This document shows positions 1-64,000 of a stretch of 64,000 nt of DNA, piece after piece. The translations under genes were made by a program, and so were the position numbers. Source of the stretch: a virus (taxonomy: Duplodnaviria > Caudoviricetes); IMG/VR virus record IMGVR_UViG_2915650412_000004, positions 11,383 through 75,382 of that record; one strand, given 5' to 3'. Every line of letters starts with the position of its first letter. Positions within the stretch are counted from its first letter, which is position 1. The notes under the pieces are model-generated. The model saw nothing but the letters and a program-made list of their open reading frames with translations, made no database searches and had not been told where the DNA came from.

Positions 1-46
1 GTTTGGAACTGAAGGCTGGCGCCACACAATCGGCATGGAGGACTAA

Positions 47-289
47 ATGGAAAAAGCTCTAGCTGGCCTTGTCGCAATCGCGGCCATCCTCTTCTTCGCA
101 CCGCTCATCGGCGTTCTCGGTGGCGCGTTCGTCGGCTGGGTCGTGGGCCTGTTTTTCGCAGAAACGATCCATGCGTTCCTTGCCGCCGTTGGCATCAACG
201 CGGCGGGCCTTGCGATGTGGCAGATCGGCGCTTCGCTCGGCTTCATCGGCGGGTTCTTCCGCCCGGCTATCCATCGGGCGAAGGCGTAG
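47..289 (+). CDS. Small membrane protein, hypothetical
   Basis: RBS GGAGG upstream; hydrophobic Gly-rich helices. Confidence 0.7.
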   Translation: MEKALAGLVAIAAILFFAPLIGVLGGAFVGWVVGLFFAETIHAFLAAVGINAAGLAMWQIGASLGFIGGFFRPAIHRAKA

Positions 290-332
290 GCCTCGCCGCT
301 ACCACACCACCAACAACACGAGGAAATGACAG

Positions 333-884
333 ATGGCAAAACTAGCCAGCAGATTTGATGCGACTGCTCACGATACGGAGCAGCGGGACTACGAAGAGCT
401 GCCGAACGGCGACTATGAACTGGAAATCGAGGCGTCGGAGGTCAAGGAAGGCGCAAACGGTACCGGCCTCAAGACAACGATGACGGTTCTTCGCCCCGAG
501 GAATACAAGGGCCGGAAGGTCTTCAATTTCTACAATCTGGAGCACAAGAACGCTCAGGCGCAAGAGATCGGCCAGCGCCAGTTCGCGAGCCTTTGCCGCG
601 CAATTGGTGTTTCGGAAGTCGAGGATTCCGAAGAACTGCACTTCAAAGCGTTCACGGCAAAGATTGGCCTCGGCAAGCCCTCAAAAGACGGCCAGTACCC
701 GGCTCGCGCGGAAATAAAAAAATACTACTTTCCTGACGAAGGTAACGTCCCCCAGCCTTCGATCGATGCCAACCAGCCTGTAGCGCAGGCCCGCCCGGCC
801 AATGACAACCGACCGGCTGCGGCTAACAGTAACAAACCGGCGCCGGCAGCAGCTGCGGCAGGCAAGAAGCGGCCTTGGGGTTAA
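333..884 (+). CDS. DUF669-type phage ssDNA-binding/recombination protein
   Basis: LPNGDYELEIEASEVKE...GQRQFASLCRAIG pattern, low-complexity tail ending KKRPWG; ACACGAGGA RBS. Confidence 0.75.
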   Translation: MAKLASRFDATAHDTEQRDYEELPNGDYELEIEASEVKEGANGTGLKTTMTVLRPEEYKGRKVFNFYNLEHKNAQAQEIGQRQFASLCRAIGVSEVEDSEELHFKAFTAKIGLGKPSKDGQYPARAEIKKYYFPDEGNVPQPSIDANQPVAQARPANDNRPAAANSNKPAPAAAAAGKKRPWG

Positions 885-958
885 GCCACACCACGCAGCT
901 ACTGGCGCGAAAGCGCCGGTAGCTGCCACCCTACCGAACCGAACACGAGGAGATACGC

Positions 959-1804
959 ATGGCTTATGAAGCGGAGCGCAGACAGATCGATGCCGCGTTG
1001 CCAATACGCTTTGACGGCGCCTTTGTAGCTGGCGGCGCTGTAACGAGCGTTTTCACCGGGGCGAAGATCAATGACGTTGATCTTTACTTCAAATCACGCC
1101 GGGCGTTTGAGCGCGCTGTTTATGACGCATATGAGGAAGGCCTATGGTGTGTCGCAGCTAGCAAGCGAGCGGTAACGTTTGCGGACCAAAGCAACAATAT
1201 CGCCCAGTTGATGTATTTCGACTTCTTTCCGACTGCAGCAGATATCTTCAAGGCATTCGATTTCACCGTCTGCATGGGCGCAGTGGACTTGGATACAGGG
1301 GAGAAAATCGAATGGAGGGGAGGTTCACGTGTCACGCTTGGCGAAAAGCATCCTGACTCCGGCTTTGTTTTTCATCCGGACTTTCTGAAACACAACAGCC
1401 AGCGATTCCTGAAATTCAACGCTGGAACGCGATATCCGTTGGCTTCGTCGACACGCGTTCTGAAGTACCAGCAACGCGGCTACACGATCGGCAAGGGCGA
1501 CATGATGAAGATCGCGCTGGCTGTTCGTGGCGTGAAAATCGACACGTGGGAAGACTTGAAAGACCAGATTGGCGGCGCTTACGGCGACAAGGTTGTTCTC
1601 GGCAACGAGGACAAGCCATTCTCCATCGAGGCGGCGATTGATGCCCTGACCGTCGAGGACGCCGAAAGCGAGCCTTGGGTGCAGCCTGCGAATGACAATA
1701 TGCCGGGCACTGCAGAAGCGTTGCTGGCGCATATCGCAAAACTCAACGGCGTCGAATTCGTCCTGCCTGAACTCGATGCGGAGGGATGGCCGAAGGCGGC
1801 ATGA
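959..1804 (+). CDS. Pol-beta superfamily nucleotidyltransferase
   Basis: AFVAGGAV...INDVDLYF (GG...DxD) catalytic motif; ACACGAGGAG RBS. Confidence 0.65.
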   Translation: MAYEAERRQIDAALPIRFDGAFVAGGAVTSVFTGAKINDVDLYFKSRRAFERAVYDAYEEGLWCVAASKRAVTFADQSNNIAQLMYFDFFPTAADIFKAFDFTVCMGAVDLDTGEKIEWRGGSRVTLGEKHPDSGFVFHPDFLKHNSQRFLKFNAGTRYPLASSTRVLKYQQRGYTIGKGDMMKIALAVRGVKIDTWEDLKDQIGGAYGDKVVLGNEDKPFSIEAAIDALTVEDAESEPWVQPANDNMPGTAEALLAHIAKLNGVEFVLPELDAEGWPKAA

Positions 1805-1814
1805 GGAGGAAAAC

Positions 1815-2021
1815 ATGACGATACCCAAGCTGACGAAAGAGCAAGCCGCCATCATCGGCGCTTACACCGGCGTCACGGCAGGTCCATTTAGCGACATTCA
1901 TGGATATGCAGAGAAGGTTCTAGGCCGTCCTGTATGGACGCATGAATTTGCCGACAAAAGGCTTTCCGAGAAGTTGCGCGCCGCCGCCAAGGACGACTTC
2001 CTGTCTATCTGCGCCGCCTAA
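1815..2021 (+). CDS. Hypothetical phage protein (68 aa)
   Basis: RBS GAGGAGG before ATG 1815, in operon. Confidence 0.7.
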   Translation: MTIPKLTKEQAAIIGAYTGVTAGPFSDIHGYAEKVLGRPVWTHEFADKRLSEKLRAAAKDDFLSICAA

Positions 2022-2078
2022 AACCAACAGGCGCGGTTGCCAGCCGCGCCTTCTACCACCGAACACGAGGAGACTTTG

Positions 2079-3128
2079 ATGAGAGTAAGCATTGACCGCT
2101 CAGAGCTCGCGCACGCCTTGGCAACTGTCAACCGTGCCATCGAAAGCCGAAACACAATCCCCATTCTCGCCAACGTGCTCTTGGCGGTCGAGGACGGCCA
2201 GTTGCGCCTGACCGGGACCGATCTGGACGTCGAGATAACGACCAGCCTGCCGGTGCTCGACTGCCAGCCCGGTAGCGTGACAGTTCCCGGTAAGATGCTT
2301 GCGGACATTGCAAAGCGCGCGACGGGAGACATCACCCTTGAACTGGATGCAGCTAGCGGTGGAGGCCGCCTTACCGTCGCGTCGGGTCGCAGCCGGTATA
2401 AACTCGACGTTTTGCCCGCTGAAGACTTTCCGTCCTTCAGCGCAGGGGAGTTCGACACGACGCTTGAGTTGGATCTGGCCGCGCTTGTGGCGCCGTGTGT
2501 GCACTGTATCTCGACCGAGGAAACCCGTTATTACCTCAATGGCGTTTATCTGCATGTTGTCGACGGTCGTTTGGTTGCGGTCGCAACAGACGGGCACCGG
2601 CTGATGCGCAACACAAGGCCGGAAGGCACCATAGAATACGGCGTTATCCTGCCGCGCAAGCTCGTAGGATTACTGCCAAAAGGCGCGGTTACCGTTGAAC
2701 TGTCGCAAAATAAAGTACGCGTCACGTCTGGCTCGACGGTTATCACGAGCAAGCTGATCGACGGCACGTTCCCCGACTATGTGCGCGTCATCCCGCGGAA
2801 CAATGCGAGCGTGCTTACCGTTGACCGGCAGGCGCTTATGAAGGCGGTCGAACGTGTCGCCGCGGTTGCCGACGACAAATCTCGCGCCGTGAAATTCGCC
2901 GTCGGCGATGTGCTGCGACTAATGCTGGCTGACAAGGCGAGCGATGAAGTTTCGATTGAGTTCGAGGGCGAACCTTTGGAAATCGGCTTTAACGCCCGCT
3001 ACGTCAACGACATGCTTGGCGCGTTGGATGAACCGAATGTGCGCTTTGCCCTTGGGGATGCGGGTTCGCCTGCCGTCGTCAAAGGCGAGGGCGAGTGGAC
3101 TGCCGTGCTTATGCCGATGAGGGTGTAG
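2079..3128 (+). CDS. dnaN: DNA polymerase III beta subunit (sliding clamp), phage-encoded
   Basis: NTIPILANVLL, LTGTDL, EETRYYLNGVYL, VATDGHRL, LIDGTFPDY, IGFNARY, LMPMRV. Confidence 0.95.
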   Translation: MRVSIDRSELAHALATVNRAIESRNTIPILANVLLAVEDGQLRLTGTDLDVEITTSLPVLDCQPGSVTVPGKMLADIAKRATGDITLELDAASGGGRLTVASGRSRYKLDVLPAEDFPSFSAGEFDTTLELDLAALVAPCVHCISTEETRYYLNGVYLHVVDGRLVAVATDGHRLMRNTRPEGTIEYGVILPRKLVGLLPKGAVTVELSQNKVRVTSGSTVITSKLIDGTFPDYVRVIPRNNASVLTVDRQALMKAVERVAAVADDKSRAVKFAVGDVLRLMLADKASDEVSIEFEGEPLEIGFNARYVNDMLGALDEPNVRFALGDAGSPAVVKGEGEWTAVLMPMRV

Positions 3129-3131
3129 GGG

Positions 3132-4079
3132 ATGGCGCCCCTTCCAAAAGCAGAATCCAGCACCGTTCGCGCCATTTATCAAGCTTACGAGGCCGCCAAC
3201 GAACAGCGAGACGGGAAGACAATTCCCGCCTCGCAAGTGGCGGAAGAATGCAGTCGAAAGCTGTTCTTCGACTTCAGATGGACCACGCCGCATGAATTCA
3301 TCCCCGGTCGAACGCTACGCATCTTTGAAACTGGTAACCTTGAGGAAACACGCTGGATTGAGAACCTTCGCATGATCGGGTGTGAAGTCGTTGATTATGG
3401 CCCAGACGGGCGGCAAATCCGCGTTGATCTCTGCGACGGTCATGTCGGTGGATATTTGGATTCCGAAATCCTTGGTCTGCCAGAGGCCCCGCGCACGTGG
3501 CATGTCGGTGAAATAAAGTCGCACAACCTGAAAAGCTTCACGGCGCTGAAAAAGGAAGGCGTTCAGAAAAGCAAGCCGCTCCATTTTGGGCAGATGCAAA
3601 TCTACATGCATGCGCGTGGGCGCGACAGGGCGATATATCTCGCAGTCTGCAAGGACAACGACGAGCTTTACACCGAACGCGTCCATTATGACGCGACATA
3701 CGTAGCGCGGCTTTTGGCAAAGGCCGAACACATCATTCATGCCAACGATCTACCGCCGCGTATTAGCGATAATCCTGAATTCTTTTCGTGCAAGTGGTGC
3801 AAACACCACTCGATTTGCCACGATGGCGCATGGCCGCGCACAAACTGCCGGACATGCATTTTCAGCAGCCCGGAGCCGGGCGGTGTTTGGTCCTGTGGCA
3901 GGTTCAACAAGCCATTGTCACTGGCCGAGCAAAGCGAGGGATGCCCTGCTTTCCTTACGTTACCGTGCTTGGTTCCAGGAGTTCAGACAGACTGTGACGA
4001 AGAAAACGAAACCATTACCTATACCCTTAAGTCTGGTGAGGTGTGGACGGACGGGGCAGGTGTTAACCCCTGCCAATGA
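3132..4079 (+). CDS. PD-(D/E)XK Cas4-like phage exonuclease
   Basis: GYLDSEI...VGEIKS, HFGQMQIYM, Cys cluster CKWC...C...CRTC. Confidence 0.8.
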   Translation: MAPLPKAESSTVRAIYQAYEAANEQRDGKTIPASQVAEECSRKLFFDFRWTTPHEFIPGRTLRIFETGNLEETRWIENLRMIGCEVVDYGPDGRQIRVDLCDGHVGGYLDSEILGLPEAPRTWHVGEIKSHNLKSFTALKKEGVQKSKPLHFGQMQIYMHARGRDRAIYLAVCKDNDELYTERVHYDATYVARLLAKAEHIIHANDLPPRISDNPEFFSCKWCKHHSICHDGAWPRTNCRTCIFSSPEPGGVWSCGRFNKPLSLAEQSEGCPAFLTLPCLVPGVQTDCDEENETITYTLKSGEVWTDGAGVNPCQ

Positions 4080-4764
4080 TAACCATCCGAAGTACATGGG
4101 CCCGCATCTGCAAGACCGAAATATGGCGTTAGAGGTTGGTGCAAAATACTACTACACGGGGGTAGCGTGTATTCATGGCCATATGGCGCCAAGATCAGCT
4201 TCCGACGGCAAGTGCACGGTATGCAAATGGCTACAATGGGAAGCAAACCGTAGAAAAAAAGGAAAGAAGCCCTTTGAACCAAATTGGAAAAAGGCCGACG
4301 CGCAAGAACTAGGTGATAAGTTCTTTCATGGGGATACATGCCCGCACGGCCATAGCGGTATGCGCTGGACGCACAATGGAGCGTGCGTTGAGTGCACGAT
4401 CAATGCAGCAAGGAAATTTCAAAACACTCCAGAAGGCATAAAGGCAAGAAAACAGTGGCGCTTCGACAATCCAGATAAGGTTCGAGAATATAACAGAAAC
4501 TCAAAAGCCAAGAGAAAGGGCGCAGAAGGAACTCACACAGCACAAGACATACGAGATATCCTGACTAGACAAAAATACAAATGCGTTGAGTGCGGGGTGT
4601 CTGTTCGGAAAAAAAGCAATCGCCACGTTGATCATATTATGCCGATTGCCCTTGGCGGAACAAACTGGCCATTTAATCTTCAAGTGTTGTGTCCGTCCTG
4701 CAACCTTTCAAAAAATGCAAAACACCCACTCGAATGGGCTAGAGAGAAGGGGCGATTAGTTTAA
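4060..4764 (+). CDS. Free-standing HNH homing endonuclease
   Basis: CVECG...HVDHIMPIALGGTNWPFNLQVLCPSCNLSK; probable GTG start at 4060. Confidence 0.9.
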   Translation: MLTPANDNHPKYMGPHLQDRNMALEVGAKYYYTGVACIHGHMAPRSASDGKCTVCKWLQWEANRRKKGKKPFEPNWKKADAQELGDKFFHGDTCPHGHSGMRWTHNGACVECTINAARKFQNTPEGIKARKQWRFDNPDKVREYNRNSKAKRKGAEGTHTAQDIRDILTRQKYKCVECGVSVRKKSNRHVDHIMPIALGGTNWPFNLQVLCPSCNLSKNAKHPLEWAREKGRLV

Positions 4765-6488
4765 TGCTAACCTTACGCGATTATCAACGCGCCGCAGTTG
4801 ACGGCCTGTATGACTACTGGCGCGAACAACCCGGCTCACCTCTTATCGTGCTTCCGACGGGCGGCGGCAAGAGCCTCGTGCTAGGTACGATCTGCAAGGA
4901 ACTGATCGAAGGCTGGCCTGATATGCGCGTATTGGTTTGCACTCATGTACGCGAACTCATTCTCTCGAACTACCAAGAACTTCTGAACATCTGGCCTTTC
5001 GCACCGGCTGGAATATTCTCGGCTGGCGTAGGTCGGAGAGACGCAAAGGCGCAGATCGTTTTCGGTGGCGTGCAGACCATCGCAAACAAGGCGGAGCAGA
5101 TCGGCCACATCGACGTTGTCTTGGTCGATGAAGCTCACTTGATGCCGCGCAATTCCGAAACCCAGTATGGCAAGTTGATTGAAGGCCTGCGCGCCATCAA
5201 CCCAGACCTGAAGCTGGTCGGCCTCACGGCCACGCCTTATCGCTTGGGCGAGGGGCTTTTGACGGAAGGTGACGGCGCGCTTTTCGACGACATCTGCTTT
5301 GAAAAGCCGATTGGCGAGATGATCGAGGAAGGCTATCTCTGCCGTCCTATTTCAAAGGGCATGGCGACTGCCTTCGACCTGTCCGGCGTTGGCAAGCATG
5401 GCGGCGACTACAAGCAGAACGCTCTGCAGGCGGCTATCGATAAAGACGATATCACGGCTTCCGTGGTCGATGAGATCGTCACGTATGGCACTGCGTCTGG
5501 TGCGGAGCGCAAGGCTTGGCTGTGCTTTTGCAGTGGCGTCGAACATGCCCGGCATATGCGAGACGAAATTCGTAGTCGGGGCTTTAGTTGTGAGACTGTG
5601 ACTGGCGACACCCCGACCGGTGAGCGGGATCGCATTCTGGCTGATTTTAAGGCTGGCAAGATCCGCGCCTTGACGAATAACTCGGTACTAACAACCGGCA
5701 CGAACCTGCCGATCATCGATCTGGTCGCGTTCTGTCGCCCAACCTTATCAGCGGGCCTCTATGTCCAGATGGCGGGGCGTGGCTTGCGGCTTTATCCGGG
5801 CAAGGAGAACTGCCTCTTTCTGGACTTTGCTGGCGTCGTTCGTAAGCACGGGCCCATCGATGCTGTTACGCCGCCCGGGATGAAGAAAGGCGACGGGGAG
5901 GCGCCTGTGAAGCAATGTCCGCAAGAGCCTGACGATCGCGGTCTAGTAGGCTGCGGCTCGCTGATCCATGCCTCGCTGCGCACCTGCCCTGACTGCGGAT
6001 ACGAATTCCCGGTCGATGAAACACCGAAGATATCTGCACAGGCCGAAGACGTGCCGATGTTGTCGAAGGACAACGCCAGCACCCGCCAGGTCGAGCGCCG
6101 CACCTTCGCATACCACGAAGGCAAGGGCGGCAAGCAGGACAGCGTGAAGGTTTCGTATTGGGTCGGCATGTCGCCCATCAACGAATGGCTTGGGCCGGCC
6201 CATACTGGCTTCTTCAAGTCGAAGTCTGACAGGTGGTGGCGGAAGCACGGCGGTCAGGCTCCGTTCCCGAAAACGGTGCTGGAATTCATGGAGCGCCAGA
6301 ACGAATTGCTGCCCACGGGTGAAATCGTTGTGAAGCCCAATGGCAAATACTGGGAAGTGGTCGACGCGATGCCAGGGGGTGCGAATGACAATGTGCCGGA
6401 GGCCAGCAATGACAATGAGCCGGCATCAAATTATGGCCGTGTGTCTGCCGGGCTAGCTGAAATATTGGATGATGATATCCCGTTCTAG
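4764..6488 (+). CDS. SF2 DEAD/DEAH-box helicase with C-terminal Zn finger
   Basis: LPTGGGKS, VDEAH, TATP, QMAGRGLR, CPDCGYEF. Confidence 0.95.
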   Translation: MLTLRDYQRAAVDGLYDYWREQPGSPLIVLPTGGGKSLVLGTICKELIEGWPDMRVLVCTHVRELILSNYQELLNIWPFAPAGIFSAGVGRRDAKAQIVFGGVQTIANKAEQIGHIDVVLVDEAHLMPRNSETQYGKLIEGLRAINPDLKLVGLTATPYRLGEGLLTEGDGALFDDICFEKPIGEMIEEGYLCRPISKGMATAFDLSGVGKHGGDYKQNALQAAIDKDDITASVVDEIVTYGTASGAERKAWLCFCSGVEHARHMRDEIRSRGFSCETVTGDTPTGERDRILADFKAGKIRALTNNSVLTTGTNLPIIDLVAFCRPTLSAGLYVQMAGRGLRLYPGKENCLFLDFAGVVRKHGPIDAVTPPGMKKGDGEAPVKQCPQEPDDRGLVGCGSLIHASLRTCPDCGYEFPVDETPKISAQAEDVPMLSKDNASTRQVERRTFAYHEGKGGKQDSVKVSYWVGMSPINEWLGPAHTGFFKSKSDRWWRKHGGQAPFPKTVLEFMERQNELLPTGEIVVKPNGKYWEVVDAMPGGANDNVPEASNDNEPASNYGRVSAGLAEILDDDIPF

Positions 6489-6644
6489 GAAGTTCCGCAT
6501 CGCGCGCTTTGGGCGGGGGGCTTGGGGACGCGCGATGCGGATGCAGTTCCATAGGAGGAGTTGCACCAACAGCGTAGTCCGGTCCGAGAGCTTGGTGAAA
6601 TAACAGAATGTTGCAGTTGCCAATAATCAGCAATGCAACCGTAA

Positions 6645-6766
6645 AAATAGAAAAGCCCGCTTCGCCATGGGAGGAGGAGCGAAGCGGGCCGATCAGACAA
6701 GCGCGACTGGGAGGAGGAGTGCCGCGCTTTAGGTTCAGTTTCTGGGAGGAGGATTGAAACTGAACG
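6645..6766 (-). ncRNA. Cuckoo (alpha-r14/CcsR-like) sRNA with three CCUCCUCCC-loop hairpins
   Basis: Stems 6733-6765, 6699-6729 and 6655-6689 each have a loop reading UCCUCCUCCCA on the minus strand; the last is followed by a U-run. Confidence 0.85.
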
Positions 6767-6772
6767 AGGCGT

Positions 6773-6801
6773 AGATAGGTCCGCAACCCGTGCGGTGCAA
6801 G
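6773..6801 (-). promoter_or_regulatory. Sigma70-type promoter for the cuckoo sRNA
   Basis: Minus strand CTTGCA-N17-CTATCT, close to the alphaproteobacterial CTTGAC-N17-CTATAT consensus, ~7 nt before the first stem. Confidence 0.6.
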
Positions 6802-7061
6802 GGTCAAATTCGCATAGCTGATATGCAGGGAAAATAAAAAAACCGCCCGGCAGCGAACGGTACGCGCCTGGGCGGTCTAACTCCCTCCCAAGAGTTGCGC
6901 GAATATACATAAACAATCGCCACATGCAACAGTTAAAACCAAGTATTAATTACACTAAATCAGTAGGATTAAGTTTTGCAAAATATACCAATCCATTAAC
7001 GGGATGCGCCGAGAGGCGTGTTAACTTACCAAAACCAACCACCAAAACACGAGGAGAAACA

Positions 7062-7805
7062 ATGACGGACAATTACGACCCGTATAGTGCGGCACCTATT
7101 GGTCACAATAGACCGCCGCTTTCTGCGTACGAGACTGTAAAGCAGGAGATCGAAGACCTGTTTGATGAGGCAAAGCACTTCGCGGACGGCGACCCTATCG
7201 ACAGCCAGGAACTGGCCGACGCGATCACCAAGCTGCATGACAGTTTGCATGAGGCCGGGAAGCGCGCGGACGAGGCCCGCAAGGATGAGGCGAAGCCGCA
7301 TGACGATGCGAAGGCCGAAATTCAGGCGCGCTATAATCTTCTGATCGGCAACACCAAGACCACCGGCAAAGGCAAGGTTGTTCTCGGCAAGGAGACGTTG
7401 CAGACCTTGCTTACGCCGTGGCGCACGCGCGTAGCAGCAGAGAAAGAAGCTGCGGCCAAGGCGGCGCGTGAAGAGGCTGACCGCATCGCGCGTGAAGCGC
7501 AGGAAGCTATGCGTGCCAGCGCAGGCAATCTCGAAGAGCGTGAAAAGGCCGAAGAACTGCTTGCCGTGGCTAAGAAAGCCGATCGTTGGGCGAAGCGCGA
7601 AGATCGTTCAGCAACCACTGGCACAGGGCTGCGCACGATCTGGCACTGCACACTGGAAAATGAAGGCAAGGCTTTGGATTGGGCTTATGGCCTAGCGCCG
7701 GACCGCTTCAAGGAACTCGTCCAGTCTATGGCCGAAGAAACCGTGCGCGCCGGTATGCGTCAGGTGCCGGGCTTCAAGGTTTGGGATGAACGGGTGGCGC
7801 GGTGA
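7062..7805 (+). CDS. Hypothetical coiled-coil phage protein
   Basis: ACACGAGGAG RBS then ATG 7062; helical charged sequence. Confidence 0.75.
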   Translation: MTDNYDPYSAAPIGHNRPPLSAYETVKQEIEDLFDEAKHFADGDPIDSQELADAITKLHDSLHEAGKRADEARKDEAKPHDDAKAEIQARYNLLIGNTKTTGKGKVVLGKETLQTLLTPWRTRVAAEKEAAAKAAREEADRIAREAQEAMRASAGNLEEREKAEELLAVAKKADRWAKREDRSATTGTGLRTIWHCTLENEGKALDWAYGLAPDRFKELVQSMAEETVRAGMRQVPGFKVWDERVAR

Positions 7806-7817
7806 TGGTTCCTGCGA

Positions 7818-8054
7818 TTAACAGCCAATGTTTTGCGCGATGAGCGAGCCAGCTGACAATAGTGCAGATACGGCACTGACTCCCGCGGCCACGCGGTTTC
7901 TTTTACCGGTCTCTGCAAAATAGTCTTGGAATATTGAAGGCTCTATAATTGTTCCAATTATCGGTTCAAACTTCACATTAGTTGAACGCCACCACAAGTA
8001 ACAAGAAACCAACCAGCCGAAGGCGGCAAGCAACCCGAGAATTATTGAGCACAT
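7818..8054 (-). CDS. Small membrane protein (moron, opposite strand)
   Basis: Two hydrophobic segments, AT-rich, antisense to operon. Confidence 0.5.
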   Translation of the reverse strand: MCSIILGLLAAFGWLVSCYLWWRSTNVKFEPIIGTIIEPSIFQDYFAETGKRNRVAAGVSAVSALLSAGSLIAQNIGC

Positions 8055-8147
8055 TTAGTCGTCCCACACTGATAAATTTGAAGTTCAATTGTCGCACAAT
8101 TCCCGCCAGCCACCAACTGGCGGGTTACCACCACGAAACACGAGGAG

Positions 8148-8729
8148 ATGAGAATGATTGAACCGCTACCGAGCGGGCCTTTCGGCTGCGTCCTTGCGGA
8201 CCCGCCATGGGCATTTAGAACCTACAGCAAAAAGAATGTCGCGCCGGCTAGAGGTCGCCAGCCTTACAGCGTGATGTCGCTTGACGATATCAAGGCGCTA
8301 CCTGTCGAACAGGTATGCGCCCGCGATTGTTTGCTGTTCATGTGGACCGTTTCACACCTGCAGAGTGAAGCCTTCGATGTGTCCGCCTCATGGGGATTCC
8401 GCCCTGTCAGCGTGGCTTTCGTTTGGGACAAGGGCCGAATGGGCATGGGCTATTGGACGCGACAGGAAGTTGAAATCTGCCACCTGTTCAAACGAGGCAA
8501 GCCGCGTCGCCTTAGCAAAGGTGTGCGCTCGCTGATCAAAGCACCCCGCCGTGAGCATAGCCGTAAGCCTGATGAACAGTACAATCGGATTGAGCGGCTT
8601 GTCGACGGGCCGTATCTTGAACTGTTCGCGCGCCAAGCGTGGCCGGGCTGGTCATCATGGGGCAACGAGGCGGGCAAGTATGTAGGAGCTAATGATAACC
8701 AAGATTTGCTGGGGAGGGTGGCAGCATGA
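8148..8729 (+). CDS. MT-A70 family N6-adenine methyltransferase
   Basis: LADPPW, LFMWTV, EHSRKP, LELFAR...GWSSWGNE. Confidence 0.9.
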   Translation: MRMIEPLPSGPFGCVLADPPWAFRTYSKKNVAPARGRQPYSVMSLDDIKALPVEQVCARDCLLFMWTVSHLQSEAFDVSASWGFRPVSVAFVWDKGRMGMGYWTRQEVEICHLFKRGKPRRLSKGVRSLIKAPRREHSRKPDEQYNRIERLVDGPYLELFARQAWPGWSSWGNEAGKYVGANDNQDLLGRVAA

Positions 8730-10114
8730 GCTATAACGCGCCCGCAAAACAAAGCACTGTTCTGGACATCATAGACGAGTACGAGCGCAAGACCGCGAAC
8801 GTCGAAGCGGCGATCAAGGCCTATGACGATGCTTGCACGGCGGTTGAAATGGCGGGCACGATCATGGGCACATACGTCAACCCGGTTTTGCGCGGCAAGG
8901 CATACGCGCACGCCAGCGATATGCGCAAGAACCTCCGCGCGTCGGGATGGAAAGCTCTCTATAATCGTTGCCAGATTGACCGTATCGCCAGCGCCAAGGA
9001 CAAGAAGCTGTTCGAGCACACCTTGGCCGACCCGCCCGAGCTGACTTTCGACAACGCCAAGGCGACGTTCGGACCGTATCTGGAGAATCCGCGCTCGCAC
9101 ATTCTGCGAGGTCTGGCCGAGGTGTTTGCTGATTTGGACCCGGCGTACAAGTCGCATTCCAAGGTCAAGATCGGCGTGAAGGGCCTGCCCAAGCGGGTGA
9201 TCATCGCGAACTGGGGCAGCTATTCCGGCACGTACGGCAAGGACAAATTCCGCGACATCGTGAACGCGCTCGCCGCCTACCGTGGCCAGCCGCTCATGGA
9301 ACATGAGGAATTTCAAGCCATCCGGGCCGCGCACGATGCTGGCGAAGATGCTGTCCTCGACGGACGTAAGGTGGCGTGGAAAGACAGATACCGCGAGGGA
9401 GAGCATCAGACTTTCGATCGAGGCATAACGGTTCGCGTCTTCGGAAACGGCAACGCGCATGTGTTCTTTGCGCCGGAGACGCTCCGCGACATCAACATGG
9501 CTCTAGCCGAGTTCTATGGCGAAGTACTGCCGGACGCCGAAGAAGAAGACACCAGGCCGCGCCAAAGCACGGCGGTTTCCAAGGACCTGCAATTCTACTG
9601 GACGCCGCATGAGGTCATTGACCGGGCGTTGGAGTTCGCCTGCGTCTACAATCTAAAGGAATGGAGCTCCAATCCGCCCGAGCCATCGCGCATACTAGAG
9701 CCGTCCTGCGGTGATGGCCGGATCATGGATGCTATCCGAGCGCGCGGGCATCAGGTGTTCGGTATCGAGTACCATGCGGGGCGAGCGGCAGAGGCAAGGG
9801 CGAAGGGTCATAGTGTTCTGACCGCAAATTTCCTCGAACAACCGGCGCAGCCTGAATTTGACATCGTGGTAATGAATCCACCGTTCTACGGGCGGCACTA
9901 CGTCAAGCACGTTCGCCATGCGCTGCGGTTCTTGAAGCTTGGCGGGACGCTCGTATCCATCCTCCCCGCAACGGCACACTACGACCACAAGGAACTTGAG
10001 GGTGAATGGCGTGATTTGCCAGTGGCGTCTTTCGCAGAGGCTGGCACAAATGTGCCGACGGGGCTTCTGAAGATTCGTATTCCAGCCAACGACAATTTCA
10101 GGAGCGCCGCATGA
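8726..10114 (+). CDS. SAM-dependent amino-methyltransferase with DUF4942-like N-terminal domain
   Basis: ILEPSCGDG motif I, VMNPPF motif IV, QFYWTP. Confidence 0.85.
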   Translation: MSYNAPAKQSTVLDIIDEYERKTANVEAAIKAYDDACTAVEMAGTIMGTYVNPVLRGKAYAHASDMRKNLRASGWKALYNRCQIDRIASAKDKKLFEHTLADPPELTFDNAKATFGPYLENPRSHILRGLAEVFADLDPAYKSHSKVKIGVKGLPKRVIIANWGSYSGTYGKDKFRDIVNALAAYRGQPLMEHEEFQAIRAAHDAGEDAVLDGRKVAWKDRYREGEHQTFDRGITVRVFGNGNAHVFFAPETLRDINMALAEFYGEVLPDAEEEDTRPRQSTAVSKDLQFYWTPHEVIDRALEFACVYNLKEWSSNPPEPSRILEPSCGDGRIMDAIRARGHQVFGIEYHAGRAAEARAKGHSVLTANFLEQPAQPEFDIVVMNPPFYGRHYVKHVRHALRFLKLGGTLVSILPATAHYDHKELEGEWRDLPVASFAEAGTNVPTGLLKIRIPANDNFRSAA

Positions 10115-10428
10115 GTCATCCCGAACAATGCTGGGTTTGCCAGAGACACGTCGTCGGCCTCGGAGTGCAGGCAGACCGCGAGCCTATCCGCTGGCTGTGC
10201 AAGGAATGCGCCGACATTGCCGAGCATATTCGGCATCGGCGTCGGTTAGACCCTTACGAACTGCGCGCTCTTGATACCGGCGTCGAGGCGGTTGGTTCAT
10301 ACCTTCAAGAGTTGGGAAAGACCGACCTTAAGGAAATGGACGAACTCGAAGCGCGCATGCTTGTCAAAGCCGCGTGGGAAGGATGCGGGCGAGGGATGCG
10401 CGGAGCGTTAAAGGAGGCGCCTTTCTGA
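10111..10428 (+). CDS. Hypothetical Zn-finger phage protein
   Basis: CWVC...CKEC; overlapping ATGA coupling. Confidence 0.7.
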   Translation: MSHPEQCWVCQRHVVGLGVQADREPIRWLCKECADIAEHIRHRRRLDPYELRALDTGVEAVGSYLQELGKTDLKEMDELEARMLVKAAWEGCGRGMRGALKEAPF

Positions 10429-11135
10429 TGAACGATAACAGCCGCGGCCTTGTGATCCTGCTATGCAATCTCACGGACGCCATGGCCACGCCGTGGGCCG
10501 ACAATGGCTATGACGTCCTGATGGTTGATCCTCAGCACGGCATGACACATCAAGAAGGGCGAATTACGCGGTTTGCTGGAACGGTGCTGGAAGCAGCGCC
10601 GCTTCTGGCGCATCACATTCGTCGAACGAAGATCGTCTTCGTGGCAGGCTTCCCGCCATGCACGGACGTCGCGGTCAGCGGCGCCAGATGGTGGGCGGAA
10701 AAGAGGGCGAAGGATCCATATTTTCAGGCAAAAGCAGCCATAGTTGCCGAGCAATGTCGGATGACATGCCTTCTATCAGGAGCTCCGGGATTCTTTGAAA
10801 ACCCTGTTTCGGCATTCAGCAAGGTATTCGGTACGCCTTCGCATACGTTCCACCCATATGACTACGCCGGTATTTGCCTCGACGACAACTATGTGAAGAA
10901 AACCTGCCTTTGGGCGTTCAATGGATACAAAATGCCTGCGCCGCAGCCCGACCAATCACTAGGAAAGCCAGACAACCGTATCTGGACTGCGCCTCCTGGG
11001 CCGGAACGCGCCAACATTCGAAGCGCGTTCCCACGAGGGTTTTCAATAGCAAACTATTTGGCGAACGCGCCTCATCTGCGAGCCGCCAACGATAACGATC
11101 TCAGCAGGCCTGACGCCGCTCTTCTAGCGAGTTGA
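10428..11135 (+). CDS. Short C5-cytosine methyltransferase (Dcm-like)
   Basis: FPPCT catalytic PC motif, FFENPV, KKTCLW. Confidence 0.75.
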   Translation: MNDNSRGLVILLCNLTDAMATPWADNGYDVLMVDPQHGMTHQEGRITRFAGTVLEAAPLLAHHIRRTKIVFVAGFPPCTDVAVSGARWWAEKRAKDPYFQAKAAIVAEQCRMTCLLSGAPGFFENPVSAFSKVFGTPSHTFHPYDYAGICLDDNYVKKTCLWAFNGYKMPAPQPDQSLGKPDNRIWTAPPGPERANIRSAFPRGFSIANYLANAPHLRAANDNDLSRPDAALLAS

Positions 11136-11310
11136 GCAAATCGCTCAGTTCCTTGGCATCGCGGTAGTTCATTCCTACCGCCTGCCGTACGCCCATTTCG
11201 ACTGGCTTTTGAACTTGCTGATCTAACACTGACCAGGTGTCGTTAATTCCGTTTGACGCTTTGTATCGTCCGCCGATGTACCGCCCACCCTTCAATGTTG
11301 ATCTGCTCAT
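11101..11310 (-). CDS. Hypothetical protein (antisense)
   Basis: 69-aa ORF filling the gap between Dcm and HNH. Confidence 0.45.
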   Translation of the reverse strand: MSRSTLKGGRYIGGRYKASNGINDTWSVLDQQVQKPVEMGVRQAVGMNYRDAKELSDLLNSLEERRQAC

Positions 11311-11345
11311 CCCAGTCCTTTCAAGGTTCGAATCGATTGAAATCT

Positions 11346-11822
11346 ATGATTACAGACATGGTTAACACATCGCAAGTTGCTGCCGTCGCAACGGACCCCA
11401 TGCTCGACATCGCCCTGTCCTACACGGCGCGCATATCGGACTTGCCGTGGAACAAGCGACCGAGGCACGCGTACAGATGTTCCCGCACGAGCGATACGGT
11501 AACACTGGGCAAGGTAAAATGTGCCAACGGCACGATCCAATATAAAGCGTTTTGCGCTGAGTGCGGCGGGAAGGGCTCGCCATTCTCGCATCAAGAAATA
11601 GCTGATCTTGATGATGGAAAAATACCGGTCATTGTCGATCATGCGTCTGTACCGTGCGAACGTTGCGGCAGCACAAATGGAACCGAACAGCATCACTGGG
11701 CTCCGTGGCACTTGTTCGATGACGCTCACGCTTGGCCAACCAGCTACCTTTGCCGACCGTGCCATCAGGAATGGCACGTGAAAGTCACCCCGAATATGTA
11801 TTCACATAAGGCAGCAGCATGA
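11346..11822 (+). CDS. HNH-like Zn-binding endonuclease
   Basis: CAECG, CERCG...HHWAP...LCRPCHQEWH. Confidence 0.65.
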   Translation: MITDMVNTSQVAAVATDPMLDIALSYTARISDLPWNKRPRHAYRCSRTSDTVTLGKVKCANGTIQYKAFCAECGGKGSPFSHQEIADLDDGKIPVIVDHASVPCERCGSTNGTEQHHWAPWHLFDDAHAWPTSYLCRPCHQEWHVKVTPNMYSHKAAA

Positions 11823-14173
11823 CGACCACACCGACAGAAGTCACCCAGACCAAGGATCCTATGCTCGAACTTGCTTTATCCTACGCCGCCAAGGGCTGGC
11901 CAGTTTTTCCGTGCCGTCCAAGCGACCATTACGACCCAGATACAGGGGAAGTTTTCCCAGAAAAAGGCCCTCTGATCTCGAACGGGTTTAAGGGCGCGAC
12001 GCTAAACGAACGCATTATCCGTGAATTATGGAAGCGCAATCCAGGCGCACTGATCGGCATACCGACAGGCGAGCGATCCGGTTTCTGGGTGCTGGATGTC
12101 GATGTGCCGCCCAAGCATGAAGATGGCAGGCCATGGCTGGAAGCGCAGATTACCAAGCATGGCCCATTAGAAACTAAACAGGCTGAAACAGGCAGTGGAG
12201 GAATTCACTTCCTGTTTTCGCACGAGCATGGCATCCGCAACTCGGACGTTGCCGTAGGTGTTGAAACACGCGGTGACGGCGGGTATTTCATTGCTCCTGG
12301 CAGCGTGATGGAAGATGGTCGGGCGTATAAATGGCTGAACGACGTGCCCATTTCGGCGGCCCCACAATGGCTATTGGATGCACTGGTAAAACCCAAGCAT
12401 GTTCCTGTTGCGCATGTCGATCGTCAACTGGAAGATGCGGAAGCGGCTGAAGTCGACGAACTTCTGTCTTACGTAAGCCCGGACTGCGCATACCCTGAGT
12501 GGGTTTCAGTTCTTATGGCCGTGCATTCGGCGCTCGGGTCTGATGGGCTGTCTGTTGCTGACGCGTGGAGTTCACGCGGTAAAAAGTATCGTGCCGGAGA
12601 GGTCGCCAAGAAATGGAAAGGTTTTACCAATAATGGCGGTGTAAATCTTGGATCGCTTGCTGAACTTGCTCGGCAGGGTGGCGCTAATCTATCCGAAATT
12701 TCCAGACGTCATCGTCCTTTTCAGGATAATGACAATACGCCATATATCGACGCCACAAAGATGATCGCGTCGGCTCTGCAAAAGGCCAATGGCGTGATTG
12801 CGCCGGCAATTGAGCCAACAGAGCTGTCAGAGGACATCGTGTTGGCACATGCCGCCGCGCCAGACGATGATGCAAATGTTACAATATTCAAGACGCCAGA
12901 TGCGCTTAACAATGTCCCCGGATTGGTTGGCGATATCGCGAACTGGCTCACGGAAACGGCGCGCAACCCATCACCAGTTCTGAACCTTGGCGCGGCGTTG
13001 ACTTATGTCGGGGCGCTAGCAGGCCGTCGCTACGAAGGGCCAACCGGGTTGCGGACGAATGTCTATGTCATCGGTCTGGCACCGTCTGGATTCGGGAAGG
13101 AGCATCCGCGTGCTGGTATCAAGTCGTTGGCTGGTGCGAGCCAGACGCTCGGTAAATTCTTCGGTGGCAACAAGATCGCGTCTTCGTCAGGGCTGCGAAA
13201 TCGCGTGAAGGCGAATCCGACGCTTGTCTATATGATCGACGAGTTCGGCGGATTTATGCGCAAGGTGACGTCAGCTAAGTCGGGGAACCACGAGAAGGAA
13301 ATAGCTGAAGATTTGCTTGAAATGACCGGAACGGCAGGGTCTGTCTTCATGGGTGCCGACTATGCCCAGAACCTGGCAGAGCCGATCTATAACCCGAATG
13401 TCTGCATATTTGGAACTTCGACACCCGATGCATTCTGGAAAGCATTGGGCAGTGGGTCAATCATGGATGGCTTCCTACCACGATTTATCGTGCTCGACGC
13501 CGGCAGTGAACGGCCTAAGCCGCGTGACCCTAAAAAGAGGGTGAGCGCACCGCCGAAGGATCTGCAGGATAGGATTCAATCGCTCGTTGTGCATAGAAAC
13601 GGTGGCAATCTGAATGGCATGACAGCAGATGGCAGTACGTCGATAACGCCAATCCAAGTTGCCTGGGGACGCGGGTCCAAGCGCGTGTTCGATGATTTCG
13701 TGACAGAAATGTTCAATGTCATGGATAAAGCTGTCAGCGATCATGAGCCCGTCTATGCGCGCGTGGCTGAAAACGCTATGCGCATTGCAACTATTGTGGC
13801 GGTTGGCGTCGACCCAGAGCGGCCAGAATTAACTGCGGATATCATGCGGTGGGCCGTTGAAATCGCCCGACGGTCTTGCCAGATGCTCTTGGAACAGGCC
13901 GAGCGTTATGTGGCAGACAATGACAGGCAGGCGGAATATAAACGTGTCAGGGCCATTATTGGCGAGGGCAAGCGATCCGGCATGAAGCGCAGTTACCTCA
14001 CCAAGAGGTTGAATGGCGTCATCGACAGGAGACGTCTTGATGACATCGTGAACATGCTGATCGACGCCGAAGAAGTCGTGGACGTAATCGTCACGCCTCC
14101 TAACGGCGGCAAGAAATCCAGCGTGCTTTACTTGTTCAGATACGCCCCTCAAGCTGATCAGAAAGCCGCCTAG
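11819..14173 (+). CDS. Bifunctional primase-polymerase with PriCT_2 and C-terminal helicase (DUF3987-like)
   Basis: GWPVFPC, IGIPTG...VLDVD, TGSGGIH, YPEWVSVLMAVH, APSGFGKE, DEFG. Confidence 0.9.
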   Translation: MTTTPTEVTQTKDPMLELALSYAAKGWPVFPCRPSDHYDPDTGEVFPEKGPLISNGFKGATLNERIIRELWKRNPGALIGIPTGERSGFWVLDVDVPPKHEDGRPWLEAQITKHGPLETKQAETGSGGIHFLFSHEHGIRNSDVAVGVETRGDGGYFIAPGSVMEDGRAYKWLNDVPISAAPQWLLDALVKPKHVPVAHVDRQLEDAEAAEVDELLSYVSPDCAYPEWVSVLMAVHSALGSDGLSVADAWSSRGKKYRAGEVAKKWKGFTNNGGVNLGSLAELARQGGANLSEISRRHRPFQDNDNTPYIDATKMIASALQKANGVIAPAIEPTELSEDIVLAHAAAPDDDANVTIFKTPDALNNVPGLVGDIANWLTETARNPSPVLNLGAALTYVGALAGRRYEGPTGLRTNVYVIGLAPSGFGKEHPRAGIKSLAGASQTLGKFFGGNKIASSSGLRNRVKANPTLVYMIDEFGGFMRKVTSAKSGNHEKEIAEDLLEMTGTAGSVFMGADYAQNLAEPIYNPNVCIFGTSTPDAFWKALGSGSIMDGFLPRFIVLDAGSERPKPRDPKKRVSAPPKDLQDRIQSLVVHRNGGNLNGMTADGSTSITPIQVAWGRGSKRVFDDFVTEMFNVMDKAVSDHEPVYARVAENAMRIATIVAVGVDPERPELTADIMRWAVEIARRSCQMLLEQAERYVADNDRQAEYKRVRAIIGEGKRSGMKRSYLTKRLNGVIDRRRLDDIVNMLIDAEEVVDVIVTPPNGGKKSSVLYLFRYAPQADQKAA

Positions 14174-14182
14174 ATGGTCAGA

Positions 14183-14460
14183 GCGATGGGAAATCGATAG
14201 GAAAAAAACAGGCCGAAAAATTTCCTACCGCTCCGAAAAAGGGGTCGATAGGAAATTTCGATTGCCTATCGCTCGAAAAAAAGACAAATTAAATCAATGG
14301 CTTGGAGCGGTAGGAAATCGCGTTTTTCCTATCGATAATGGCAAAAAGTATAACTATTACAATATCTTACCTATTTCTATATATCGATAGGAAATAAAAA
14401 TAACAAAACTATATAAATAAGCCTCAAAAACGAGGGGGTACTACATATAGTTTCCTATCG
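14183..14460. repeat. Probable helper replication origin: about 9 copies of CGATAGGAAA/CGGTAGGAAA in both orientations, AT-rich, with IHF site
   Basis: Copies at ~14183, 14195, 14221(rc), 14246, 14262(rc), 14308, 14325(rc), 14385, 14451(rc); AATCAATGGCTTG at ~14292; directly after primase. Confidence 0.7.
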
Positions 14461-14589
14461 CTGCCCGTGCGCGGGAACCCAAAATATTCGCCGCGCTGCC
14501 TGTCCATTAACACCACATTTATTGAGGCATTCCACATTCCTCTTGCCGCTACCAACGGCACACCGCAATCAACACGAGGAGAAAAACAG

Positions 14590-15096
14590 ATGCGTGACAT
14601 CTGGTTCATTAGTGACACCCACTTTGGGCATCAGAAAATCATCCCATACTGCCGACCGAAATTCTCCAGCCTCGAAGGGATGGAGCAAACCATCATCGAC
14701 AACTGGAATGCTCACGTTAAGCCGCAGGACCTTGTTTATCACCTTGGTGATTTCGCATGGACGCCGAAAGATGCCAACCGTGTGCGGCCTAAGTTGAACG
14801 GTGCCATTCGATTGATCGTCGGCAACCACGATGACATTCCTGCACTGTGTTCCGCAGGGATGTTCCAGCGAGTGCAAATGTGGCGTCAGTTCGCGGAGAT
14901 TGGCGTTACAGCTTCACACGTGCCGATGAGGCAGGAGCAAATCAGGCACGGCGCAAAGAATGTTCATGGCCATGTCCACGGCAAGATTGATGGGCTGAAC
15001 GATTTCCACTTTGATGTATCTGTAGAAAGCACGGACTACAGGCCAGTTCACTACGACGTTATTGCTGCTTGGGCAGGCATCTCTCATGCCGCGTAA
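14590..15096 (+). CDS. Calcineurin-like metallophosphoesterase
   Basis: SDTHFGH, HLGD, GNHD, HGHVH; ACACGAGGAG RBS. Confidence 0.9.
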   Translation: MRDIWFISDTHFGHQKIIPYCRPKFSSLEGMEQTIIDNWNAHVKPQDLVYHLGDFAWTPKDANRVRPKLNGAIRLIVGNHDDIPALCSAGMFQRVQMWRQFAEIGVTASHVPMRQEQIRHGAKNVHGHVHGKIDGLNDFHFDVSVESTDYRPVHYDVIAAWAGISHAA

Positions 15097-15601
15097 GCCA
15101 CGCAGCCGCACACGCGCGCCTTCGTCTATGACCGCCACCACCACACAGATCACGCGCATCAACGGCGCCCGCGTCAAGATCACCACCAAGGCTGGTAAGG
15201 TGACGACCAAGCCAGCCCTGCCGCTCGAATGGGAATTGCAAGCAGCACAGGTTTCCGCATTGCGCCGACTGCCACAGTATCAACGTCAGTTCCTGCTGGC
15301 CGGTGACATGAACGCCAGCAAAAGAGGCCCACGGGCACAGGCCCAGGCAATCGCAACGGGAATGACCAGCGGCGAACCCGACCTCCGCATCTATGGCGAA
15401 TACGGCCGACTACTACTGATCGAGAACAAGGTTGGGCAGGGAAGGCTATCGCCGGCCCAGAAAGACCGCCATGCGGCCCTGGAGCGGCTTGGCTACACGG
15501 TTCTGGTCATTCGGGCCACCACAACGACAGAAGCCGCTGAGAATGCCGTTACGGCGGTTCTGGGGTGGCTTGCAGAAACGGACGCCGCCAAGGCCGCCTA
15601 A
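15086..15601 (+). CDS. VRR-NUC domain nuclease
   Basis: GEPDLRI...IENKVGQGRLSPAQKDRHAALERLGY. Confidence 0.85.
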   Translation: MPRKPRSRTRAPSSMTATTTQITRINGARVKITTKAGKVTTKPALPLEWELQAAQVSALRRLPQYQRQFLLAGDMNASKRGPRAQAQAIATGMTSGEPDLRIYGEYGRLLLIENKVGQGRLSPAQKDRHAALERLGYTVLVIRATTTTEAAENAVTAVLGWLAETDAAKAA

Positions 15602-15630
15602 CCAACCAAACCAAAACACGAGGATGACAT

Positions 15631-16731
15631 ATGAGAATTCAAAAAGCTGGTGATATTTACCTGAATGAAGTTGGCTCACCCGTTCGAACGTATCAGCGTT
15701 CCTTTGAGTATCGAGATATTTCGGATGGCAAACTGAAAGCCGTTGATGATCTGATGCTGGAAATTGACGCACATCAGTTCGTCAACGAGATCAGTGCGCG
15801 TAGGATCGGATTTGTTGATGGGCATTCCCGACAATACGACGCTTCCAACGATAATTCGCAGGAGTCGTTGAACGAGTATCACCCACGAATGAAGGGTGAT
15901 CACGAATATCGAACCGACACCAGGTTTGAACGCGATGAAAACGGGAAGTATACGCTTTGTGCGGTGGTGCCGACAAAAGAAGATGAAAAGCCGAAAATTA
16001 TCCGCACACCTGAAGATCGAGCATCTGGTCGGGATTTCTTTACAACCAAGACAGCCAAAGCAGAGCGGTTGCGTTCCCGAATGCGAAAGAAAATCGAAAA
16101 ACGCCAATCCATTGGTGATCCGAACTGCGTTCAATCGCGCGATGAGGACTTCCCGCTCCTTGCGGTTCTGCGCAGGGATAAGCGTGCCGATCTGATTGCA
16201 GCAGTTTTACAGTATCGTCAGTTGGTGGCGTTGTGCGAATCCGAGCCTCTGAAGGGCCAGAGCTATGGCGGGGCTGATGGCTCGGCTACGGTGTTTTATT
16301 CAAACTTTGAAGATGGGGAACTGGTTCACTCATCGAAGGCGCGGCGGTCTAAATCCGCTTACGATATTCCTGCGGTTCGTATTCGAGCGTCAATTATCAA
16401 CGATCGAGGGGAGCAGGTGTCAGGTCGAACAGAGAGTATGCACGTCAAGTTAAACGAGGATACGCTTGCTGACTATATCGACAAAAAGCCCGTTCTGGCG
16501 CGTATCAGGTCAGCTTTGGGCGCATTGCTAGACCCGGTTGAAGACGCCGTTCTCGGTGGGCAGACGTTGGGTGCTATTGGTGAGCTAGATGGGCACTCTG
16601 GTCGAGTCGCCGAGATTTCAGGAAAGGCCCTTGTTTATCGCGGACTTACTGTTCTGGAGGGGTTTATGGGGAACATGAATTTGCTGCCTGCAAATAATAA
16701 CCATTTGACGAATAACAAGAAAATAGCCTGA
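15631..16731 (+). CDS. Hypothetical protein; candidate late transcription regulator by position
   Basis: Last early-region ORF before tRNA/packaging genes; possible C-terminal HTH (GQTLGAIGELDG); function inferred. Confidence 0.55.
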   Translation: MRIQKAGDIYLNEVGSPVRTYQRSFEYRDISDGKLKAVDDLMLEIDAHQFVNEISARRIGFVDGHSRQYDASNDNSQESLNEYHPRMKGDHEYRTDTRFERDENGKYTLCAVVPTKEDEKPKIIRTPEDRASGRDFFTTKTAKAERLRSRMRKKIEKRQSIGDPNCVQSRDEDFPLLAVLRRDKRADLIAAVLQYRQLVALCESEPLKGQSYGGADGSATVFYSNFEDGELVHSSKARRSKSAYDIPAVRIRASIINDRGEQVSGRTESMHVKLNEDTLADYIDKKPVLARIRSALGALLDPVEDAVLGGQTLGAIGELDGHSGRVAEISGKALVYRGLTVLEGFMGNMNLLPANNNHLTNNKKIA

Positions 16732-16784
16732 CCGTCGGTAACACGCACTCAAGTCACCTATGGGTGAGAAGACATCAAAAGATT

Positions 16785-16808
16785 GGCCCGCCGTGTGCGG
16801 GCCTTTTC
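16785..16808 (+). terminator. Intrinsic terminator
   Basis: GGCCCGC-cgtgt-GCGGGCC then TTTTC. Confidence 0.6.
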
Positions 16809-16927
16809 GTTGGGCGTTCTATGCCCCCCGGTCCTCGACCGGGTAACTATTCCAGCGCCGTTTCTCCTCCGGCTGCTGGTTCGGCGGGTTGAGCCTATTG
16901 CGGTAGGCTCCCCGCCACCCGAAATCA

Positions 16928-17004
16928 TGCGGAGTGGAGAAGTGGTCATCTCGTCTGGCTCATAACCAGAAGATCGTGGGTTCGAATCCCACCTGCCGCA
17001 ACCA
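16928..17004 (+). tRNA. tRNA-Met(CAT), fMet-like body
   Basis: Anticodon arm TCTGG-CTCATAA-CCAGA, T arm GTGGG-TTCGAAT-CCCAC, encoded CCA; one extra base in acceptor 3' strand. Confidence 0.85.
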
Positions 17005-17116
17005 ATCGACCTGTTCCAGGGCTTGGCCCGCGAGATCGCCTTTGCGGTCGCAGGTCATAACAATCAACAAAACCTGACACGCCTCTGCTCGCAAGCGCAC
17101 CCGTCGGGTTACTTAC

Positions 17117-17320
17117 GTGAGGCTCGCAATGTTTGGATTGCTTGGTAACGTCGCTCAGATATCGGTCGACACGGTAATGCTTCCAGTCACTGTTACGCTG
17201 GATGTCGCTACGCTTGGTGGCGAGCTGACTGAACGGGATGAGCCCTACACCGTCACTCGCGTCAAGAGCATCGGCAAGAACTTGGAAGGTGTACTCACCC
17301 CCAATCTAGATGTCCGCTGA
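17117..17320 (+). CDS. Small hypothetical protein
   Basis: Coupled to downstream HNH; start uncertain. Confidence 0.55.
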   Translation: MRLAMFGLLGNVAQISVDTVMLPVTVTLDVATLGGELTERDEPYTVTRVKSIGKNLEGVLTPNLDVR

Positions 17321-17600
17321 CCAGCGCCGATGGAAGGGCTGGTACAAACTGGCCCGATGGGAGCGCAGACGGCAAGAGCTATTCGCAAAGCAGCCGCTGT
17401 GCGTCAAATGCCTTGAGCGTGAAGAGGTGACGGTCGCCGACACGGCTGACCACGTGGTTCCTCATCGTGGAGACCCAGACCTATTCTGGCATGGCGAGCT
17501 TCAACCCCTATGCGCCTCATGTCACAGCCGCCTGAAACAGCGCGAAGAGCTTGGACAGACGGTGGTGACATTCGATGTGTCAGGATGGCCGGTCAACTGA
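17310..17600 (+). CDS. Packaging-associated HNH endonuclease (HK97 gp74-like)
   Basis: PLCVKC...DHVVPHRGD...LQPLCASCH, immediately before terS. Confidence 0.9.
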   Translation: MSADQRRWKGWYKLARWERRRQELFAKQPLCVKCLEREEVTVADTADHVVPHRGDPDLFWHGELQPLCASCHSRLKQREELGQTVVTFDVSGWPVN

Positions 17601-17670
17601 CCACCCGGGGGCATCGAAAAGTCCAGAGACGCGGCAGCCCCGGACCGGCGGGGACCGACAGCGCACGCAT
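17598..17670 (+). promoter_or_regulatory. Probable helper cos/packaging region
   Basis: GC-rich intergenic between HNH and terS, the usual cos position in HK97-like phages; similar to satellite 25057-25135. Confidence 0.5.
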
Positions 17671-17708
17671 CTGCAATTCAAAACATGACCCCATAAGGAT
17701 TTCATTCC

Positions 17709-18095
17709 ATGGCAAAGCCGAGAAATCCCCTCGGCAAAGCAAAGGTCGAGGGTCGCGACAAAATCAATGCCGGTCGGTACAAAAACCGCGCCGAACCGGC
17801 CGCAAACGGCCCTCTTGGGGCTCCTCCCGTTTGGTTGAAGGACAGCGCTGAGATCAAAGCGAAGTCAGCCTGGAAGCTTTTCGCCAAAGAGCTGCCGTGG
17901 CTGAATGAATCGCATCGAACACTGGTCGGAATGGCCTCGACTATTCAGGGACGCATCATGGCCGGGCAGGAGGTAGGCGTGCAGGCGATGAATTTGCTTC
18001 GCCAGATGCTTGGCCAGATGGGCGCTACGCCTGCCGATGCCTCCAAGGTGGCGACACCTGACGAGGGCGAGGAAAAGGATGATTTGCTTGACTGA
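17709..18095 (+). CDS. terS: Terminase small subunit
   Basis: Position before terL; PPVWL...W; MGATPADASKV. Confidence 0.75.
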   Translation: MAKPRNPLGKAKVEGRDKINAGRYKNRAEPAANGPLGAPPVWLKDSAEIKAKSAWKLFAKELPWLNESHRTLVGMASTIQGRIMAGQEVGVQAMNLLRQMLGQMGATPADASKVATPDEGEEKDDLLD

Positions 18096-19950
18096 TATGC
18101 CTGCGCTTGAGCGTGTGAGCGCTTATGCGCAAGCCGTCATTGATGGCAGAGAAGTTGCCGGCCCTCACGTTCGTAATGCCTGCCGCCGCCATTTCGACGA
18201 TCTCGAACACGGTCACGAGCGCGGCCTGTATTGGGATGACGACGCAGCCGACCGCGTGTTTCGGTTCTTTGAAGGGCGTCTCAAGCTTTCTGAAGGTCAG
18301 TTTGAAGGCAAGCCATTCAAGCTGCACGCCTCACAGGCTTTCAAGCTGGGTTCTCTCTTTGGCTGGAAACGTGCCGACGGTTCGCGCCGTTTTAGGCGCG
18401 CCTACATCGAGGAGGGCAAGGGTAATGGCAAGTCTCCGTTTGCTGGCGGTGTCGGTCTGTACGGGCTGATCGCGGACAAGGAAGCTGGCGCGCAGATTTA
18501 TGCCGCCGCTGCCAAGAAAGAACAGGCTGGGATTCTGTTTCAGGACGCCGTGAAAATGGTTCGCGCGGCTCCGGCGCTGGTCGAACGACTGAAGTTCAGC
18601 GGCGGTATCGGGCGCGAGTTCAATATCGCGCATCACAAGTCGCAATCGTTTTTTCGCCCGATCTCGAAGGATTCCGGCAAGTCTGGCTCTGGTCCGCGAC
18701 CGCATTTTGCGCTCTGCGACGAGGTGCACGAGCATCCCGACCGCTCGACGATGGAAATGCTTGAGCGCGGCTTTAAGTTTCGTCGTCAGCCGCTGCTGCT
18801 GATGATTACGAACTCGGGCAGCGACAGAAACAGCATTTGCTGGGAAGAACACGAGCATGCCGTCAAGGTAGCTGCTGGTACGCAAACGCCAGATGACGAT
18901 TTTACCTATGTCGGCGAGGTGATCGACGACACGACATTTTCCTATGTCTGCGCGCTGGACAAGGGCGACCATCCGCTCAAGGACGAAACCTGCTGGAAGA
19001 AGGCTAACCCGCTTCTGGGCGTTATCTTGACGCAGGAATATCTGGCCGGCGTTGTTGCTCAGGCAAAGCAGATGCCGGGCAAGCTGAACGGCATTCTTCG
19101 GCTGCACTTCTGCTGCTGGACCGATGCCGACAAGGCATGGATGCCGCGCGAGACCGTCGAAAGCGTAATGGACGATTTCGATCCTGAAGTCGAACACGCT
19201 GACAAACCCGTTTTCATGGGCGTCGACCTGTCCGGTAGCAAGGATATGACTGTGCTCGCGTGCGTTGTTCCTACTGGCTTCAAGGAAATGGAGCGGGAAG
19301 ACGGATCTACCGTCAATCTGCCGACGTTTGATGCGTGGGTGGAGGCTTGGACGCCAGCTGATACGCTGGAAGCGCGAGAACAGGCTGACAAGGCGCCATA
19401 TGCGCTTTGGGTAAAACAGGGGTGGTTGAATGCTCCGCCCGGCAAGCGAATTAGATATGATTTCGTGGCATCGCGGGTCCAGCAACTCGATCAGGCGTTC
19501 GATATCAAGGCCATCGCCTATGACCGCTATGCCTACGACAAGTTCCGCGAGGAAGTCGAAGCGCTCGGGTTGGACATTGAACATGTCGCGCACCCACAGG
19601 GCGGCAAGGTTCGGGCTCGGCCTGAGCCTGCGAAGGTAGAGGCTGCAAAAGCCGCTGGCTTACCGCCGCCGCAAGGCTTGTGGATGCCGGGCTCGGTTCT
19701 GGCGCTCGAAGACATGATCATCGACGGTCGCATTCGCATGCGCCGCAGTCCGGTGCTTATGACCGCCCTGATGGGTGCCACCTTCGATCATGACCCGCAA
19801 GATAACCGGTGGTTCGTGAAGACGAAGGCGTCAGTGCGCATCGACGCTGCTGTCGCTTTGGCAATGGCGGTTGGTGTGGCGATGGATACACCGATCGAGC
19901 CAGCCGACATCGACGACTTCGTCAACAACATGATCACTATAATTTACTAA
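18079..19950 (+). CDS. terL: Terminase large subunit; C-terminus supplied by the satellite att junction
   Basis: EGKGNGKS Walker A, CDEVHEH Walker B, GVDLSGSKD, RIDAAVA. Confidence 0.95.
   Translation: MICLTDMPALERVSAYAQAVIDGREVAGPHVRNACRRHFDDLEHGHERGLYWDDDAADRVFRFFEGRLKLSEGQFEGKPFKLHASQAFKLGSLFGWKRADGSRRFRRAYIEEGKGNGKSPFAGGVGLYGLIADKEAGAQIYAAAAKKEQAGILFQDAVKMVRAAPALVERLKFSGGIGREFNIAHHKSQSFFRPISKDSGKSGSGPRPHFALCDEVHEHPDRSTMEMLERGFKFRRQPLLLMITNSGSDRNSICWEEHEHAVKVAAGTQTPDDDFTYVGEVIDDTTFSYVCALDKGDHPLKDETCWKKANPLLGVILTQEYLAGVVAQAKQMPGKLNGILRLHFCCWTDADKAWMPRETVESVMDDFDPEVEHADKPVFMGVDLSGSKDMTVLACVVPTGFKEMEREDGSTVNLPTFDAWVEAWTPADTLEAREQADKAPYALWVKQGWLNAPPGKRIRYDFVASRVQQLDQAFDIKAIAYDRYAYDKFREEVEALGLDIEHVAHPQGGKVRARPEPAKVEAAKAAGLPPPQGLWMPGSVLALEDMIIDGRIRMRRSPVLMTALMGATFDHDPQDNRWFVKTKASVRIDAAVALAMAVGVAMDTPIEPADIDDFVNNMITIIY
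19922..19942 (+). repeat. Left att junction TCAACAACATGATCACtATAA
   Basis: 16-bp exact match plus ATAA, shared with 35952-35972. Confidence 0.9.
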
Positions 19951-19978
19951 GCTTAAAACTAGTAAGAAAATCAAATAG

Positions 19979-20004
19979 ATAGGCCCTTGGGTGGGCCTAT
20001 TTAT
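19979..20004 (+). terminator. Terminator-like hairpin immediately after terL
   Basis: ATAGGCCC-ttgggt-GGGCCTAT then TTAT. Confidence 0.55.
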
Positions 20005-20037
20005 AGCTAAAAGCCGCCGCTATGTATTCATTCGTAA

Positions 20038-20100
20038 AATCAATGGTTTAGCGTGAATTATCGAGAATTGACGGCTTCTCGATGCGACATTGATGCGACA
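20038..20100 (+). promoter_or_regulatory. IHF site and arm-type integrase site
   Basis: AATCAATGGTTTA matches WATCAANNNNTTR; GCGACA-N5-GCGACA at 20084-20100 is mirrored at 35904-35920. Confidence 0.55.
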
Positions 20101-20113
20101 AGAAAGGAAGCAC

Positions 20114-20320
20114 ATGGAACAGGAAAAAGAAGGGGCCGACCTGCTCTATGGCGTCCCTGCAATTGCAACGTTCCTCCGTATGAGTGAGCCCGCAGTTTAT
20201 CATTTATCCCGTCGTGCTGATTGGCCCGGATTCAAGATCGGCGGCAAGGTCTGCGCTCGCCGCTCAGCAATTGACCAGTGGATTTCCGACATGGAAGCAA
20301 AGGCGAGGTCAACACAATGA
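20114..20320 (+). CDS. Excisionase/AlpA-like HTH protein (satellite)
   Basis: ADLLYGVPAIATFL...FKIGGKVCARRSAIDQW; paralog of 34532-34735. Confidence 0.8.
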   Translation: MEQEKEGADLLYGVPAIATFLRMSEPAVYHLSRRADWPGFKIGGKVCARRSAIDQWISDMEAKARSTQ

Positions 20321-20412
20321 GCGTGGCGTTTCTGCTCGGCTACATGCTGATCTTCGGCGGTGCCATTGTTGGGCCGCGTCTGATGACGCAGGCAGGAAGC
20401 GCCGGGAAGTGA
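20317..20412 (+). CDS. 31-aa hydrophobic peptide
   Basis: MSVAFLLGYMLIFGGAIVGP..., fills the gap with ATGA coupling. Confidence 0.45.
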   Translation: MSVAFLLGYMLIFGGAIVGPRLMTQAGSAGK

Positions 20413-20413
20413 A

Positions 20414-21604
20414 ATGAAGCGCAAGCACGACATACCGGCATGGCGGCAGCAACAATTGGTCAGGCTGGCCTTACGCCATTCTGAGACAACTAAGGCTGAC
20501 TGCGCCGTCCTTGCGGAGATCGTGCAGCGATACCATGGCGAGTACGGCAACGGCTGGGCCAGCTTCGATATGCTCATTGAAGAGACTGGCCTGCATAAGA
20601 CCACAATCATCAAGGCAAAACGCAAGCTTGAACGGCTCGGCTTTGTTTCCGTCCTGTCACCGGGACGCAGGGGCCGCTCAACGGTCTACTTGCCGAATTT
20701 TGATTTAGTTCCCGAAAAAGGTAGTGCACAGACTACCGAAACAAAGGGTAGCGTAGACGCTACCGTAATTGATGGTTTGGGTAGTCAGGACGCTACCGAA
20801 TATGGCGCTTTAGGTAGCGTGGACGCTACCACCTCCTACTTACAGTTACCGGTTTACAAAACCGGTATACTGGAAAGTAATATTGACCCTGCTGCGCCGC
20901 CCATGGCTGGCCTTACGGCCGCCAGTGCAGGCGCGCATGGGGAAGGGAAATTCGACCAGCTATATAAAGCGTATGGCCACAGGCGGGGCAGGGCGGATGC
21001 TCGCAAGGCATATGAAGCCCTTGCACTGACCGACGAGGCACATGCCGACATATTGGCCGCCGCTGAGGCATGGCGTCAGGCATGGGCGAGGCAGGGTAAT
21101 CCTGATGCGCCACGCTTCACGCTCGCGAAGTGGCTGGAGCGCGAATGCTACCACGAAGACCCGCCGACCGGCTTTAAGTCCAAAGAGCCGAAGAAACCGA
21201 AATCGGAAAGTTTGCCTACCCGGAATGCGGCGACGGTAAGCCAGTCCGAAACGCCAGCGCCTGGTGAAGAATATGGCGCTATCGATGTTTGCGCGTTCAC
21301 TCCTACCGGCACCTTCGAGGCCGAGATAATCGGCAGCGATGTCATTGCTACCGGGAACGAAGTCGTGTTGCGGCTGAATCTTCAACTGTCTGACGGGAAA
21401 GGAACACCTCTCGGTGAGACAGCCCATGAATTTTTCGTGCAGGCGAATGAGAAATCCAAACAAGATCGCGGGCAGGCATTCCTTACACAAGTCGCAGAGG
21501 CAGTCGGCTTGAGGGCTCTTGAAGATTCGAGCGATTTTCACGGCAAGCGGTGCCGGGTCACGATCAATAACCGGCGAGAAATCACCTACCACAACACGAG
21601 GTAA
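20414..21604 (+). CDS. Satellite replication initiator: N-terminal wHTH, C-terminal DUF669-like domain
   Basis: WASFDMLIEETGLHKTTIIKAKRKLERLGF HTH; internal iterons; C-terminus resembles 333-884. Confidence 0.75.
   Translation: MKRKHDIPAWRQQQLVRLALRHSETTKADCAVLAEIVQRYHGEYGNGWASFDMLIEETGLHKTTIIKAKRKLERLGFVSVLSPGRRGRSTVYLPNFDLVPEKGSAQTTETKGSVDATVIDGLGSQDATEYGALGSVDATTSYLQLPVYKTGILESNIDPAAPPMAGLTAASAGAHGEGKFDQLYKAYGHRRGRADARKAYEALALTDEAHADILAAAEAWRQAWARQGNPDAPRFTLAKWLERECYHEDPPTGFKSKEPKKPKSESLPTRNAATVSQSETPAPGEEYGAIDVCAFTPTGTFEAEIIGSDVIATGNEVVLRLNLQLSDGKGTPLGETAHEFFVQANEKSKQDRGQAFLTQVAEAVGLRALEDSSDFHGKRCRVTINNRREITYHNTR
20720..20830. repeat. Four GGTAG-N8-CTACC iterons (satellite origin)
   Basis: 20720-20737, 20747-20764, 20780-20797, 20813-20830. 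Confidence 0.8.
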
Positions 21605-21606
21605 AT

Positions 21607-21858
21607 ATGGCGAATGACTTTTATGACGATGCAGTAGACGAACCAGAAGCCGCGGCACCGGTCCAGCATTTCACCTGCATGATCCAGATCGAGCCGTTTG
21701 ACGCTGAAACCGAAGACGATGAAAAGCTGCGCGTTGTCGGCATTGTGCAAGGCACAGACGATGAAACTTTTGATTTCATCGCGATCAAAACCCTCGAAAA
21801 TGGCGAGATGTACCCGACCCGTGAAGCCACGGTTTGGTCTGTTTCCCAAAAATCCTAA
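21607..21858 (+). CDS. Acidic hypothetical protein
   Basis: ACACGAGGTA RBS, coupled to rep. Confidence 0.65.
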   Translation: MANDFYDDAVDEPEAAAPVQHFTCMIQIEPFDAETEDDEKLRVVGIVQGTDDETFDFIAIKTLENGEMYPTREATVWSVSQKS

Positions 21859-21860
21859 TC

Positions 21861-21960
21861 ACAGATCGTCGTAGCGCCTGCTGTGGTGGCGGGCACCTAT
21901 TTGCTGCGACAGATCCCCCGCCCGGTCTCTCCTCCTCGTGTGCCGGGCGGGGGCGGTTTC
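21861..21960 (+). ncRNA. Candidate structured sRNA in the tRNA leader; loop antisense to the helper RBS motif
   Basis: Stem-loop ~21864-21914 and perfect 11-bp stem 21915-21925/21943-21953 with loop UCUCUCCUCCUCGUGUG. Confidence 0.55.
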
Positions 21961-22034
21961 TCGGCCTTCGCCTAACGGTAGGGCAGCGCACTTTGAATGC
22001 GCCGGTACTGGTTCGATCCCAGTAGGCCGATCCA
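21961..22034 (+). tRNA. tRNA-Gln(TTG) (satellite)
   Basis: Acceptor TCGGCCT/AGGCCGA, anticodon arm GCGCA-CTTTGAA-TGCGC, T arm ACTGG-TTCGATC-CCAGT, CCA. Confidence 0.9.
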
Positions 22035-22061
22035 TTTTTTCAAATACGGAGGCTATCGCCC

Positions 22062-22211
22062 ATGACGGAATCCGATCATGCCGAAAACAGCGAATCCGCA
22101 TTCGACGGCGCTCATCGTGGTCGGCGCATAAGTTGGGCCGAGTTATACCGGCAACGCCCGGACTTGAAGTCAAATTCTGAAAATCGAAAAGCCGCCGACG
22201 AGGCAGCTTAA
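22062..22211 (+). CDS. 49-aa peptide (MTESDH...ISWAELYRQRPDLK...DEAA)
   Basis: GGAGG RBS; not in the ORF track because of length. Confidence 0.55.
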   Translation: MTESDHAENSESAFDGAHRGRRISWAELYRQRPDLKSNSENRKAADEAA

Positions 22212-22278
22212 CGACCAAAAGCGCACCGCGCTTATTTCACCCACCAATTCCCAATTCTGCAAAATAGGAGGCGTCCCG

Positions 22279-22794
22279 ATGCGCAAATCGGCCGTCATTG
22301 AAATCCTTGCGCGCCGGCTCCGCATAGCGCCCGGACGCATTCAAGCAATCGCGGATCGCTTGGCCTCCGCTGGCCTGATTTCGAACGCCGAGGGCAGTAG
22401 GCGATATCCTCCTGACCTGTCCGAACCTGAAATCGTCACGCTGGTTATCGCGGTCATCGCCGATAGTGGCCTTGGCAACGTGAAAGCGACAGTTGACACG
22501 TTCTCGTCCTTGGCCAGCGAAGGGATTGCCTTCGGACACGTTCTTCAACGTGTGCTGTTCGGCCGCCCGGTGGATATCGCACACGTCATCGTCCGTCATG
22601 ACCCGGCAGGAGTGTCGGCGGTGATCGACGGCAATCATGCCGTCTATGGCGCTGAAGCACCTGAAAAAGCCGCAACGACGGCGCGCATCATTCCGGGCGA
22701 TGCACTGATTGCCATCGCCGCAGAACTGCAAGGCCAGCACCCCCAGCAGGCGGATGCCTTGGTCGAACTTATCAAAATTCGGAGATCGCTATGA
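22279..22794 (+). CDS. Hypothetical protein, possible N-terminal HTH; candidate late activator
   Basis: AGGAGG RBS; heads the satellite capsid operon. Confidence 0.65.
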   Translation: MRKSAVIEILARRLRIAPGRIQAIADRLASAGLISNAEGSRRYPPDLSEPEIVTLVIAVIADSGLGNVKATVDTFSSLASEGIAFGHVLQRVLFGRPVDIAHVIVRHDPAGVSAVIDGNHAVYGAEAPEKAATTARIIPGDALIAIAAELQGQHPQQADALVELIKIRRSL

Positions 22795-23081
22795 GCAAGG
22801 TTGAAGCGCTGCTCGACCGTTTGGCGGAAGCCACCGCCGAGTCCGACGACTACGCCGAACTGCCGCCCGAACTCGCTAAAGAGGCAAGGCTGCATGTCTG
22901 GGATGCGCATTACGCCAATTCAGACGAACGCGCCCGCTTGGACGCGAAACTGGCCGCTTCATCGCCTGAATTTCAGGCTGCTGTCGCGGTCACCGAAACG
23001 GCGCTGGCCGAAGAGCTTGCCGCCAATAATGAGCGACGCGCCCGCGTTCGCAGAGAAAACCCATCTTATTTCAAGGACTAA
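22791..23081 (+). CDS. Helical hypothetical protein before capsid gene
   Basis: Coupled ATGA overlap; Ala/Glu/Arg rich. Confidence 0.65.
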   Translation: MSKVEALLDRLAEATAESDDYAELPPELAKEARLHVWDAHYANSDERARLDAKLAASSPEFQAAVAVTETALAEELAANNERRARVRRENPSYFKD

Positions 23082-23083
23082 CT

Positions 23084-24175
23084 ATGACAAATCTCGCAAC
23101 TATGATTTCCGATCTGGGCAATGAATTCAAAGCCAGCACCGGCGACCTTTCCTCCCGCATCAGCGAGCTCGAAAAGCGTGCGGCTCGCGAGCCTTCCGGT
23201 GATATGCTCTATGCAAATGGCGAAACTATCGCCGACAAGATGGTAGAATCCGCAGCCTTCAAGTCGCTGGAGGGTGGTCGCGTCCGTGGCCGTGCGCACG
23301 TCGAAATGGCGGCCATCACTTCCGGCAACACTACCGTTGGCACTGGTCGCTCCGCAGCTACTTCGCTGGTGGGTGCTGATCGCCGCCCTGGCATTGTTAC
23401 ACCTGCCGAGCGCGTCCTGACCGTCCGTGACCTTATCGCTCCGGGCGAAACCAGCGCGGGCTCAATCGAATACGTGAAGGAAACGGGCTTTACCAATAAT
23501 GCCGCTCCCGTCGCTGAAACGACGCAGAAGCCTTACTCCGATCTGACATTCGATCTGGTGACGGCACCGGTCCGCACGATTGCGCACCTTTTCAAACTGT
23601 CAAAGCAGATCATGGACGATGCGCCCGGTCTCGTCAGTTATGTGAACGTGCGCGGTACGTCGGGCCTGAAGCTCAAGGAAGAGAACCAGCTTCTCTTCGG
23701 CGACGGTACAGGTCAGAACCTTTTGGGCCTGATTCCACAGGCAACCGTATTCGATGACGCGCTACGCTCCACGGGCGACACCCGCGTTGACACTCTGCGC
23801 CGTGCTATCCAGCAGGTACGCCGTGCCGAATACCGCGCATCCGGCATCATCATGAACCCGGACGACCTCGCCGACCTTGAACTGACCAAGGACGCCGGCG
23901 GCAACTACATTATTGTCGATCCCGTTGAAGGCGGTCAGGGCCGAGTGTGGCGTCTGCCTATCGTGGACACCACTGCAATGCCAGCGGGTCAGTTCCTCGT
24001 TGGTGCGCTCGATACGGCTGCCCAACTTTTCGACCGTCAACAGGTGATCTTCGAAATCTCGACTGAGAACGCCGACGATTTCGAAAAGAATATGGCGACT
24101 GCTCGTATCGAAGAGCGCCTGGCTCTTGCCGTGTATCGTCCGGAAAGCATCGTTACCGGCCAGTTCGAAGCCTAA
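23084..24175 (+). CDS. Satellite major capsid protein (HK97 fold)
   Basis: Colinear similarity to helper MCP (ITSGNTTVG, EYVKETGFTN, GDGTGQNL, IEERLALAVYRPE). Confidence 0.95.
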   Translation: MTNLATMISDLGNEFKASTGDLSSRISELEKRAAREPSGDMLYANGETIADKMVESAAFKSLEGGRVRGRAHVEMAAITSGNTTVGTGRSAATSLVGADRRPGIVTPAERVLTVRDLIAPGETSAGSIEYVKETGFTNNAAPVAETTQKPYSDLTFDLVTAPVRTIAHLFKLSKQIMDDAPGLVSYVNVRGTSGLKLKEENQLLFGDGTGQNLLGLIPQATVFDDALRSTGDTRVDTLRRAIQQVRRAEYRASGIIMNPDDLADLELTKDAGGNYIIVDPVEGGQGRVWRLPIVDTTAMPAGQFLVGALDTAAQLFDRQQVIFEISTENADDFEKNMATARIEERLALAVYRPESIVTGQFEA

Positions 24176-24268
24176 TCACGTTCAGGCGCCGTGAATGTCC
24201 GGCTGGCCCTGTCGGCAAGTTATGGAGCGCGGCGCCGTCCTCCTGAGAGCGCTTCACAACATGGGCAC

Positions 24269-24322
24269 GCCGCTGGCTGGAGTCCCCCGCTTTCGAGCGC
24301 GCAGCCAGCGGCTCTTCCTTTT
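24269..24322 (+). terminator. Long hairpin terminator after satellite capsid gene
   Basis: GCCGCTGGCTG...CAGCCAGCGGC then TCTTCCTTTT. Confidence 0.55.
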
Positions 24323-24327
24323 CAAGA

Positions 24328-24549
24328 ATGGAGATATCAATGCCTGTAGGCAGACTAAAAGCATGGCGTAACGGCTATGGCTTTCTCACAACGGACAACG
24401 GTTCGGACATGTTCGTCCATATCACCGCATTCCAATTCGCGGGCGAAGAGCCAGAAGTGGGTGCCTTTTACTCGTACAAGGCCGGGATGTTTAAGGACAA
24501 GATTATCGCGACCCATCTGAAGCGTGTGGATGATCATGGCGACGGGTAA
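24328..24549 (+). CDS. Cold-shock domain protein 1
   Basis: GRLKAW..GYGFL...DMFVHITAF (RNP1/RNP2). Confidence 0.85.
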   Translation: MEISMPVGRLKAWRNGYGFLTTDNGSDMFVHITAFQFAGEEPEVGAFYSYKAGMFKDKIIATHLKRVDDHGDG

Positions 24550-24766
24550 GGTCCTCTTTTTCCACAATGGCTACGGCTTCATCGCTGCCGAGCCTTGCAA
24601 CGTTTTCTTCCATCGCGCTGCCGTCGATGGCGATGTGCCAAAGGCTGGCGATATGGTCCGCTACGATGCCATGCCAAGTGGCAGGAGTAGCCCTAAGGCG
24701 AACAGCGTTCGCGTCATCGACCAGGACGTCTTGGCCGAAGCTGAGCGGGTGTTTGGGTCGCAATGA
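24536..24766 (+). CDS. Cold-shock domain protein 2
   Basis: MATGKVLFFHNGYGFI...VFFHRAAV. Confidence 0.85.
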   Translation: MATGKVLFFHNGYGFIAAEPCNVFFHRAAVDGDVPKAGDMVRYDAMPSGRSSPKANSVRVIDQDVLAEAERVFGSQ

Positions 24767-25059
24767 GTAGAGGTGAAAGCGCAGCTTGGCAGCACCTTTA
24801 TAAGCGGTCGAGATGGATCAAGATGCGTGAGCGACATCTGATGCAGTCGCCCTTGTGCGTTTATTGCCTTGAGGTTGGCAACGTGGAGCCTGCCACGATT
24901 TGTGATCATCGCACCCCGCATAGAGGGAGCGAGGATCTCTTCTGGGACGCTGACAATCTCATGTCCCTTTGCAAGCCCTGTCATGATCGGATCAAGCAGC
25001 GCGAAGAACGCGGAGAGAAGGTCATTCGATTTGGCGCGGACGGATACCCCATCGAGTGA
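24763..25059 (+). CDS. Satellite packaging HNH endonuclease
   Basis: PLCVYC...DHRTPHRG...LMSLCKPCH; homolog of 17310-17600. Confidence 0.9.
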   Translation: MSRGESAAWQHLYKRSRWIKMRERHLMQSPLCVYCLEVGNVEPATICDHRTPHRGSEDLFWDADNLMSLCKPCHDRIKQREERGEKVIRFGADGYPIE

Positions 25060-25135
25060 CCACCCACCCATAAGGGGGGCAATCGAAGTCTGGAAGCCGC
25101 TCGCTCTAGGAGCGGCCCGGACCCACAACGCATAC
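25057..25135 (+). promoter_or_regulatory. Probable satellite cos/packaging region
   Basis: Between HNH and terS; aligns with helper 17598-17670. Confidence 0.5.
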
Positions 25136-25172
25136 ACGTGCTGCCCCGGTTCAAATAAAAATTGGAGGCTCA

Positions 25173-25529
25173 ATGCCCAAAAACCCCACAAATTCAGCGG
25201 TCAAACCGCCAAAACACCTGCGAAAACCAACGCAAAATTGGTTCAAATCTGTAATAGACGACTTCGATTTGGAGCCTCATCATATCAAATTGCTAACTCT
25301 TGCTGCTGATGCGTGGGATCGGGCGGTCTCTGCGCGCGAAGTAATCGACGCGGATGGGATGACTTACACCGACCGTTTCGGGCAGCCGAAGCCACGCCCA
25401 GAAGTCGCAATCGAGCGTGACTCCCGCATCGGCTTCACCCGCCTTATTCGCGAGCTTGCTTTGGATGGCGTGGATGCTCCAGAAACGCCGCGCCCACCGC
25501 GCACTGCCGACTACGGGAATAGGCGCTGA
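25173..25529 (+). CDS. terS: Satellite terminase small subunit (P27-like)
   Basis: PPKHL...W...GQPKPRPEV.IE......RLIRELAL. Confidence 0.8.
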   Translation: MPKNPTNSAVKPPKHLRKPTQNWFKSVIDDFDLEPHHIKLLTLAADAWDRAVSAREVIDADGMTYTDRFGQPKPRPEVAIERDSRIGFTRLIRELALDGVDAPETPRPPRTADYGNRR

Positions 25530-25765
25530 TGCCCGTTCGTCGCAAAGCCGATAGACGACGCACGACGTTTCTGTTTGAAGATTGGGGGGAATTCCTCGGC
25601 ACCGGCATCGACATGTTCTCCGATCTTCACCACGCCGGGATTACGGTCGACCACGAGCCGCCGCCACGCGAACTGGCCGAACAGGCTTGGCGCGCTCTTG
25701 GTGCGCAGATTGTCTCCGCCTATGGCACCGAGTGCTGGGGCGCGCGCGAATTTGGGCAATCCTGA
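25529..25765 (+). CDS. Hypothetical protein (MPVRRK...)
   Basis: Coupled TGATG overlap. Confidence 0.65.
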   Translation: MPVRRKADRRRTTFLFEDWGEFLGTGIDMFSDLHHAGITVDHEPPPRELAEQAWRALGAQIVSAYGTECWGAREFGQS

Positions 25766-26037
25766 TGCCGGTTCGGAAAAGACACAACCGGCGAGCCGAC
25801 CGAGTGGATTTCGAGATTACGCCTGAAATACGCGCCGCGTTTGAAGCCTACATCGAAAGCGAACCCGTCGAGGGTGGCGGTTGGCGTGAGCATTGGCGTT
25901 TGCACGATCTACTGCATGAGGCGGGCGTCTTGAGGCTGCCATATTGCCCGCCGTGCTGCTTCCATCCACAGGATCACGGAACCAGATGGCAATATGCGCC
26001 CCATGCTGTGGCCATCTACCGCCATCTTTCACAGTAA
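25765..26037 (+). CDS. Hypothetical protein (MPVRKR...)
   Basis: Coupled TGATG overlap, ATG at 25765. Confidence 0.6.
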   Translation: MPVRKRHNRRADRVDFEITPEIRAAFEAYIESEPVEGGGWREHWRLHDLLHEAGVLRLPYCPPCCFHPQDHGTRWQYAPHAVAIYRHLSQ

Positions 26038-26039
26038 AT

Positions 26040-26063
26040 GCCCGCCGTTGAGCGGGCTTTTTT
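26040..26063 (+). terminator. Intrinsic terminator
   Basis: GCCCGC-cgttga-GCGGGC then T6. Confidence 0.7.
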
Positions 26064-26076
26064 ATGAGGTACATTC

Positions 26077-26445
26077 ATGTCCGATAAGCCTTTTTCACAG
26101 ATTACGCAGCCATTTGGCGACGGCGAATATAACTTCGCGCTGACTTGGGATGGCGCGATTGAGTGGGAAGAAAAAACGAGCCGTAGCCTTTATGGCACCT
26201 TCAAATTTATGGCCGAACATCAAAGTGGATTGGTTGCCGATGTGCGCGAAATTATCCGCATCGCATTAGTCGGTGGCGGACTGGCTCCGATACGGGCTCT
26301 GTCGCTGGTCAAGCGATATGTGGAGGGGCGTCCGCTTGATGAAAGCCTACCCGTCGCACTGAGCGCAATCGAGGCTTTCCTTTTCGGTCCCGACGATAAA
26401 TCCGGCGACACCGCCAAGACGGGAGAAGTCCCAGCCGATGGCTAA
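26077..26445 (+). CDS. Satellite tail assembly chaperone (GTA gp10-like)
   Basis: FGDGEYNFALTW...VREIIRIALVGGGL.P..A..LVKRYVE; homolog of 43374-43814. Confidence 0.8.
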   Translation: MSDKPFSQITQPFGDGEYNFALTWDGAIEWEEKTSRSLYGTFKFMAEHQSGLVADVREIIRIALVGGGLAPIRALSLVKRYVEGRPLDESLPVALSAIEAFLFGPDDKSGDTAKTGEVPADG

Positions 26446-26878
26446 GAAATGGCACGCATCGGCAGCGTTCAAAAAGAGGCTGGCGAAGCTGCCGGCATCT
26501 GTTCTCAAAAGGACCAATGAGGCCATCAAGAAGAACGCCGAGGAATGGGTGGACTGGGCGCAGAAGATGGCCCCGGAAGACCCGAAAGACGGCATTCATC
26601 TGAGGCCTTCGATCCGCAATTACGAATCTGAAACCGGCGGCCAGGTGGTTCGTGCAGGTGGCGAGGCGACAACCGTGAACGGTTACGATTATGCCCTTGG
26701 CGTCGAGTTTGGAACCGCGCCTCACATCGCAGGCGGTCAATTCGAAGGTGCGCATCATCCGGGTACGTCAGGGCAGCCGTTCTTTTGGCCCTCATATCGA
26801 ATGCTGCGAAAGCGAATGTCTGGTCGTCGCCGACGCGCACTGAATCAAGCCGTGAAGGATTTCAACGATGGCAAGTGA
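26438..26878 (+). CDS. Satellite HK97 gp10-like tail completion protein
   Basis: YALGVEFGT...QPFFWPS; homolog of 41147-41614. Confidence 0.8.
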   Translation: MAKKWHASAAFKKRLAKLPASVLKRTNEAIKKNAEEWVDWAQKMAPEDPKDGIHLRPSIRNYESETGGQVVRAGGEATTVNGYDYALGVEFGTAPHIAGGQFEGAHHPGTSGQPFFWPSYRMLRKRMSGRRRRALNQAVKDFNDGK

Positions 26879-29084
26879 ACCCGCCCTCTATGCTCGTATG
26901 GAAATGCGCGTGAAAGATGCCGAGAAGCAACTGGCGAAGTTCAGTCAGCGACTCGACCAATCGGCCGGCAGCATGGAGCGGCGATGGAGCCGTGCCTCCA
27001 AAAACATGCAGACGTCAATGTCAAAGGCATTCGGCGGCAGCAGTTTGGCGAAGGGCATTTTTGCGGGCGTTTCGGCTGCGGGCGCAAAAGAACTGATTGA
27101 CGCCGCTATCCGTATCGAGAATGCGTTGAAAGTGGCCGGCCTGTCTGGCCAGCAATTGAATGACGTATATGACCGCCTGTTTCAGAGTGCGACCAAAAAC
27201 GCAGCGCCACTTGAAACACTGGTCACGCTGTACGGCCGCGTTTCCTTGGTCCAAAAGAACCTCGGTGCATCGACCGAAGATCTTTTGAAATTCACCGATA
27301 GTATCGCCATGGCGCTACGGGTGGCAGGCACTAGCCCGGAACAGGCCAGCGGCGCTTTGCTCCAGCTTTCGCAGGCTCTCGGCAGCGGGACGGTGAGAGC
27401 AGAAGAATTCAATTCTATGATGGAAGGCGGTTTGCCGATCCTTCAAGCCGCGGCAGCGGGCATCAAAGAGGCTGGCGGCGATGTCGCGAAGTTGCGCAAC
27501 ATCATGCTGGACGGTGAATTATCTTCAAAGGCGCTCTTCAAAGGCATTGAGGCCGGAACGCCCATTCTGGAAGAGCGGCTCGCGGGCGCTGTTCTGACAA
27601 TTGATCAGCGCATGACGAATCTGAAAACGGCGCTGGTCGATGCGGCGAAGCGCTTTAATAACTCGACGGAGGCAGCCAATACCTTCGGCACCGCCATCGA
27701 CAATACCGCTGCGTTTATCAACAATATCAACTTTGAGACGTTCATCTCCAAGATAAATCAGGTTGTGGAGGCTTTTGCCAGAGGCCAGGCGGCTGCCAAT
27801 AACTTTGCCAATGACGTTGGCGCGGCTCTCGGTCTGGATAATATCGGCAAGTTGCTAACCGGCGGCGAAGCGCAGAAGAGCTTCCTTGGTGGTGCGTTGA
27901 CGATTACGTCATCGAAAGTTATTCAAGACCGCATTACCGATGCATTCAAGGGCGGTGCAGTCGAGGGCAGTGCCGAAATGGACAAGGTTCTGCGCGAGAA
28001 GTACGGGAAAGGCGCCCGCCTTAAGCCAGAAAGTACAAACCCCGGCACCACTGCGCAATTCACCCCAGTATCCATCAAGGATTTCCCCGCAGACGGTGCC
28101 GGCAAGGATAAGAAGAAGAAAAGCGGCAGCAAAACCCACGCCAAAACCGCTGACCAGCAGATCGATAGCGACATTCAGTCGGTCCGCGATCGAATTGCAG
28201 CGATGCAGCTTGAAACGCAGCTTGTAGGCAAGTCGTATCAGGAGCAGGAAAAGCGGCGTATGTCGCTGGAGCTGGAGCAGGCAGCACTCGCCAAGCTTCG
28301 TGACGAGGCGATCAAGAAAGGTCAGACTGACCTTTCGAATATCAAGATTTCAGAAGAAACACGCGGCAAGATTGACGCTGTGTCCGAGGCTTATGCAAGG
28401 CAAGCAGAAGAACTTCGCCGAGTTCAAGACCAGCAAGACCGAGCAGAGCAGGCGGCAGACGATTTCTACGATACGTTCAAAAGCAGCACGGTGGGCGCAA
28501 TTACCGGCGCTAATAGCCTTGCCGACGCATTGCAGAACATTGCGAATAAGCTGGCAGACCTCTTCTTGAGTGCAGGTTTCGATGCCTTGTTTAAGCCATC
28601 TTCTGGCGGGGTCGGAGGCGGTGCCTTCGGAAGTATATTCAGCGGGCTGGGCAAGCTCATCGGCTTTGACAGCGGCGGCTACACGGGCCCCGGTGGCGTT
28701 AAGCAGCCAGCAGGCGTCGTTCACAAAGGTGAGGTCGTATGGTCCCAAGATGACATTCGCCGCGCCGGAGGCGTCGGTAAGGTCGAAGCCATGCGTCGCG
28801 GCCTTGCTGGTTACGAGCGGGGCGGGGCGGTGAGTATGCCTTCACTATCGGCACCGCGTATGCCCGACCTTTCGCGCATCACGAACAACAGTAATAGCAC
28901 GGTCAACAGCGCGCCTGTGATTAACGTGACTGTGAATGGGGCTACTGGCGATAAGGAAATTGAGGCTCGCGCTTTCTCTGGCGCCCAGAGAGCGATCATG
29001 CAGTGGCAAAAAACGCCGTATTTCGCCCAAGCCGTTGCTGGCGGCGTTAAACAGGCAAATAAGCGCGGGATGCTACCCCGCTAA
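26868..29084 (+). CDS. Satellite tape measure protein (738 aa)
   Basis: LLQLSQALGSGTVRAEEFNS tape-measure domain; GFDSGGYTG...AGVVHKGE motif. Confidence 0.9.
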   Translation: MASEPALYARMEMRVKDAEKQLAKFSQRLDQSAGSMERRWSRASKNMQTSMSKAFGGSSLAKGIFAGVSAAGAKELIDAAIRIENALKVAGLSGQQLNDVYDRLFQSATKNAAPLETLVTLYGRVSLVQKNLGASTEDLLKFTDSIAMALRVAGTSPEQASGALLQLSQALGSGTVRAEEFNSMMEGGLPILQAAAAGIKEAGGDVAKLRNIMLDGELSSKALFKGIEAGTPILEERLAGAVLTIDQRMTNLKTALVDAAKRFNNSTEAANTFGTAIDNTAAFINNINFETFISKINQVVEAFARGQAAANNFANDVGAALGLDNIGKLLTGGEAQKSFLGGALTITSSKVIQDRITDAFKGGAVEGSAEMDKVLREKYGKGARLKPESTNPGTTAQFTPVSIKDFPADGAGKDKKKKSGSKTHAKTADQQIDSDIQSVRDRIAAMQLETQLVGKSYQEQEKRRMSLELEQAALAKLRDEAIKKGQTDLSNIKISEETRGKIDAVSEAYARQAEELRRVQDQQDRAEQAADDFYDTFKSSTVGAITGANSLADALQNIANKLADLFLSAGFDALFKPSSGGVGGGAFGSIFSGLGKLIGFDSGGYTGPGGVKQPAGVVHKGEVVWSQDDIRRAGGVGKVEAMRRGLAGYERGGAVSMPSLSAPRMPDLSRITNNSNSTVNSAPVINVTVNGATGDKEIEARAFSGAQRAIMQWQKTPYFAQAVAGGVKQANKRGMLPR

Positions 29085-29151
29085 GCGTATTGGATGCCCT
29101 TCGGGGTGTCCTGTAACCGCCTATTGATATTGATGATTGGCGCCTGTCGCA

Positions 29152-29166
29152 GAACGTGATTGGAAC
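29152..29166 (+). promoter_or_regulatory. Alphaproteobacterial LexA (SOS) box
   Basis: GAAC-GTGATTG-GAAC, overlapping a putative -35 upstream of CTATAT. Confidence 0.6.
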
Positions 29167-29232
29167 AATTCTCAGGCGTTCCTATATAAAACGCTGAACA
29201 TGTATGAAAAATGTACAGGTCAGCTAAGCTTG

Positions 29233-29267
29233 CGTGCTACGAAACGAGACGCGAGTTTCGTAGCACG
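29233..29267. promoter_or_regulatory. Perfect 13-bp inverted repeat (operator or hairpin) upstream of the TA pair
   Basis: CGTGCTACGAAAC-N9-GTTTCGTAGCACG. Confidence 0.55.
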
Positions 29268-29334
29268 TTGCTTAACATTCGTCAATATGTTAAGTGATGG
29301 CATTAACTGAACACCAGACAGAAAGGAACGTGCA

Positions 29335-29529
29335 ATGGCAGTTATCTCAAGCGCGTTCGGTCAGGTGAAATTGACCGATGACGACGCTAAGAAGTTTCGT
29401 AATCAGGTGACATTCGGTAAACCAAAAGCAGCCGCACATGAGACTGTCAAGAAAGGGCGCGAGCTCTTCAAGGAGTTTCAGGGCAAGGGTAAAGTGAAGT
29501 TTACCGTCAAGGCAGCCACGGGGGAATAG
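29335..29529 (+). CDS. Putative antitoxin resembling the toxin-binding half of DUF1778 (AtaR/TacA) antitoxins
   Basis: VKLTDDDAKKF...KPKAA; directly upstream of GNAT. Confidence 0.55.
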   Translation: MAVISSAFGQVKLTDDDAKKFRNQVTFGKPKAAAHETVKKGRELFKEFQGKGKVKFTVKAATGE

Positions 29530-30060
29530 TTGCCGAACGACGAATTCGAAGTTGAACTAAGACTGATAGAGCCCAGTGATAAAGTCACTGGGCTTTCTCT
29601 TGGCAGTGAGGAGTTCACGCCGCTGAAGATGTTTATTCAGCGGAAAGCCAAGGATTATCAGGTCAATAGTTTTGCCAGGACTTATGGTCTGTTTGGCCCT
29701 GAGGCGAAACTGATCGGTTATATCACGCTCATCTGCGGCGAGATCCTGACAAAGACGCCCCAGGACGTGATTCCGCCAGAACAGATCTACGACTACAAAA
29801 CATTTCCATCTGTGAAGATTGCCCGCCTTGCCGTCGACAGACGATATCAGGGCAAGGGACTGGGCGATTATCTGGTTTCTTTTGCGATAGGTGTTGTCAA
29901 GGACGCGATTGCGCCTCACGTCGGTTGTCGTTTCGTCGTTGTTGATTCGAAACAGTCAGCGGTGAGGTTTTATGAGCGTCTCGGCTTCACGCTGCTTGAT
30001 ACAGCTACGAACAGGGCCAACGAACAGCCGGTGATGTATCTCGACATCCTTAAAGCCTGA
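29530..30060 (+). CDS. GNAT acetyltransferase toxin (AtaT/TacT-like)
   Basis: IARLAVDRRYQGKGLG, VGCRFVVVDSK..AVRFYERLGF. Confidence 0.85.
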   Translation: MPNDEFEVELRLIEPSDKVTGLSLGSEEFTPLKMFIQRKAKDYQVNSFARTYGLFGPEAKLIGYITLICGEILTKTPQDVIPPEQIYDYKTFPSVKIARLAVDRRYQGKGLGDYLVSFAIGVVKDAIAPHVGCRFVVVDSKQSAVRFYERLGFTLLDTATNRANEQPVMYLDILKA

Positions 30061-30243
30061 TTAGCGTTGATTTCTCAATGATGCGTTCCTGAGCGCCCGT
30101 CGTAGGGCGTTTCACCCGGGATTCCTGTGAACATCCCCTAGCATCAGGGCGGCGCGGGTTGTGCAGGTGGTCCCTTCCAATCATTCTACCTTGGGGCGAG
30201 ACAGGGAGATAAATGCAACCTAACTCACCAAAGCGAGATCACC

Positions 30244-30474
30244 ATGAATACCATTCCTTACACCGCGTCTCTTTCCTGCGGCACTTGCGGCACAAAGGGC
30301 GTTCGAATTGACGACGATGCGGACGAAAATTCCATCGTTAGATGTAAGAATCCCGACTGCGACACAACTTTCGGCACTTGGGGAGATGTCCGAAAAATGG
30401 TTCGCGAAAAAACGGCGAAGAAAGCCAAGGATGACATCGTTGCATCGCTGAGAAAATCTCTGCGGAAGAGATGA
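30244..30474 (+). CDS. Small Zn-ribbon protein
   Basis: CGTC...CKNPDC, basic tail. Confidence 0.6.
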   Translation: MNTIPYTASLSCGTCGTKGVRIDDDADENSIVRCKNPDCDTTFGTWGDVRKMVREKTAKKAKDDIVASLRKSLRKR

Positions 30475-30548
30475 CGTGCGGCGCCCTTCGGGGCGTCTCA
30501 ACGTCAACTATAGATTGATTATTCCACCGAGAACAATTATTCAACCTC

Positions 30549-31727
30549 TTGGTGGAGGGGCTTGTGAAAAAACTAACAATTCGTTATCGGCGCCGGCTTT
30601 TATATTGGGCTAACAAAAGGTCGCGCAAGAAAAACTCAGGCACGGCCAAATTTGGTTATGTTCTGAGCGCAGATAGATTCGACCAAGTAAGGCTACCGTC
30701 AAACGCGATACAGATGCCGAAAGTGTTTTGTTTAGTGCAAAACACCGAACAAACGCTGTCGTTTCTGGAAAAAACGAGGCAGCGGTTGCTTGCCCCCCCA
30801 TTGTCTGGAACGAGGTCTCTCGCGGCACATGTAACTGGGAAAAGGAAAAATAAATCCGCGCCGCGATGGATAGGCCCTTATGTTGACTTTACAACCATAG
30901 AATTCATCAGCCCAGCCGCGGCTCTGGTGCTTGCTGCGGAATATCACAGGGCTGTTCTACTGAAAGAACAGAGCACGAAGAATATTTCTCGGCTGTTCTT
31001 GGTCGACGTTCATAAATGGAAGGCAAATGTAATAGAGAGCTTGATTGAAGTAGGATTCTTTGAGCTTTTGAAAATCACTGAAGGTGTACAGGCGCCAGAA
31101 GAGGGGGACCGGAAAATTCTAAAACTTCGCAGTGGCAGTCGAAATCAAGCTGATGAAGTGGATGGATTGCTCAATAGTATTGAGGAAATGTTCAGTGGTG
31201 TAGGTTTGAACGCCAACGATGCGTGCTTTGAACTTAACGGCGCATTGGGCGAGGCAATGGAGAATGCAGTCCGTTGTGCCTATCCAACTGAAATTTCTTT
31301 TGGCCGACCTCATGTTTCAAAGTGGTGGATGACAGGATCACTTTCGAAGGCTCAGCGTCAAATGACTGTGGCGATATATGATCAGGGAGTATCTATACCA
31401 GGTTCGCTTAGTAGTTGGCAGCTTTACGGTGGATTCCTAAACCGATTTCTAAGGAAGTTCGGTATGGCAAGAGATAGCGCCGACCCCAGATTTGATGGAG
31501 ATGTCATCGCACTGGCAATCGATGAATCTGTTACGTCTACGGGATTGCAAAAACATGGTAAGGGTTTGGGTCATATAAAGGCTTTTATCGATTCCTGTAG
31601 CGCTGGCAGTCTGTTAATTATAAGTAGGCAGGGAATGTATATATATGAAAAAGGGAAGCCGCCTCTCACGTACAATTTACCGATAAGATTATCAGGTACA
31701 TTGATCCAGTGGAACGTTGTAATTTAA
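30549..31727 (+). CDS. STAS-like plus GHKL (HATPase_c) kinase/ATPase
   Basis: VDFTTIEFISP (STAS-like); EAMENA N-box, DQGVSIP G1, GKGLG G2; start uncertain. Confidence 0.75.
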   Translation: MVEGLVKKLTIRYRRRLLYWANKRSRKKNSGTAKFGYVLSADRFDQVRLPSNAIQMPKVFCLVQNTEQTLSFLEKTRQRLLAPPLSGTRSLAAHVTGKRKNKSAPRWIGPYVDFTTIEFISPAAALVLAAEYHRAVLLKEQSTKNISRLFLVDVHKWKANVIESLIEVGFFELLKITEGVQAPEEGDRKILKLRSGSRNQADEVDGLLNSIEEMFSGVGLNANDACFELNGALGEAMENAVRCAYPTEISFGRPHVSKWWMTGSLSKAQRQMTVAIYDQGVSIPGSLSSWQLYGGFLNRFLRKFGMARDSADPRFDGDVIALAIDESVTSTGLQKHGKGLGHIKAFIDSCSAGSLLIISRQGMYIYEKGKPPLTYNLPIRLSGTLIQWNVVI

Positions 31728-31757
31728 TGGGAGTTAACCTTTAGAAGGTTAAATCAA

Positions 31758-32120
31758 ATGAGCTTGAGAGTCATCGAAGTGCTGGATATTGGAAGAGATT
31801 TTACACTGACGCCTGGTGCTCGGTATAAAAAGCATGGAGATTTTTCTGGCGAAGAATTTCGAACTAAACTTCTGGCTCCTGCTTTGCGGCGTGTAATCAA
31901 TGCCGACGGGGTTCTGAATGTTGTCATTGATACTGTGAAAAGAAGCTATCTGGTTTCTTTTTTAGACGAAGCTTTTGGCGGTTTAATAAGAGACGAAGGC
32001 TTTTCTCTAGAGCAAACAAATCAGCATTTAAATATTGTAAGCTCGAATAAGCGATTCGAGAAATATAGAATACTAGCAAAAAACTATATTCTCCGGGCAT
32101 CTGAAGAGCATGCCAAGTAA
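31758..32120 (+). CDS. Stand-alone STAS-like (DUF4325-type) protein
   Basis: PGARY...SGEEFR...SFLDEAFGGL. Confidence 0.8.
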   Translation: MSLRVIEVLDIGRDFTLTPGARYKKHGDFSGEEFRTKLLAPALRRVINADGVLNVVIDTVKRSYLVSFLDEAFGGLIRDEGFSLEQTNQHLNIVSSNKRFEKYRILAKNYILRASEEHAK

Positions 32121-32595
32121 CATTAGCCCAATTTTGCCAATTGTTAGTTTGCTGAGCGCATTTATAGGAGCCGCCGCTGCACTCTTTGGTCACCGCTGGC
32201 GTTACCGTGCAGATTACCGAAATCATTTGGTTACACAACTTATCACCACAATTACCAATGTTGCGGATCTTTCAACCGATTATTGGCTCATGGAAATACA
32301 TTCTCCAAGCTCTGCTAACGCATTGGAGCAAGCTAAGATCGAGGCAAAAATAGAAGGCTTGGTCGAAAAACTGGACGGCAGTATTGAAATAGTTCGACCG
32401 CACTTGAGCAAAATTGATATGTTGGGAATTGATATTCCTGCATCTAGGTTTGTTGATGCCTTAACCGGTGGTCAGTTCTCTGTGCCAGCTCGTGCTCAAG
32501 ATGCTGAACGTGCAAAAGAGGCACAGGCAGCTGCGGCCTTCTTGATATTGGAGATATCTAAAGCTGCGAATCGTCGAGTACTTGGCATTATGTAG
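32110..32595 (+). CDS. Membrane-anchored hypothetical protein
   Basis: N-terminal TM helix, overlaps the STAS gene. Confidence 0.7.
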   Translation: MPSNISPILPIVSLLSAFIGAAAALFGHRWRYRADYRNHLVTQLITTITNVADLSTDYWLMEIHSPSSANALEQAKIEAKIEGLVEKLDGSIEIVRPHLSKIDMLGIDIPASRFVDALTGGQFSVPARAQDAERAKEAQAAAAFLILEISKAANRRVLGIM

Positions 32596-32721
32596 AAGTT
32601 AATATTGGAAATTCTAGTACTAACTTTAGATAGGCTTTAACCAACACGGTATTACTGACTTGTGCTCTTAAAGCATTCCAGTTCCAACCGATTGCGGAAT
32701 TCAGCTATCGCGGTCATGAAG

Positions 32722-33078
32722 CTACATCGATATGTCGTTAAGCTGCCAGCTATTACCTTCAGGCATATAAGTCACGTCAGCGCGGTATTGAGTTCTCAAT
32801 TTCGCTCCGAACGAGTTTTCAGCATCCACGTAGGCATTTACGGTGTATTTGCACCTATCGCGCTCAACCACGCTCACACCGTCAGAATTCGTGCCCCATG
32901 GGAATGAGGCTGTGGCGGGTGCTTTGAGGCGCTTCTTTACGAATTCCTGAGAGATCACGAAGGCCATGGTCTTTGAACCACATGCGTTCGGGTCTTTTCT
33001 CTTATTCACCTCGCTATACAACCACGCTGCACCGATAATTGTGGCCAGGACTACGATTGCCTTACGTCTTTGCCCCAT
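32722..33078 (-). CDS. Membrane-anchored exported protein
   Basis: N-terminal TM; VDAENSFGA...Y. Confidence 0.7.
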   Translation of the reverse strand: MGQRRKAIVVLATIIGAAWLYSEVNKRKDPNACGSKTMAFVISQEFVKKRLKAPATASFPWGTNSDGVSVVERDRCKYTVNAYVDAENSFGAKLRTQYRADVTYMPEGNSWQLNDISM

Positions 33079-33178
33079 GAAATCCCCCGGTTGAACGGGC
33101 TTTCCATAGCATAGGCAAGCCTTGCCCCGAAAGGGGAGACTTTAACTTGAATTTTACGATGATTTCGGTAAGGGTATT

Positions 33179-33480
33179 CGCGGAGCCTGAGAACTCCCGA
33201 AGCCGTCCCTTGCCGGGGATGGGCTTCATCCGCGATAGGAACAGATCAGCCTTGCCGGGCATGATGTGTTCCGAATTACGACGCGCCCCTTTGCCGTGGG
33301 CGTGACCGGCACACTATTGCCGGGAGTGCCACGGTGCGTCAAGAGGAATCTTGACCTCAATAAAGAAGGCCATGGCGCATGTTCTCGCGGACATGTTCTC
33401 AGACTCCCGGCGCCAGTGCTGATCACTGGTTCACCCGACACGAAAGCCCTGAGAAGCGGACGTGTTCGGTTTTACCGCGA
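33179..33480 (+). promoter_or_regulatory. Structured leader with mutually complementary segments (c4/CI-like riboregulator candidate)
   Basis: CTGAGAA at ~33187 and ~33449 vs TTCTCAG ~33396; ACTCCCG ~33193 and ~33403 vs CGGGAGT ~33321; outer CGCGGA/TCCGCG stem. Confidence 0.35.
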
Positions 33481-33487
33481 GACCACA

Positions 33488-33757
33488 ATGATTCACCCAG
33501 ATATTGCGCCTGCCATGAGTGCGGGCATTTTCCTACAATTCGTCAGGCGAAGCATCGCGGACGAAATTGAGCGCTTGATTTCCATCCTAGATCAGATCGA
33601 CGGCGACGCCGATCTAGAACCGTCATTGGGCGAATACAGCCCGTTCGGCGTGGATGTTGAATGCGACAATAGCGACCTTGAACCAGATGAAGAGGGCGGC
33701 TTTGACGAAGAGCCATACGACGGCTTTGCCCGCGAGTATTGGGAGGCGCGGGCATGA
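33488..33757 (+). CDS. Acidic hypothetical protein
   Basis: ATG 33488; IERLISILDQIDGDADLEPSLG. Confidence 0.6.
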   Translation: MIHPDIAPAMSAGIFLQFVRRSIADEIERLISILDQIDGDADLEPSLGEYSPFGVDVECDNSDLEPDEEGGFDEEPYDGFAREYWEARA

Positions 33758-33990
33758 GCAGCGTCCACAAAGACAGCAATAGGATTGTGATAGACGGCTA
33801 CAACAGTCTGACAGCGGCTATATTCAGCGAAGATCGAATTTGTATCGAGGTCGATGACGAATCGGCTGGTGATACAGAAACGGGCTTTGGTGCGACAGCC
33901 CGCATTTATCTTTCGCCAGACGAAGCCATTGAACTTGGTTCTTGGTTGATTCAGGCGGGGACGACTGCCGGTAAAGGCGGTGCAGCATGA
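33754..33990 (+). CDS. Hypothetical protein
   Basis: GGGAGG RBS, ATGA coupling. Confidence 0.6.
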   Translation: MSSVHKDSNRIVIDGYNSLTAAIFSEDRICIEVDDESAGDTETGFGATARIYLSPDEAIELGSWLIQAGTTAGKGGAA

Positions 33991-34433
33991 CCGACCTTTG
34001 CCAACTGGAAGCAGCCCTTCACGACATTCGCCGATCAAACCAGATCATGGAAGTCCTGATCGAAAGCGTCTCAAGTAATGTCAAGGCGCTGATGTCGGTA
34101 GCGAATCTCCCTGCCGGGATTACGGCTGACGATAGACTGCTCGAATTTGAGATCAATCGTCAGAGCAGGCATTGTGCCGACGCTGAAACGATCCTCGCAG
34201 GAATGCAGAAGCGTGAACCCGAAACCGCGGCGAATGTGTTCCTCCTCAATTTGAAGCGCACCGACCTACAGGACGGCACCGAAATCATTCTCGCCGGGAA
34301 GCCGCATACCATATCGCGTTCCTTGATAGGTCCCGATTGGTGGGATTGTCGTCAGGACGGCGAACTCATGGCGTCATTCCCCGCCAGACACCTGTTGAAA
34401 CATGCATGGGTGCAGGGTGCCAAGCGTCACTGA
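33987..34433 (+). CDS. Hypothetical protein
   Basis: ATGA coupling in operon. Confidence 0.6.
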   Translation: MTDLCQLEAALHDIRRSNQIMEVLIESVSSNVKALMSVANLPAGITADDRLLEFEINRQSRHCADAETILAGMQKREPETAANVFLLNLKRTDLQDGTEIILAGKPHTISRSLIGPDWWDCRQDGELMASFPARHLLKHAWVQGAKRH

Positions 34434-34531
34434 CAGGGAAATCATTGCCCTTGCTATCCTGATCGGCGTTGTTCTCGCCGGTCAGGGCTTCAACGGAACA
34501 GAACACCTCATTTTACCTTGAAGGAGAGAAC

Positions 34532-34735
34532 ATGACACACGGGGAAGATAAAGCCGACCTGCTTTATGGGGCGCGGCCTATCGCGGATTTTCTAGGAATG
34601 ACCGAGAAGCAGGCACGTCACAGGATTGATGACGGGCATATTCCAACTTTCCGCATTGGCGGCACGATCTGCTCAAGGAAGAGCACCCTGACAAAGTGGC
34701 TAGATGAAATGGAAGCGCAGGAGGCGCGGAAATAA
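34532..34735 (+). CDS. Excisionase-like HTH protein
   Basis: ADLLYGARPIADFL...FRIGGTICSRKSTL; coupled to integrase (TAATG). Confidence 0.8.
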   Translation: MTHGEDKADLLYGARPIADFLGMTEKQARHRIDDGHIPTFRIGGTICSRKSTLTKWLDEMEAQEARK

Positions 34736-35931
34736 TGGCGAGCGTTCGAAAACGCGAGTGGGAATACAACGGCGCTAAAAAAACAGCGTGGGTGGTAAAT
34801 TACACCGATCTGGACGGAAAGCGCCGACTGAAGACATTCGAGAAGAAGAAAGACGCAGATGCTTATCGAGCCAAGGTCGAGGTCGAAGTTGAAGCCGGTT
34901 TGCATACCCCGGCGAGTTCCAAGCGCACAGTCAAGCAGGTTGCCGAGGAATACATCAAGAACTTGGAGTCGCGGTTGGCCGATGGCCGCATCAGCCTCGG
35001 ATATCTGAAATGCTCAAAAAGCCGCATCGACAAGCATGTGGTGCCGTTTTTTGGACAGCGGATGTTCGATGAACTGAGCTTAGCGGACTTTGAGGGCTTC
35101 TATGATCACCTCGTTACCAAGGCCGGCAATGCGCCGTTCACAGCGAAAGAAATAATTGCACAGGTAGCCACTATGGAGAAATTCGCAGCTAAGCGCACGA
35201 TTCCGACGAAATATGCTGCACGAGAAATGGTCGAAGAATTACGCGGGGTCAAAAGAGGAAAGATTGATACCTTCACCCGCGAACAGGCTATCGCCATTCT
35301 TGAAGCTTCTAAGGTGCGCGAACGGCACCGACAAGCGCGCAATCAAAAGCTTATAGAACTCATGGTGCATTTAGCCGCCATATGCGGCATGAGGCTTGGC
35401 GAAATCACTGGATTGAAATTGCCCCACGTTAATCTGGAACGGCGGGTGCTAGAGGTCCGGCACAGTATGCAGCCGAATGGTGAGTTGAAAGCCCCCAAAA
35501 CCAAATCCGGTATACGTGATATACCGATGCCAGACGCAATCCACACCATGTTCAAAGAATGGCTGGAACGTTACTATATCCAAAATGACCGGGAGCTTGT
35601 TTTCCTGACCTATAACGGCGGCCCTATGCATCGTCTCGATATCCACCGGCAATGGGTTGATTTGCTCAAGCGGTCGGGCGTGGGTGAAAATGGTCCGTCA
35701 GGAACACGATATCATTTTCATGCCCTTCGCCATTTTGCTGCCAGCTGGATGGTCGATAACAATCTGCCGGTTACTGATGTGGCTCATATTTTAGGGCACA
35801 GCAAGTTCGATATGACCCTACAAGTTTACGCGCATCCATTGCGTGACCAGCGGGAGCGTCACAATGCAATGCAGAATCTTGCTGCCGGATTGCAGCCGTC
35901 GGCGCGACAAGAGAGCGACAAAGCCGCTTAA
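34735..35931 (+). CDS. int: Tyrosine recombinase/integrase (satellite)
   Basis: GMRLGEI, KTKSG, HALRH, LGHS...T...Y catalytic residues. Confidence 0.95.
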   Translation: MASVRKREWEYNGAKKTAWVVNYTDLDGKRRLKTFEKKKDADAYRAKVEVEVEAGLHTPASSKRTVKQVAEEYIKNLESRLADGRISLGYLKCSKSRIDKHVVPFFGQRMFDELSLADFEGFYDHLVTKAGNAPFTAKEIIAQVATMEKFAAKRTIPTKYAAREMVEELRGVKRGKIDTFTREQAIAILEASKVRERHRQARNQKLIELMVHLAAICGMRLGEITGLKLPHVNLERRVLEVRHSMQPNGELKAPKTKSGIRDIPMPDAIHTMFKEWLERYYIQNDRELVFLTYNGGPMHRLDIHRQWVDLLKRSGVGENGPSGTRYHFHALRHFAASWMVDNNLPVTDVAHILGHSKFDMTLQVYAHPLRDQRERHNAMQNLAAGLQPSARQESDKAA

Positions 35932-35951
35932 ATCGCTGATTTCATTGGCAC

Positions 35952-35972
35952 TCAACAACATGATCACCATAA
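35952..35972 (+). repeat. Right att junction TCAACAACATGATCACcATAA, followed by the original terL end (ACC TGG TAG)
   Basis: Repeat of 19922-19942; in-frame NNMITITW-stop then portal RBS. Confidence 0.9.
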
Positions 35973-35988
35973 CCTGGTAGGAGTGCCC

Positions 35989-37227
35989 ATGGGCCTTTTG
36001 ACTTGGGTCGGGAAGCCTTTCGGGCTTCTTTCCGGCCCATGGCGCGCATTCTTTGGAATGTCGACCACAAGCGGCGAAACGGTCACTTATGAACACGCGA
36101 TGCAGCTTGATGCTGTCTGGGCGTGTGTGAACCTGATTTCAAATGCCGTGAAAACGCTACCCTGTAATGTCTACAAGGGCGATGGCGTTGACGTCGACCG
36201 CGAGAATCCGCTGTACGAACTGCTGCACGACCTGCCGAACCTGGACGACAGCGCGTCTGATTTCTGGGGTATGGCGGCCCTCTGCCTCTGCCTTGATGGC
36301 AACTTCTTCGCCGAAAAGAAGAAAAATGGCGACCGGCTGGTAGCGCTGAACCCGTTCAATCCGCTTTGCGTCGATGTAAAGCGCGATGATCGAAATAACC
36401 GCTATTACGAGGTCACCGAGCAGTACAAGAATGGAAAGAAGGGCGGCGTCCGTAAAATCCGTGAAGAGGACATGCTTCATGTCCGCGGATTGGTCATGCC
36501 TGGCTGTGATCGTGGGCTTTCGCCAATTGCCGCGCAGCGCAATGTGATCGGTAACGCCATGGCCGGCGAGAAGACGTCGGGCCGTATGTTCAAGAACGGC
36601 ATGATGGCTTCGGTCGTCTTGTCGTCAGAACAGGTTCTGAAGCCCGATCAGCGCAAGCAGATTGCGGAATCGTTGCAGGCATTTGCCGGTGCCGACAAGG
36701 CAGGAGGGATTGCGGTGCTTGAGGCGGGTCTCACCCCGTCGCAGATCACCATCAATCCAAAAGATGCGCAGATGCTTGAGACGCGGCAGTACAGCGTCGA
36801 GCAGATATGCCGCATCTTCGGCGTTCCGCCGGTCATGATTGGCCATGCCGCGAATGGCACAACGACTTGGGGCAGCGGCATCGAGCAATTGATCCTGCAG
36901 TTCACCAAGACCTGCCTCACGCCCATGCTCAGAAGCATTGAATCGGCAATCTACCGCGACTTGCTTGATGCAAAGACCCGCAAAACGACCGTCGTTAAGT
37001 TCAATATGGAAGGCCTGCTGCGCGGCGATAGCCAGGCGAGGGCGGAATTCCTGCAGAAGATGGTTCAGAACGGCATCTACACGCCGAATGAAGCAAGAGC
37101 TTACGAGAACAAGCCAAAGATGGACGGCGGCGACGAACTGATCGTCAACGGCACCATGCAGCCTCTGTCCATGGTCGGACACAACGGCGGGCCTCCGCTG
37201 GATGATGCACAGCCAAGCGCTGGATAA
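35989..37227 (+). CDS. HK97-family portal protein
   Basis: VWACVNLIS, GLSPI, IAVLEAG, CRIFGVPP, FNMEGLLRGD, YTPNEAR. Confidence 0.95.
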   Translation: MGLLTWVGKPFGLLSGPWRAFFGMSTTSGETVTYEHAMQLDAVWACVNLISNAVKTLPCNVYKGDGVDVDRENPLYELLHDLPNLDDSASDFWGMAALCLCLDGNFFAEKKKNGDRLVALNPFNPLCVDVKRDDRNNRYYEVTEQYKNGKKGGVRKIREEDMLHVRGLVMPGCDRGLSPIAAQRNVIGNAMAGEKTSGRMFKNGMMASVVLSSEQVLKPDQRKQIAESLQAFAGADKAGGIAVLEAGLTPSQITINPKDAQMLETRQYSVEQICRIFGVPPVMIGHAANGTTTWGSGIEQLILQFTKTCLTPMLRSIESAIYRDLLDAKTRKTTVVKFNMEGLLRGDSQARAEFLQKMVQNGIYTPNEARAYENKPKMDGGDELIVNGTMQPLSMVGHNGGPPLDDAQPSAG

Positions 37228-37236
37228 GGGAAATTC

Positions 37237-38352
37237 ATGAAATTCGAACACATTTTGACGGCCTTCGAGGCCGAACCGTGGGCGATTCAGCGCGAAAAAC
37301 TAGCCGTTTTGGCTGATGTTCTTGCGGCACGTGTGGCGGGCGACAAGCTCGTCACACCTGAATTTGCAGCGGCTGTTTCCGATGCTCGCGCAAAGGAAAT
37401 CGCTGAAATTGACGGCAAGGTCGCAGTGATCCCGGTTTATGGCGTATTGGCCGACCGAATGGATCTGTTTTCCGCGATGAGTGGTGGCACGTCCTATGCC
37501 GGTATCAAGCGTCAACTGCACAAGGCACTGTCCAACGAGGATGTGAAAGCCGTTGTTCTTGATATTGATAGTCCTGGCGGCTCGGTACCGGGCACGGATG
37601 AACTCGCAACGGAAATTCGCAAACTGCGCGGCGGTGAAAAGCCTATCATAGCGCAGGTCAACTCGCTGGCTGCGAGTGCTGCCTACTGGATCGCGTCGTC
37701 TGCCGACGAAATCGTTGTCACGCCGTCCGGACGTGCAGGGTCGATCGGTGTCTATACGGCACACGACGATATCTCTGCCGCATTGGAAAAGGCTGGCGTC
37801 AAGCGCACCTACATTTCGGCAGGTAAGCACAAGGTCGAAGGCAACGAAACCGAACCACTCGGCAAAGACACGCTGGCCTACATTCAGGACAGCGTAAACC
37901 GCTCCTATGGCCGGTTTTTGCAGAGCGTTGCCGATGGGCGTGGCGTTACGAAATCCAAAGTCGAAGACGGATTTGGTCAGGGGAGGGTGTTCTACTCTGA
38001 GGCGCTCATAGACCGGGGTATGGCAGACCGTATTGCCACACTTGACGAGACCTTGGCCCGACTGGGCGCGAACACCGAGCCGGAGTACGTCCGCCGCGTA
38101 AAGGCGTCCAACGCCGCAAAGGCAGAAGCCGCGCAATTGCTGTCCAACAAGATGGCCTCCGGCGAAGAAATTACAAAACGCGAATTCGAAAACGGCCTGA
38201 AGGGTCTTCTTGGTCTTTCGAATTCGGAGGCAGAGCGGGCCGCTCGGCTCTACCTCAGGTCTGATCAGGGGGCTCCTGATGGCGACGCGGATGCTGCCGC
38301 TTTGGCAGCGGTCACACGGCTGATTGCCGAAGCAAAGACATTCAAAATCTAA
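37237..38352 (+). CDS. S49 (ClpP/SppA-like) prohead protease
   Basis: DSPGGSV, AASAAYWIAS, GSIGV. Confidence 0.9.
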   Translation: MKFEHILTAFEAEPWAIQREKLAVLADVLAARVAGDKLVTPEFAAAVSDARAKEIAEIDGKVAVIPVYGVLADRMDLFSAMSGGTSYAGIKRQLHKALSNEDVKAVVLDIDSPGGSVPGTDELATEIRKLRGGEKPIIAQVNSLAASAAYWIASSADEIVVTPSGRAGSIGVYTAHDDISAALEKAGVKRTYISAGKHKVEGNETEPLGKDTLAYIQDSVNRSYGRFLQSVADGRGVTKSKVEDGFGQGRVFYSEALIDRGMADRIATLDETLARLGANTEPEYVRRVKASNAAKAEAAQLLSNKMASGEEITKREFENGLKGLLGLSNSEAERAARLYLRSDQGAPDGDADAAALAAVTRLIAEAKTFKI

Positions 38353-38368
38353 ATCACAGGAGCCATTC

Positions 38369-39580
38369 ATGGCTGAACTAGCAGAACGCATTGGCGAGCT
38401 GGGTGCTTCGCTCGCCTCCATTAAAGAGCAGGTCGGCAATCTTGCAACCGATTTCACTACGAAGCTTTCTGCCGCTGGCGAAGTTTCCACCGAGCTGAAA
38501 GATAAGGTCGACAAGGCGCTTTCCGAACTTGGCGATACCACGACCCGTATTGGCGAACTGGAAAAGCGTGCCGCTCGTGAACGCGACGACGTTGCACAGG
38601 GTCCACAGGACGTTGGCGATATTGTCGTGGCGTCTGAAAAGTTCAAGTCGACCGACGTATCCGGCGCATGGCGCGGTTCGATCCGCGTCGGTATGGAGCG
38701 CGCGGACATTACGTCCGGCAATACCACCGTTGGCGCCGGTCGTTCGGCGGGAACCTCGCTTGTCCCAGGGCAGCGCGTGCCAGGCATCATTGCCCCGCCT
38801 AATCGCCAGCTGACGATCCGCGACCTTATTGCTCCGGGCCAGACCTCGGCTGCGAGTGTTGAGTTCGTCAAGGAAACCGGCTTTACGAACAGCGCGGCTC
38901 CGGTCGCAGAAGGCACGCAGAAGCCCAAGTCTGATCTGACCTTCGATATGGAAACCACGCCTGTTCGCACGCTGGCCCATATCTTCAAGGCAAGCCGTCA
39001 GATCCTCGACGACGCTCCGGGGCTTGCAAGCTATATCAACGCTCGCGGCACGTACGGGCTCAAGTTCGTTGAAGAAGGCCAGCTTCTGAACGGTGACGGT
39101 ACTGGTCAGAACCTGCACGGCATTCTCCCGCAGGCATCGGCCTTCGCTCCGGCATTCACTCCGGAGAATGAAACGGCAATTGACCGCCTTCGCCTTGCAA
39201 TCCTGCAGGTCATTCTGGCCGAATATCCGGCGAGCGGCTTCGTTCTGCATCCAACCGATTGGACCAAGATCGAGCTGACCAAGGATCTTGGCGGCAACTA
39301 TATCGTTGGCAATGCCCAGTCTCCGATCGGTCCTTCGCTGTGGAATCTGCCGGTCGTCCAGACTCAGGCACTTTCTGCGGGCAAGTTCCTGACCGGTGCG
39401 TTCAATCTCGGTGCGCAGATTTTCGACCGCATGGGCATCGAAGTTCTGATGTCGAGCGAGAACGTGGACGACTTCGAAAAGAACATGTTCACGATCCGTA
39501 TCGAAGAGCGCCTTGCGCTGGCGGTTTACCGTCCAGAGGCATTCGTTACCGGCGACGTCAATCCGCCTGTAACTCCTTAA
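38369..39580 (+). CDS. Helper major capsid protein (HK97 fold, 403 aa)
   Basis: Coiled-coil delta domain plus HK97 core; follows protease. Confidence 0.95.
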   Translation: MAELAERIGELGASLASIKEQVGNLATDFTTKLSAAGEVSTELKDKVDKALSELGDTTTRIGELEKRAARERDDVAQGPQDVGDIVVASEKFKSTDVSGAWRGSIRVGMERADITSGNTTVGAGRSAGTSLVPGQRVPGIIAPPNRQLTIRDLIAPGQTSAASVEFVKETGFTNSAAPVAEGTQKPKSDLTFDMETTPVRTLAHIFKASRQILDDAPGLASYINARGTYGLKFVEEGQLLNGDGTGQNLHGILPQASAFAPAFTPENETAIDRLRLAILQVILAEYPASGFVLHPTDWTKIELTKDLGGNYIVGNAQSPIGPSLWNLPVVQTQALSAGKFLTGAFNLGAQIFDRMGIEVLMSSENVDDFEKNMFTIRIEERLALAVYRPEAFVTGDVNPPVTP

Positions 39581-39588
39581 TCCTTGAT

Positions 39589-39615
39589 GGGGCGCTTCGG
39601 CGCCCCTCCTTTTTT
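39589..39615 (+). terminator. Intrinsic terminator after MCP
   Basis: GGGGCGC-TTCG-GCGCCCC then TCCTTTTT. Confidence 0.7.
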
Positions 39616-39635
39616 CAGAACCACGGGAGCCACGC

Positions 39636-40253
39636 ATGGCTGCACCAAAAATCAATAAGCGCCGTTTTGCCAGCTACCTTGGCGCTGGTGTTATCTCTCT
39701 TCCGTCTGTACCCGCCAATACTGTCGCACCGGCCATTACAGGCACGGCACGTGTCGGACAGACGCTAACCGTTTCGAACGGCAGTTGGTCAGGCAGTCCA
39801 TCGCCCACATTCTCACGTCAGTGGAAACGTGGCGCGACTAACATAGGTACAGGCGCAGCTACCTATACGCTGGTTGCAGCGGACGCAGGGCAGGTTATTA
39901 CGTGTGTAGTCACTGCCACAAACAGTGAAGGTTCGGCTAGCGCCACCAGCAATGCTACCGCATCTGTGACGCAGACCCCGGCTAATACCGCATTGCCAGC
40001 AATTACTGGTACGGCACAGGTGGGCGCTACTCTGACAGTGTCGAATGGCACTTGGACGGGCACTCCAACGCCGACCTACACGCGCCAGTGGAAAGCAGAC
40101 GGAGCAAATATTAGTGCTGCGACCGCTGCAACCTACGTACTGACCGAAGCCGAACTAGGCAAGGTCATCACTTGTACCGTGACCGGCACGAATTCCGCAG
40201 GTAATGCGAGCGCCACTAGTGCCGCGACTGCTGCAGTTATTGCGGCAGCCTAA
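39636..40253 (+). CDS. Tandem Ig-like repeat virion decoration protein
   Basis: Two ~90-aa repeats PANT..PAITGTA.VG.TLTVSNG.W.G.P.PT..RQWK. Confidence 0.7.
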   Translation: MAAPKINKRRFASYLGAGVISLPSVPANTVAPAITGTARVGQTLTVSNGSWSGSPSPTFSRQWKRGATNIGTGAATYTLVAADAGQVITCVVTATNSEGSASATSNATASVTQTPANTALPAITGTAQVGATLTVSNGTWTGTPTPTYTRQWKADGANISAATAATYVLTEAELGKVITCTVTGTNSAGNASATSAATAAVIAAA

Positions 40254-40255
40254 TC

Positions 40256-40588
40256 ATGGCACTGGTTGATCTCGAACTGCTGAAGAAACACCTTCGTGTG
40301 TTTCATGATGACGAAGATGCTGAGCTTGAGGTCTATCTGGCTGCTGCGGAAACGATCGTCGTCGAATATGTCGACAGGGAGGTCGTGGTGACTGGCGCCA
40401 CGCCAACCTTGTCGGATGGCATCGAGTTAACCCCGCCCATCACGGCAGCGATCTTGTTGGTTGCGGCTGACCTGTACGAGAACCGCGAGCCAGACATGAA
40501 GGCCGAAGGCAATGCCGTTCTGCCGCGTCACGTTCGGGCGTTACTCGCTCCATATCGGGTTTGGCGCACGCTGCTGGTGGAAGAATAA
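40256..40588 (+). CDS. Head-tail connector (HK97 gp6-like)
   Basis: LKKHLRV...AAILLVAADLYENRE. Confidence 0.9.
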   Translation: MALVDLELLKKHLRVFHDDEDAELEVYLAAAETIVVEYVDREVVVTGATPTLSDGIELTPPITAAILLVAADLYENREPDMKAEGNAVLPRHVRALLAPYRVWRTLLVEE

Positions 40589-40788
40589 TGCCCTGGCTCC
40601 ACTTCACAGCCACTTACGACTTCATCCCCAAGCCTGCGGTAACGATCCGCTATCCGGCTGGCTACATCGGCTTGGTGACCACGCCTTGCGCTAACCGCGC
40701 TGTTGCCGCTGGCAAAGCCGAGCGACTTCCAACTCCTACGAAAGACGAGGCCGAAGCATGGCGAAGCGCGCAGGTGCCGGCAGCCTGA
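40588..40788 (+). CDS. Small hypothetical structural-region protein
   Basis: TAATG coupling. Confidence 0.55.
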   Translation: MPWLHFTATYDFIPKPAVTIRYPAGYIGLVTTPCANRAVAAGKAERLPTPTKDEAEAWRSAQVPAA

Positions 40789-41150
40789 ACTGCCGTTTGA
40801 CGTTTCAGGTTCGGCAGGACGTGGATGACGGATTCGGCGGCACACGCGGTGAGTGGGTTGACCAGTTCACCGTGCCGGGAAGGCTGGAACCGCGATACGG
40901 CAGCAATGCCGAGAGCATCATGGCTGCGCGAATGCAGTCTATGCAGCCCTATAACCTGACGATCCGTGGCAGCACTGCGGCAAGGCAAGTAACGGCGTCT
41001 TGGCGGGCATATGATGCTCGGGCTGGCGTTACCGTCGACAGCCAAGGCGCACGAAGGCCAAACCGCGTGTTCGGCATTAAGACCGTAGTCAATCCCGACG
41101 AGCGCGGGCAATACATCGAGATGCTGGCGATTGAAGGCGAGGAAACGTGA
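40758..41150 (+). CDS. Head closure/adaptor (SPP1 gp16-like)
   Basis: AGSLNCRLTFQ..DDGFGG...W; position. Confidence 0.8.
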   Translation: MAKRAGAGSLNCRLTFQVRQDVDDGFGGTRGEWVDQFTVPGRLEPRYGSNAESIMAARMQSMQPYNLTIRGSTAARQVTASWRAYDARAGVTVDSQGARRPNRVFGIKTVVNPDERGQYIEMLAIEGEET

Positions 41151-41614
41151 TGGCGGTCAAGATCAAAGGTCTGGATCGCCTGCAGATAAAGCTGAAGAAA
41201 TTCCCGGAAGTGGCTGAAAAGCTTGTCAAAGCCGCGATGGAGCAGGGGGCACAGGAAATCGTCAACATGATGCAAAATCTGGTTCCCGTCGATGATGGTG
41301 AACTGATGGAGAGCATCGGGTGGACATGGGGTAAGGCTCCAAAACACAGCCAGCGCATTGGCAGCGTGAAGTCTAACGATGGTAACCTGACAATCACCAT
41401 CTATGCCGGCAATTCAAAGGTGCGTTATGCGCATCTGGTCGAATTCGGCAGCGCTCCACACGTGAACGGTGGCATGTATCCGGGCACTTTTAATCCGGGC
41501 GCCAAGGCGCAGCCGTTCTTCTTTGTGAGTTTTCGTGCTAAGCGCCGCAGCGCAAAAGCTCGCGTATCTCGTGCCATTACAAAAGCGGCAAAACAGATTG
41601 CTGCTGAGAGATAA
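41147..41614 (+). CDS. HK97 gp10-like protein
   Basis: VPVDDGEL..SI, YAHLVEFG, QPFF. Confidence 0.85.
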   Translation: MMAVKIKGLDRLQIKLKKFPEVAEKLVKAAMEQGAQEIVNMMQNLVPVDDGELMESIGWTWGKAPKHSQRIGSVKSNDGNLTITIYAGNSKVRYAHLVEFGSAPHVNGGMYPGTFNPGAKAQPFFFVSFRAKRRSAKARVSRAITKAAKQIAAER

Positions 41615-41694
41615 CACACCCGCATTAAACGGGCCAAACGGTGCCGGTCACACCGGGCCAATCTTATCCCTGCGCCGCTATTGAGGGGTGCCGA

Positions 41695-42420
41695 ATGACT
41701 GATGCTATATACGCTGGCGATGCCGGTTATTTCAAGACGTGCACATGCTGCGGAGAGACTAAGGCAGCACAACGTTTTTCAAAGGAAAGGCGATGGGGCG
41801 ACGGTTTCTGCTCATCGTGCAAGGATTATAAAGCATCATCAGCGCGAGAATGGGCAAAGAAGAATCCTGAACAGGTGAGCGGGCGGTACATGTCCCTATC
41901 TCCAGACCGGCGCGCAGACATTCAAAGAAAACGATTAGAAAAGTTACTGACAACCCCCGGAGCGATAGAAAAGACGCGCGAGAGGGCACGCGACTATTAT
42001 GCCAAGAACCGTGAAAAAGTCTTAGCTCGCATGTCATCCCAGGAGGGGCGAGAATACTCACGCATAAAGATGCAAGAAAAGATGAGAGATGATGCCTTTC
42101 GTCTGCATTCCAACATATCTAGGGCAATCAGGGCTTCCATTAAAGATAAATATCGACGCCCTTGGGAAACCCTTGTCGGCTACAATCTGAATGAACTTAT
42201 GACGCACATTGAGCGTCAATTCTTGCCTGGAATGACGTGGGAAAACCATGGGAAAGGCAAGGGGAAATGGCATATTGATCATATCGTTCCGCGATCATCA
42301 TTCGGTTATGACAGTGCCGAACATCCTGATTTCGCGGCTTGCTGGGCCTTAGCCAACCTACGCCCTTTATGGTCGGATGAAAATATACGCAAGCACGCCA
42401 AGCGCTTGTTCCTGATATAG
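41695..42420 (+). CDS. Free-standing HNH endonuclease in tail operon
   Basis: WHIDHIVPRSSF...CWALANLRPLWSDENIRK. Confidence 0.85.
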   Translation: MTDAIYAGDAGYFKTCTCCGETKAAQRFSKERRWGDGFCSSCKDYKASSAREWAKKNPEQVSGRYMSLSPDRRADIQRKRLEKLLTTPGAIEKTRERARDYYAKNREKVLARMSSQEGREYSRIKMQEKMRDDAFRLHSNISRAIRASIKDKYRRPWETLVGYNLNELMTHIERQFLPGMTWENHGKGKGKWHIDHIVPRSSFGYDSAEHPDFAACWALANLRPLWSDENIRKHAKRLFLI

Positions 42421-42429
42421 GAGGGCGTT

Positions 42430-42846
42430 TTGGACCCGGTTTTAGAACTTCAGGGCGCAATTATTCAGCGCTTGCGAAGCTTTCCTGCGCTTGTCTCCCT
42501 GATTGGCCAGCGCAGCTACGACAACCCACCGACGAATGATCAAGGGCAGATCTCGCCCTCAATTTTCCCCTATGTCAGTATCGGCGCGTCGAGCGCTCAG
42601 CAGGTAGATGCCGACTGTATTTTCGCTGACGATATCATTTTCCAGCTGGATGTCTGGTCGATTGAGCCAGCCAAAAAGCAGATGCGCGACGTCGCAAACG
42701 CAGTGCGTCTCGCAACACGAGGGTGGGAGCCTGTTTTGACCATCAACGCCCTCGTGACATTCGAATATTGGCGAACTGACTACATCAAGGACGGCGCAAT
42801 CAATCATGCGTCGGTTCGTTACACGGCGATTATCGAGCAGCCTTAA
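42430..42846 (+). CDS. Tail terminator (DUF3168/gp17-like)
   Basis: FPYVSIG...LDVWS; TTG start with GGAGG RBS. Confidence 0.8.
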   Translation: MDPVLELQGAIIQRLRSFPALVSLIGQRSYDNPPTNDQGQISPSIFPYVSIGASSAQQVDADCIFADDIIFQLDVWSIEPAKKQMRDVANAVRLATRGWEPVLTINALVTFEYWRTDYIKDGAINHASVRYTAIIEQP

Positions 42847-42924
42847 GGCCCCCCCGCGCCGATCACCCCAAAAATCTTTCTGTACGGCTGCCCTTTGGGT
42901 GGCCTTTTCGTATTGGATCACTCC

Positions 42925-43374
42925 ATGACAGCTGCTACCACGATCAAAGGCGGCAAGGTCCGCGTCAAGATCGGCGACGATGCAACGCCGACCGTGTATA
43001 CCGCACCGTGCGGCTTCACGCAGAAGTCGATCACACTTTCGAAAAACCTCAATGAAGTTTCAATTCCCGATTGTGAAGACCCCGACAAGGTGGATTGGAT
43101 TGGACGTGACGCCGCATCGCTCTCAATGAGCATCAGCGGTGAAGGTGTCTTGGCTTCCGAATCCGTAGAAACGTGGCTGGATGCTTGGGAAAGCATCGAT
43201 TCTGTACCGGTCCAAGTCGAGATCGTTTTCCCGGCCAAGACTTACACGTATACCGGCAAGATGCATGTCGAAAGCCTTGAAATCGGCGCTAACAATGGCG
43301 AGCGAGCCACAAACAACGTTTCGCTGCAGTCAGACGGCGAAATGGTCCGCGTCTCGGCGCCGACGGCTCCATAA
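42925..43374 (+). CDS. Major tail tube protein
   Basis: PCGFTQKS, SISGEGV, VSLQSDGE. Confidence 0.85.
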   Translation: MTAATTIKGGKVRVKIGDDATPTVYTAPCGFTQKSITLSKNLNEVSIPDCEDPDKVDWIGRDAASLSMSISGEGVLASESVETWLDAWESIDSVPVQVEIVFPAKTYTYTGKMHVESLEIGANNGERATNNVSLQSDGEMVRVSAPTAP

Positions 43375-43814
43375 TGAGCAGAGACGCTAAGGTTGAGCTC
43401 GACTGGGCGGACGGTACTTATACCTTCCGCCTCGGTTGGGGCGAATTGGAAGCATTGCAGGAGGCGTGCGACGCCGGCCCTTGGGTCATTCTGGAGCGGC
43501 TTTTCACCAAACAATGCCGCGTCGGAGATATCGCCCATGTGATCCGGCAGGGACTGATTGGTGGAGGCTTGGAGCCCACGGCGGCCACGAAACTGGTGCG
43601 AACCTACATCGAAAAACGCCCACCTGCTGAGAACATCGTATTCTCCACCATCATTTTACAGGCTGGTATTCAGGGCGTGCCGGAGGAGCCGGTGGGGGAG
43701 CCAGCGGCGGCAAATCAGACGGAGAACGGCTTGATAGTCTCCCCAACGGAAAAGTCAGATTTGCCGCGGTCTACGGCAACGGCGCGGCGCTCGGCTTCAC
43801 GCCGCAAGAAGTAA
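43374..43814 (+). CDS. Tail assembly chaperone G; -1 frameshift extension (GT) to 43939 likely
   Basis: WADGTYTFRLGWGEL..LQEACDAGP; the -1 frame is open from ~43697 to TAG 43937-43939. Confidence 0.85.
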   Translation: MSRDAKVELDWADGTYTFRLGWGELEALQEACDAGPWVILERLFTKQCRVGDIAHVIRQGLIGGGLEPTAATKLVRTYIEKRPPAENIVFSTIILQAGIQGVPEEPVGEPAAANQTENGLIVSPTEKSDLPRSTATARRSASRRKK

Positions 43815-43940
43815 GGCGAATGTCCATGTGGCAGTTCATGGCTGCCGTTGACGGTTACGTCAAAGCCAACTCGACTGACGATGGCGGTTTGAGCCAGGCG
43901 GAAAAAGACGAGCTTTGGGAGTGGGTGAGCGAGGGGTAGG

Positions 43941-44585
43941 TCATCTGCGGCGGTAGTGGGGGCGAACATAAGTGCCATTTCGGCGATAATAGCCGCGAAC
44001 AAAAGTAGATCCGCCCCCGTAAGAGCTGTACGATCTGCTATAGCTAGGTGCCCACGATCCATAACCATCGTAACCGCCGGCCCGAGACGCCGCGCTTCTA
44101 GCGCCACAACGGCGTCCTGCTGCATCTAGACTATCCGGTGTAGGGCAATTGCCAGTATAAACTCGCGATGAAGGGTAGCTTGGTGAGGCCAATGCATAGG
44201 AAGGATACGATGAGCTCAGAACCGTCCCAGCATTATTCCCGAAGGCTACCACTCCGCGTTTCCCGTCGGATGTAGTGAAGGAGCCGGTACCGCTCATGCC
44301 ATCGCGCGCGCGGGTGATGACGGCTGATCCATAACGACCGTCACTGCACGTCACGGGTATGGTAATTGTCGGACTTGTATCAAGTGCGTCGTAAGTTCCA
44401 TTGCACGACAGAGTGCCGCCCGGTTGTGAAAGCTGAAAAGTTCCGCCTGAAATCGCTGCAGTGGCCGTCCCGGTCAAGGCGGTCCCGTCCTCAAATCTCG
44501 CGGCGGTAGGCAGAGTGATGCTCCCGCAGCCAGCCAAACCAACTAACGTCAAAAGCATAACGCTTCGCATCATTACCCCTCCCAA
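43941..44585 (-). CDS. Lipoprotein moron with basic Arg/Tyr tail
   Basis: Lipobox LAGC; ends FVRGYYRRNGTYVRPHYRRR; antisense between TAC and TMP. Confidence 0.7.
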   Translation of the reverse strand: MGGVMMRSVMLLTLVGLAGCGSITLPTAARFEDGTALTGTATAAISGGTFQLSQPGGTLSCNGTYDALDTSPTITIPVTCSDGRYGSAVITRARDGMSGTGSFTTSDGKRGVVAFGNNAGTVLSSSYPSYALASPSYPSSRVYTGNCPTPDSLDAAGRRCGARSAASRAGGYDGYGSWAPSYSRSYSSYGGGSTFVRGYYRRNGTYVRPHYRRR

Positions 44586-44638
44586 GTTCTTCCCCGTCTG
44601 AACTAAGCAAGGATGAGGCGAAGAGTCGAGGGGGGATT

Positions 44639-44983
44639 CTACTTAAACGGATTCAGCGACTTTGCGCCTTTGGCCCTAGGATCAATGGTCAAGGTATATG
44701 CGCCACCCGGCAACTTGTAAGGCGCACATCGTTGTAAGGCTCGGTTGAGCGATTCCACGCCAGCCTTCCCAACCCCGTCTTTCGGGAACTCTTTGGCGGT
44801 AACATCCGACAAATCCCCGTCTTTATCCAGTTCGACAGAGAGAACGATCTTGCTTGCCAATTTCATTGAAGCAGGCGGGTTCCAGCACTCCAGCGCAGCC
44901 CGCGCGAACGCATCGTTCTGCTCATTAGCTTGCGCGGGCATTGCCATAACGGCGGCAGCAATCACCAAAAAACATACTCTCAT
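44639..44983 (-). CDS. Exported TolA/TonB C-terminal-like protein (moron)
   Basis: Signal peptide; CWNPP...VELDKDG...ALQRCAPY. Confidence 0.6.
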   Translation of the reverse strand: MRVCFLVIAAAVMAMPAQANEQNDAFARAALECWNPPASMKLASKIVLSVELDKDGDLSDVTAKEFPKDGVGKAGVESLNRALQRCAPYKLPGGAYTLTIDPRAKGAKSLNPFK

Positions 44984-44997
44984 GGAGCCTCCCTGCC

Positions 44998-47415
44998 ATG
45001 GCCACTAACCTTGAATCTCTTGTCGTTCAATTTTCTGCCGATTTCAAGCGATTGGAGAACGCTATCAATCGTCAGCGCGGGCAGTTCACGCGGCAGATGC
45101 GCCAGATGGAGAAGTCCGCAGATGTCAGCGTACAGCGTATCAACGCGGCGCTTGGCAATATCGGCAAGGGTACGATGCGAGACCTAGCGGCCCCTTTGAC
45201 CGGCATTACTGCCGCGTTGGGTACGCGAGAGTTGATGCAGTACGCGGATGCTTGGACGCAGGCTGGAAACCTTATCCGCGCGTCCGCGACTGCTGCGGGC
45301 GTTGGTGCTCGGTCGTTGAATGAATTGAAGGACGGGGCGAACGAGGCACGCACCAGTCTGGAGACCTATACGGAGCTTTATGCTCGTCTGATCAGATCTG
45401 CGTCTGGCGTTGCCAAATCCGAAGAAGAGATCGCGCTCGCCACAAATCTGGTCGCCAAGGCGATGAAAGCTGGCGGCGCGTCAGCACAAGAACAGCAAGC
45501 CTCGCTTATCCAGCTTGGTCAGGCACTGGGCTCGGGCGTGCTGCAGGGTGACGAGCTCCGGTCATTGCGTGAAAACGCGCCAGTCATTGCGAAGGCAATC
45601 GCTGACGAATTTAAGGTTTCTATCGCCGGGCTTAAACAGCTTGGCGCCGATGGGAAACTGACGTCCGACCGGGTGTTTAAGGCTATCCTGAACGCTCAGA
45701 AGCCAATCGAAGCCCAGTTCAAAGCAACGAACGCGACGATTGCCGACGCTTTCACTCAGCTCAACAACGAATTCACGGCTTATATCGGCAACGCTGACAA
45801 ATCGGCGGGCGCAAGTGCGCAGTTGGTTCAGGCGCTGCAGTACGTTGCGGACAACTTCAAGGAAATAGCCGACGTCGTCGCCGCCTTCGCGACTGTGCTG
45901 ATTACTGCTTTCACCGGACGGGCAATCGCTGGGGTGGTCGTCGGACTTGGTCAGGCTGTCGTTGCATTGGGCTCATTCCTGACAGCACTTCGCACAGGTA
46001 CGAGCGTAGTTGCAGCGTTCAGCGCGTCTCTCGGCCCGATTGGGCTTCTTGCAGGTGCAGCTGCTGGGGCGGTTTACCTGCTCTACAACAATATGTCGTC
46101 CGGCGATCAAGCCGCTAAATCCTTCAGTGAATCGGTCGATGGGAACAAGGTTGCGCTTGAAAATGCAGCTTCAGCTTCTCGTCAGTACCAGACGGAACTT
46201 GTCAAGCAGATCAGCTTGCAACTTGAGGCGGCCAAAGCAGCCTATGCGCAGGCAGACGCTGACTTTTCGGCGGCGAATGCACGCGCACAAGGCTTTCGAA
46301 AGCTAACTGGGCTCAAGTTCGAGCCACTTGAGTATGCAGCAGACCAAGCATTGGCAAACGCCGACGCTCTCGGTTTTGCAGTCGGGAAGCTGGAAGACCA
46401 GCAGAAAAAGGCTCAGCAGATACTCGCCTCGACGCCATCTGGCTACGGCGGCGGCATCGCGGCTACACCAGACGACAAGAAAAAGGGCCGCACGAAGAAG
46501 ACACCCGCTGAACGGTTCGACGGTGACATTCAGCGTATCGCCGACCGCACCGCCGCACTTGTTGCAGAGACAGAAGCGCAGCGCCAAATCAACCCGCTGA
46601 TAAATGACTATGGCTATGCCATGGAGAAGGCGCGCACGGAGCAGGAACTGCTCAATGCGGCGCAAAAGGCGGGTGTTGCGCTCACTCCGGAACTGCGAGC
46701 ACAAATTGCGCAGACGGCGGACCAGTGGGCGCTTGCCAGTGCCGAGGCTAACAAGCTGGCCGAGGCGCAGAACCGGATCAAAGAAACCGCGGAAGACATG
46801 GCGGCTTTCCAAAAGGATCTGGTCGGTGGGATTGCTAACGATTTTATCAATGGCGCCAGTGCCGCCGAAACCTTTGCTAACGCGCTCGGGAAGATCGCTG
46901 ATAAACTGATTGAAATCGGCCTTGCGAATATCTTCGATACTGACAAAGGCGGCTTCGATTTATTCGGTGCTCTGGGTGGCATCTTCCGTAAAAACGGTGG
47001 ACCGGTAAAGCGCGCAGGCGGTGGCATTGTTCGCGGTCCTGGCGGGCCGCGTGGCGACAAAATCCCGGCGATGCTGAGCGATGAGGAATTCGTCGTAAAT
47101 GCGGCAGCTACGAAGCGCAACCGTGCCTTGCTGGAAGCCATTAACAGCGGTCGTGTCATCGGGCTTAAGGATGGCGGCTCACCTTTGCGCGCGCCATCCA
47201 TGCCGATCCTGCGGTCATCTGCTGCGACGCAGCAAGCGCAATCCGGCATTGCCGACGTTCGTGTCTTTGTGGATCGCGACGGCAACTGGCAGGCCGAGGT
47301 AGAACGCATCTCGCAGCGCAACGTCAAACAGGGACTGGCTTCCTACGACAAGTCTGGAGCCGTTCGAACAGCGCGCGATCTAAGGCAGGTGAACTCGAGA
47401 GGACTGGCAAAGTAA
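44998..47415 (+). CDS. Helper tape measure protein (805 aa)
   Basis: LIQLGQALGSGVLQGDELRS; RGPGGPRGDKIPAMLSDEEFVV. Confidence 0.95.
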   Translation: MATNLESLVVQFSADFKRLENAINRQRGQFTRQMRQMEKSADVSVQRINAALGNIGKGTMRDLAAPLTGITAALGTRELMQYADAWTQAGNLIRASATAAGVGARSLNELKDGANEARTSLETYTELYARLIRSASGVAKSEEEIALATNLVAKAMKAGGASAQEQQASLIQLGQALGSGVLQGDELRSLRENAPVIAKAIADEFKVSIAGLKQLGADGKLTSDRVFKAILNAQKPIEAQFKATNATIADAFTQLNNEFTAYIGNADKSAGASAQLVQALQYVADNFKEIADVVAAFATVLITAFTGRAIAGVVVGLGQAVVALGSFLTALRTGTSVVAAFSASLGPIGLLAGAAAGAVYLLYNNMSSGDQAAKSFSESVDGNKVALENAASASRQYQTELVKQISLQLEAAKAAYAQADADFSAANARAQGFRKLTGLKFEPLEYAADQALANADALGFAVGKLEDQQKKAQQILASTPSGYGGGIAATPDDKKKGRTKKTPAERFDGDIQRIADRTAALVAETEAQRQINPLINDYGYAMEKARTEQELLNAAQKAGVALTPELRAQIAQTADQWALASAEANKLAEAQNRIKETAEDMAAFQKDLVGGIANDFINGASAAETFANALGKIADKLIEIGLANIFDTDKGGFDLFGALGGIFRKNGGPVKRAGGGIVRGPGGPRGDKIPAMLSDEEFVVNAAATKRNRALLEAINSGRVIGLKDGGSPLRAPSMPILRSSAATQQAQSGIADVRVFVDRDGNWQAEVERISQRNVKQGLASYDKSGAVRTARDLRQVNSRGLAK

Positions 47416-48026
47416 TGGCTGAACTACTTCCGACTGGCCTTCGTTATCAGCCGACTTTCCCGGTCTTGAATCGCCCGGTTTCCATGTCTCAGTACGGGGA
47501 TCGGGCGATTTCAGCGATTGAGAACGGCGACCCGTTCTGGACGTGGACTGCGAAAATTACCGACTTGACGAATGCCAAGCGCAATTTGCTCGAGGCGTTC
47601 ATTGATCGTTGTCGGGGTGGGCAGGTTACGGTGCACTATACGCCTAAGCATGTTTGCATCCCGCAAGCCTATTGGGGTGATGCGAACAACTCGGCGATTA
47701 CCGGTACGGCAACTTTGGGCGCGATCAACGGCAACACGCTCACGCTTAACGGCGTGGCAGTTGGTTTGAAGCTGATGAACGGCGACCTGGTTGGCATTAC
47801 GATTGGCGATTACAACTTCATCGCTCGCGTCGTCACGAATGCCACAGCCGCAAGCACAAGCATGCAGGTGAAGATCGAGCCGTTCTTGCCATCTTACATC
47901 ACGGTCGGCGCGACGGTCCGATTCAAGAACCCGGTAATGAACATGCGGCTGATGCCGAAGACGTGGGAAATCGGCGAAGGGAAATTTCCCGATGCGTCGT
48001 TTCAGTTGATTGAGGTGCCGAGGTAG
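47415..48026 (+). CDS. Distal tail protein
   Basis: Follows TMP; beta-rich. Confidence 0.7.
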   Translation: MAELLPTGLRYQPTFPVLNRPVSMSQYGDRAISAIENGDPFWTWTAKITDLTNAKRNLLEAFIDRCRGGQVTVHYTPKHVCIPQAYWGDANNSAITGTATLGAINGNTLTLNGVAVGLKLMNGDLVGITIGDYNFIARVVTNATAASTSMQVKIEPFLPSYITVGATVRFKNPVMNMRLMPKTWEIGEGKFPDASFQLIEVPR

Positions 48027-48031
48027 TCGCC

Positions 48032-48265
48032 CTACCGTTGCCGTCGCGCACGAATAGCGCGAACCCACGTGTTGTTGAACATAATAGCCCCGATGACCAA
48101 CGCGACAGCGCCGATGGCTATCATGCCGATTGCAACGCCCTGGTCTCCGAACTGCTGATATAACCAGCCCGTTTTTTCTACTGATTGGGCTGGATTTCCA
48201 AGGCGAAGAACACCTTGGATCAAGGCACCAAAACCGACAATCAACATGCAAACACTTCTAATCAT
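48032..48265 (-). CDS. Two-TM membrane moron
   Basis: Hydrophobic helices, antisense in tail operon. Confidence 0.55.
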   Translation of the reverse strand: MIRSVCMLIVGFGALIQGVLRLGNPAQSVEKTGWLYQQFGDQGVAIGMIAIGAVALVIGAIMFNNTWVRAIRARRQR

Positions 48266-48326
48266 GCCGGCCAGATATCATCTGGGCGCGGTTCAATCCA
48301 CCCTTTCGATGATTTGGCGGTAACTA

Positions 48327-48893
48327 ATGGCCTTCCCAGCACGTCTACAGCAATTGCTCGACGAGGGCAGGGGCAAGATAGCCTCGGCCGTCAAAGTCGA
48401 ATTCGGTACCGGCACCTATGGCTTTTTCTCTGGCAAGGGGAGCGTGAGTTATGCTGGCCTTACGTACAACGGAAACACGCTGATCGACATCGACGAGCCT
48501 ATGTATGCGCTCGGTACGGCTGCCCAGCCGGTGACGATGCGGTTGCCTGCCGCTGCTGATTTTGAGCTCACACCCGACAAGCTGAAGCTGATTGAGCAGG
48601 AAGACTACAAGAACCGTCCTGTCACGTTCTACGACTTCTATTTCGATCCCGACACGAACGCTTTCCTTCATGCAGAACCGACCTGGTACGGCTATGTCGA
48701 TACCATCGATCACCGCGAGGAAGGCGACAATGTTTGGTTAGAAGGCAATATCGAGACCGGTGCAGTCGACAATTTCCGCGAAGGCTATCGTTATGCCTCG
48801 CACGAGGATCAGCAGCTTGTGTCGCCCGGTGACATGCTTTTCGAGTATGCAGCGAGGATCAAGAATGAATTCTTCAAAATCAAATTCGGCTAG
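48327..48893 (+). CDS. Minor tail protein (hub/gpL-like)
   Basis: Position; RYASHEDQQLVSPGD. Confidence 0.7.
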   Translation: MAFPARLQQLLDEGRGKIASAVKVEFGTGTYGFFSGKGSVSYAGLTYNGNTLIDIDEPMYALGTAAQPVTMRLPAAADFELTPDKLKLIEQEDYKNRPVTFYDFYFDPDTNAFLHAEPTWYGYVDTIDHREEGDNVWLEGNIETGAVDNFREGYRYASHEDQQLVSPGDMLFEYAARIKNEFFKIKFG

Positions 48894-49302
48894 GGTGCAA
48901 GGCTGGGATCGGGCGTTGGAAGACCTTGCGACGGCTCATGTATCGATCACGCCGGAATGGGGCGTTTCAGACTGCCTCATGACTGCCGCCGATGCCATCA
49001 AGGCCGTAACCGGCGAAGATCCGCTTGCGGAGTTTCGCGGCAAGTACAAAACCGAAGCCGGTGCAGCCCGCAAGATGCGCGCCAATGGCTGCGAGAACGT
49101 CAAGGACGTGCTCGAAACCTATCTCCAGTTTGAACCGGTCAATCGGCTCTCTGCTCGCCGTGGCGACGTCGGCGTGATGCTCATCAATGATGAATACGTC
49201 GCCGGGTTCATTTGTGGATCGGGCTTCGCGGTCAAACAGCCGCATGGGCTTAAGTTCTTTCCGGTGACCGATATCGAGCAGGCCTACAAGGTCGGCAGCT
49301 AA
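48865..49302 (+). CDS. NlpC/P60-like tail-associated protein
   Basis: WGVSDCL..AADAI...ARRGDVG; start uncertain. Confidence 0.7.
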   Translation: MNSSKSNSARVQGWDRALEDLATAHVSITPEWGVSDCLMTAADAIKAVTGEDPLAEFRGKYKTEAGAARKMRANGCENVKDVLETYLQFEPVNRLSARRGDVGVMLINDEYVAGFICGSGFAVKQPHGLKFFPVTDIEQAYKVGS

Positions 49303-49377
49303 CCACCACTACAATTTGCGCCTTTCAAGGTCCGCCAGCAGCGGGCCTTTTTTGTTGCGCCTGCATGAGGCCCTCGT

Positions 49378-51978
49378 ATGCCATTTTTAGCCCCGATCGG
49401 CGCCTTTTTCAGCGGCATAGTGACGAGCGTGGCCGCATGGGCCGCAGCAAGCCCGATCCTCGCCGGCATTGCGCAGACAGCCTTCGGCATCGCGCTCAAA
49501 TACGCCGTCAATGCACTGTTTCCCCCTAAAACGCAGAGCCGTGCTTCCGAACTGGAAACGCAATACGGCGCGAATATCCCGCGTTCGGTCATTCTCGGCA
49601 CCTGCGCGACTGAGGGCCACCACATTTACCGGAATAGTTACGGCAGCGGCGGGCGTTTGATACAGGACGTCTTCGTGCTGTCGAGCTTCCGCATCACGGC
49701 TGTGAACCGTGTCCGGTATAACGGGCAATGGCGCGAGCTGGTTGAGCAAGACGCTGACGGCTTTTGGCTGATCCCGAATGAAGGTACGAGCGGCGACGAT
49801 CACGATAATATCAAGGTCAAGTTCTACTACGGCACAATGGATCAGCAAGCTGAACCGACGCTGATCCAGCATTCGCGACCCGCTGGCCGATGGACCGCCG
49901 CGCACCGTGGTGCTGGCGTGGCCTATGCTGTCGTCTGGTCGGAACTCCGTAAGAACGGCGATGGGCTGACATCACCGGCTAAGCTGCTATTCGAAGTTGT
50001 CGGCGCTCCTGAATACGACTGGAGAAAAGATAGCACTGTCGGCGGCTCGGGTTCGCATCGATACGAAGATCAGAACACATGGGAATACTCTGACAATCCA
50101 GCCGTCCATGCCTATAATCTGGAGCGCGGCTTCTTTAACGGATCGCAGCGCATGGTCGGCAAGGCTGTTCGTGCAAGCCGCCTGCCTTTGGCGGAGTATA
50201 CCCAGGCAGCGAACATCTGCGATGAAATCATGTCGGACGGCTCGAAGCGCTATCGTGCGCATGCGATTGCCAAGGACGGCCCCGGTGCGAACCACGATGC
50301 CAACCTTTCGCCTATCCTCGAAGCCATGTGCGGTTCGTGGGTCGAGCGGGTTGACGGTGAGTTCCCGATCGCGGGCGCACCGCAGGCCATTGTTGCGACG
50401 ATTACCGATGCCGATATCAAGCGCGGTGCACCTCTGCGGTTCAGCGCCAAACGCAAGCGTACAGAACTGATCAACACGGTTGCTGCATCTTGGGTTTCGC
50501 CTGATGACTTCTATGAGACGAAGGACGCGGCAACTCGCATTGATGCTGGCGCACTGGCCGAGGACCGGGAAACGCTTGCCAGCGCCATTCCTTATGCTGC
50601 TGTTACTGACGTGCGGCAGGTGGACAGGCTGGCAGATATCGCCATCCGTGGCGCTCGCTATCAGGCATCGGCCGAAATCGTCGTTCATCCGAAGTTCCTC
50701 GACACGATCAAGGAAGGCCGGTGGGTTCGCTGGAATAGCGCCAAGTATGGCGACCGCACATATCAGGTGCTGACCCGGCAGCTTGGCGGGATCAATACGG
50801 ATGGTGCCCGCGATATCTCGATTGCGCTGCAACAGATCAGCAACGGCGTCTTTGATCCGACGGCATATGAAACCAACCCGCCGAATATCATTGTCGTGCC
50901 ACCGCCGCAGTATCTGGCAGAAGTGCAGAACTTCGATGTTATTCCGACGATCGTCAAAGCGGATGGTGCCGGAGAGCTGCCGGGCGCGCGACTGCTGTGG
51001 GATGCGATCGATGATATCTCTGTCGTCGGTGTCGATATCGAATACTGGCCTGCTAACGATCCTAGCCAGGTGTTCAAGCGCTTCGTGACGTGGGATGTGG
51101 TGAATGTTCTTCTGGTTGAAGGCCTGACTTCGCTCACAGACTGGTTCGTTCGGACGCGCTTGCGTGTCGATAATGGCCGCTCGGTGGCGTGGGCTGCTGC
51201 TAGGCCGTTCACGACGCTTGACGCGTCTGGCGATGATAGCCCGGTCGATTATGAGCGGTTAGACGCGGATGTCCAAGGCCTTATCAATTATATGACGGAT
51301 GGTCTGCGCGAACTGAAGCGTCAAGCGCAAGAGCTGGCAACAACCACGGCTGACAATCACAACAGTAATTATGTTGATATTCAACGTATTAGCCGCCAGC
51401 TGTCGAGTACGTTCGGCAGTGCAAAGGCCGAATGGCGCGAAGACATATTTGTCGCCACCGGCCCAAACAGCGCCATAGCGCAGCAATTGAACACATTAAG
51501 TGTGGAGTTGGACGGCAAGGCTGATGCAGAGGCAGTTACACTTCTCCAAACCCGCGTTGATGAAGTTGACGGCGAAGTTTCAGCGATTTCCAATGCGCTG
51601 ACCGAGGTTAACGCATCGGTTGATGGAACTGTATCGAACGCAGCTTGGCGGATGACCGCATCTGCTGGCAGTGGTGGGTATACGTCGAAAATATCTGCTT
51701 TTGCCCGCGTTGGTAACGGAGATGCCTGGAAACAGGCGGGCTGGTTTGTAAACGTGAGCGCCACGCAAAGCCAACTTGTTTTGATGGCCGATCAGGTGGC
51801 GATAGCTGACACCTCAGACCCGAACAACACCACATATCCGTTCGTTTCTCAGAACTCAGAAATCTATATGCAAAGTGTTCGGCTTGGGACGTTGAAGTTT
51901 GATCAGCTGCAATCAAACAACGGGAAACTCATCATTCGAGGATACGGGAACTTTTCGGACATGAGGATATATTCGTAA
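49378..51978 (+). CDS. Tail tip/host-specificity protein (gpJ-like)
   Basis: YGANIPRSVILG, DNPAVHAY, C-terminal coiled coil. Confidence 0.85.
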   Translation: MPFLAPIGAFFSGIVTSVAAWAAASPILAGIAQTAFGIALKYAVNALFPPKTQSRASELETQYGANIPRSVILGTCATEGHHIYRNSYGSGGRLIQDVFVLSSFRITAVNRVRYNGQWRELVEQDADGFWLIPNEGTSGDDHDNIKVKFYYGTMDQQAEPTLIQHSRPAGRWTAAHRGAGVAYAVVWSELRKNGDGLTSPAKLLFEVVGAPEYDWRKDSTVGGSGSHRYEDQNTWEYSDNPAVHAYNLERGFFNGSQRMVGKAVRASRLPLAEYTQAANICDEIMSDGSKRYRAHAIAKDGPGANHDANLSPILEAMCGSWVERVDGEFPIAGAPQAIVATITDADIKRGAPLRFSAKRKRTELINTVAASWVSPDDFYETKDAATRIDAGALAEDRETLASAIPYAAVTDVRQVDRLADIAIRGARYQASAEIVVHPKFLDTIKEGRWVRWNSAKYGDRTYQVLTRQLGGINTDGARDISIALQQISNGVFDPTAYETNPPNIIVVPPPQYLAEVQNFDVIPTIVKADGAGELPGARLLWDAIDDISVVGVDIEYWPANDPSQVFKRFVTWDVVNVLLVEGLTSLTDWFVRTRLRVDNGRSVAWAAARPFTTLDASGDDSPVDYERLDADVQGLINYMTDGLRELKRQAQELATTTADNHNSNYVDIQRISRQLSSTFGSAKAEWREDIFVATGPNSAIAQQLNTLSVELDGKADAEAVTLLQTRVDEVDGEVSAISNALTEVNASVDGTVSNAAWRMTASAGSGGYTSKISAFARVGNGDAWKQAGWFVNVSATQSQLVLMADQVAIADTSDPNNTTYPFVSQNSEIYMQSVRLGTLKFDQLQSNNGKLIIRGYGNFSDMRIYS

Positions 51979-53549
51979 TGGTTCAGCTGTTCATTGGTCA
52001 CAAGCCCGGTGTCGGCGCGGTTCTGAAGTGTCTGAAGTACGACACCGACGACGCTCTGACGCTGGCGAACAACGCATATGAGCGGCTCTACTTCAATTCA
52101 GAAAATCAGAAGCTCAGCTATGTATTCCCGGCTGATGCCTTTTATTTTCGGAATGCCGAACTGTCAGGGTTGCCGGAAGGTGTGTTTAGCGTCAATCAGG
52201 GTAAAATAGTTGGCCGAAAAACCACGTTCGGTTCATTTTACGACGTGACGATTTTCTATAAGATCAATGCGGTATACCCTGAATTGACCTATCCGCCCAT
52301 TCCCGAAGTCCGGCGAAAAGACCTGAACAATGGAAGAACGGAAGCCAGTGTTCTTGACGTGACAACGTACAGTGCAGGTGGCGGACTAATCGAAGCATAT
52401 CAATACCGTTATCAAATGGTCCGTGTTGCATCATTTGACACGGCATCATCAACCCAGACGCTCGTATCATCCTATAATGGCAAAGTAATCAGCGCTATGA
52501 GCGGCCAAGTGGCATTGGGCTCGCTTGTCTTGCCGATCGACGGCGGTAGCGCCTATTTTGACGACAGACGGGCCTTTGTGACTTACCCCAGCATTTGGGA
52601 CTTGCCGGCTGATAGTTCGCCAATGCGATCATACGCCTATCAGCCAGACCTTTTGATGCTGGAAGCATCGCAATCCCGCTTCACTTTGGCGTTCCCTGGG
52701 CATTCAATTTATGACACGGGCCTCCACACCAAGATAATCGACAGCGAGCGCTCGCCTGCGCTTTGCATCATGAACGGTGTTCGGAACAACATTGCTGCCG
52801 GTACAAGCGTCACCATCCCCGCGCCTCCGGGTGTGATCTTATCCGAACGATTGATTATGGATTTCATATTCCGTGGCGTTGGGGATGACTGGTGGGTTCC
52901 AAGCCGGATACCGTACAGTTTATCAGCCGGGCGACGGAGCATCTATTATACGGTGCAGTCCAACTCCATTACGATTTACAACGATGGGGAAGCATCTATC
53001 GATGTCCGGTATGTTGTTTTCAATGCCGATGACAATGGCAACTCATCCGGGGGCAATCTTGTCATGTTCAGCGCGAACGACGGGGAGCGTGATTTTACGC
53101 AGATAAAGGTCCCCGGTTCGAGCGATCCAGCGTCGAGGCCGAATGACATATTATTCGACACCCGGTTCCCGTCGTTTCAAATTATCGGTGAGGGATTTAT
53201 CCCCATTGAGAGTTTTTATGACACACCGGCTATTGAGAAAAATCTTGGAACCAAAAAAATTGATTTGCCGTTCACCAATGGCGGATTAACGCCGTATCTA
53301 AAATTCTCGATTGTGTTTCCGAACTGCATGACAACGCCATTCTGGTCATATCAAATTGAGGCTGGCGGCAATTCCAGCTCTTCAAATGTATCTGTATTGG
53401 CCAGACTTCGCGATAACAACGTTACTTTCTGGTCTTCACCAGGCAATTGGTCCCGAAAAGGGACCGACAGTACGGGGAAAGTGGAGTTCCATTACGATCT
53501 CCCTGATCCCGTTGGCGTTCGGTACTACCTTTTCGGCATCTCGCAATAA
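51978..53549 (+). CDS. Putative receptor-binding/tail protein
   Basis: Coupled to gpJ-like gene; beta-rich. Confidence 0.65.
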   Translation: MVQLFIGHKPGVGAVLKCLKYDTDDALTLANNAYERLYFNSENQKLSYVFPADAFYFRNAELSGLPEGVFSVNQGKIVGRKTTFGSFYDVTIFYKINAVYPELTYPPIPEVRRKDLNNGRTEASVLDVTTYSAGGGLIEAYQYRYQMVRVASFDTASSTQTLVSSYNGKVISAMSGQVALGSLVLPIDGGSAYFDDRRAFVTYPSIWDLPADSSPMRSYAYQPDLLMLEASQSRFTLAFPGHSIYDTGLHTKIIDSERSPALCIMNGVRNNIAAGTSVTIPAPPGVILSERLIMDFIFRGVGDDWWVPSRIPYSLSAGRRSIYYTVQSNSITIYNDGEASIDVRYVVFNADDNGNSSGGNLVMFSANDGERDFTQIKVPGSSDPASRPNDILFDTRFPSFQIIGEGFIPIESFYDTPAIEKNLGTKKIDLPFTNGGLTPYLKFSIVFPNCMTTPFWSYQIEAGGNSSSSNVSVLARLRDNNVTFWSSPGNWSRKGTDSTGKVEFHYDLPDPVGVRYYLFGISQ

Positions 53550-53568
53550 ACTCACATAGGAAAATGAC

Positions 53569-54603
53569 ATGGCTGTTCTGTCGGATTACACTTCTGGCAC
53601 GATAACGCTTGCCAATGGTTCAACCAATGTCACCGGCACCGGTACACTGTTTGATGTGGCAAAGTTTCGTGAAGGCGACACACTGCAAATCCAAAACCTG
53701 ACGGCTATAATTGCCAGTGTCGATAGCAACACGCAGTTGACATTGATTGAGCCGTGGACGGGTGCAGATCTAATTGATGCGCCTTATCGGGCTAGATACT
53801 TGCCAGACGGCGCACGTGTCACCGCTCAAACCACCACCCTGATAGAGCTGCTCGGCAATGGTGTGCTGTCCAACATTGCCGAATTGCCCGTTGAGGACGG
53901 CAAGCTTATTATCGGTAACGCTGCCGGGCAATATGTGCCAATCAGTAAAGACGAGCTTGGCATCCAAGACCCGAATGGCAGCCTTGGTAAGCTGGCTGGG
54001 TTGACGCTTATCGGGAACCGTCTGTTAACGACAGATGCGAATGGAGATATTTCGCTATCCGCCAATGCGGGCGAGGTCGTTATGCTTCCCGGCAGCACAA
54101 TACCGTCAGATCGTCGGTTGTTGAAACTGAATGGTTCGACTATTAGCCGAACCTCATACAATGACCTGTTTCAATATGCTGGCGATAGCGGATCTTTAGC
54201 TGCGCAGGGAAGCAAAACCCCGGCTCAATTTGGTACAGGTGATGGCTCATCAACATTCACATTACCAGACTGGCGAGGCTACTTCATCCGTGCATGGGAC
54301 GATGGGCGAGGGATTGATGTGGGGCGCTTGATGTCAGCTATTCAGGCGGCGGCTATGCAAAATCACCATCACGAACTGCCGTTTGGTTTTGATGGAAATG
54401 TTACTTGGCCTGCTATTTTTGATAGTACAACAACAGAGCCAGCATTTGGATCATCTATAAGATCTGTTAATAGAACTCAAGGTTCTCACGCATCTGGAGC
54501 TGCAATTTCTACAAGCAGGGTGGCGTGGTCTTCTCAGGAAATTATTGACGGTGGAGAGACGCGACCTATCAACTTGGCCGCTTTGTTTGCAATAAGGTAT
54601 TGA
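53569..54603 (+). CDS. Tail fibre with tail-collar domain
   Basis: GDGSSTFTLPDWRGYFIRAWDDGRGID...GETRPIN. Confidence 0.9.
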   Translation: MAVLSDYTSGTITLANGSTNVTGTGTLFDVAKFREGDTLQIQNLTAIIASVDSNTQLTLIEPWTGADLIDAPYRARYLPDGARVTAQTTTLIELLGNGVLSNIAELPVEDGKLIIGNAAGQYVPISKDELGIQDPNGSLGKLAGLTLIGNRLLTTDANGDISLSANAGEVVMLPGSTIPSDRRLLKLNGSTISRTSYNDLFQYAGDSGSLAAQGSKTPAQFGTGDGSSTFTLPDWRGYFIRAWDDGRGIDVGRLMSAIQAAAMQNHHHELPFGFDGNVTWPAIFDSTTTEPAFGSSIRSVNRTQGSHASGAAISTSRVAWSSQEIIDGGETRPINLAALFAIRY

Positions 54604-54611
54604 GGCTCATT

Positions 54612-55106
54612 ATGCTTGTTTATCAAACAGACTATACCGGCGACGGGCGCTTTGTTGGCACCATTGATGCTGATCCAGACCCGATGCGTAAGGGTGAATG
54701 GCTCATTCCTGCCGGGGCTGTGACTGTCGAGCCGCCGTTGGTAGAATATCCAGCATATGCCCGCTGGGCTGGCGAAGCGTGGGAGGTTTATACACCGCCA
54801 GAGCCGGAGCCAGACCCGGAATTTCCGGCACAAGAGCCTACTGTCGAAGACTACCGCGCTGCTATTCAATCCCTGATCGACGGTAAAGCGCAGGAAAAGC
54901 AGTACGACAGCGGCGCAACGCTCGCCAGCTATGTCAATTCGACAATTCCGCAATGGGCGGCAGAGGCAACGGCCTTTGTCGCATGGCGCGATCAGGTCTG
55001 GGCCTATGCGCTGGCAGAACTGGACAAGGTGCAGAACGGTCAGCGTGAGCAGCCAAGCGTGGAAGCGTTTCTGGCTGAGCTGCCGGTGTTTGAGTGGCCT
55101 GAATAA
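54612..55106 (+). CDS. Tail fibre assembly-like protein
   Basis: ADPDP...WLIPAGA...PP; AEA.AFVAWRD.VW. Confidence 0.75.
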   Translation: MLVYQTDYTGDGRFVGTIDADPDPMRKGEWLIPAGAVTVEPPLVEYPAYARWAGEAWEVYTPPEPEPDPEFPAQEPTVEDYRAAIQSLIDGKAQEKQYDSGATLASYVNSTIPQWAAEATAFVAWRDQVWAYALAELDKVQNGQREQPSVEAFLAELPVFEWPE

Positions 55107-55722
55107 CCCTCCCCACAATCTGACTGACCGCACAGCCCTTGAGGTGCTTTCACATACCAAAAGAAAACCCCGGCTGGGTGATGATCAGCCGGGGTTACGC
55201 ATCGGTGGAGGCATGGGCAGCTAGCGCTGATGCGCTCTTTACTTTAGCACATGCTTGAAAAGTAAAACGCCTCTCTATCGACAGCTATCTTCCCGTGTCT
55301 TACCGGATCATTTTGATGTCGTTCGGTATACCTTCGATGCGCCCACATACCGGCCAAGGTTGATAACTGTTCCGCTTCTCGAAGCCCGCTATTGGCAAGT
55401 GTCAAAGCGCCGGTCTCGACAAAGCCATGCCGATACATATTGCAACCTGAAAAAGAATAACCCCGGCTTGATCGCTCTAGCCGGGGATGCGCTAGCTTGA
55501 TGGTCACATCTCACCGTCGCGCATCAAACATCCCACAAAAATAGGAAAACACAAACAAAAACCCCGGCCATGGTGCCGGGGTTGTGGTCCAATGCGGTGT
55601 TACAATTTACGGCGGTGGTTTATGTAATACCGGATCTCTTTCCAGCCGATAAAAGTTAACACATATGACAGCGCGGCAAGAATAGCCGCTTCAATTATAA
55701 GAAACCCAATCATGATGCGACA

Positions 55723-56025
55723 TCAAGCCTGAACTAGGCCGCCTCCTGATTTTTTGCCCTTCATCCATGGAAGCGCGACTTCTGGCTCTTCAAGAATTCC
55801 GGTCTTCTTGGCGAAACCTCGAATCGCGCTCTCGGCTGCTTCCACTGGTTTGATGCCATCGTGGCTATCGCAGCACGCTTTCCAAGCGGTTTCATAAATG
55901 AGACCTCGGTCGTATTCGGGCCATTCATAAAGAAAATCGAAAGCATCCCCGAGGCTAGCAATTTCTCGAACAAGGTAAGGGCCGTCCTTCACGAAAATTG
56001 GACTGTCAAACAAACGGTCGCTCAT
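55723..56025 (-). CDS. DUF982-family protein
   Basis: MSDRLFDSPI...DAFDFLYEWP...A..AC; GGAGG RBS. Confidence 0.75.
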   Translation of the reverse strand: MSDRLFDSPIFVKDGPYLVREIASLGDAFDFLYEWPEYDRGLIYETAWKACCDSHDGIKPVEAAESAIRGFAKKTGILEEPEVALPWMKGKKSGGGLVQA

Positions 56026-56131
56026 CGAAACCTCCATTTGATCGAACGAAAAAGTTGGAATGACGGCATCGATTTAGTGATCGCTCTGGCGGTTTCAAGA
56101 ACCCTTTATTCTTAAATTTCAGGACATCCCC

Positions 56132-56995
56132 ATGAACAAAACAACGTTCTTCGCGTATGCGAGGCGCGCGCCTTTTGGCGGGCGTTTGAGCCAGGCGCAG
56201 GTCGACGGCACGTCGGTTATTCTGGCTGAGGCCGAGCGCCGAGGCCTGCCTGACGAGCAGACGGCTTATGTGCTCGCGACGGCATTCCACGAGACCGGCG
56301 GCAAAATGCAGCCGATCGAGGAAAACCTCAATTATACCAGTGCGGCTCGCATCAGGCAGGTGTGGCCGTCGCGGTTCGCGTCTGTTGCCGCCGCCCAGCC
56401 TTATGTGCGCAATCCGCAGGCTCTGGCTAACAAGGTCTATGGCGGCCGCATGGGTAACACCCGCCCGAACGACGGCTGGCTATATCGCGGTCGCGGGTTG
56501 TCGATGATTACCGGGCGAGACAATTATAAGAAGTACGGCCTGGGTGATAACCCCGACGCCGCGCTGGAGGATGGCACGGCTGTCCGCATCCTGTTTGACG
56601 GGATGATCAACGGCAAGTTCACGGGTAAGCGGCTGGCCGACTATTTCGGTAGCGGTAACGCTAATCCAGTAGGCGCCCGCGCTATCGTCAACGGCAGCGA
56701 CAAGGCCAGCCTCATCGCCGGTTATTACCGCAACTTCCTCGACAGCCTCGTAGCGGCCCGCGAAATGAAGCCTGCCGTCGCCGAAGACGCCAAGCCTGAC
56801 GATGTGCCGTTGCTGCAGGACAAGACTGTGCAGACGATCGTCGCGGGGACAGGTGGCACGCTCGTCACTGGCCTTATCGGTGCGGTGAGCAACCCATGGG
56901 CGTTCGCAACTGTCGCGCTTCTGCTGGTCGCAGCAGGCGCGGGGTTCTGGCTCTGGAAGAGCGCCAGACTTGAATTGAAGAGGGCGGCGGCGTGA
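56132..56995 (+). CDS. Endolysin, glycoside hydrolase family 19, with C-terminal hydrophobic helices
   Basis: HETGG, EENLNY, YRGRGL..ITGRDNY. Confidence 0.9.
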   Translation: MNKTTFFAYARRAPFGGRLSQAQVDGTSVILAEAERRGLPDEQTAYVLATAFHETGGKMQPIEENLNYTSAARIRQVWPSRFASVAAAQPYVRNPQALANKVYGGRMGNTRPNDGWLYRGRGLSMITGRDNYKKYGLGDNPDAALEDGTAVRILFDGMINGKFTGKRLADYFGSGNANPVGARAIVNGSDKASLIAGYYRNFLDSLVAAREMKPAVAEDAKPDDVPLLQDKTVQTIVAGTGGTLVTGLIGAVSNPWAFATVALLLVAAGAGFWLWKSARLELKRAAA

Positions 56996-57180
56996 TATCC
57001 CGCATAGCCATTGAATATGACAGCGATGCGGGAACGGCCACGGTGCGGATCGATAACGGCTCGCAGCAGTGGGACAACGCCAAACTCACAGTCTGCGATG
57101 TCACCGAAACTCGCGACGGCTACCTGCTGCCGCTCAAAGGGCAGCAGCGCATGCTTATTTTGACGGGAGTGCCGACATGA
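56992..57180 (+). CDS. Small hypothetical protein in lysis cassette
   Basis: GTGA coupling. Confidence 0.55.
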   Translation: MISRIAIEYDSDAGTATVRIDNGSQQWDNAKLTVCDVTETRDGYLLPLKGQQRMLILTGVPT

Positions 57181-57413
57181 CCTGGCTGGCAACAATTAAA
57201 GCTCGCCTTGCTGGCTGGGCCGTGGCTATCGCTGCGGCCCTTTCGATTCTGGCGGGTGCCTACCTCAAAGGCAGGGCGGATAACGCGACGAGCGCCACCA
57301 CCGACCGGCTGAAGGCCGCCAACAAAGCAAGGAAAATCGAAGATGAAACGAGCAAGCTTGGCGGCGGTGATGTTGACGCTGCTCTATCTCGGTGGATGCG
57401 TGACAGCCGGTAG
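57177..57413 (+). CDS. i-spanin-like membrane protein
   Basis: N-terminal TM then coiled coil; ATG 57177. Confidence 0.65.
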   Translation: MTWLATIKARLAGWAVAIAAALSILAGAYLKGRADNATSATTDRLKAANKARKIEDETSKLGGGDVDAALSRWMRDSR

Positions 57414-57534
57414 CTACTGCGACGTAGCGCGGGCAATTCGGCCAAGCGTGTCGGACAGCCTGACCGACGGCACGAAGCGCCAGATACTCGCGGAGAACAC
57501 GAAACTGGAAAAGCTCTGCGGGGTGCGGCCGTGA
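57343..57534 (+). CDS. o-spanin-like lipoprotein (overlapping)
   Basis: Lipobox LGGC; overlaps the i-spanin 3' end in another frame. Confidence 0.65.
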   Translation: MKRASLAAVMLTLLYLGGCVTAGSYCDVARAIRPSVSDSLTDGTKRQILAENTKLEKLCGVRP

Positions 57535-57607
57535 GGGCCCGGTATGCCTACGCAAAGGCGTGGCTAGCCTGCCTGTGGCTGGGCGTGGCAGCAAGGGGGA
57601 TTATCGG

Positions 57608-57946
57608 ATGACCGGCGCTGAAATCATGGCCGTGGTCGGCTTTATCGTGATGCTGATGGGCTTTCTGTTCGGCCTATGGAAGTATGTTGAAAGCCAGATT
57701 GCCAAAGCCGAGACCCGCAACGCTGCAAAAGCTGATGCGGCTACGGCTCTTGCCAGCCTGACGCGGCAGGAGCTTTCTGACTACAAGCTGCGCGCGGCTG
57801 AGACGTTCGCCACGAAGGCAGGTATGCAGGAACAGACGTCCCAGATCATGCGGGCAATCGAAAGCGTGGCGCATCGCATCGACGGGCTTACCGAGCGAAT
57901 TGATAACATCATGGCGACGAGAACGACGGGGCGGGGGAGGGGTTAG
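57608..57946 (+). CDS. Single-TM coiled-coil protein, possible holin
   Basis: N-terminal TM; end of lysis cassette. Confidence 0.55.
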   Translation: MTGAEIMAVVGFIVMLMGFLFGLWKYVESQIAKAETRNAAKADAATALASLTRQELSDYKLRAAETFATKAGMQEQTSQIMRAIESVAHRIDGLTERIDNIMATRTTGRGRG

Positions 57947-58794
57947 TCCTGGTCGCCGAGCTCAGATAGTGTTTTTTGCAGGGCGGACTGCAGCGCGGTA
58001 GCCGCCTTTTCTTTTTCTTTCCGCTGAAGATCTTCTTCTAGGATGGCAATGATAACTGCTCTCGCAACCGGATAATGCTTTTTACAGGTCTCTTCATCGA
58101 GCTCATGAATACCCTTGCTGAGTACCTTGTACACTGCTTTGTGTTTAACCAAAACTTCGGGAAGATAATCTGCAAGTTTTGAAATCTTTTCGTCGATTCT
58201 TAATTGATCAAATCCAGAAATTTCCTCGTTCTCGGATTTATATCGATCATAATGTTGATAGATGAGTCGTTCAAATATCCGTCTTAGATATACATATGGC
58301 GCAATCCCGATGCCGTGACTCGCTAAACCACCTGCCCTATGTAGCTCCGAGTAATCTTGCTTATCTAATACTGAACGATATTTTGCAATGTCGTTCGAGC
58401 TTATAGATTCCATGGATGGAAACTGGCCGATTTTTTGAATGCCGTCCTTAGTGAACGATAATGAAAATTTATATTGGTGGTAGTTTTCACGTTGACATTT
58501 TAAGAGTATCGGCAATTCTGTAGTTGATAGTACGCCATTTTCTCGCGCATCGTTGAGAGTTTCATAATAGTTAGATCCAGTGAAGCGGACAAACGTTGAT
58601 TCTTTTTTGCAGTATATGCAGTATATATCAATTTTGATCTTATCATCCCTGATGTATGCTACTTCTTTCTTTCTTTGATCGGGATCATCGTTAAATTTAA
58701 TATCCGTATATAGTGGGCTATCGCAGAGAAACTGATTAACTTTATTTTTGAATGCTTCATTCGCACCGGTGTTAAGTTTCGCTATCGTAACCAA
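57943..58794 (-). CDS. AT-rich moron, HEPN/DUF4145-like; candidate defence protein
   Basis: YLRRIFERLI...LSKGIHE; antisense, low GC. Confidence 0.55.
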   Translation of the reverse strand: MVTIAKLNTGANEAFKNKVNQFLCDSPLYTDIKFNDDPDQRKKEVAYIRDDKIKIDIYCIYCKKESTFVRFTGSNYYETLNDARENGVLSTTELPILLKCQRENYHQYKFSLSFTKDGIQKIGQFPSMESISSNDIAKYRSVLDKQDYSELHRAGGLASHGIGIAPYVYLRRIFERLIYQHYDRYKSENEEISGFDQLRIDEKISKLADYLPEVLVKHKAVYKVLSKGIHELDEETCKKHYPVARAVIIAILEEDLQRKEKEKAATALQSALQKTLSELGDQD

Positions 58795-58976
58795 GTCAAA
58801 CTCCCAATGACGATTTTCTTATAGTTTACCATGCCCCCTGATCTATGCACATCTGCGAGAAAGCTGAAGTCAGGCTTTCCCCATAAATCCACCCATTAAC
58901 ACCACATTTATCGAGACATTCCATCCTTCCTTTCGAGCCGCTCACCACGGCTACCAACCAAACACGAGGAGACTGT

Positions 58977-60263
58977 ATGTCCAATGACAGACAGGGCGCG
59001 GGTGCGCGCCTTTCACACGAAGAACTCCTGCGGCGCGCGGAGGCTTACCGCGAGCACGGCACGCTGGTTAAGGCTGCTGCTGCGCTTGGCATCAAGAAGT
59101 CGGCATTCCACGACAGCATCAAGCGGGCGGCAGAGATTGGGTTGTTGGGTCCGTCGCCGACGTTGCCCGGCTATGCGATCAAAAGCCTGACCGAGACGCC
59201 GAACGGCACTTATATGCGCCAGACAAAAGAGGCTGGTCCGGTTTACGAGCCAACGGCTGGCCTTGCGGTCAAAGGCAAGACGACGCTCGTCAATGCCGAA
59301 GGCAGGGTGATCACGCAGCACATTATGGAGCGGGCTGATGTGCAACAGCAGCGCGCCATTTTGGATGCAACTGTTGCAGGGCTTAAGGATGTACTGCCTC
59401 GTGCGAAGCCCGTCCTCCCGCCTACGCATACTGCGGGTGACCTGCTGAACCAGTATACAATTACCGATCATCACTTAGGCGCCCTTGCGTGGAATGAAGA
59501 AACCGGGGCGGGCGATTACGATTTGAGGATCGGGGAACAACTAATTCTCGACTGGTTTGCCGCGGCTATTGCCCAATCTCCTAACGCCAAGCGTGCGGTC
59601 TTCGCTCAGTTAGGCGATTTTCTGCACTACGATTCATTCAAGAGTCTGACGCCGGAACACGGCCACCTTTTGGACAGCGATAGCCGGTATCCAAAGATGG
59701 TGCGCGCCGCAATCCGTATCATCCGCACCGTTGTGAGGATGCTGCTCGAAAAGCACGAGCAAGTGGACGTAATCATGTGCGATGCAAATCACGATCCAGC
59801 CGGGGAGGTGTGGCTTCGTGAATCTTTCGCTGCGTTTTATGAGGATGAGCCCCGCGTCAACTTCGATACGAACCCGGGAACCTACTCCGTCATTGAGCAC
59901 GGAAACGTCTCGTTATTCTATCACCACGGCCATCGTCGCGGGACTAAAAACGTGGATTCTATCATGGTCGGCAAGTACCGCGAGATCTACGGCCGCACAA
60001 AATACAGTTACGCTCACACCGGCCACCGTCATGCTGACGAACTGCGAACGACCGACCTCATGAAAGTCGAACAGCACGAGACACTAGCCGCTCCAGATGC
60101 GTATGGTTCAAACTGGCTTTCTGGCCGCTCCGCCAAAGTCATCACTTACCACAAGAACTATGGCGAAGACGGGCGTGTGATCTTGTCGGCCGCCCGGGTA
60201 ATGGGCGCCGCGCGTATGCCGGTGGCCGCGAATGATAACCAGCCTAAGCGGGCTGCAGCCTAA
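58977..60263 (+). CDS. HTH plus calcineurin-like phosphoesterase
   Basis: TDHHLG, LGDFLH, DANHD, HHGH, HTGHRH; ACACGAGGAG RBS. Confidence 0.8.
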   Translation: MSNDRQGAGARLSHEELLRRAEAYREHGTLVKAAAALGIKKSAFHDSIKRAAEIGLLGPSPTLPGYAIKSLTETPNGTYMRQTKEAGPVYEPTAGLAVKGKTTLVNAEGRVITQHIMERADVQQQRAILDATVAGLKDVLPRAKPVLPPTHTAGDLLNQYTITDHHLGALAWNEETGAGDYDLRIGEQLILDWFAAAIAQSPNAKRAVFAQLGDFLHYDSFKSLTPEHGHLLDSDSRYPKMVRAAIRIIRTVVRMLLEKHEQVDVIMCDANHDPAGEVWLRESFAAFYEDEPRVNFDTNPGTYSVIEHGNVSLFYHHGHRRGTKNVDSIMVGKYREIYGRTKYSYAHTGHRHADELRTTDLMKVEQHETLAAPDAYGSNWLSGRSAKVITYHKNYGEDGRVILSAARVMGAARMPVAANDNQPKRAAA

Positions 60264-60315
60264 CCACCGCGCCGCCCACCAAGCGGCGCTTTCACTACAA
60301 ACACGAGGAGAATAC

Positions 60316-60756
60316 ATGCTTGAAGAAGCAGAAGACCGCTCCGCGCGAGCAGCTGTTGAAGGACGGCAGATGAGGGCCGGTGGGGCAGTTATAAGTTTCC
60401 TGCCAAAACATTATAACGACAGCCGCAAGCCTCTCGTCATCATCGAAAGCCCATATAGCGGCGAAGTTGCGCGCAACACCGAATATGCCCGCGCCTGCCT
60501 TCTGGACAGTTTGCGTCGGGGCGAGGCACCGATTGCAAGCCACTTGCTGCATACGCAAGTTCTGGATGATATGCGGCCTGATGAGCGAGAACTCGGCATT
60601 GAGGCTGGCCTTGCATGGTATCGGGTGGCGGAGAAGTGCGTCGTCTATGAGGATTGGGGAACAAGTGGCGGCATGATAACGGGCATCAGGCGGGCTAAGC
60701 AGTTTGGCGTGCCGGTTGAGTATCGGCGTCTAGAGACATGGAGGGCAGCGGCATGA
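60316..60756 (+). CDS. Nucleoside deoxyribosyltransferase-like fold protein
   Basis: VIIESPYSG...APIASHLL...GISGGM-like motif; ACACGAGGAG RBS. Confidence 0.6.
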   Translation: MLEEAEDRSARAAVEGRQMRAGGAVISFLPKHYNDSRKPLVIIESPYSGEVARNTEYARACLLDSLRRGEAPIASHLLHTQVLDDMRPDERELGIEAGLAWYRVAEKCVVYEDWGTSGGMITGIRRAKQFGVPVEYRRLETWRAAA

Positions 60757-61085
60757 TCCCCTTCAATGTTGGCGATCAGGTCGTCTGCATCGATGCTAAG
60801 GTTGGCTTCGAACAGCTCATCGAGATCAAGGAAGGCGAAGTCTACACCATTTCCTGGATAGGCCCGTTCGAGCATTACACGCAGGGCAGTTTCGTTGGTG
60901 TTCGCCTCAAAGGCGTTGATCGCGGTATCTGCCCTCAGTTCGGATACGACAATCCTCCGTTCGCTGCGCGCCGGTTTCGGCCGCTTGTTCGCGATAAGCT
61001 GTCGTCAGTTCGTGGACTGCTTGCAGGCGGGCCCGTTACCGAGAAGTTCGAAGAGCCGAAGCGGAAGGTGAGGGAGGAAGTCTGA
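60753..61085 (+). CDS. Hypothetical protein (SH3-like)
   Basis: FNVGDQVVCID; ATGA coupling. Confidence 0.6.
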   Translation: MIPFNVGDQVVCIDAKVGFEQLIEIKEGEVYTISWIGPFEHYTQGSFVGVRLKGVDRGICPQFGYDNPPFAARRFRPLVRDKLSSVRGLLAGGPVTEKFEEPKRKVREEV

Positions 61086-61402
61086 TGGTTCCAGATGCGC
61101 GAATTGATCGTGAGATTGCTGATTGGGCGCGCGTAGGCGCTGCCATAGAAGGCCAGCCTGTATATGACCCGCGCGCAGTTACTTCTGACGGCGGCAGCAC
61201 GAGCTACTACGAGTTACCGCCACAAGCAACCGAACTGAACGACCTGATCGAGTATAAAGGCATGTCCTTTGCGCTCGGCAACATCTTCAAGGCTTGCTAT
61301 AGGTTCGGTGAGAAAGACGCGGCCAGCCGAATGTACGATCTGAATAAGATTATATACTTCGCGGAGAGGCTTAAGGCTTTGGAGCAAAGGCGGGCAGCCT
61401 AA
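61085..61402 (+). CDS. DUF3310-like protein
   Basis: FALGNIFKACYR.G.K...DLNKII. Confidence 0.7.
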   Translation: MVPDARIDREIADWARVGAAIEGQPVYDPRAVTSDGGSTSYYELPPQATELNDLIEYKGMSFALGNIFKACYRFGEKDAASRMYDLNKIIYFAERLKALEQRRAA

Positions 61403-61714
61403 AAAAAGCGCCCCGCAGCGAAAACTGCGCGGGGCATAATAGAAGGTTGTCATATGCCTGCGTTCAAAATTTTATTCAGACGAGACAAAAAGTAAAGCCC
61501 CGACGCTATCGGCAGGCGTCGGGGCCGCGCTTGGCAAATGAAGTGCATGTCCTTGCCAGCGCTCTATCCGCTGAGCTTCGTACGGACTCAGCGAATAGCT
61601 GAAAAATGCCCTGCCGAGGGACGAGTTAGGCAGGGCAGCATCAACTGCAACCATTTGCTGACGCGAATTTTTCCAAGAGATTGTATAACGATTTGGCGTC
61701 CACGATGTTCCCGC

Positions 61715-61930
61715 CTATTCATTTCGATCCTTACCTGAAATCCCGACAAATAGACCGCGCGATACATCATTGATCGCTCTGGCTGCCTCGACGGCTGACC
61801 AGTCCGATTTTTCAGCTTCTTCGATAAGGTTAACGACGCGCCCGGCAACTGCGGTTTGGCAATCTATGTTTCTGTCGGGGTATTTTCCCTCGTGCACCGG
61901 ACCGGATATTTTTCTCGAGCGATTGGGCAT
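61715..61930 (-). CDS. Small hypothetical protein
   Basis: GGGAGG RBS on the minus strand. Confidence 0.5.
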   Translation of the reverse strand: MPNRSRKISGPVHEGKYPDRNIDCQTAVAGRVVNLIEEAEKSDWSAVEAARAINDVSRGLFVGISGKDRNE

Positions 61931-61989
61931 GACGGCCTCCCTCGTTGAGATTTGAAGGTAGGGCGCGTTTTATAAGCTTGTAGTACCGC

Positions 61990-62667
61990 CTAAAACAAAC
62001 TTGCCTGTTCTTCCTTGTTGTCATTGCTTGGCGTTAGGTCGATCAGATCGGCATCCGGCAGAGGCTTTTGCATTTCCTTGGCTTCATCCCATGGAGCGCG
62101 TAACCAGGTGTCGATCTCTTCCGTAGTGCGGAGGATAACCGGCATTGCCTTCGGGTGAACGGGTTTCACGACGGCATTCGGTTCGGTCGTGAGAAAGCCG
62201 AAGATATCGACCTCGACCGGCCCTTCCTTCTTCTTCCTCACGCCTTTCCAGCTTGTCCAGATGCCAGCGAAGGCAAACAGCGGCTTTTCCTCATTGAGAG
62301 CGAACCAGTGCAGCGGCTTGCGTTTTGTCTTCGGGTCTGGTTCCTGCCCGTATTCGGAGAAAGACGTGGCCGGCACAACGCAACGGCTTTCGACACCTTG
62401 CCATCGCCGCCAGTGTGGCGAGGTGAGGTTCCGGATATTTGTTACTCCGCTATCCGCTTCGCCCTTCACATACATCGGCGGTGTAGGCATGCCCCAACGG
62501 AGCATTGCAAGCTCTGGCTCATCGCCTTTGATGTTTCGCAAAACCGGGGCTGGATAGTCGGGAAAGATATCCATCTGCGGATCGACACGGTTTGTCAGGT
62601 CCGAGAATTTCTTGAACAGGCGGCGCATGGCCTCATGTGCCGTGGTCAGGTTATATAGATTGCACAT
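61990..62667 (-). CDS. SRAP (YedK/HMCES) abasic-site protection protein
   Basis: N-terminal MCNLY, RCVVPATSFSEY, AFAGIW, HPKAMPVIL. Confidence 0.95.
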   Translation of the reverse strand: MCNLYNLTTAHEAMRRLFKKFSDLTNRVDPQMDIFPDYPAPVLRNIKGDEPELAMLRWGMPTPPMYVKGEADSGVTNIRNLTSPHWRRWQGVESRCVVPATSFSEYGQEPDPKTKRKPLHWFALNEEKPLFAFAGIWTSWKGVRKKKEGPVEVDIFGFLTTEPNAVVKPVHPKAMPVILRTTEEIDTWLRAPWDEAKEMQKPLPDADLIDLTPSNDNKEEQASLF

Positions 62668-62700
62668 GCGCTCCTCCTCGTTGAGGAGAGAATAGCGCGG

Positions 62701-62886
62701 TTATTTGCGCCGTCCAGCTAATGCATCTTCGCCTTCCTGTTTATGGGCGCGGCAGAACCATAGCTGTCCATACGTCGTCTTGTAGCCGAACGATCCCCAT
62801 TCATTGCAGCCGTTTGAATCGCAGAGATGCACGAATAGGCTCCCGGCCTTCACTACGTGTGCGTTGTCGTTCTTATATCCGCTCAT
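62701..62886 (-). CDS. Small Cys/His hypothetical protein
   Basis: HLCD...C...WFCRAH. Confidence 0.55.
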   Translation of the reverse strand: MSGYKNDNAHVVKAGSLFVHLCDSNGCNEWGSFGYKTTYGQLWFCRAHKQEGEDALAGRRK

Positions 62887-63191
62887 TTGTACCAGTACTT
62901 TCCATCATTCCACATATACGGTCGCCGAAATTCCAACCGTTTTGTATCTCGCAATTCTTCAAACATCCGTTTCACGAGACCTACAACCTCCTCCTTGTTC
63001 TCACATACACCATACGGCAACCCCTGAAATGGGCTTCGCGTGCAAACCAAGCCCCACTCCCAAGTTCCTGCGCTCGGGCCAAAGTCGCGTCTCATGATAC
63101 GGCAGAAGCTTCCCCATTCCGTATAAGCAATGAAATCACCGGAACGGGTCTGACCCCCGATCACTGTTCTTTTCCATTTCAGGATCATCAT
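62883..63191 (-). CDS. Hypothetical protein
   Basis: Coupled in minus-strand operon. Confidence 0.55.
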   Translation of the reverse strand: MMILKWKRTVIGGQTRSGDFIAYTEWGSFCRIMRRDFGPSAGTWEWGLVCTRSPFQGLPYGVCENKEEVVGLVKRMFEELRDTKRLEFRRPYMWNDGKYWYK

Positions 63192-63397
63192 TTTTCAGGC
63201 AGTCCATAGCTGATGAAGTTACCCGCCTTGTTTCCGCACTTGCTGCAAACAAGCCGTGGTTCAATCTCTTCGAGCGTTACCCATTCTCCGAACCGAGCGG
63301 CCATAAGCGGGGCTGTCCTTTCCAGATAATGCCGACAACGCGCACAGCTAAAGCGCACGACGTTTCGCGGGCGCAGTTCTCGCAGCACCGTTCGCAT
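63188..63397 (-). CDS. Zn-ribbon protein
   Basis: CARC...CSKCG. Confidence 0.6.
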   Translation of the reverse strand: MRTVLRELRPRNVVRFSCARCRHYLERTAPLMAARFGEWVTLEEIEPRLVCSKCGNKAGNFISYGLPEK

Positions 63398-63398
63398 T

Positions 63399-63596
63399 TC
63401 ATTTCACGAAGATTGTCGGCTTCCAGCCTCGCGCAAAGCCCATCGACATAGCCAGACTGGCGTATTCGATCTCCTTCACGAGAAAATCCCGATCCTTGAG
63501 AAGTGATTCTATCGCAGCTCGCACATCGCCCTTGTGGTAGGCGAGAACCATTTCAATTTCGTCGTCGTAATCATTTTCCTGCGCAACCGCATTCAT
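63399..63596 (-). CDS. Small hypothetical protein heading the SOS operon
   Basis: EIEMVLAYHKGDVRAAIESLL; ATG 63596. Confidence 0.65.
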   Translation of the reverse strand: MNAVAQENDYDDEIEMVLAYHKGDVRAAIESLLKDRDFLVKEIEYASLAMSMGFARGWKPTIFVK

Positions 63597-63665
63597 TGTT
63601 CTGCTCCAGTGAAGCAGACACACGCCACCAAGCATGTCTGTGAGGTTATCGGGCCGCCTTCCGAT

Positions 63666-63680
63666 GTTCCTAAAATGTTC
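63666..63680 (-). promoter_or_regulatory. LexA (SOS) box
   Basis: GTTC-CTAAAAT-GTTC (GAAC-N7-GAAC on minus) upstream of the operon containing SRAP. Confidence 0.75.
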
Positions 63681-63763
63681 TCATTGGTGACGAGAGTCAA
63701 TCGCGATCTTGATGCTGTGGAAAGACGGTGGATTGTCTGTGGATTTCCTGTCCTTTGTCACGC

Positions 63764-64000
63764 TTAACTGACGACGGTCTTCTGCCAAATTCCATCGCCA
63801 AAAGGCTTGCCGCCATGCCGACGCATGAAAGCGCTCATGCACTTTTCAGTAGGAAAACTGAATACGCAGAAATCAATTCCGGATTTGCGGGCCATGCGGT
63901 GAGGCAGGCGAGCGCCGAGCCGATCAGCATCACGATGAACCTCGCGACGGGCAAACTTCAAAGCATAAGCTTCTGGGAGAGCTACCTGGAACGTTTTCAT
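63764..64000 (-). CDS. Hypothetical protein
   Basis: 78-aa ORF beginning at the window edge. Confidence 0.5.
   Translation of the reverse strand: MKTFQVALPEAYALKFARREVHRDADRLGARLPHRMARKSGIDFCVFSFPTEKCMSAFMRRHGGKPFGDGIWQKTVVS

Follow-up and report, generated by a model that had tools for sequence, protein, structure and literature searches.

A 16,030-bp element lies between the terL and portal genes of an HK97-like prophage, sited at the last two terL codons, within the 64,000-nucleotide stretch of DNA analysed here (the window). Read from its sequence, it is most probably a helper-embedded satellite whose own tyrosine integrase has recombined it into the end of terL of an HNH/cos-type prophage, at a 21-bp site. 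The arrangement had initially been treated as new; it was published in 2023 as the helper-embedded PICIs (HE-PICIs) of Enterobacterales, founded on Eco567.11capE of E. coli NRG857c (Tommasini, Mageeney & Williams 2023, NAR Genom Bioinform 5:lqad036, PMC10111431). What is new, as far as sequence comparison can tell, is an unrelated integrase clade, a gene order unlike that of HE-PICIs and a two-codon replacement carried by attP that keeps terL whole. In the literature searched, no later paper extends helper-embedded satellites beyond one Enterobacterales integrase clade.

The insertion site at the end of terL

The source genome is a 4.29-Mb draft of an alphaproteobacterium in 28 contigs. The helper is an HK97-like prophage of 62,380 bp integrated at tRNA-SeC, with its attL at the tRNA-SeC 3' end (C28:14698), its attR at C28:93108 and a 15-bp repeat; its own integrase was located along with these borders. 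The insert lengthens it by 25.7%, less than the third estimated in the preliminary description, and gives a composite of 78.4 kb. The features of the site and of the helper genes around it are as follows.

17310 to 17600, + strand: helper HNH endonuclease, upstream of helper terS/terL, 46% identical to the satellite HNH (tblastn)
17709 to 18095, + strand: helper small terminase candidate, 128 aa, assigned by its position between HNH and terL
18010 to 19950, + strand: helper terL in the integrated state, ending NNMITIIY* (Pfam TerL_ATPase and TerL_nuclease)
19922 to 19942, no strand: attL identity block (core), from the repeat and the empty-site comparison
19975 to 20004, + strand: hairpin with a 12-bp stem, contributed by the satellite arm and immediately following the new terL stop (RNAfold, -19.9 kcal/mol)
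20084 to 20100, + strand: GCGACA-N5-GCGACA doublet, candidate arm-type site, P' arm (motif scan)
35904 to 35920, + strand: GCGACA-N5-GCGACA doublet, candidate arm-type site, P arm (motif scan)
35952 to 35972, no strand: attR identity block (core), from the repeat and the empty-site comparison
35954 to 35980, + strand: original tail of terL (NNMITITW*), now displaced, which overlaps the portal RBS (junction and empty-site comparison)
35983 to 37227, + strand: helper portal (Phage_portal, E 3e-96), with the ATG at 35989 as the likelier start
37237 to 39580, + strand: S49 prohead protease and major capsid protein of the helper

The direct repeat flanking the integrase element, already seen in the preliminary description, was found again by window comparison: TCAACAACATGATCAC stands at 19922 and at 35952, exact over 16 bp and, if one T/C mismatch is allowed (...CAC[T/C]ATAA), 21 bp long. 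The 16-mer has no further copy in the genome, and none of the five other site pairs with exact repeats of at least 16 nt in the window brackets an integrase. attL has the attB-type T and attR has C, which places the crossover within ATAA.

Both gene ends that had been described were read directly at the junctions, TerL now ending NNMITIIY* and the stub NNMITITW* standing at the portal RBS. The last two terL codons and the stop are satellite-derived in the integrated state: the attP arm gives two conservative codons and a stop (ITW* to IIY*), and TerL homologues carry the C-terminal pattern [ND]NM[IV]x[IV]x[WAI]. Because attP supplies I-Y-stop, terL keeps its full length whether the element is present or not, and 16 kb now lies between terL and portal; on these two points the junction reads and the empty-site comparison agree with the first account. 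The true terL start is probably downstream of 18010, TerL homologues being 617-631 aa long.

A terminator-like hairpin had been placed at 19979-20004. The hairpin is real, slightly longer and terminator-like, but it is not a canonical terminator: it lacks a clean U-run on the + strand, and a consensus terminator scan scored the - strand only. The GCGACA doublet has two matches in the whole window (0.15 expected by chance), both beside att cores: one lies to the left of the attR core at a distance of about 32-48 bp, the other to the right of the attL core at about 142 bp.

Relatives with an empty site, which the preliminary description had proposed to look for, do exist. The uninterrupted terL-portal junction ...GTCAACAACATGATCACTATAACCTGGTAGGAGTGCCCATGGGC is present in L004 and L005, which belong to the same genus and whose terL shares 94-98% nucleotide identity with that of the helper, and in L006, from another genus of the same family. 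The isolated Sinorhizobium phage NV1.1.1 (64 kb) has the same uninterrupted junction and contains the 16-mer. Independently, a sediment metagenome contig (L047) has the site filled, with an integrase 97% identical and the same attR. Logan contigs from three other runs have empty-site ends, with CCTGGTAGG after 19942 and ACGACTTCG before 35952; further Logan contigs from other runs bridge attL or attR, and in three other samples empty-site helpers are commoner than filled ones. Together with the gene set, these empty and filled sites uphold the initial view of a satellite-type element that uses the 3' end of a prophage terL as its attB. Among assembled contigs of other samples (probe words at most 39% per run), no attP circle or excision joint and no satellite-sized packaged DNA was seen.

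Gene content of the element

All annotated satellite genes lie on the + strand, co-oriented with terL, portal and the helper late operon. They and the associated signals are listed below.

20090 to 20320, + strand: HTH_17/AlpA-excisionase-like regulator (Pfam HTH_17, E 3.8e-05, 24.3 bits, under the gathering cut-off of 27; phrog_18541, phrog_66)
20414 to 21604, + strand: replication initiator (HTH_36, phrog_270)
21961 to 22034, + strand: satellite tRNA-Gln(ttg) (ARAGORN; Rfam tRNA, 61 bits)
23084 to 24175, + strand: satellite major capsid protein, HK97 type, 363 aa (Phage_capsid, E 3e-58)
24763 to 25059, + strand: satellite HNH endonuclease (Pfam HNH, phrog_2323)
25057 to 25172, + strand: spacer between HNH and terS, a candidate cos region similar to the helper spacer at 17598-17708
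25173 to 25529, + strand: satellite small terminase (Terminase_4)
26040 to 26057, + strand: strong intrinsic-terminator-like site, GC stem and TTTTTT (terminator scan)
26077 to 26445, + strand: Phage_TAC_11 tail chaperone/tube-like protein (profile match)
26438 to 26878, + strand: HK97 gp10-like tail-completion protein (profile match)
26868 to 29084, + strand: satellite tape measure protein, 738 aa (TMP_3, E 4e-48, phrog_17300)
29335 to 32595, + strand: cargo, namely a small ORF and GNAT acetyltransferase, HATPase_c_2 (27.0 bits, just under the cut-off of 27.4), DUF4325/STAS-like and a 161-aa ORF (Pfam)
34469 to 34735, + strand: second HTH_17/Xis-like gene, beside int (phrog_18541; weak Pfam HTH_17, E 0.0024, 18.6 bits, under the cut-off of 27)
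34735 to 35931, + strand: satellite tyrosine integrase, just inside attR (Phage_integrase, PF00589, E 2e-28)

The integrase residues R220/K255/H329/R332/H355/Y365 are invariant in a 40-sequence alignment, giving the complete R-K-H-R-H/W-Y catalytic set. The satellite capsid protein shares 57% amino-acid and 70-75% nucleotide identity with that of the helper and has a shorter N-terminal region. Similarity between the two HNH-terS spacers is modest (global alignment, z about 5 against shuffles), and the satellite spacer may act as cos. The helper small terminase candidate has no Pfam match and no similarity to the satellite TerS. The cargo region is AT-richer than the rest of the element (GC 0.44-0.50), and its genes gave no convincing PADLOC match.

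Profile searches and tblastn found no TerL, portal or protease in 19951-35951, and profile searches found no tail tube and no recognisable lysis genes in the element. The element is most likely a satellite because it lacks all of these; like phage satellites in general, it combines integrase, replication and hijacking genes with an incomplete virion/lysis set. Among satellites characterised so far its tape-measure module is unusual, and a similar parts list could result from the decay of a nested prophage.

The integrase clade and known satellite systems

Related integrases repeatedly adjoin late genes. Among 63 non-redundant alphaproteobacterial integrases of at least 32% identity, 35 have a co-oriented late gene directly downstream (within 450 bp), against 1 of 15 below 32% identity, in a tally with a limited query set whose loci were retrieved using the integrase itself. 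The downstream genes, mostly truncated, are terL, gpA, portal, protease, capsid and tail-fibre genes; truncated GpA, ClpP, S78, portal, MCP and tail-fibre genes directly follow int in clade loci. A search for other integrases targeting terL, suggested at the outset, yielded L048, L049 and L189, in which terL is split with both halves and short repeats preserved; in L162 portal is split. Mapped relatives of the element measure 9.4-10.5 kb. The hosts involved include Sphingomonas, Methylobacterium, Azospirillum, Xanthobacter, Devosia, Brucella/Ochrobactrum-like and rhizobial bacteria.

The element resembles HE-PICIs in several respects. Its own tyrosine integrase inserts it, co-oriented, into the helper late operon, a helper-embedded configuration mapped by the att block and the uninterrupted attB. 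Its integrase clade has a repeated late-gene tropism that includes terL, portal, protease and capsid, it carries a capsid paralogue, and each attP arm bears a short doubled motif. Composite excision, then replication, then satellite excision is the order demonstrated for the HE-PICI system (PMC10111431), and it is also expected here.

The differences from HE-PICIs are the following. The integrase falls outside the 11capE clade (21% identity over 189 aa; 28.9 bits to 11capE Int, against the 400-bit lineage cut-off of Tommasini et al. 2023, PMC10111431), and in the tree 11capE Int, as the single designated outgroup, has a branch of about 7 substitutions/site. The hosts are Alphaproteobacteria rather than Enterobacterales. 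Gene order is HTH_17, Rep(HTH_36), capsid, HNH, TerS, TAC/gp10/TMP, cargo, HTH_17 and int last, and thus departs from the zone order of Gram-negative PICIs (int-alpA first, then the Bro zone, the primase replication zone and the late zone). Int sits at the downstream end, an HTH_36 Rep stands in place of the primase, and TerS, HNH and a TAC/gp10/TMP module are encoded by the element itself. The doublet is GCGACA, whereas that of HE-PICIs is TGTATTGC at about -81 and +132 of the attP centre. Finally, the attP replacement leaves terL undisrupted, while HE-PICIs disrupt the target ORF and their attP carries no replacement sequence (PMC10111431).

Other systems share single traits. cf-PICIs likewise encode an HK97-type capsid protein, HNH and TerS, but their gene set extends to TerL, portal, protease and head-tail connectors, the helper provides them with tails only, and their integration site is chromosomal; the present element lies inside its helper, lacks TerL, portal and protease, and has a tape measure. 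As with SaPIs and P4, the genome is small relative to the helper (16.0/62.4 kb, or 0.26, against about 0.35 for P4/P2 and SaPI1/80alpha). The element recalls SaPIs in encoding a small terminase, and SaPIbov5 with its Ccm in having a capsid-related putative size determinant, although size redirection is only presumed here; the proteins and integrases are unrelated to those of SaPIs and P4, whose att sites are chromosomal. In regulated gene integrity elements, namely skin/sigK of B. subtilis and phage regulatory switches like the comK prophage of Listeria, excision also restores a functional unit at a defined time. That unit is a split host ORF, whereas here it is the terL-portal operon junction of another mobile element, together with its genome length; ORF splitting does occur among the clade relatives L048, L049 and L189.

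On balance, the evidence favours an alphaproteobacterial integrase clade, unrelated to the enterobacterial HE-PICI clade, in which targeting of late prophage genes (two terL families, portal, ClpP/S78 proteases, capsid, tail fibre) evolved independently and gave rise to widespread 9-16-kb helper-embedded satellites with capsid and tail-chaperone/tape-measure modules. The element in the window would be a non-disruptive variant, its terL kept whole by the mimicking attP tail, that gates the helper by the terL-portal split and an over-long cos genome and not by gene breakage.

Alternative origins and a proposed cycle

A once-complete temperate phage that inserted by chance into another prophage, no longer has TerL, portal, tail or lysis genes and does not exploit the prophage around it is an unlikely origin. 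The structural genes, including tape measure and tail-completion genes, would suit it, and prophage remnants are common. Against such decay, the ORFs are intact and co-oriented, same-clade relatives consistently have 9.4-16 kb and the same reduced architecture and lie in late genes of full-size prophages across many genera, and no sequenced phage has an integrase more than 29% identical. The TerL-mimicking attP tail and the site filled in a second sample also argue for a maintained site-specific lifestyle.

In HK97-like phages, HNH-associated terminases package cos-type DNA of a fixed unit length. This weighs against a second possibility, somewhat less probable still, that the element is a passenger island of the phage, be it a large moron or a defence cassette, which carries an integrase of its own and travels inside the helper genome, and that the 78-kb composite is the packaged unit. 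Cargo is present (GNAT, the HATPase/STAS pair), terL is kept intact and related isolated phages reach 64 kb, but the 26% over-length exceeds the roughly 10% tolerance of lambda (PMC10111431), a passive passenger would not need its own Rep, TerS, HNH and capsid, and empty-site helpers outnumber filled ones in the three other samples. An assembly artefact or a chance repeat around unrelated DNA can be set aside for practical purposes despite the draft state of the genome, since the same attR occurs in an independent metagenome contig, both junctions are bridged in other runs, the 16-mer is unique and comparison with three empty sites shows an exact insertion point.

For a helper-embedded satellite, the following cycle is proposed. 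Upon induction the 78.4-kb composite would excise and replicate. The satellite would then have to excise through Int and an HTH_17 Xis/AlpA-like protein, possibly with the GCGACA doublets as arm sites, restoring terL-portal coupling and returning the helper to a packageable unit length. Satellite excision may thus be coupled to helper induction, with the late transcript presumably blocked by the insert. The satellite would replicate from its own Rep, its TerS and HNH could point helper TerL to the satellite cos-like site, and its capsid paralogue might favour small heads fitting 16 kb. Because terL is undisrupted, excision may matter less to this helper than to those of HE-PICIs.

If an unrelated integrase clade does the same across these alphaproteobacterial hosts, embedding in the helper late operon would be a convergent and general satellite strategy. 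The SatelliteFinder authors note that finders may mis-size or miss such composites (PMC10085698), and prophage and satellite finders alike will do so with helper-satellite composites. The non-disruptive terL-end site offers a natural contrast to the gene-splitting relatives, one that bears on the purpose of embedding: excision timing, passive replication and late transcription, or a block on helper packaging. Since an isolated Sinorhizobium phage conserves the 16-bp site, it may serve as a tractable helper in the laboratory.

An insertion in the terL gene of the helper

The 16,030-bp satellite lies between terL and portal of an HK97-like helper prophage. It is bounded by a 16-mer (TCAACAACATGATCAC) at 19922 and 35952 that has no third copy in the 4.29-Mb source genome, which bears out the preliminary description of a repeat-flanked integrase element in terL. 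The direct repeat reaches 21 bp with a single T/C difference, and the terL core at 19922-19942 is AACATGATCAC. The ORF with its stop at 19950 contains both terminase large-subunit domains and ends in NNMITIIY*, while at the right end the NNMITITW* codons (35954-35980) overlap the GGAG of the portal gene (Phage_portal, E 3e-96); both junctions are thus as first described. A tyrosine integrase gene (34735-35931) sits just inside the right repeat. The mismatch position is T (attB-type) in attL and C in attR, so the crossover is placed in ATAA, right of the mismatch. The circle of the excised satellite would carry the junction ...GGCACTCAACAACATGATCACCATAATTTACTAAGC.... The doublet GCGACA-N5-GCGACA occurs twice in the window (0.15 expected), both times on the + strand, with one copy ~32-48 bp before the attR core and the other ~142 bp past the attL core; these doublets are candidate arm sites of attP.

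Across 120 homologues, TerL C-terminal tails follow the form [ND]NM[IV]x[IV]x[WAI], and the closest homologues end in NNMITITW, ENMITITW or NNMITVTW. The satellite arm supplies ATT TAC TAA, giving the NNMITIIY* end: a conservative replacement (T-to-I, W-to-Y, then an immediate stop), a pattern that looks like selection for a working TerL. The hairpin following terL, earlier called terminator-like, is real (19975-20004; 12-bp stem, -19.9 kcal/mol) but has no clean U-run on the + strand.

With the portal-side junction as query, 400 same-family genomes were searched for empty sites, and in three the match extends across the core. In the two of the same genus, terL (94-98% nt identity) is directly continuous with portal (junction ...ATGATCACTATAACCTGGTAGGAGTGCCCATGG), and TerL ends in NNMITITW*. 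In the third, from another genus (L006; G020:C1, 1481-1521), the terL body is unrelated, the last 41 nt are identical, and the junction and portal are the same. This combination places a mosaic breakpoint just upstream of the satellite attB, which travels with the portal module. In NV1.1.1, an isolated Sinorhizobium phage of 64,155 bp, terL and portal are arranged in the same way, TerL ends in NNMITVTW* and the 16-mer is present. The filled site recurs in a sediment-metagenome contig (L047), with a 97% identical integrase at an identical attR junction. No public sequencing run contains more than 0.39 of the probe words; all runs with matches are Logan contigs, and none with RNA is listed. Logan contigs of three further runs contain the empty form at a depth higher than the satellite's, with loose ends CCTGGTAGG after 19942 and ACGACTTCG before 35952; others bridge attL or attR. 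The circle (attP) joint is absent from the contigs of four runs, which is uninformative on excision since contigs drop rare forms.

The three empty-site genomes and the filled site of L047 support the structural reading that a phage site serves as attB, and by this comparison the element is an insertion into a phage site. An assembly artefact and a chance repeat were rejected together: L047 has the same attR, Logan contigs bridge attL and attR, the 16-mer is unique in the genome, and the insertion point is exact against the three empty sites.

The source genome has a second prophage (G000:C23:227861-248713), which was rejected as an empty site: its TerL is 77% identical, but the TerL tail and portal differ. 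A third phage-like cluster (G000:C1:582873-598668) encodes an integrase, portal, capsid, TerL and tape measure in an unusual order; its capsid is 52% identical to that of the satellite. In one public run (X3), a joint that goes back was considered as the circle and rejected, being a switch from one HTH_17 paralogue to the other. In the X3 copy the integrase-adjacent HTH_17 gene (34569-34715) is replaced by sequence like the first (20198-20302), and therefore the two paralogues exchange.

Gene content of helper and satellite

Comparison with same-genus genomes extends the chromosomal backbone to a tRNA-SeC gene ~12.9 kb left of the window. Its final 15 nt (CATTCTCTTCCGCCA) are repeated at C28:93108, adjoining a minus-strand 385-aa integrase-like ORF identified by position and N-terminal sequence. 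The composite spans 78,410 bp, of which the helper accounts for 62,380 bp, so the insert adds 25.7%, not the third or so first estimated. The helper order is Prim-Pol/DUF3987 replication protein, tRNA-Met, HNH, TerS candidate, TerL, [satellite], portal, S49 protease, HK97-type capsid, tail genes and an 805-aa tape measure (window 44998-47415). HNH-associated terminases, as in HK97-like phages, are at home in cos-type packagers. The helper tRNA-Met(cat) (16928-17004) lies just upstream of the packaging genes, and a tRNA-Met occupies the corresponding position in phage NV1.1.1.

Features of the satellite; its main genes are all on the + strand
First in the satellite, +: HTH_17/AlpA-like regulator
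After the first HTH_17, +: Rep (HTH_36, phrog_270)
21961-22034: tRNA-Gln(ttg)
Between tRNA-Gln and capsid, +: two small ORFs
+: capsid, 363 aa, 57% identical to the helper's 418-aa capsid (70-75% at nt level)
After the capsid, +: HNH, 46% identical to the helper HNH
After HNH, +: TerS (Terminase_4)
26040-26057: strong terminator-like site
26077-29084, +: TAC_11 tail chaperone, gp10-like protein, 738-aa tape measure
After the tape measure, +: AT-richer cargo (GNAT; HATPase_c_2 and DUF4325)
Before the integrase, +: second HTH_17 gene
34735-35931, last in the satellite, +: integrase

The satellite lacks TerL, portal, protease and tail tube, as well as any recognisable lysis gene. Judged by its sequence, it cannot be autonomous, and its parts list is that of a satellite. 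A TerS shared with the helper was rejected, the two TerS proteins (the helper's being a candidate) having no similarity. Aligned with each other, the HNH-terS spacers of helper and satellite score above shuffled controls (z ~5), a hint that their cos regions may be related. The TAC-tape measure module suggests that this satellite family alters the helper tail or ejection apparatus; to our knowledge, such a change is unusual among characterised satellites. The module is also found in the relatives L048, L049, L051, L056 and L179.

For the cargo genes, PADLOC returned one borderline hit (E 0.01) and nothing convincing. An AT-rich trio at 30549-32595 (HATPase_c_2 protein, DUF4325/STAS-like protein and a 161-aa ORF), without a PADLOC match, may encode a defence or regulatory function that is as yet uncharacterised. 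For Rep, HATPase and TerL, NCBIfam brought no further information. The Rfam search returned the two tRNAs and one sub-threshold GP20-b match at the end of the tape-measure gene (29030-29089; 27.6 bits vs a gathering score of 36.2); the C4/isrK-type immunity RNA, present in some PICIs, was not found.

Comparison with helper-embedded PICIs and the integrase clade

In helper-embedded PICIs (HE-PICIs), the satellite has inserted into late genes of a lambdoid prophage and is co-oriented with them. Fourteen sites in nine genes, terminase included, have been mapped, all used by a single integrase clade and in Enterobacterales only; in experiments the composite excised first, replication followed, and the satellite excised last (Tommasini, Mageeney and Williams 2023; PMC10111431). 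Systems of this kind are already known, and the present satellite is a variant; no extension of helper-embedded satellites to other taxa was found in the literature searched. Four features are new: the independent integrase lineage, the host class, a gene order that departs from that of HE-PICIs and takes in a tape-measure module, and a site that is left undisrupted, with a replacement that mimics the original tail. The HE-PICI founder integrase (E. coli NRG857c, L118) shares 21% identity with that of the window across 189 residues (28.9 bits), and in the tree, where it is the only designated outgroup, its branch is very long. By analogy and anatomy, the earlier proposals of induction-linked excision and a late-transcript block may apply here, as may TerS redirection and small capsids.

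Besides the L047 copy, the nearest integrases are <=47% identical (5.8 billion proteins searched); none exceeds 36% in the 400 genomes of the same family or 29% among sequenced phages. A single-integrase pattern scan of genome contigs gave 0 matches, and alignment-based scans of GTDB genomes and IMG/VR retrieved ~100 loci. Around the nearest integrases the genomic setting is consistent: L048 (NCBI assembly) and L049 (Logan contig) contain a 10.3-10.5-kb element of the same plan (HTH_17, protease/capsid, TAC_11, gp10-like, tape measure, cargo, integrase last) that splits terL. Upstream of the element is an ATPase fragment, and downstream of it are a nuclease fragment, portal, protease and capsid; the junctions bear short direct repeats of 11-12 bp.

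Genes immediately 3' of clade integrase stops are co-oriented in every case (Pfam, PHROGs, tblastn). They include N-truncated gpA-type terminases with four or five different cut positions, Terminase_1-type terL fragments (in Brucella pituitosa, a TerL 90% identical to the window's is cut at residue 174), portal fragments, ClpP and S78 protease fragments, capsid 3' stubs and one tail-fibre gene. Both halves of the target are seen in L189 (TerL 5-260 and 253-494) and L162 (portal 195-337 and 332-456). Among non-redundant integrases >=32% identical with enough flank, a late gene lies <=450 bp downstream in 35/63 and <=4.5 kb in 47/63, figures that are floors because the query set is limited and not a prevalence estimate because the loci were retrieved through the integrase itself. 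Of more distant integrases, 1/15 has such a gene, and several show the usual prophage-end, opposite-strand layout.

The left ends of L056 and L070 could not be mapped, their short repeats being too weak. In L075 (1140-1200, 11224-11284) and L056 (1270-1340), insertion falls ~30 codons before the helper capsid stop. Their capsid cores (AACATGCTGAC; AATCTCGTGAC) resemble the terL core of the window, and all three encode N-M/L-x-T in a ...F-x-x-N-M-x-T tail. The clade may switch targets via look-alike cores in different late genes, although with n=3 this could be coincidence. One predicted prophage, IMGVR_UViG_2643221868_000001 (87,768 bp; L129 and L173), has two clade integrases with a capsid 3' stub after each; two satellites may be embedded in this one helper, or the arrangement may be a tandem.

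Follow-up and report, generated by a model that had tools for sequence, protein, structure and literature searches.

Does the loop of a hairpin encoded by a phage satellite pair with the mRNAs of the phage that surrounds it? This question arises from a preliminary description of a 64,000-nucleotide stretch of viral DNA (hereafter called the window), in which a hairpin loop preceding a tRNA-Gln gene was proposed to be antisense to a ribosome-binding motif repeated in a neighbouring helper phage. The window corresponds to G000:C28:27553-91552 in a 4.29-Mb genome, and the named relatives of its proteins are from Brucella (formerly Ochrobactrum) species. The gene layout, established by Pfam and PHROG scans (Table 1), places almost every gene of the window on the + strand, including all core genes of the satellite. 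The helper genes are interrupted by an insert that starts at the 3' end of helper terL and is flanked by 21-bp direct repeats (19922-19942 and 35952-35972). Because these repeats bound the insert, we consider it to be a satellite embedded in the late operon of its helper. This arrangement has been published for the enterobacterial HE-PICIs (PMC10111431), and the insertion sites are alike, given that the window satellite and most of its relatives sit in terL, portal or capsid genes of similar prophages. Whereas the window satellite is therefore helper-embedded in the same manner, HE-PICIs have been described solely from Enterobacteriaceae and without a reported RNA component (PMC10111431), and the likeness lies in the insertion arrangement.

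Table 1. Features of the window and of one further satellite in the same genome (positions refer to the window unless another contig is named).
Feature	Positions	Strand	Remarks
Helper early genes	1-16.7 kb		Sak4-like and DUF669 annealing proteins, DnaN clamp, exonucleases, MT-A70 methylase, primase
Motif variant ACACGAGGAA	316..325	+	before DUF669 gene
Motif	943..952	+	before 281-aa early gene
Motif	2063..2072	+	before DNA polymerase III beta clamp gene
Helper alpha-r14 sRNA	6650-6772	-	82.6 bits; three hairpin loops read CUCCUCCUCCCA, the last on the terminator
Motif	7047..7056	+	before exonuclease gene
Motif	8138..8147	+	before MT-A70 methyltransferase gene
Motif	14572..14581	+	before metallophosphatase gene
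Motif variant ACACGAGGAT	15616..15625	+	before 366-aa gene
Helper tRNA-Met, HNH, TerS, then TerL	terL 18010-19950		after the early genes
Satellite, 16 kb	19943..35972	+	between helper terL (18010-19950) and portal (35983-37227)
Satellite genes, 5' part	rep 20414-21604		AlpA-like, replication initiator rep, orf83, RNA element, tRNA-Gln, capsid gene
Satellite motif-like RBS ACACGAGG, then UAA	21594..21601	+	before orf83; possible cis target
RNA element, two hairpins, ~95 nt	21864-21953	+	3' of satellite rep module
Hairpin 1	21864..21914	+	outer and inner helix with bulge; apical loop GUGGU
Hairpin 2	21915..21953	+	11-bp G+C stem, 17-nt loop
Hairpin 2 stem arms	21915-21925 with 21943-21953	+	CCCCCGCCCGG with CCGGGCGGGGG
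Hairpin 2 loop	21926-21942	+	TCTCTCCTCCTCGTGTG
Conserved seed CUCCUCGUGUG	21931..21942	+	3' part of loop; complements helper start-associated sequence
Spacer CGGUUUC, 7 nt	21954..21960	+	between stem and tRNA-Gln
tRNA-Gln(UUG)	21961-22034	+	7 nt past hairpin 2 stem
Satellite genes, middle			HNH, TerS, partial tail module (tail tube-like, completion and tape-measure genes)
Satellite genes, 3' part	integrase 34735-35931		cargo genes, second AlpA-like gene, integrase
Helper, resumed	portal from 35983		portal, S49 protease, capsid, tail genes
Motif	58962..58971	+	before DNA-repair exonuclease gene
Motif	60301..60310	+	before DUF7768 gene
11-nt loop complement ACGAGGAGGAG	62671..62681	-	RBS of helper SRAP gene
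Second, unrelated satellite	G000:C1 ~582.8-595 kb		integrase, AAA_25 protein, portal, S78 protease, capsid genes

The perfect stem, the large loop and the short gap to tRNA-Gln that had been reported were reproduced at the coordinates given in Table 1. This hairpin is the second of two, and a 106-nt stretch is predicted to adopt the two-hairpin fold with a free energy of -52.8 kcal/mol (z = -3.8), which none of 200 shuffled sequences matched. The loop of hairpin 2 has a high unpaired probability throughout in the predicted fold. A cmscan search of positions 21500-22400 with E-values of up to 10 yielded no Rfam family for the element, returning only the tRNA and a chance match to ylbH (13 bits vs a threshold of 50). 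Hairpin 2, with its 17-nt loop and only three U residues after the stem (tail CGGUUUC), was not called by an intrinsic-terminator scan, and promoter-like sites were found on neither strand near the element.

Additional satellites were reached through relatives of the Rep protein in IMG/VR and in a large protein collection. At least 10 related satellites, found in other genomes of the Brucella/Ochrobactrum group, possess the element, which is located 3' of rep in L022, L023, L045/L046, L047, L048, L050 (= G422), L051/L052, L059 and L060. Across these element-bearing relatives, Rep is 44-79% identical to that of the window, and a covariance model recovers every listed copy with E-values between 1e-18 and 4e-7. 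Beyond this set, the best Rep match among 400 family genomes is 36% identical and has no tRNA beside rep, no Rep relatives were found in a genome-contig collection, and stem-anchored patterns run on metagenome and viral contigs returned the known loci and otherwise unrelated G+C-rich hairpins.

Contrary to the initial view of the element as a tRNA 5' leader, what lies downstream of the hairpin varies: tRNA-Gln in the window, L022, L023 and L047, tRNA-Leu(UAA) in L051 and L052, and the portal RBS or other sequence lacking a tRNA in L045, L046, L048, L050, L059 and L060. In three of these last loci (L048, L050 and L059) the hairpin lies directly before the satellite portal RBS, and in all copies it lies before morphogenesis genes. 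Because the downstream sequence differs in this way, it is the hairpin that stays constant, with the tRNA as cargo in a slot behind it. The nucleotides GCGGUUU after the stem are conserved with or without a downstream tRNA. An exact 30-mer of the satellite tRNA is absent from genome and metagenome contigs and occurs in viral contigs only at two known loci. A captured host tRNA locus was considered as the source of the satellite tRNA and rejected, given that the host tRNA-Gln(UUG) is unlike that of the satellite.

The relatives also permit the fold to be evaluated by comparative means. An alignment of the raw set by MAFFT and RNAalifold misaligned the stem arms and gave a poor consensus, and the covariance-model alignment was used instead, in which 86% of cells are paired. 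Compensatory changes are present in 15 pairs, compared with 6.1 +/- 1.5 in shuffled alignments (0 of 500 reach 15) and 4 or fewer in slid controls, although these statistics come from an alignment fitted to the model and include one row (L011) from a different RNA that somewhat inflates the helix-3 counts. The outer helix of hairpin 1 (helix 1) exhibits such changes in 8 of its 12 pairs. Furthermore, the hairpin 2 stem of L060, which was compared outside the model alignment, covaries with the others (GCCCGG/CCGGGC to GTCCAG/CTGGAC; CCCGTCCAG with CTGGACGGG). The L011 row derives from a weak model match in genome G020 that was evaluated as a distant homolog with possible covariation between loop and motif; it was rejected as such since it belongs to a different RNA, and G020 has no motif cluster. 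As judged by the covariance model and the predicted fold, the element is a structured RNA, presumably transcribed from the + strand as the terminal part of the satellite rep operon.

Strand assignment bears on the possibility that the element acts at the level of DNA or through the opposite strand, with the minus-strand motif serving as a decoy for a helper factor or with the stem serving as an inverted repeat for origin or packaging functions. The minus strand indeed reads CACACGAGGAG inside the loop, and rep adjoins the element. However, G-U pairs are frequent in helices 1 and 2, and these are compatible only with the + strand because they would be A-C mismatches on the other. The core genes of the satellite all lie on the + strand, and the minus strand has neither a promoter-like site near the element nor a start codon after the motif, and the lack of a start codon also eliminates the minus-strand copy as a candidate ribosome-binding site. 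We regard action by DNA or by the opposite strand as very improbable.

With the element viewed as a + strand RNA, the loop sequences of its relatives can be compared. The hairpin 2 loop reads TCTCTCCTCCTCGTGTG in the window, CTTATTCTCCTCGTGTG in L022, CTTTCTCTCCTCGTGTG in L045, TTTCTTCTCTCCTCGTGTG in L047, TTTTTTCTCTCCTCGTGTG in L023, TTGCTCCTCGTGG in L048, L050, L051 and L059, and TTTTTTCTCCTCG in L060. The 5' parts of these loops vary (TCTCTC, CTTATT, CTTTCT, TTTCTTCT, TTTTTTCT and TTG), whereas the core that follows, CTCCTCGTGTG, is invariant in five loci, is retained as CTCCTCGTG in four more, and is reduced to CTCCTCG in L060. Expressed as RNA, the retained seed is CUCCUCG(UG[UG]), with CUCCUCGUG in the four additional loci and CUCCUCG in L060. 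Among the loops of the window, L022, L045, L047 and L023, five of the six positions before the core vary, as does loop length, compared with none of the 11 core positions; the chance of this split, if five variable sites were placed at random among 17, is 6/6188 (~0.001), which is a rough value, and the sequences are related. Loops of the L048 type can close further by forming G-U pairs, in which case UCCUC (five bases) alone stays open. One more distant relative, L053, retains both hairpins but carries an unrelated loop.

The proposed antisense relationship between this loop and the repeated ribosome-binding motif of the helper was borne out. The loop contains the exact complement of ACACGAGGAG, and this part of the loop (21932-21941) is the sole minus-strand copy of this 10-mer in the window. 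ACACGAGGAG is the core of a 12-mer consensus, AACACGAGGAGA, which is the most over-represented 10-12-mer of the helper, with 11-14 copies, whereas the next unrelated word occurs 6 times at most. All seven exact + strand copies that had been listed are present (Table 1), as are the two variants, which carry one mismatch each. When one-mismatch matches and the loop are included, the window holds 10 matches, whereas 3.0 +/- 1.7 are expected and none of 100 shuffles reaches 10. No other 10-mer from the loop complement shares the enrichment of ACACGAGGAG in the helper. Most relatives match the motif over 11-12 nt (ACACGAGGAGA[A/G]), which is longer than the match of the window loop.

The placement of the motif is consistent with a role in translation initiation. 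For 12 of 13 helper copies, oriented with the gene, an ATG that opens an ORF occurs within 0-9 nt downstream, and the genes so marked belong to the early replication and recombination class. The 11-nt loop complement at the RBS of a gene that had been named as SRAP is present, and the identity of this gene was confirmed. In agreement with the original claim, the starts of the helper virion genes are devoid of any copy of 8 nt or more that is complementary to the loop. The whole 4.29-Mb genome contains 19 copies of ACACGAGGAG, 14 of which are in this prophage. Counted as suggested in the preliminary description, the host has 5 copies in 4.2 Mb vs 13 in the helper, even though the host is ~60 times larger, and host ribosome-binding sites hardly use the motif. 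A second loop was proposed to complement CACCAC tracts upstream of the motif, and this is likewise supported: the leaders before the helper motif are 76% A+C, and ACCAC, the complement of the hairpin 1 apical loop, occurs in 64% of them vs 1.8% of random helper stretches. By its behaviour as an asymmetric, host-rare repeat with a Shine-Dalgarno core near the starts of non-structural genes, the motif can be classified as a start-associated sequence.

The correspondence between loop and motif could also be a chance match, particularly because it was found post hoc by a reader seeking complementarity, and because the core includes the common Shine-Dalgarno complement. However, 16 kb of sequence should contain only ~0.015 matches on each strand, even before a loop location is required, the matched 10-mer is the top repeat of the helper, and the matching block is exactly the part of the loop that is conserved in 10 loci. 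Since these loci are not near-identical recent copies (Rep identity of 44-79%), such conservation makes chance extremely improbable as an explanation.

The satellite carries its own partial copy of the motif, which as originally noted matches over 8 nt. This raises the alternative that the loop regulates in cis by pairing with the satellite RBS ACACGAGGUAA of orf83, the gene after rep, which is located ~330 nt upstream in the same transcript. The window, L022 and L045 have the 8-nt match in common, and a 7-nt match is found in L048. On the other hand, L047, L023, L050, L051 and L059 keep the loop even though they lack such a gene or RBS, and the complement of 7-8 nt is shorter than the 9-12 nt available at helper sites. 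These observations render cis regulation distinctly improbable.

If the loop instead addresses helper mRNAs, pairing should be strongest at the starts of motif-bearing genes. The mean duplex energy between the loop and the start regions is -20.1 kcal/mol for the nine motif genes, compared with -11.8 kcal/mol for other helper early genes, -10.1 kcal/mol for helper late genes and -9.9 kcal/mol for satellite genes. For 1250 roughly defined host starts with a Shine-Dalgarno sequence, this value is -12.0 +/- 3.5 kcal/mol, and ~7% of such starts pair with the window loop at -17.7 kcal/mol or better, which indicates that the loop is selective rather than exclusive. As in trans-acting sRNAs, the element would thus offer a conserved and accessible seed that is complementary to the starts of its putative targets.

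Two further complete helper-satellite pairs (G401 and G422) have helpers that carry the same motif in clusters. The G401 record, which includes L022, has nine exact motif copies besides the satellite loop plus five copies with one mismatch, and the G422 genome, which includes L050, has 13 copies clustered around the satellite out of 23 in 5.5 Mb. Because motif-bearing prophages are found in ~19 of 44 species representatives of the genus (roughly 40%), this co-occurrence in three satellite-bearing genomes is not significant by itself. In G000 and G401, an A before CACGAGGAG is invariant and is paired by the loops, and the satellite complement spans 10-11 nt, whereas in G422 only CACGAGGAG is invariant and the loop complement comprises exactly those 9 nt. 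These three cases are suggestive of a relationship in which the length of the invariant motif tracks the length of the loop complement. Covariation of the loop with the motif across pairs had been put forward as a means to evaluate the proposal. The loop core is kept alongside the motif and the stems covary, but given that the motif is identical in all helpers seen, the relationship of loop and target is one of co-conservation rather than true covariation.

We hypothesize that the loop functions as an antisense seed of the anti-Shine-Dalgarno type on helper early mRNAs, in a manner similar to alpha-r14/NfeR1 or P1 c4 RNA, and the sequence comparisons described above leave this idea about evenly poised between true and false. 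According to this hypothesis, the hairpin 2 loop would present the extended seed CUCCUCG(UG[UG]), complementary to AACACGAGGAGA, to the mRNAs of at least 13 early helper genes, including those for the Sak4-like and DUF669 annealing proteins, the clamp, exonucleases and the methylase. Pairing over 9-12 bp would cover the RBS and lower translation, probably along with mRNA stability, and virion genes would be spared by their lack of the motif. A further contact may form between ACCAC-rich leaders and the GUGGU loop of hairpin 1. Where a tRNA follows, RNase P would be expected to free the 3' side of the RNA, and where none follows, the 3' end might arise through other processing or weak termination. 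Some caution is needed because a 10-bp helix within a 17-nt loop is sterically strained. The more complete proposal, that in a lineage of helper-embedded satellites of Brucella/Ochrobactrum-group bacteria a processed two-hairpin RNA shuts off the early-gene set of the helper by means of one start-associated sequence and leaves untouched the virion genes, on which the satellite depends, is offered tentatively, as its likelihood falls somewhat short of even.

The direction of control could also be reversed. In this alternative, the leaders of helper early mRNAs pair with the loop and thereby alter downstream termination, processing or translation, which would restrict expression of the satellite head genes or the tRNA to periods of helper activity. 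The element would then be a sensor, as might befit a hairpin located before the portal RBS in L048, L050 and L059 and, in every copy, ahead of the morphogenesis genes, and the complementarity involved is identical to that of the antisense interpretation. However, pairing involves the loop alone and leaves the 11-bp G+C stem closed, inspection of the leaders revealed no complementarity into the stem arms, and the position of the satellite already provides co-transcription with helper late genes. We therefore consider a sensor function improbable.

The mechanism hypothesized here, in which the satellite RNA represses the helper, had been introduced as one not previously described, and this view needs to be tempered. 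Anti-Shine-Dalgarno hairpin loops are a standard design of sRNAs in this bacterial group, the helper encodes an alpha-r14 sRNA (Table 1), and the host has several more sRNAs with such loops, so the mechanism would represent a variant of a known principle rather than an unprecedented one. NfeR1, a member of the alpha-r14 family, acts by masking the ribosome-binding sites of the mRNAs that it silences (PMC10746234). The element resembles alpha-r14 (NfeR1; RF02344) and AbcR1/2 of Rhizobiales in having G+C stems with large, C/U-rich anti-Shine-Dalgarno loops, and it shares with alpha-r14, a family that acts in trans on ribosome-binding sites, a seed loop on the 3' hairpin. In contrast, the element fails the family model, and only one of its two hairpins displays a C/U-rich seed loop, whereas alpha-r14 has three hairpins with such loops. 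The seed of the element reads CUCCUCGUG(UG), in place of the CCUCCUCCC that is unpaired in each hairpin of alpha-r14. Moreover, it is encoded by a satellite and its proposed targets share one repeated motif in another mobile element, unlike the host transport and metabolic mRNAs targeted by alpha-r14.

Two phage RNAs provide additional precedents. The loops of the P1/P7 c4 RNA base-pair with short target stretches, including a ribosome-binding site, and this RNA acts on its own operon (icd/ant) for immunity. The CI RNA of P4 is a satellite-encoded small RNA that is processed from a leader and acts by base pairing, but it controls transcription termination of P4 itself, and P4 acts on its helper P2 through proteins. 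The antisense action proposed for the element resembles that of c4 RNA, which is cut from a longer transcript and whose precursor is an RNase P substrate (reference 206 in PMC4919922). However, the element does not match the C4 model and is proposed to act on numerous genes that belong to a different element, and it likewise has no sequence or model match to CI RNA.

The helper motif is reminiscent of the start-associated sequences of Cluster K mycobacteriophages, whose function is unknown and for which an RNA or protein partner has been proposed (PMC3203893). Both are asymmetric repeats with an AGGAG core that occur a few nucleotides before the ATG of non-structural genes, in one orientation, and that are nearly absent from the host. 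They differ in sequence (GGGATAGGAGCCC vs AACACGAGGAGA in the helper), in host phylum and in phage lineage, and the complementary RNA identified here is encoded by a satellite rather than by the phage. If our hypothesis is correct, this RNA would provide start-associated sequences, phage motifs that have lacked an assigned function since 2011, with a first candidate partner. Such sequences would then be addresses for RNA regulators, answering a question that has been open since their description in mycobacteriophages. An RNA aimed at a helper regulon through its common RBS motif would also constitute a new route of interference. To our knowledge, satellite-helper conflicts that have been characterized (SaPI, PICI, PLE, and P4 on P2) are mediated by proteins.

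A second, unrelated satellite in the same genome (Table 1) carries a different RNA of ~160 nt at the same boundary between replication and head genes. Its terminator hairpin, which has a U-run, displays a loop, AUCCUCCUCGUU, that holds CUCCUCG. A homolog in G020 has UCGUCUCCUCCUCGCGUG, with no motif cluster nearby or elsewhere in the G020 genome. These findings bring forward the possibility that the element is a generic boundary hairpin between replication and head modules that serves as a terminator, attenuator, or processing or stability element. Its C/U-rich loop might then be kept for a host RNA chaperone, a helper antiterminator or general anti-Shine-Dalgarno action on host or satellite mRNAs, and would fit the motif because both are built on a strong Shine-Dalgarno core. 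The same position is indeed occupied by two unrelated RNA scaffolds, the second being a clear terminator, such loops are common in the sRNAs of this genome, the G020 copy exists with no motif cluster to address, and the window loop pairs well with some host sites. However, the conserved block runs 3-5 nt past the Shine-Dalgarno complement (CG, UG, U), which is exactly as far as the motif is invariant, no other 10-mer of the loop complement shares the enrichment of the motif in the helper, and hairpin 2 lacks the features by which a terminator would be called. We judge a generic hairpin to be unlikely, though by no means negligible.

The recurrence of a similar loop in this second RNA also counts in favour of the antisense interpretation. 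A model of the second RNA revealed no new members among 151 family genomes. Its homolog in G419 carries UCUCUCUCCUCGUGCA, which includes a 10-11-nt complement of the motif, and a motif-bearing prophage resides on another contig of G419.

The window satellite belongs to a family, found in genomes of the Brucella/Ochrobactrum group, whose members are inserted in helper late genes (the window and related loci L045, L047, L048, L050, L051, L052, L059 and L060). The helper terL gene is interrupted in L050 through L052, where satellite insertion shortens it to 166 aa, while portal is the insertion gene in L048, L059 and L060, and the L047 satellite is inserted 3' of the helper capsid gene. Morphogenesis modules also vary across the family, such that some satellites carry portal, a protease-capsid fusion and TerL, and others carry capsid and tail parts only. 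Earlier descriptions of helper-embedded satellites were confined to Enterobacteriaceae (PMC10111431).

In L051 and L052, tRNA-Leu(UAA) follows the hairpin of the two-hairpin satellite RNA that, in the window, stands before tRNA-Gln. The slot behind this hairpin has taken up different tRNAs in independent events. Both hairpins are also kept in the more distantly related satellite L053, whose Rep shows 53% identity across two thirds of its length, but there the loop is UGAUCCGUGAUGGUAGC; the L053 contig does not include the early region of its helper.

Feature coordinates in the window, the 4.29-Mb genome that contains it (G000) and related satellite loci
Feature	Location	Strand	Remark
Second capsid-forming satellite-like island (L076)	G000:C1:582800-595000
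L076 island RNA, ~160 nt (model R2)	C1:587884-588049		between replication and head genes
alpha-r14 family sRNA (RF02344)	window 6650-6772	-	82.6 bits
Start-motif copy	G000:C12:375646-375656	-	flanks match those of copy at window 58962
Helper tRNA-Met	window 16928-17004
Helper tRNA-Met	L022 2751-2826
Helper tRNA-Met	L047 3646-3722
Helper tRNA-Met	L060 1947-2022
tRNA-Leu(UAA)	L051 11198-11274		starts right after GCGGUUU of hairpin
tRNA-Leu(UAA)	L052 2857-2933		starts right after GCGGUUU of hairpin
tRNA-SeC gene	G000:C28:14617-14712		~13 kb upstream of window, close to first minus-strand motif genes
Two-hairpin RNA	L053 4775-4852		both hairpins kept, stems new

A second island in G000, which differs from the window satellite, carries genes for an integrase, AAA_25, MerR, portal, S78 protease and capsid. 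Its RNA yields no Rfam match, has homologs in genomes G419 and G020, and also presents CUCCUCG in its terminator loop. The helper prophage encodes an alpha-r14 RNA, flanked on both sides by early genes, whose three hairpin loops each read CUCCUCCUCCCA. Here the phage carries a copy of an anti-Shine-Dalgarno sRNA of host type.

Clusters of ACACGAGGAGA, defined as at least 4 copies per genome (the reversed control gives 0-2), occur in ~19 of 44 genomes serving as species representatives of the genus, and therefore the prophage lineage carrying the start motif of helper early genes is common in this genus. The motif copy on contig C12 of G000, which has GTG where the copy at window 58962 has ATG, is probably part of a related-prophage remnant.

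A tRNA-Met gene marks the helper early/late boundary immediately 5' of HNH-TerS-TerL, and is kept in related helpers. The tRNA-SeC gene upstream of the window may be the helper attachment site.

Follow-up and report, generated by a model that had tools for sequence, protein, structure and literature searches.

P4 and the SaPIs remodel the capsids of their helper phages, and cf-PICIs build a full head and borrow tails. The PLEs, described in 2026, are one family that swaps in a few tail parts: these satellites of Vibrio cholerae (PLE11 and relatives) were shown experimentally to form chimeric tails from their own tape measure protein (TMP), chaperone and hub (PMC12987554). Some cf-PICIs reportedly carry putative tmp genes as well (PMC12987554, Extended Data Fig. 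10). In SaPIbov5, capsids are made smaller by a homologue of the capsid protein, which redirects assembly to a small T=4 shell (PMC8569155). The EPIPs of Mycolicibacterium aichiense were isolated as free particles, with heads of reduced size and tails of changed length (PMC12822802). We found no described satellites in Alphaproteobacteria in the literature.

Here we analyse a locus in a 64,000-nucleotide stretch of viral DNA (IMGVR_UViG_2915650412_000004:11383-75382; the window). With a probability of roughly 0.6, it is an intact member of an undescribed alphaproteobacterial family of phage satellites that supplies chosen virion parts and borrows the rest. A sequence-only reading of this DNA had set the locus against cf-PICIs, PICIs and P4. 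That background needs extending with the published precedents it omitted (Ccm of SaPIbov5, the chimeric tails of PLEs, and EPIPs), and the strategy is less unprecedented than it implied. Positions below are those of the window, and all features lie on the + strand.

An element between the helper terL and portal genes

The locus is a mobile element of 16.05 kb (19922-35972), nested in a prophage between the helper terL and portal genes. Its ends are a 21-bp direct repeat at 19922 and 35952, with 16 bp exact and 20/21 matching when extended, which confirms the att sites assumed by the sequence-only reading. The left copy, attL (19922..19942), overlaps the last codons of helper terL; the matching copy, attR, is at 35952..35972. 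Inside attL lie genes for an AlpA/excisionase-like small HTH protein (20090..20320), a paralogue of the product of 34469-34735 with a motif common to both translations, and for a replication initiator (20414..21604; HTH_36, phrog_270), as well as a tRNA-Gln carried by the element (21961..22034; ARAGORN). Towards attR, a cargo slot (29530..32595) encoding a GNAT acetyltransferase, a HATPase-like protein, a STAS-like protein and a 161-aa protein is followed by the second AlpA-like HTH gene (34469-34735, weak HTH_17 match) and a tyrosine integrase gene (34735-35931; phrog_1, 1.5e-58). With att repeats, integrase, AlpA-type regulators and replication module all present, this is a discrete integrative element.

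The helper genes lie on both sides. Those to the left (17310..19950) encode HNH (17310-17600), TerS (17709-18095) and TerL (18010-19950). The head and tail genes (35983..53549) start at the portal gene, right after attR, and run in the order portal, protease, capsid protein (MCP), decoration-like protein, Ad1, Hc1, tail completion protein, EndoVII-like gene, terminator protein, major tail protein, chaperone, TMP, Dit, hub proteins and fibre-like proteins.

A selective set of head, packaging and tail genes

The sequence-only reading had described satellite counterparts of six helper genes in the middle of the element. All of them are present where it placed them: five (MCP, HNH, chaperone, gp10 and TMP) form blastp pairs with helper proteins, and TerS is linked through phrog_83. 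Its parts list was nevertheless incomplete, as the block also encodes a 171-aa MerR-like protein, a 96-aa helical protein, two cold-shock-domain proteins, and proteins of 78 and 90 aa.

The 171-aa protein, s171 (22279..22794), is a hallmark of the family. It has no Pfam or PHROG family, its profile search returned 67 clusters, and its gene lies upstream of the satellite MCP gene, directly or with one small ORF between, in 12/12 loci examined. Its AlphaFold model (pLDDT 91) has as best fold match the MerR-type regulator CvkR (Z 6.2, 130 residues aligned), and this modelled fold suggests that s171 is probably a MerR-like DNA-binding regulator of the morphogenesis block. The slot before the MCP gene is variable. 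Here it holds the gene for s96 (22791..23081), a small acidic helical protein by its translation; most members have a gene at this position, with poorly conserved sequence, and we regard s96 as a candidate scaffold or size factor.

The satellite MCP (23084..24175) has the HK97 fold (PF05065, 2.8e-58; phrog_10) and is 57% identical to the helper MCP over helper residues 54-410 (blastp, E 6e-137). Its N-terminal delta (scaffold) domain is about 35-50 residues shorter than in phage capsid proteins: alignments to the helper MCP start at residue 2-31 for canonical MCPs and at 53-73 for satellite MCPs. The N-terminal 35-55 residues are missing in all satellite MCPs and present in 67/70 canonical ones. 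In the MCP tree, the satellite proteins form two exclusive, well-supported clades. Two overlapping cold-shock-domain-like genes follow (24328..24766; 24328-24549 and 24524-24766, CSD matches), which are kept in the relatives L093, L094, L096, L098 and L099.

The packaging-type HNH endonuclease (24763..25059; PF01844, phrog_2323 4.9e-34) is 46% identical to the helper HNH (blastp). It is an accessory in the family, missing or a pseudogene in several members. TerS (25173..25529; P27/Terminase_4 type, PF05119) is present in 10/11 loci covering its slot; both it and the helper TerS belong to phrog_83, yet blastp gave no alignment between them. The HNH-TerS intergenic region (25060..25172) is conserved among satellites and has a 24-bp block in common with the helper's HNH-TerS spacer. 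The similarity is modest (local score 23 against 15.3±2.3 for shuffles, reached by 4/1000, z about 3.4), and the spacer probably holds the satellite cos or terminase recognition site. Coupled to TerS are s78 (25529-25765, 78 aa) and s91 (25765-26037, 90 aa), together spanning 25529..26037, with TGATG overlaps indicative of translational coupling. They share MPVR(R/K) N-termini and are conserved, with an invariant PPCC.HP motif and dN/dS of 0.06-0.12. The 151-aa ORF at 25582-26037 is the 90-aa gene extended too far. The model of s91 is that of a small helical protein (pLDDT 71); a fold search with it gave no informative match, and both proteins are without an assigned family. They are probably packaging accessory factors.

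An intrinsic terminator (26040..26063; six GC pairs, then TTTTTT), the best + strand terminator-like site in the element, separates the head and packaging block from the tail cassette. The cassette begins with a tail assembly chaperone of the GTA-gp10 type (26077..26445; PF11836 6.5e-9, phrog_8985), 29% identical to the helper protein at 43374-43814 (blastp). PHROGs labels this family 'tail tube', but the helper copy comes behind the gene for the true major tail protein, where a chaperone gene belongs. Next is a tail completion protein (26438..26878; PF04883, phrog_5 9.5e-13), 33% identical to that of the helper at 41147-41614 (blastp). It belongs to the HK97 gp10 / lambda gpZ / SPP1 gp16.1 class, whose members are equivalent and contact TMP and DNA; in 80alpha, the protein of this HK97-gp10 class occupies the lumen of the neck, where it binds the N-termini of TMP as well as the end of the DNA (PMC11661146). 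The satellite TMP (26868..29084; PF20155 3.5e-48, phrog_17300 2.8e-80) has 738 aa against 805 aa in the helper, with 26-30% identity (29-30% by blastp). The tail-side parts are thus TMP and its two direct binding partners, a choice that fits a completion protein clamping TMP N-termini and the DNA end. In its C-terminal half, the satellite TMP shares 56% and 54% identity with its counterparts in two other resident prophages and is much less similar to that of the flanking helper, which makes the tail donor uncertain.

The remaining virion parts appear to come from elsewhere. HMM scans of the element's ORFs found no match to the portal, TerL, protease, Ad1, Hc1, terminator, tube, Dit or hub families, and tblastn of all helper virion proteins against the element's DNA (E<=1) returned only the five known pairs plus chance matches. 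Six-frame Pfam searches of the whole genome found four portals, three TerL genes and five capsid genes, of which only a capsid gene lies inside the element. Searches for individual parts agreed: the six-frame search with PF04860 found no portal in the element, where the helper portal gave only a chance tblastn match; PF03354 found no TerL; and the helper TerL and protease had no tblastn match at E<=1. No protease family was seen among the element's ORFs, nor any sequence match to the connectors Ad1 or Hc1, and no lysis genes lie inside the element. The absences listed in the sequence-only reading therefore hold for portal, protease, TerL, tube and tail tip, and no connector gene was recognised by sequence. 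A portal or TerL hidden among the hypothetical proteins was also looked for, and none was found: unassigned proteins in the structural block are all <=171 aa, and the unassigned ORFs of the element are all too short for a portal. The modelled fold of s171 is MerR-like and not that of a protease.

Relatives, proposed working and rival readings

The sequence-only reading had suggested a synteny search for similar elements, and this selective gene set was found again in 11 more loci, from Brucella/Ochrobactrum, Phyllobacterium and Ferranicluibacter (at least 3 genera) and from metagenomes. They have a conserved, non-canonical order (s171, small ORF, MCP, [CSD x2], [HNH], TerS, s78, s91, tail slot, cargo) and differ in integrases, cargo and insertion sites, the cargo slot holding different defence-like genes. 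By comparison, the genomes of about 185,000 species were scanned for MCP homologues, and of the 76 loci returned, 74 follow the canonical order HNH-TerL-portal-MCP. Portal, protease, TerL and a recognised connector gene are absent from the element and from all 11 relatives examined. The tail genes are an accessory, variable and swappable cassette behind the terminator: Ferranicluibacter has none of them, L096 has a fibre-like gene in their place, and L094 and L099 retain a TMP gene accompanied by small ORFs. In the closest relative, G019, the gp10-like gene has a nonsense codon and the TMP gene a 1-nt deletion (frameshift); either tail genes can be lost or the G019 assembly has errors. Since the selective set recurs in related bacteria, it most likely marks a family of phage parasites, not described before, whose members assemble hybrid virions.

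We propose that the satellite MCP, with its short delta domain, would assemble on the helper portal and be matured by the helper protease. The resulting shells would be smaller, fitting a 16-kb genome and excluding a helper genome of at least 42 kb (a size argument that is arithmetic only), and s96 may assist head assembly. TerS, s78, s91 and HNH of the satellite would direct helper TerL to the satellite cos site. The tail cassette would provide TMP with its chaperone and completion protein, and the helper tube, terminator protein, Dit, hub and fibres would assemble around this satellite core. The chimeric tails would be some 10 nm shorter than the helper's, at roughly 0.15 nm for each of the 67 residues by which 738 falls short of 805. 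The block would be regulated by s171.

Could the element instead be a degraded prophage remnant, a second HK97-like prophage that lost portal, protease, TerL, connectors, tube and tail tip by deletion? All six structural genes come from ordinary phage gene families, and G019 has two lesions in its tail genes. However, MCP precedes HNH-TerS and the chaperone precedes the completion protein, an order that deletions in a canonical phage could not produce by themselves. In the element, tblastn (E<=1) found no relics of the absent virion genes, and all ORFs are intact; comparison with two diverged copies gave dN/dS values of 0.04-0.21 for all genes that allowed the calculation. The decay that the sequence-only reading had said would count against it is thus not seen in the element. 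The same selective set also stands in 11 other loci with different flanks, and the satellite MCPs have clades of their own. We consider decay largely refuted and give it only a very slight chance. An autonomous minimal virus, or a producer of GTA-like particles with no need of a helper, is if anything even less credible: capsid, TerS, TMP and replication genes are present, and the tail genes belong to an RcGTA-like type that is widespread in Alphaproteobacteria, but a tailed particle is impossible without portal, TerL, tube and tail tip, and these, like lysis genes, are lacking inside the element.

Two other readings accept a helper-dependent element and differ in what its proteins do. The satellite MCP might take only some positions, such as pentamers, in shells made mostly of helper MCP and so force a smaller shell. 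Ccm of SaPIbov5, itself a capsid-protein homologue, makes up the pentamers in T=4 shells (PMC8569155); the satellite MCP is 57% identical to the helper's and, with no portal or protease of its own, the satellite must already suit helper head proteins. Against such co-assembly, the protein has the full length of an HK97-type MCP and a shortened delta domain of its own, and it belongs to old satellite-only clades, which fit a self-sufficient shell protein equally well; we think co-assembly unlikely, at perhaps one chance in four. Less plausible still is an assembly-interference island, whose MCP, completion-protein and TMP homologues would be mainly dominant-negative 'poison' subunits, not built into element-carrying particles, that spoil head or tail assembly of the helper or other phages and so protect the host population. 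Satellites and prophages are reported to block virion and tail assembly (PMC11364771, PMC10884400), with Rta of PLE11 as a precedent (PMC12987554); the element has defence-like cargo, and 26-57% identity to helper parts is a range where mixed assemblies could fail. Yet TerS, HNH and a cos-like spacer make sense only if the element packages its own DNA, and chaperone, completion protein and TMP are a mutually compatible set and not single poison subunits. Nor does interference exclude self-transfer; both coexist in PLE11. Doubly chimeric virions remain the best reading. The gene set supports the mixed substitution in head and tail that the sequence-only reading had proposed, and we infer each functional step, including entry of the parts into particles, from sequence. 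Tentatively, and at somewhat under even odds, we suggest that this Rhizobiales (Hyphomicrobiales) family makes such virions with short-scaffold MCP shells on the helper portal and helper tubes around the satellite TMP, capped by the satellite completion protein; that a swappable tail slot (TMP trio, terminator or fibre) retunes which phage tails are usable; and that members repeatedly insert inside the helper head-gene operon.

Comparison with known satellites

If confirmed, the family would make chimeric tails a general satellite strategy and not a Vibrio peculiarity, and would indicate that head size can be taken over with just the capsid protein and neither portal nor protease. It would also be a natural system for learning which virion interfaces tolerate mixing at 26-57% identity. 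Its presence in Brucella/Ochrobactrum-group bacteria, with variable defence-like cargo, makes it relevant to gene flow in that group.

Like the PLEs (PMC12987554), the element has its own TMP and cognate tail assembly chaperone in one cassette (PF20155, PF11836). PLEs take the helper's tube, baseplate and fibres for their chimeric tails, as we propose for the element, and in both the tail parts diverge strongly from their helper counterparts, with 20-41% identity in PLEs and 26-33% here. This likeness is one of gene content. The PLE helper is a lytic myovirus, whereas that of the element is a temperate RcGTA-like siphovirus; PLEs substitute the baseplate hub, the element the tail completion protein; and PLEs remodel helper capsids with the scaffold TcaP and have no capsid protein, whereas the element has its own MCP, TerS and HNH.

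The head side recalls other groups. The cf-PICIs (10.1101/2022.09.08.507074; definition summarised in PMC10690885) resemble the element in integrase, AlpA, replication module and their own HK97-type MCP, TerS and HNH; they encode the whole head and packaging set, including portal, protease, TerL and connectors, and borrow only tails, whereas the element lacks portal, protease, TerL and a recognised connector. Classical PICIs (PMC6092414) have the same integrase-regulator-replication-packaging layout, a specific att site and a size of about 10-16 kb, to which the element's 16.05 kb compares, but carry no phage structural genes, in contrast to the MCP, tail completion protein and TMP found here. 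SaPIbov5-type cos satellites (PMC5052747, PMC8569155) likewise pair an HNH-dependent cos phage helper with a capsid homologue and have no portal, protease or TerL. SaPIbov5, from a different host phylum and with no evident sequence relationship, depends on TerS and HNH of the helper and lacks tail genes, whereas the element brings TerS, HNH, chaperone, completion protein and TMP of its own.

The EPIPs (preprint, PMC12822802) are also reported as small satellites with TerS, MCP, TMP and few other virion genes. They are actinobacterial and have a serine integrase, a head-to-tail adaptor, a stopper and a scaffolding protein; the element has a tyrosine integrase (phrog_1; Phage_integrase in relatives), no adaptor or stopper match in HMM scans or tblastn, and an additional chaperone, completion protein and HNH. 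Set beside these groups, the satellite family would represent an in-between strategy, acting on the head and tail assembly lines at once.

The helper prophage and its nested element

Most of the window is occupied by a prophage on the plus strand. Its replication genes (clamp, helicase, methyltransferase and primase) are followed by the packaging genes HNH, TerS and TerL (17310-19950). Beyond a 16-kb interruption it continues with genes for the portal, protease, major capsid protein (MCP), a decoration-like protein, adaptor, head closure and an HK97-gp10-type tail completion protein, and then for the tail terminator, major tail protein, a GTA-gp10-type chaperone, an 805-residue tape measure protein (TMP), Dit, hubs, fibres and endolysin. 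The interruption is a discrete element (19922-35972), which we call the satellite, and the prophage around it the helper. Exact 16-bp direct repeats at 19922 and 35952 flank the element, and with their extension they match at 20 of 21 positions; the left copy lies within the last codons of terL and the right copy just 5' of the portal gene. We detected this att repeat by comparing the end of terL directly with the start of the portal gene, and a generic direct-repeat search over 16-35 kb missed it. AlpA-like genes occur at both ends, accompanied by a tyrosine integrase gene (34735-35931) on the right and a replication initiator on the left. The element had zero megablast matches in the phage collection.

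The helper tail module is itself broken up at two places (41641-42420 and 43941-44983), once by an endonuclease VII-like gene that separates the completion-protein and terminator genes, and once by a pair of minus-strand ORFs (214 and 114 aa) that separates the chaperone gene from the TMP gene. Both interruptions look like moron or homing-type insertions. A helper tRNA-Met (16928-17004) lies just 5' of the helper HNH gene, and a satellite tRNA-Gln (21961-22034) lies 5' of the satellite structural block. The helper of a relative locus, L098, likewise has a tRNA-Met before its HNH gene.

Genes present in and absent from the satellite

The sequence-only reading had given the satellite its own capsid, HNH, TerS and a partial tail module, and Pfam and PHROGs confirmed every gene it named: MCP (23084-24175), HNH (24763-25059), TerS (25173-25529), chaperone (26077-26445), an HK97-gp10-like completion protein (26438-26878) and a 738-residue TMP (26868-29084). 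By blastp, five of these proteins have helper counterparts, at 57% identity over 359 residues for the MCP, 46% for HNH, 33% for the gp10-like protein, 29% for the chaperone and 29-30% for the TMP; the two TerS proteins have only a PHROG family (phrog_83) in common. The structural block additionally contains a 171-residue protein (s171, 22279-22794), a 96-residue acidic helical protein (s96, 22791-23081), two cold-shock-domain proteins and, downstream of TerS, proteins of 78 and 90 residues (s78, 25529-25765; s91, 25765-26037), each with a start codon that overlaps the stop codon before it (TGATG).

Two other candidates were discarded. A 151-aa ORF (25582-26037), considered as a hidden tail tube, is an upstream over-extension of the 90-aa gene, since gene calls in relatives give a 78-aa and a 90-aa gene. 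The idea that s96 is the split-off N-terminal part of the capsid delta domain came from a tblastn alignment in the relative L094 that ran upstream; this extension is a weak read-through past a stop codon, without real similarity.

The same reading had found no portal, protease or TerL in the element, and this absence was borne out: tblastn, six-frame Pfam searches and models of s171 and s91 revealed none hidden. When 19 helper virion proteins were searched against the element DNA (tblastn, E<=1), we recovered the five paralogue pairs and chance matches of 14-24 residues, and nothing else. Pfam searches in six frames across the whole genome located portals at four places, TerL ATPase domains at three and capsid genes at five; of all these, a single capsid gene lies within the element. 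As a control, the same tblastn approach picked up portal and TerL adjoining MCP homologues in Pseudomonas, Enterobacterales and Acinetobacter, so diverged copies in the element would have been seen. Among the proteins of the structural block without an assignment, s171 is the largest. Its confident model (pLDDT 91) had one fold match above background in a VIA-align scan, the MerR-type regulator CvkR (Z 6.2 over 130 aligned residues; next row Z 3.8); Foldseek searches of PDB and BFVD returned nothing at E<=0.001, and the ESM Atlas only unnamed clusters. The s91 model is a small helical protein, with no informative match in a fold search (best Z 3.8). Neither protein is a possible portal, terminase, protease or tube.

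Such a gene set could also be read as that of a degraded prophage remnant, but gene order, relics, selection and recurrence all argue against decay. The satellite has its MCP gene ahead of HNH-TerS and its chaperone gene ahead of the completion-protein gene, an arrangement unobtainable by deletions from the canonical order. A scan of genome contigs gave 76 MCP-homologue loci, and 74 of them have that canonical order. The tblastn search with helper virion proteins showed no relics of the missing genes, dN/dS is 0.04-0.21 for each computable gene (against two copies at dS 0.1-1.4), and the satellite layout recurs at other loci. The element is not a decaying prophage, and its reading as a satellite is supported.

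A probable satellite family and its capsid, packaging and tail genes

The hallmark of the family is s171, which has 23 close clusters; a profile search against 1.8 billion representatives found 67. In all 12 loci examined it lies 5' of the MCP gene, directly or one small ORF apart, and none of the 12 elements contains portal, protease or TerL. Besides the window, they comprise G019 (the closest relative, a Rhizobiales isolate from the same genus), Brucella intermedia, Ochrobactrum sp. BH3, Phyllobacterium sp. YR531, Ferranicluibacter rubi and six more, including MAG and metagenome-assembly loci. Integrase modules, insertion sites and cargo, which includes AbiTii, Mrr, Fic, M78 peptidase and others, all vary between members. 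The cargo slot after the tail cassette (29530-32595) holds GNAT, HATPase and STAS-like genes in the window; in L093-L099 the same slot holds differing defence-like cargo (AbiTii with Mrr, Fic, M78 peptidase, or CTD12/MC8/DUF2326). PHROGs assigned no families to the extra ORFs of a distant relative, L101, or to the post-TMP ORFs of L094 and L098.

Three members lie within a prophage head module, at the end of terL (window), inside the portal gene (L098) and directly 3' of the MCP gene (L102), which suggests that the family repeatedly targets helper morphogenesis operons. In L098 (4881-5699) the portal gene ahead of the element ends at about residue 275 of 414, and in L102 (2784-5242) the integrase of the element begins 90 bp past a prophage MCP gene.

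Canonical MCPs begin to align with the helper MCP at residue 2-31 in 67 of 70 loci (median 16), and residue 16 is probably the true start of the helper protein. For the satellite MCPs the alignment starts, without exception, at helper residue 53-73. A maximum-likelihood tree placed the 12 satellite MCPs in two exclusive, well-supported clades apart from same-genus phage MCPs, a topology with which a single origin would still be compatible. These separate clades and the later N-terminal start argue that the satellite capsid gene is old and dedicated, with a shortened scaffold domain, rather than a recent capture. The satellite MCP would form small, perhaps T=4, shells on the helper portal, matured by the helper protease, by analogy with the Ccm protein of SaPIbov5 (PMC8569155) and because 16 kb is near (4/7)^1.5 of a roughly 40-kb genome. 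Elsewhere in the source genome, a region of unusual gene order (G000:C1:588849-598668) encodes a portal, a gp10-like protein, a 668-residue TMP and, in an open frame of 382 aa, an MCP that scores 52% against that of the satellite; a TerL ATPase domain matched weakly there.

Translational coupling links the conserved genes for TerS, s78 and s91. Both s78 (25529-25545) and s91 (25765-25781) open with MPVR(R/K)(K/R) at a repeated CTGATGCC(C/G)GTTCG junction, and they appear to be paralogues sharing a basic N-terminus, the translation of each being coupled to that of the gene upstream. HNH is present in some family members only. The HNH-TerS spacer (25060-25172) is conserved among satellites, and a 24-bp block is common to the satellite and helper spacers (score 23 against 15.3 ± 2.3 for shuffles, reached by 4 of 1000). 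This conservation and the block shared with the helper make the spacer a candidate cos region, which helper TerL could cut.

The strongest plus-strand intrinsic terminator of the element (26040-26063) divides the head and packaging block from the tail genes. The tail slot holds the full trio of chaperone, completion protein and TMP in the window, L093, L095 and L098, the trio with a tail terminator homologue in G019 or with a fibre-like protein in L097, a fibre-like protein alone in L096, a TMP with small ORFs in L094 and L099, and nothing recognisable in the Ferranicluibacter locus. Alleles are mosaic: in some members the completion protein, TerS, HNH or TMP is nearer to the window's helper than to its satellite. 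Over its C-terminal half (28080-29084) the satellite TMP shows 56% and 54% identity to TMPs from two other resident prophages (G000:C23:247637-248713 and G000:C1:597775-598668), against 29% for the flanking helper, and the Dit of the C23 prophage is 72% identical to the helper Dit. The tail donor may thus be other than, or additional to, the flanking prophage. The fibre-like proteins of L096 (13675-14844) and L097 (17393-19141) carry N-terminal phrog_24607 and phrog_17834, both also found at the N-terminus of the helper fibre gene (53569-54603). Some family members may also swap the receptor-binding part.

In G019 the gp10-like gene (L017:13351-13788) has an in-frame TAG at codon 25 and the TMP gene (L017:15440-15470) has lost 1 nt near codon 559; the genes for head and packaging are all intact. 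Unless these lesions are assembly errors, at least one lineage can thus do without the tail cassette or is losing it.

While tails assemble, the TMP is bound by chaperones. The neck structure of 80alpha/SaPI1 has the protein of the HK97-gp10/gpZ/gp16.1 class as a monomer inside the neck, where it contacts the TMP N-termini and the end of the DNA (PMC11661146). Given these two roles, the satellite would provide the TMP and its two direct partners and leave tube, terminator and tip to the helper, a choice of tail parts that makes mechanistic sense. Experiments have shown PLEs doing the equivalent with TMP, chaperone and hub (PMC12987554).

Comparison with known satellites

In the literature we found no satellite, of this type or any other, described from Brucella, Ochrobactrum or Rhizobiales, which is not proof of absence. 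Without portal, protease and TerL, the element falls outside the definition of cf-PICIs, and its structural genes place it outside classical PICIs, which have none. It resembles SaPIbov5 in its capsid-homologue trick, PLEs in its chimeric-tail gene set and EPIPs (preprint, PMC12822802) in combining TerS, MCP and TMP, but it differs from each of them in its other parts, integrase type, host and helper type.
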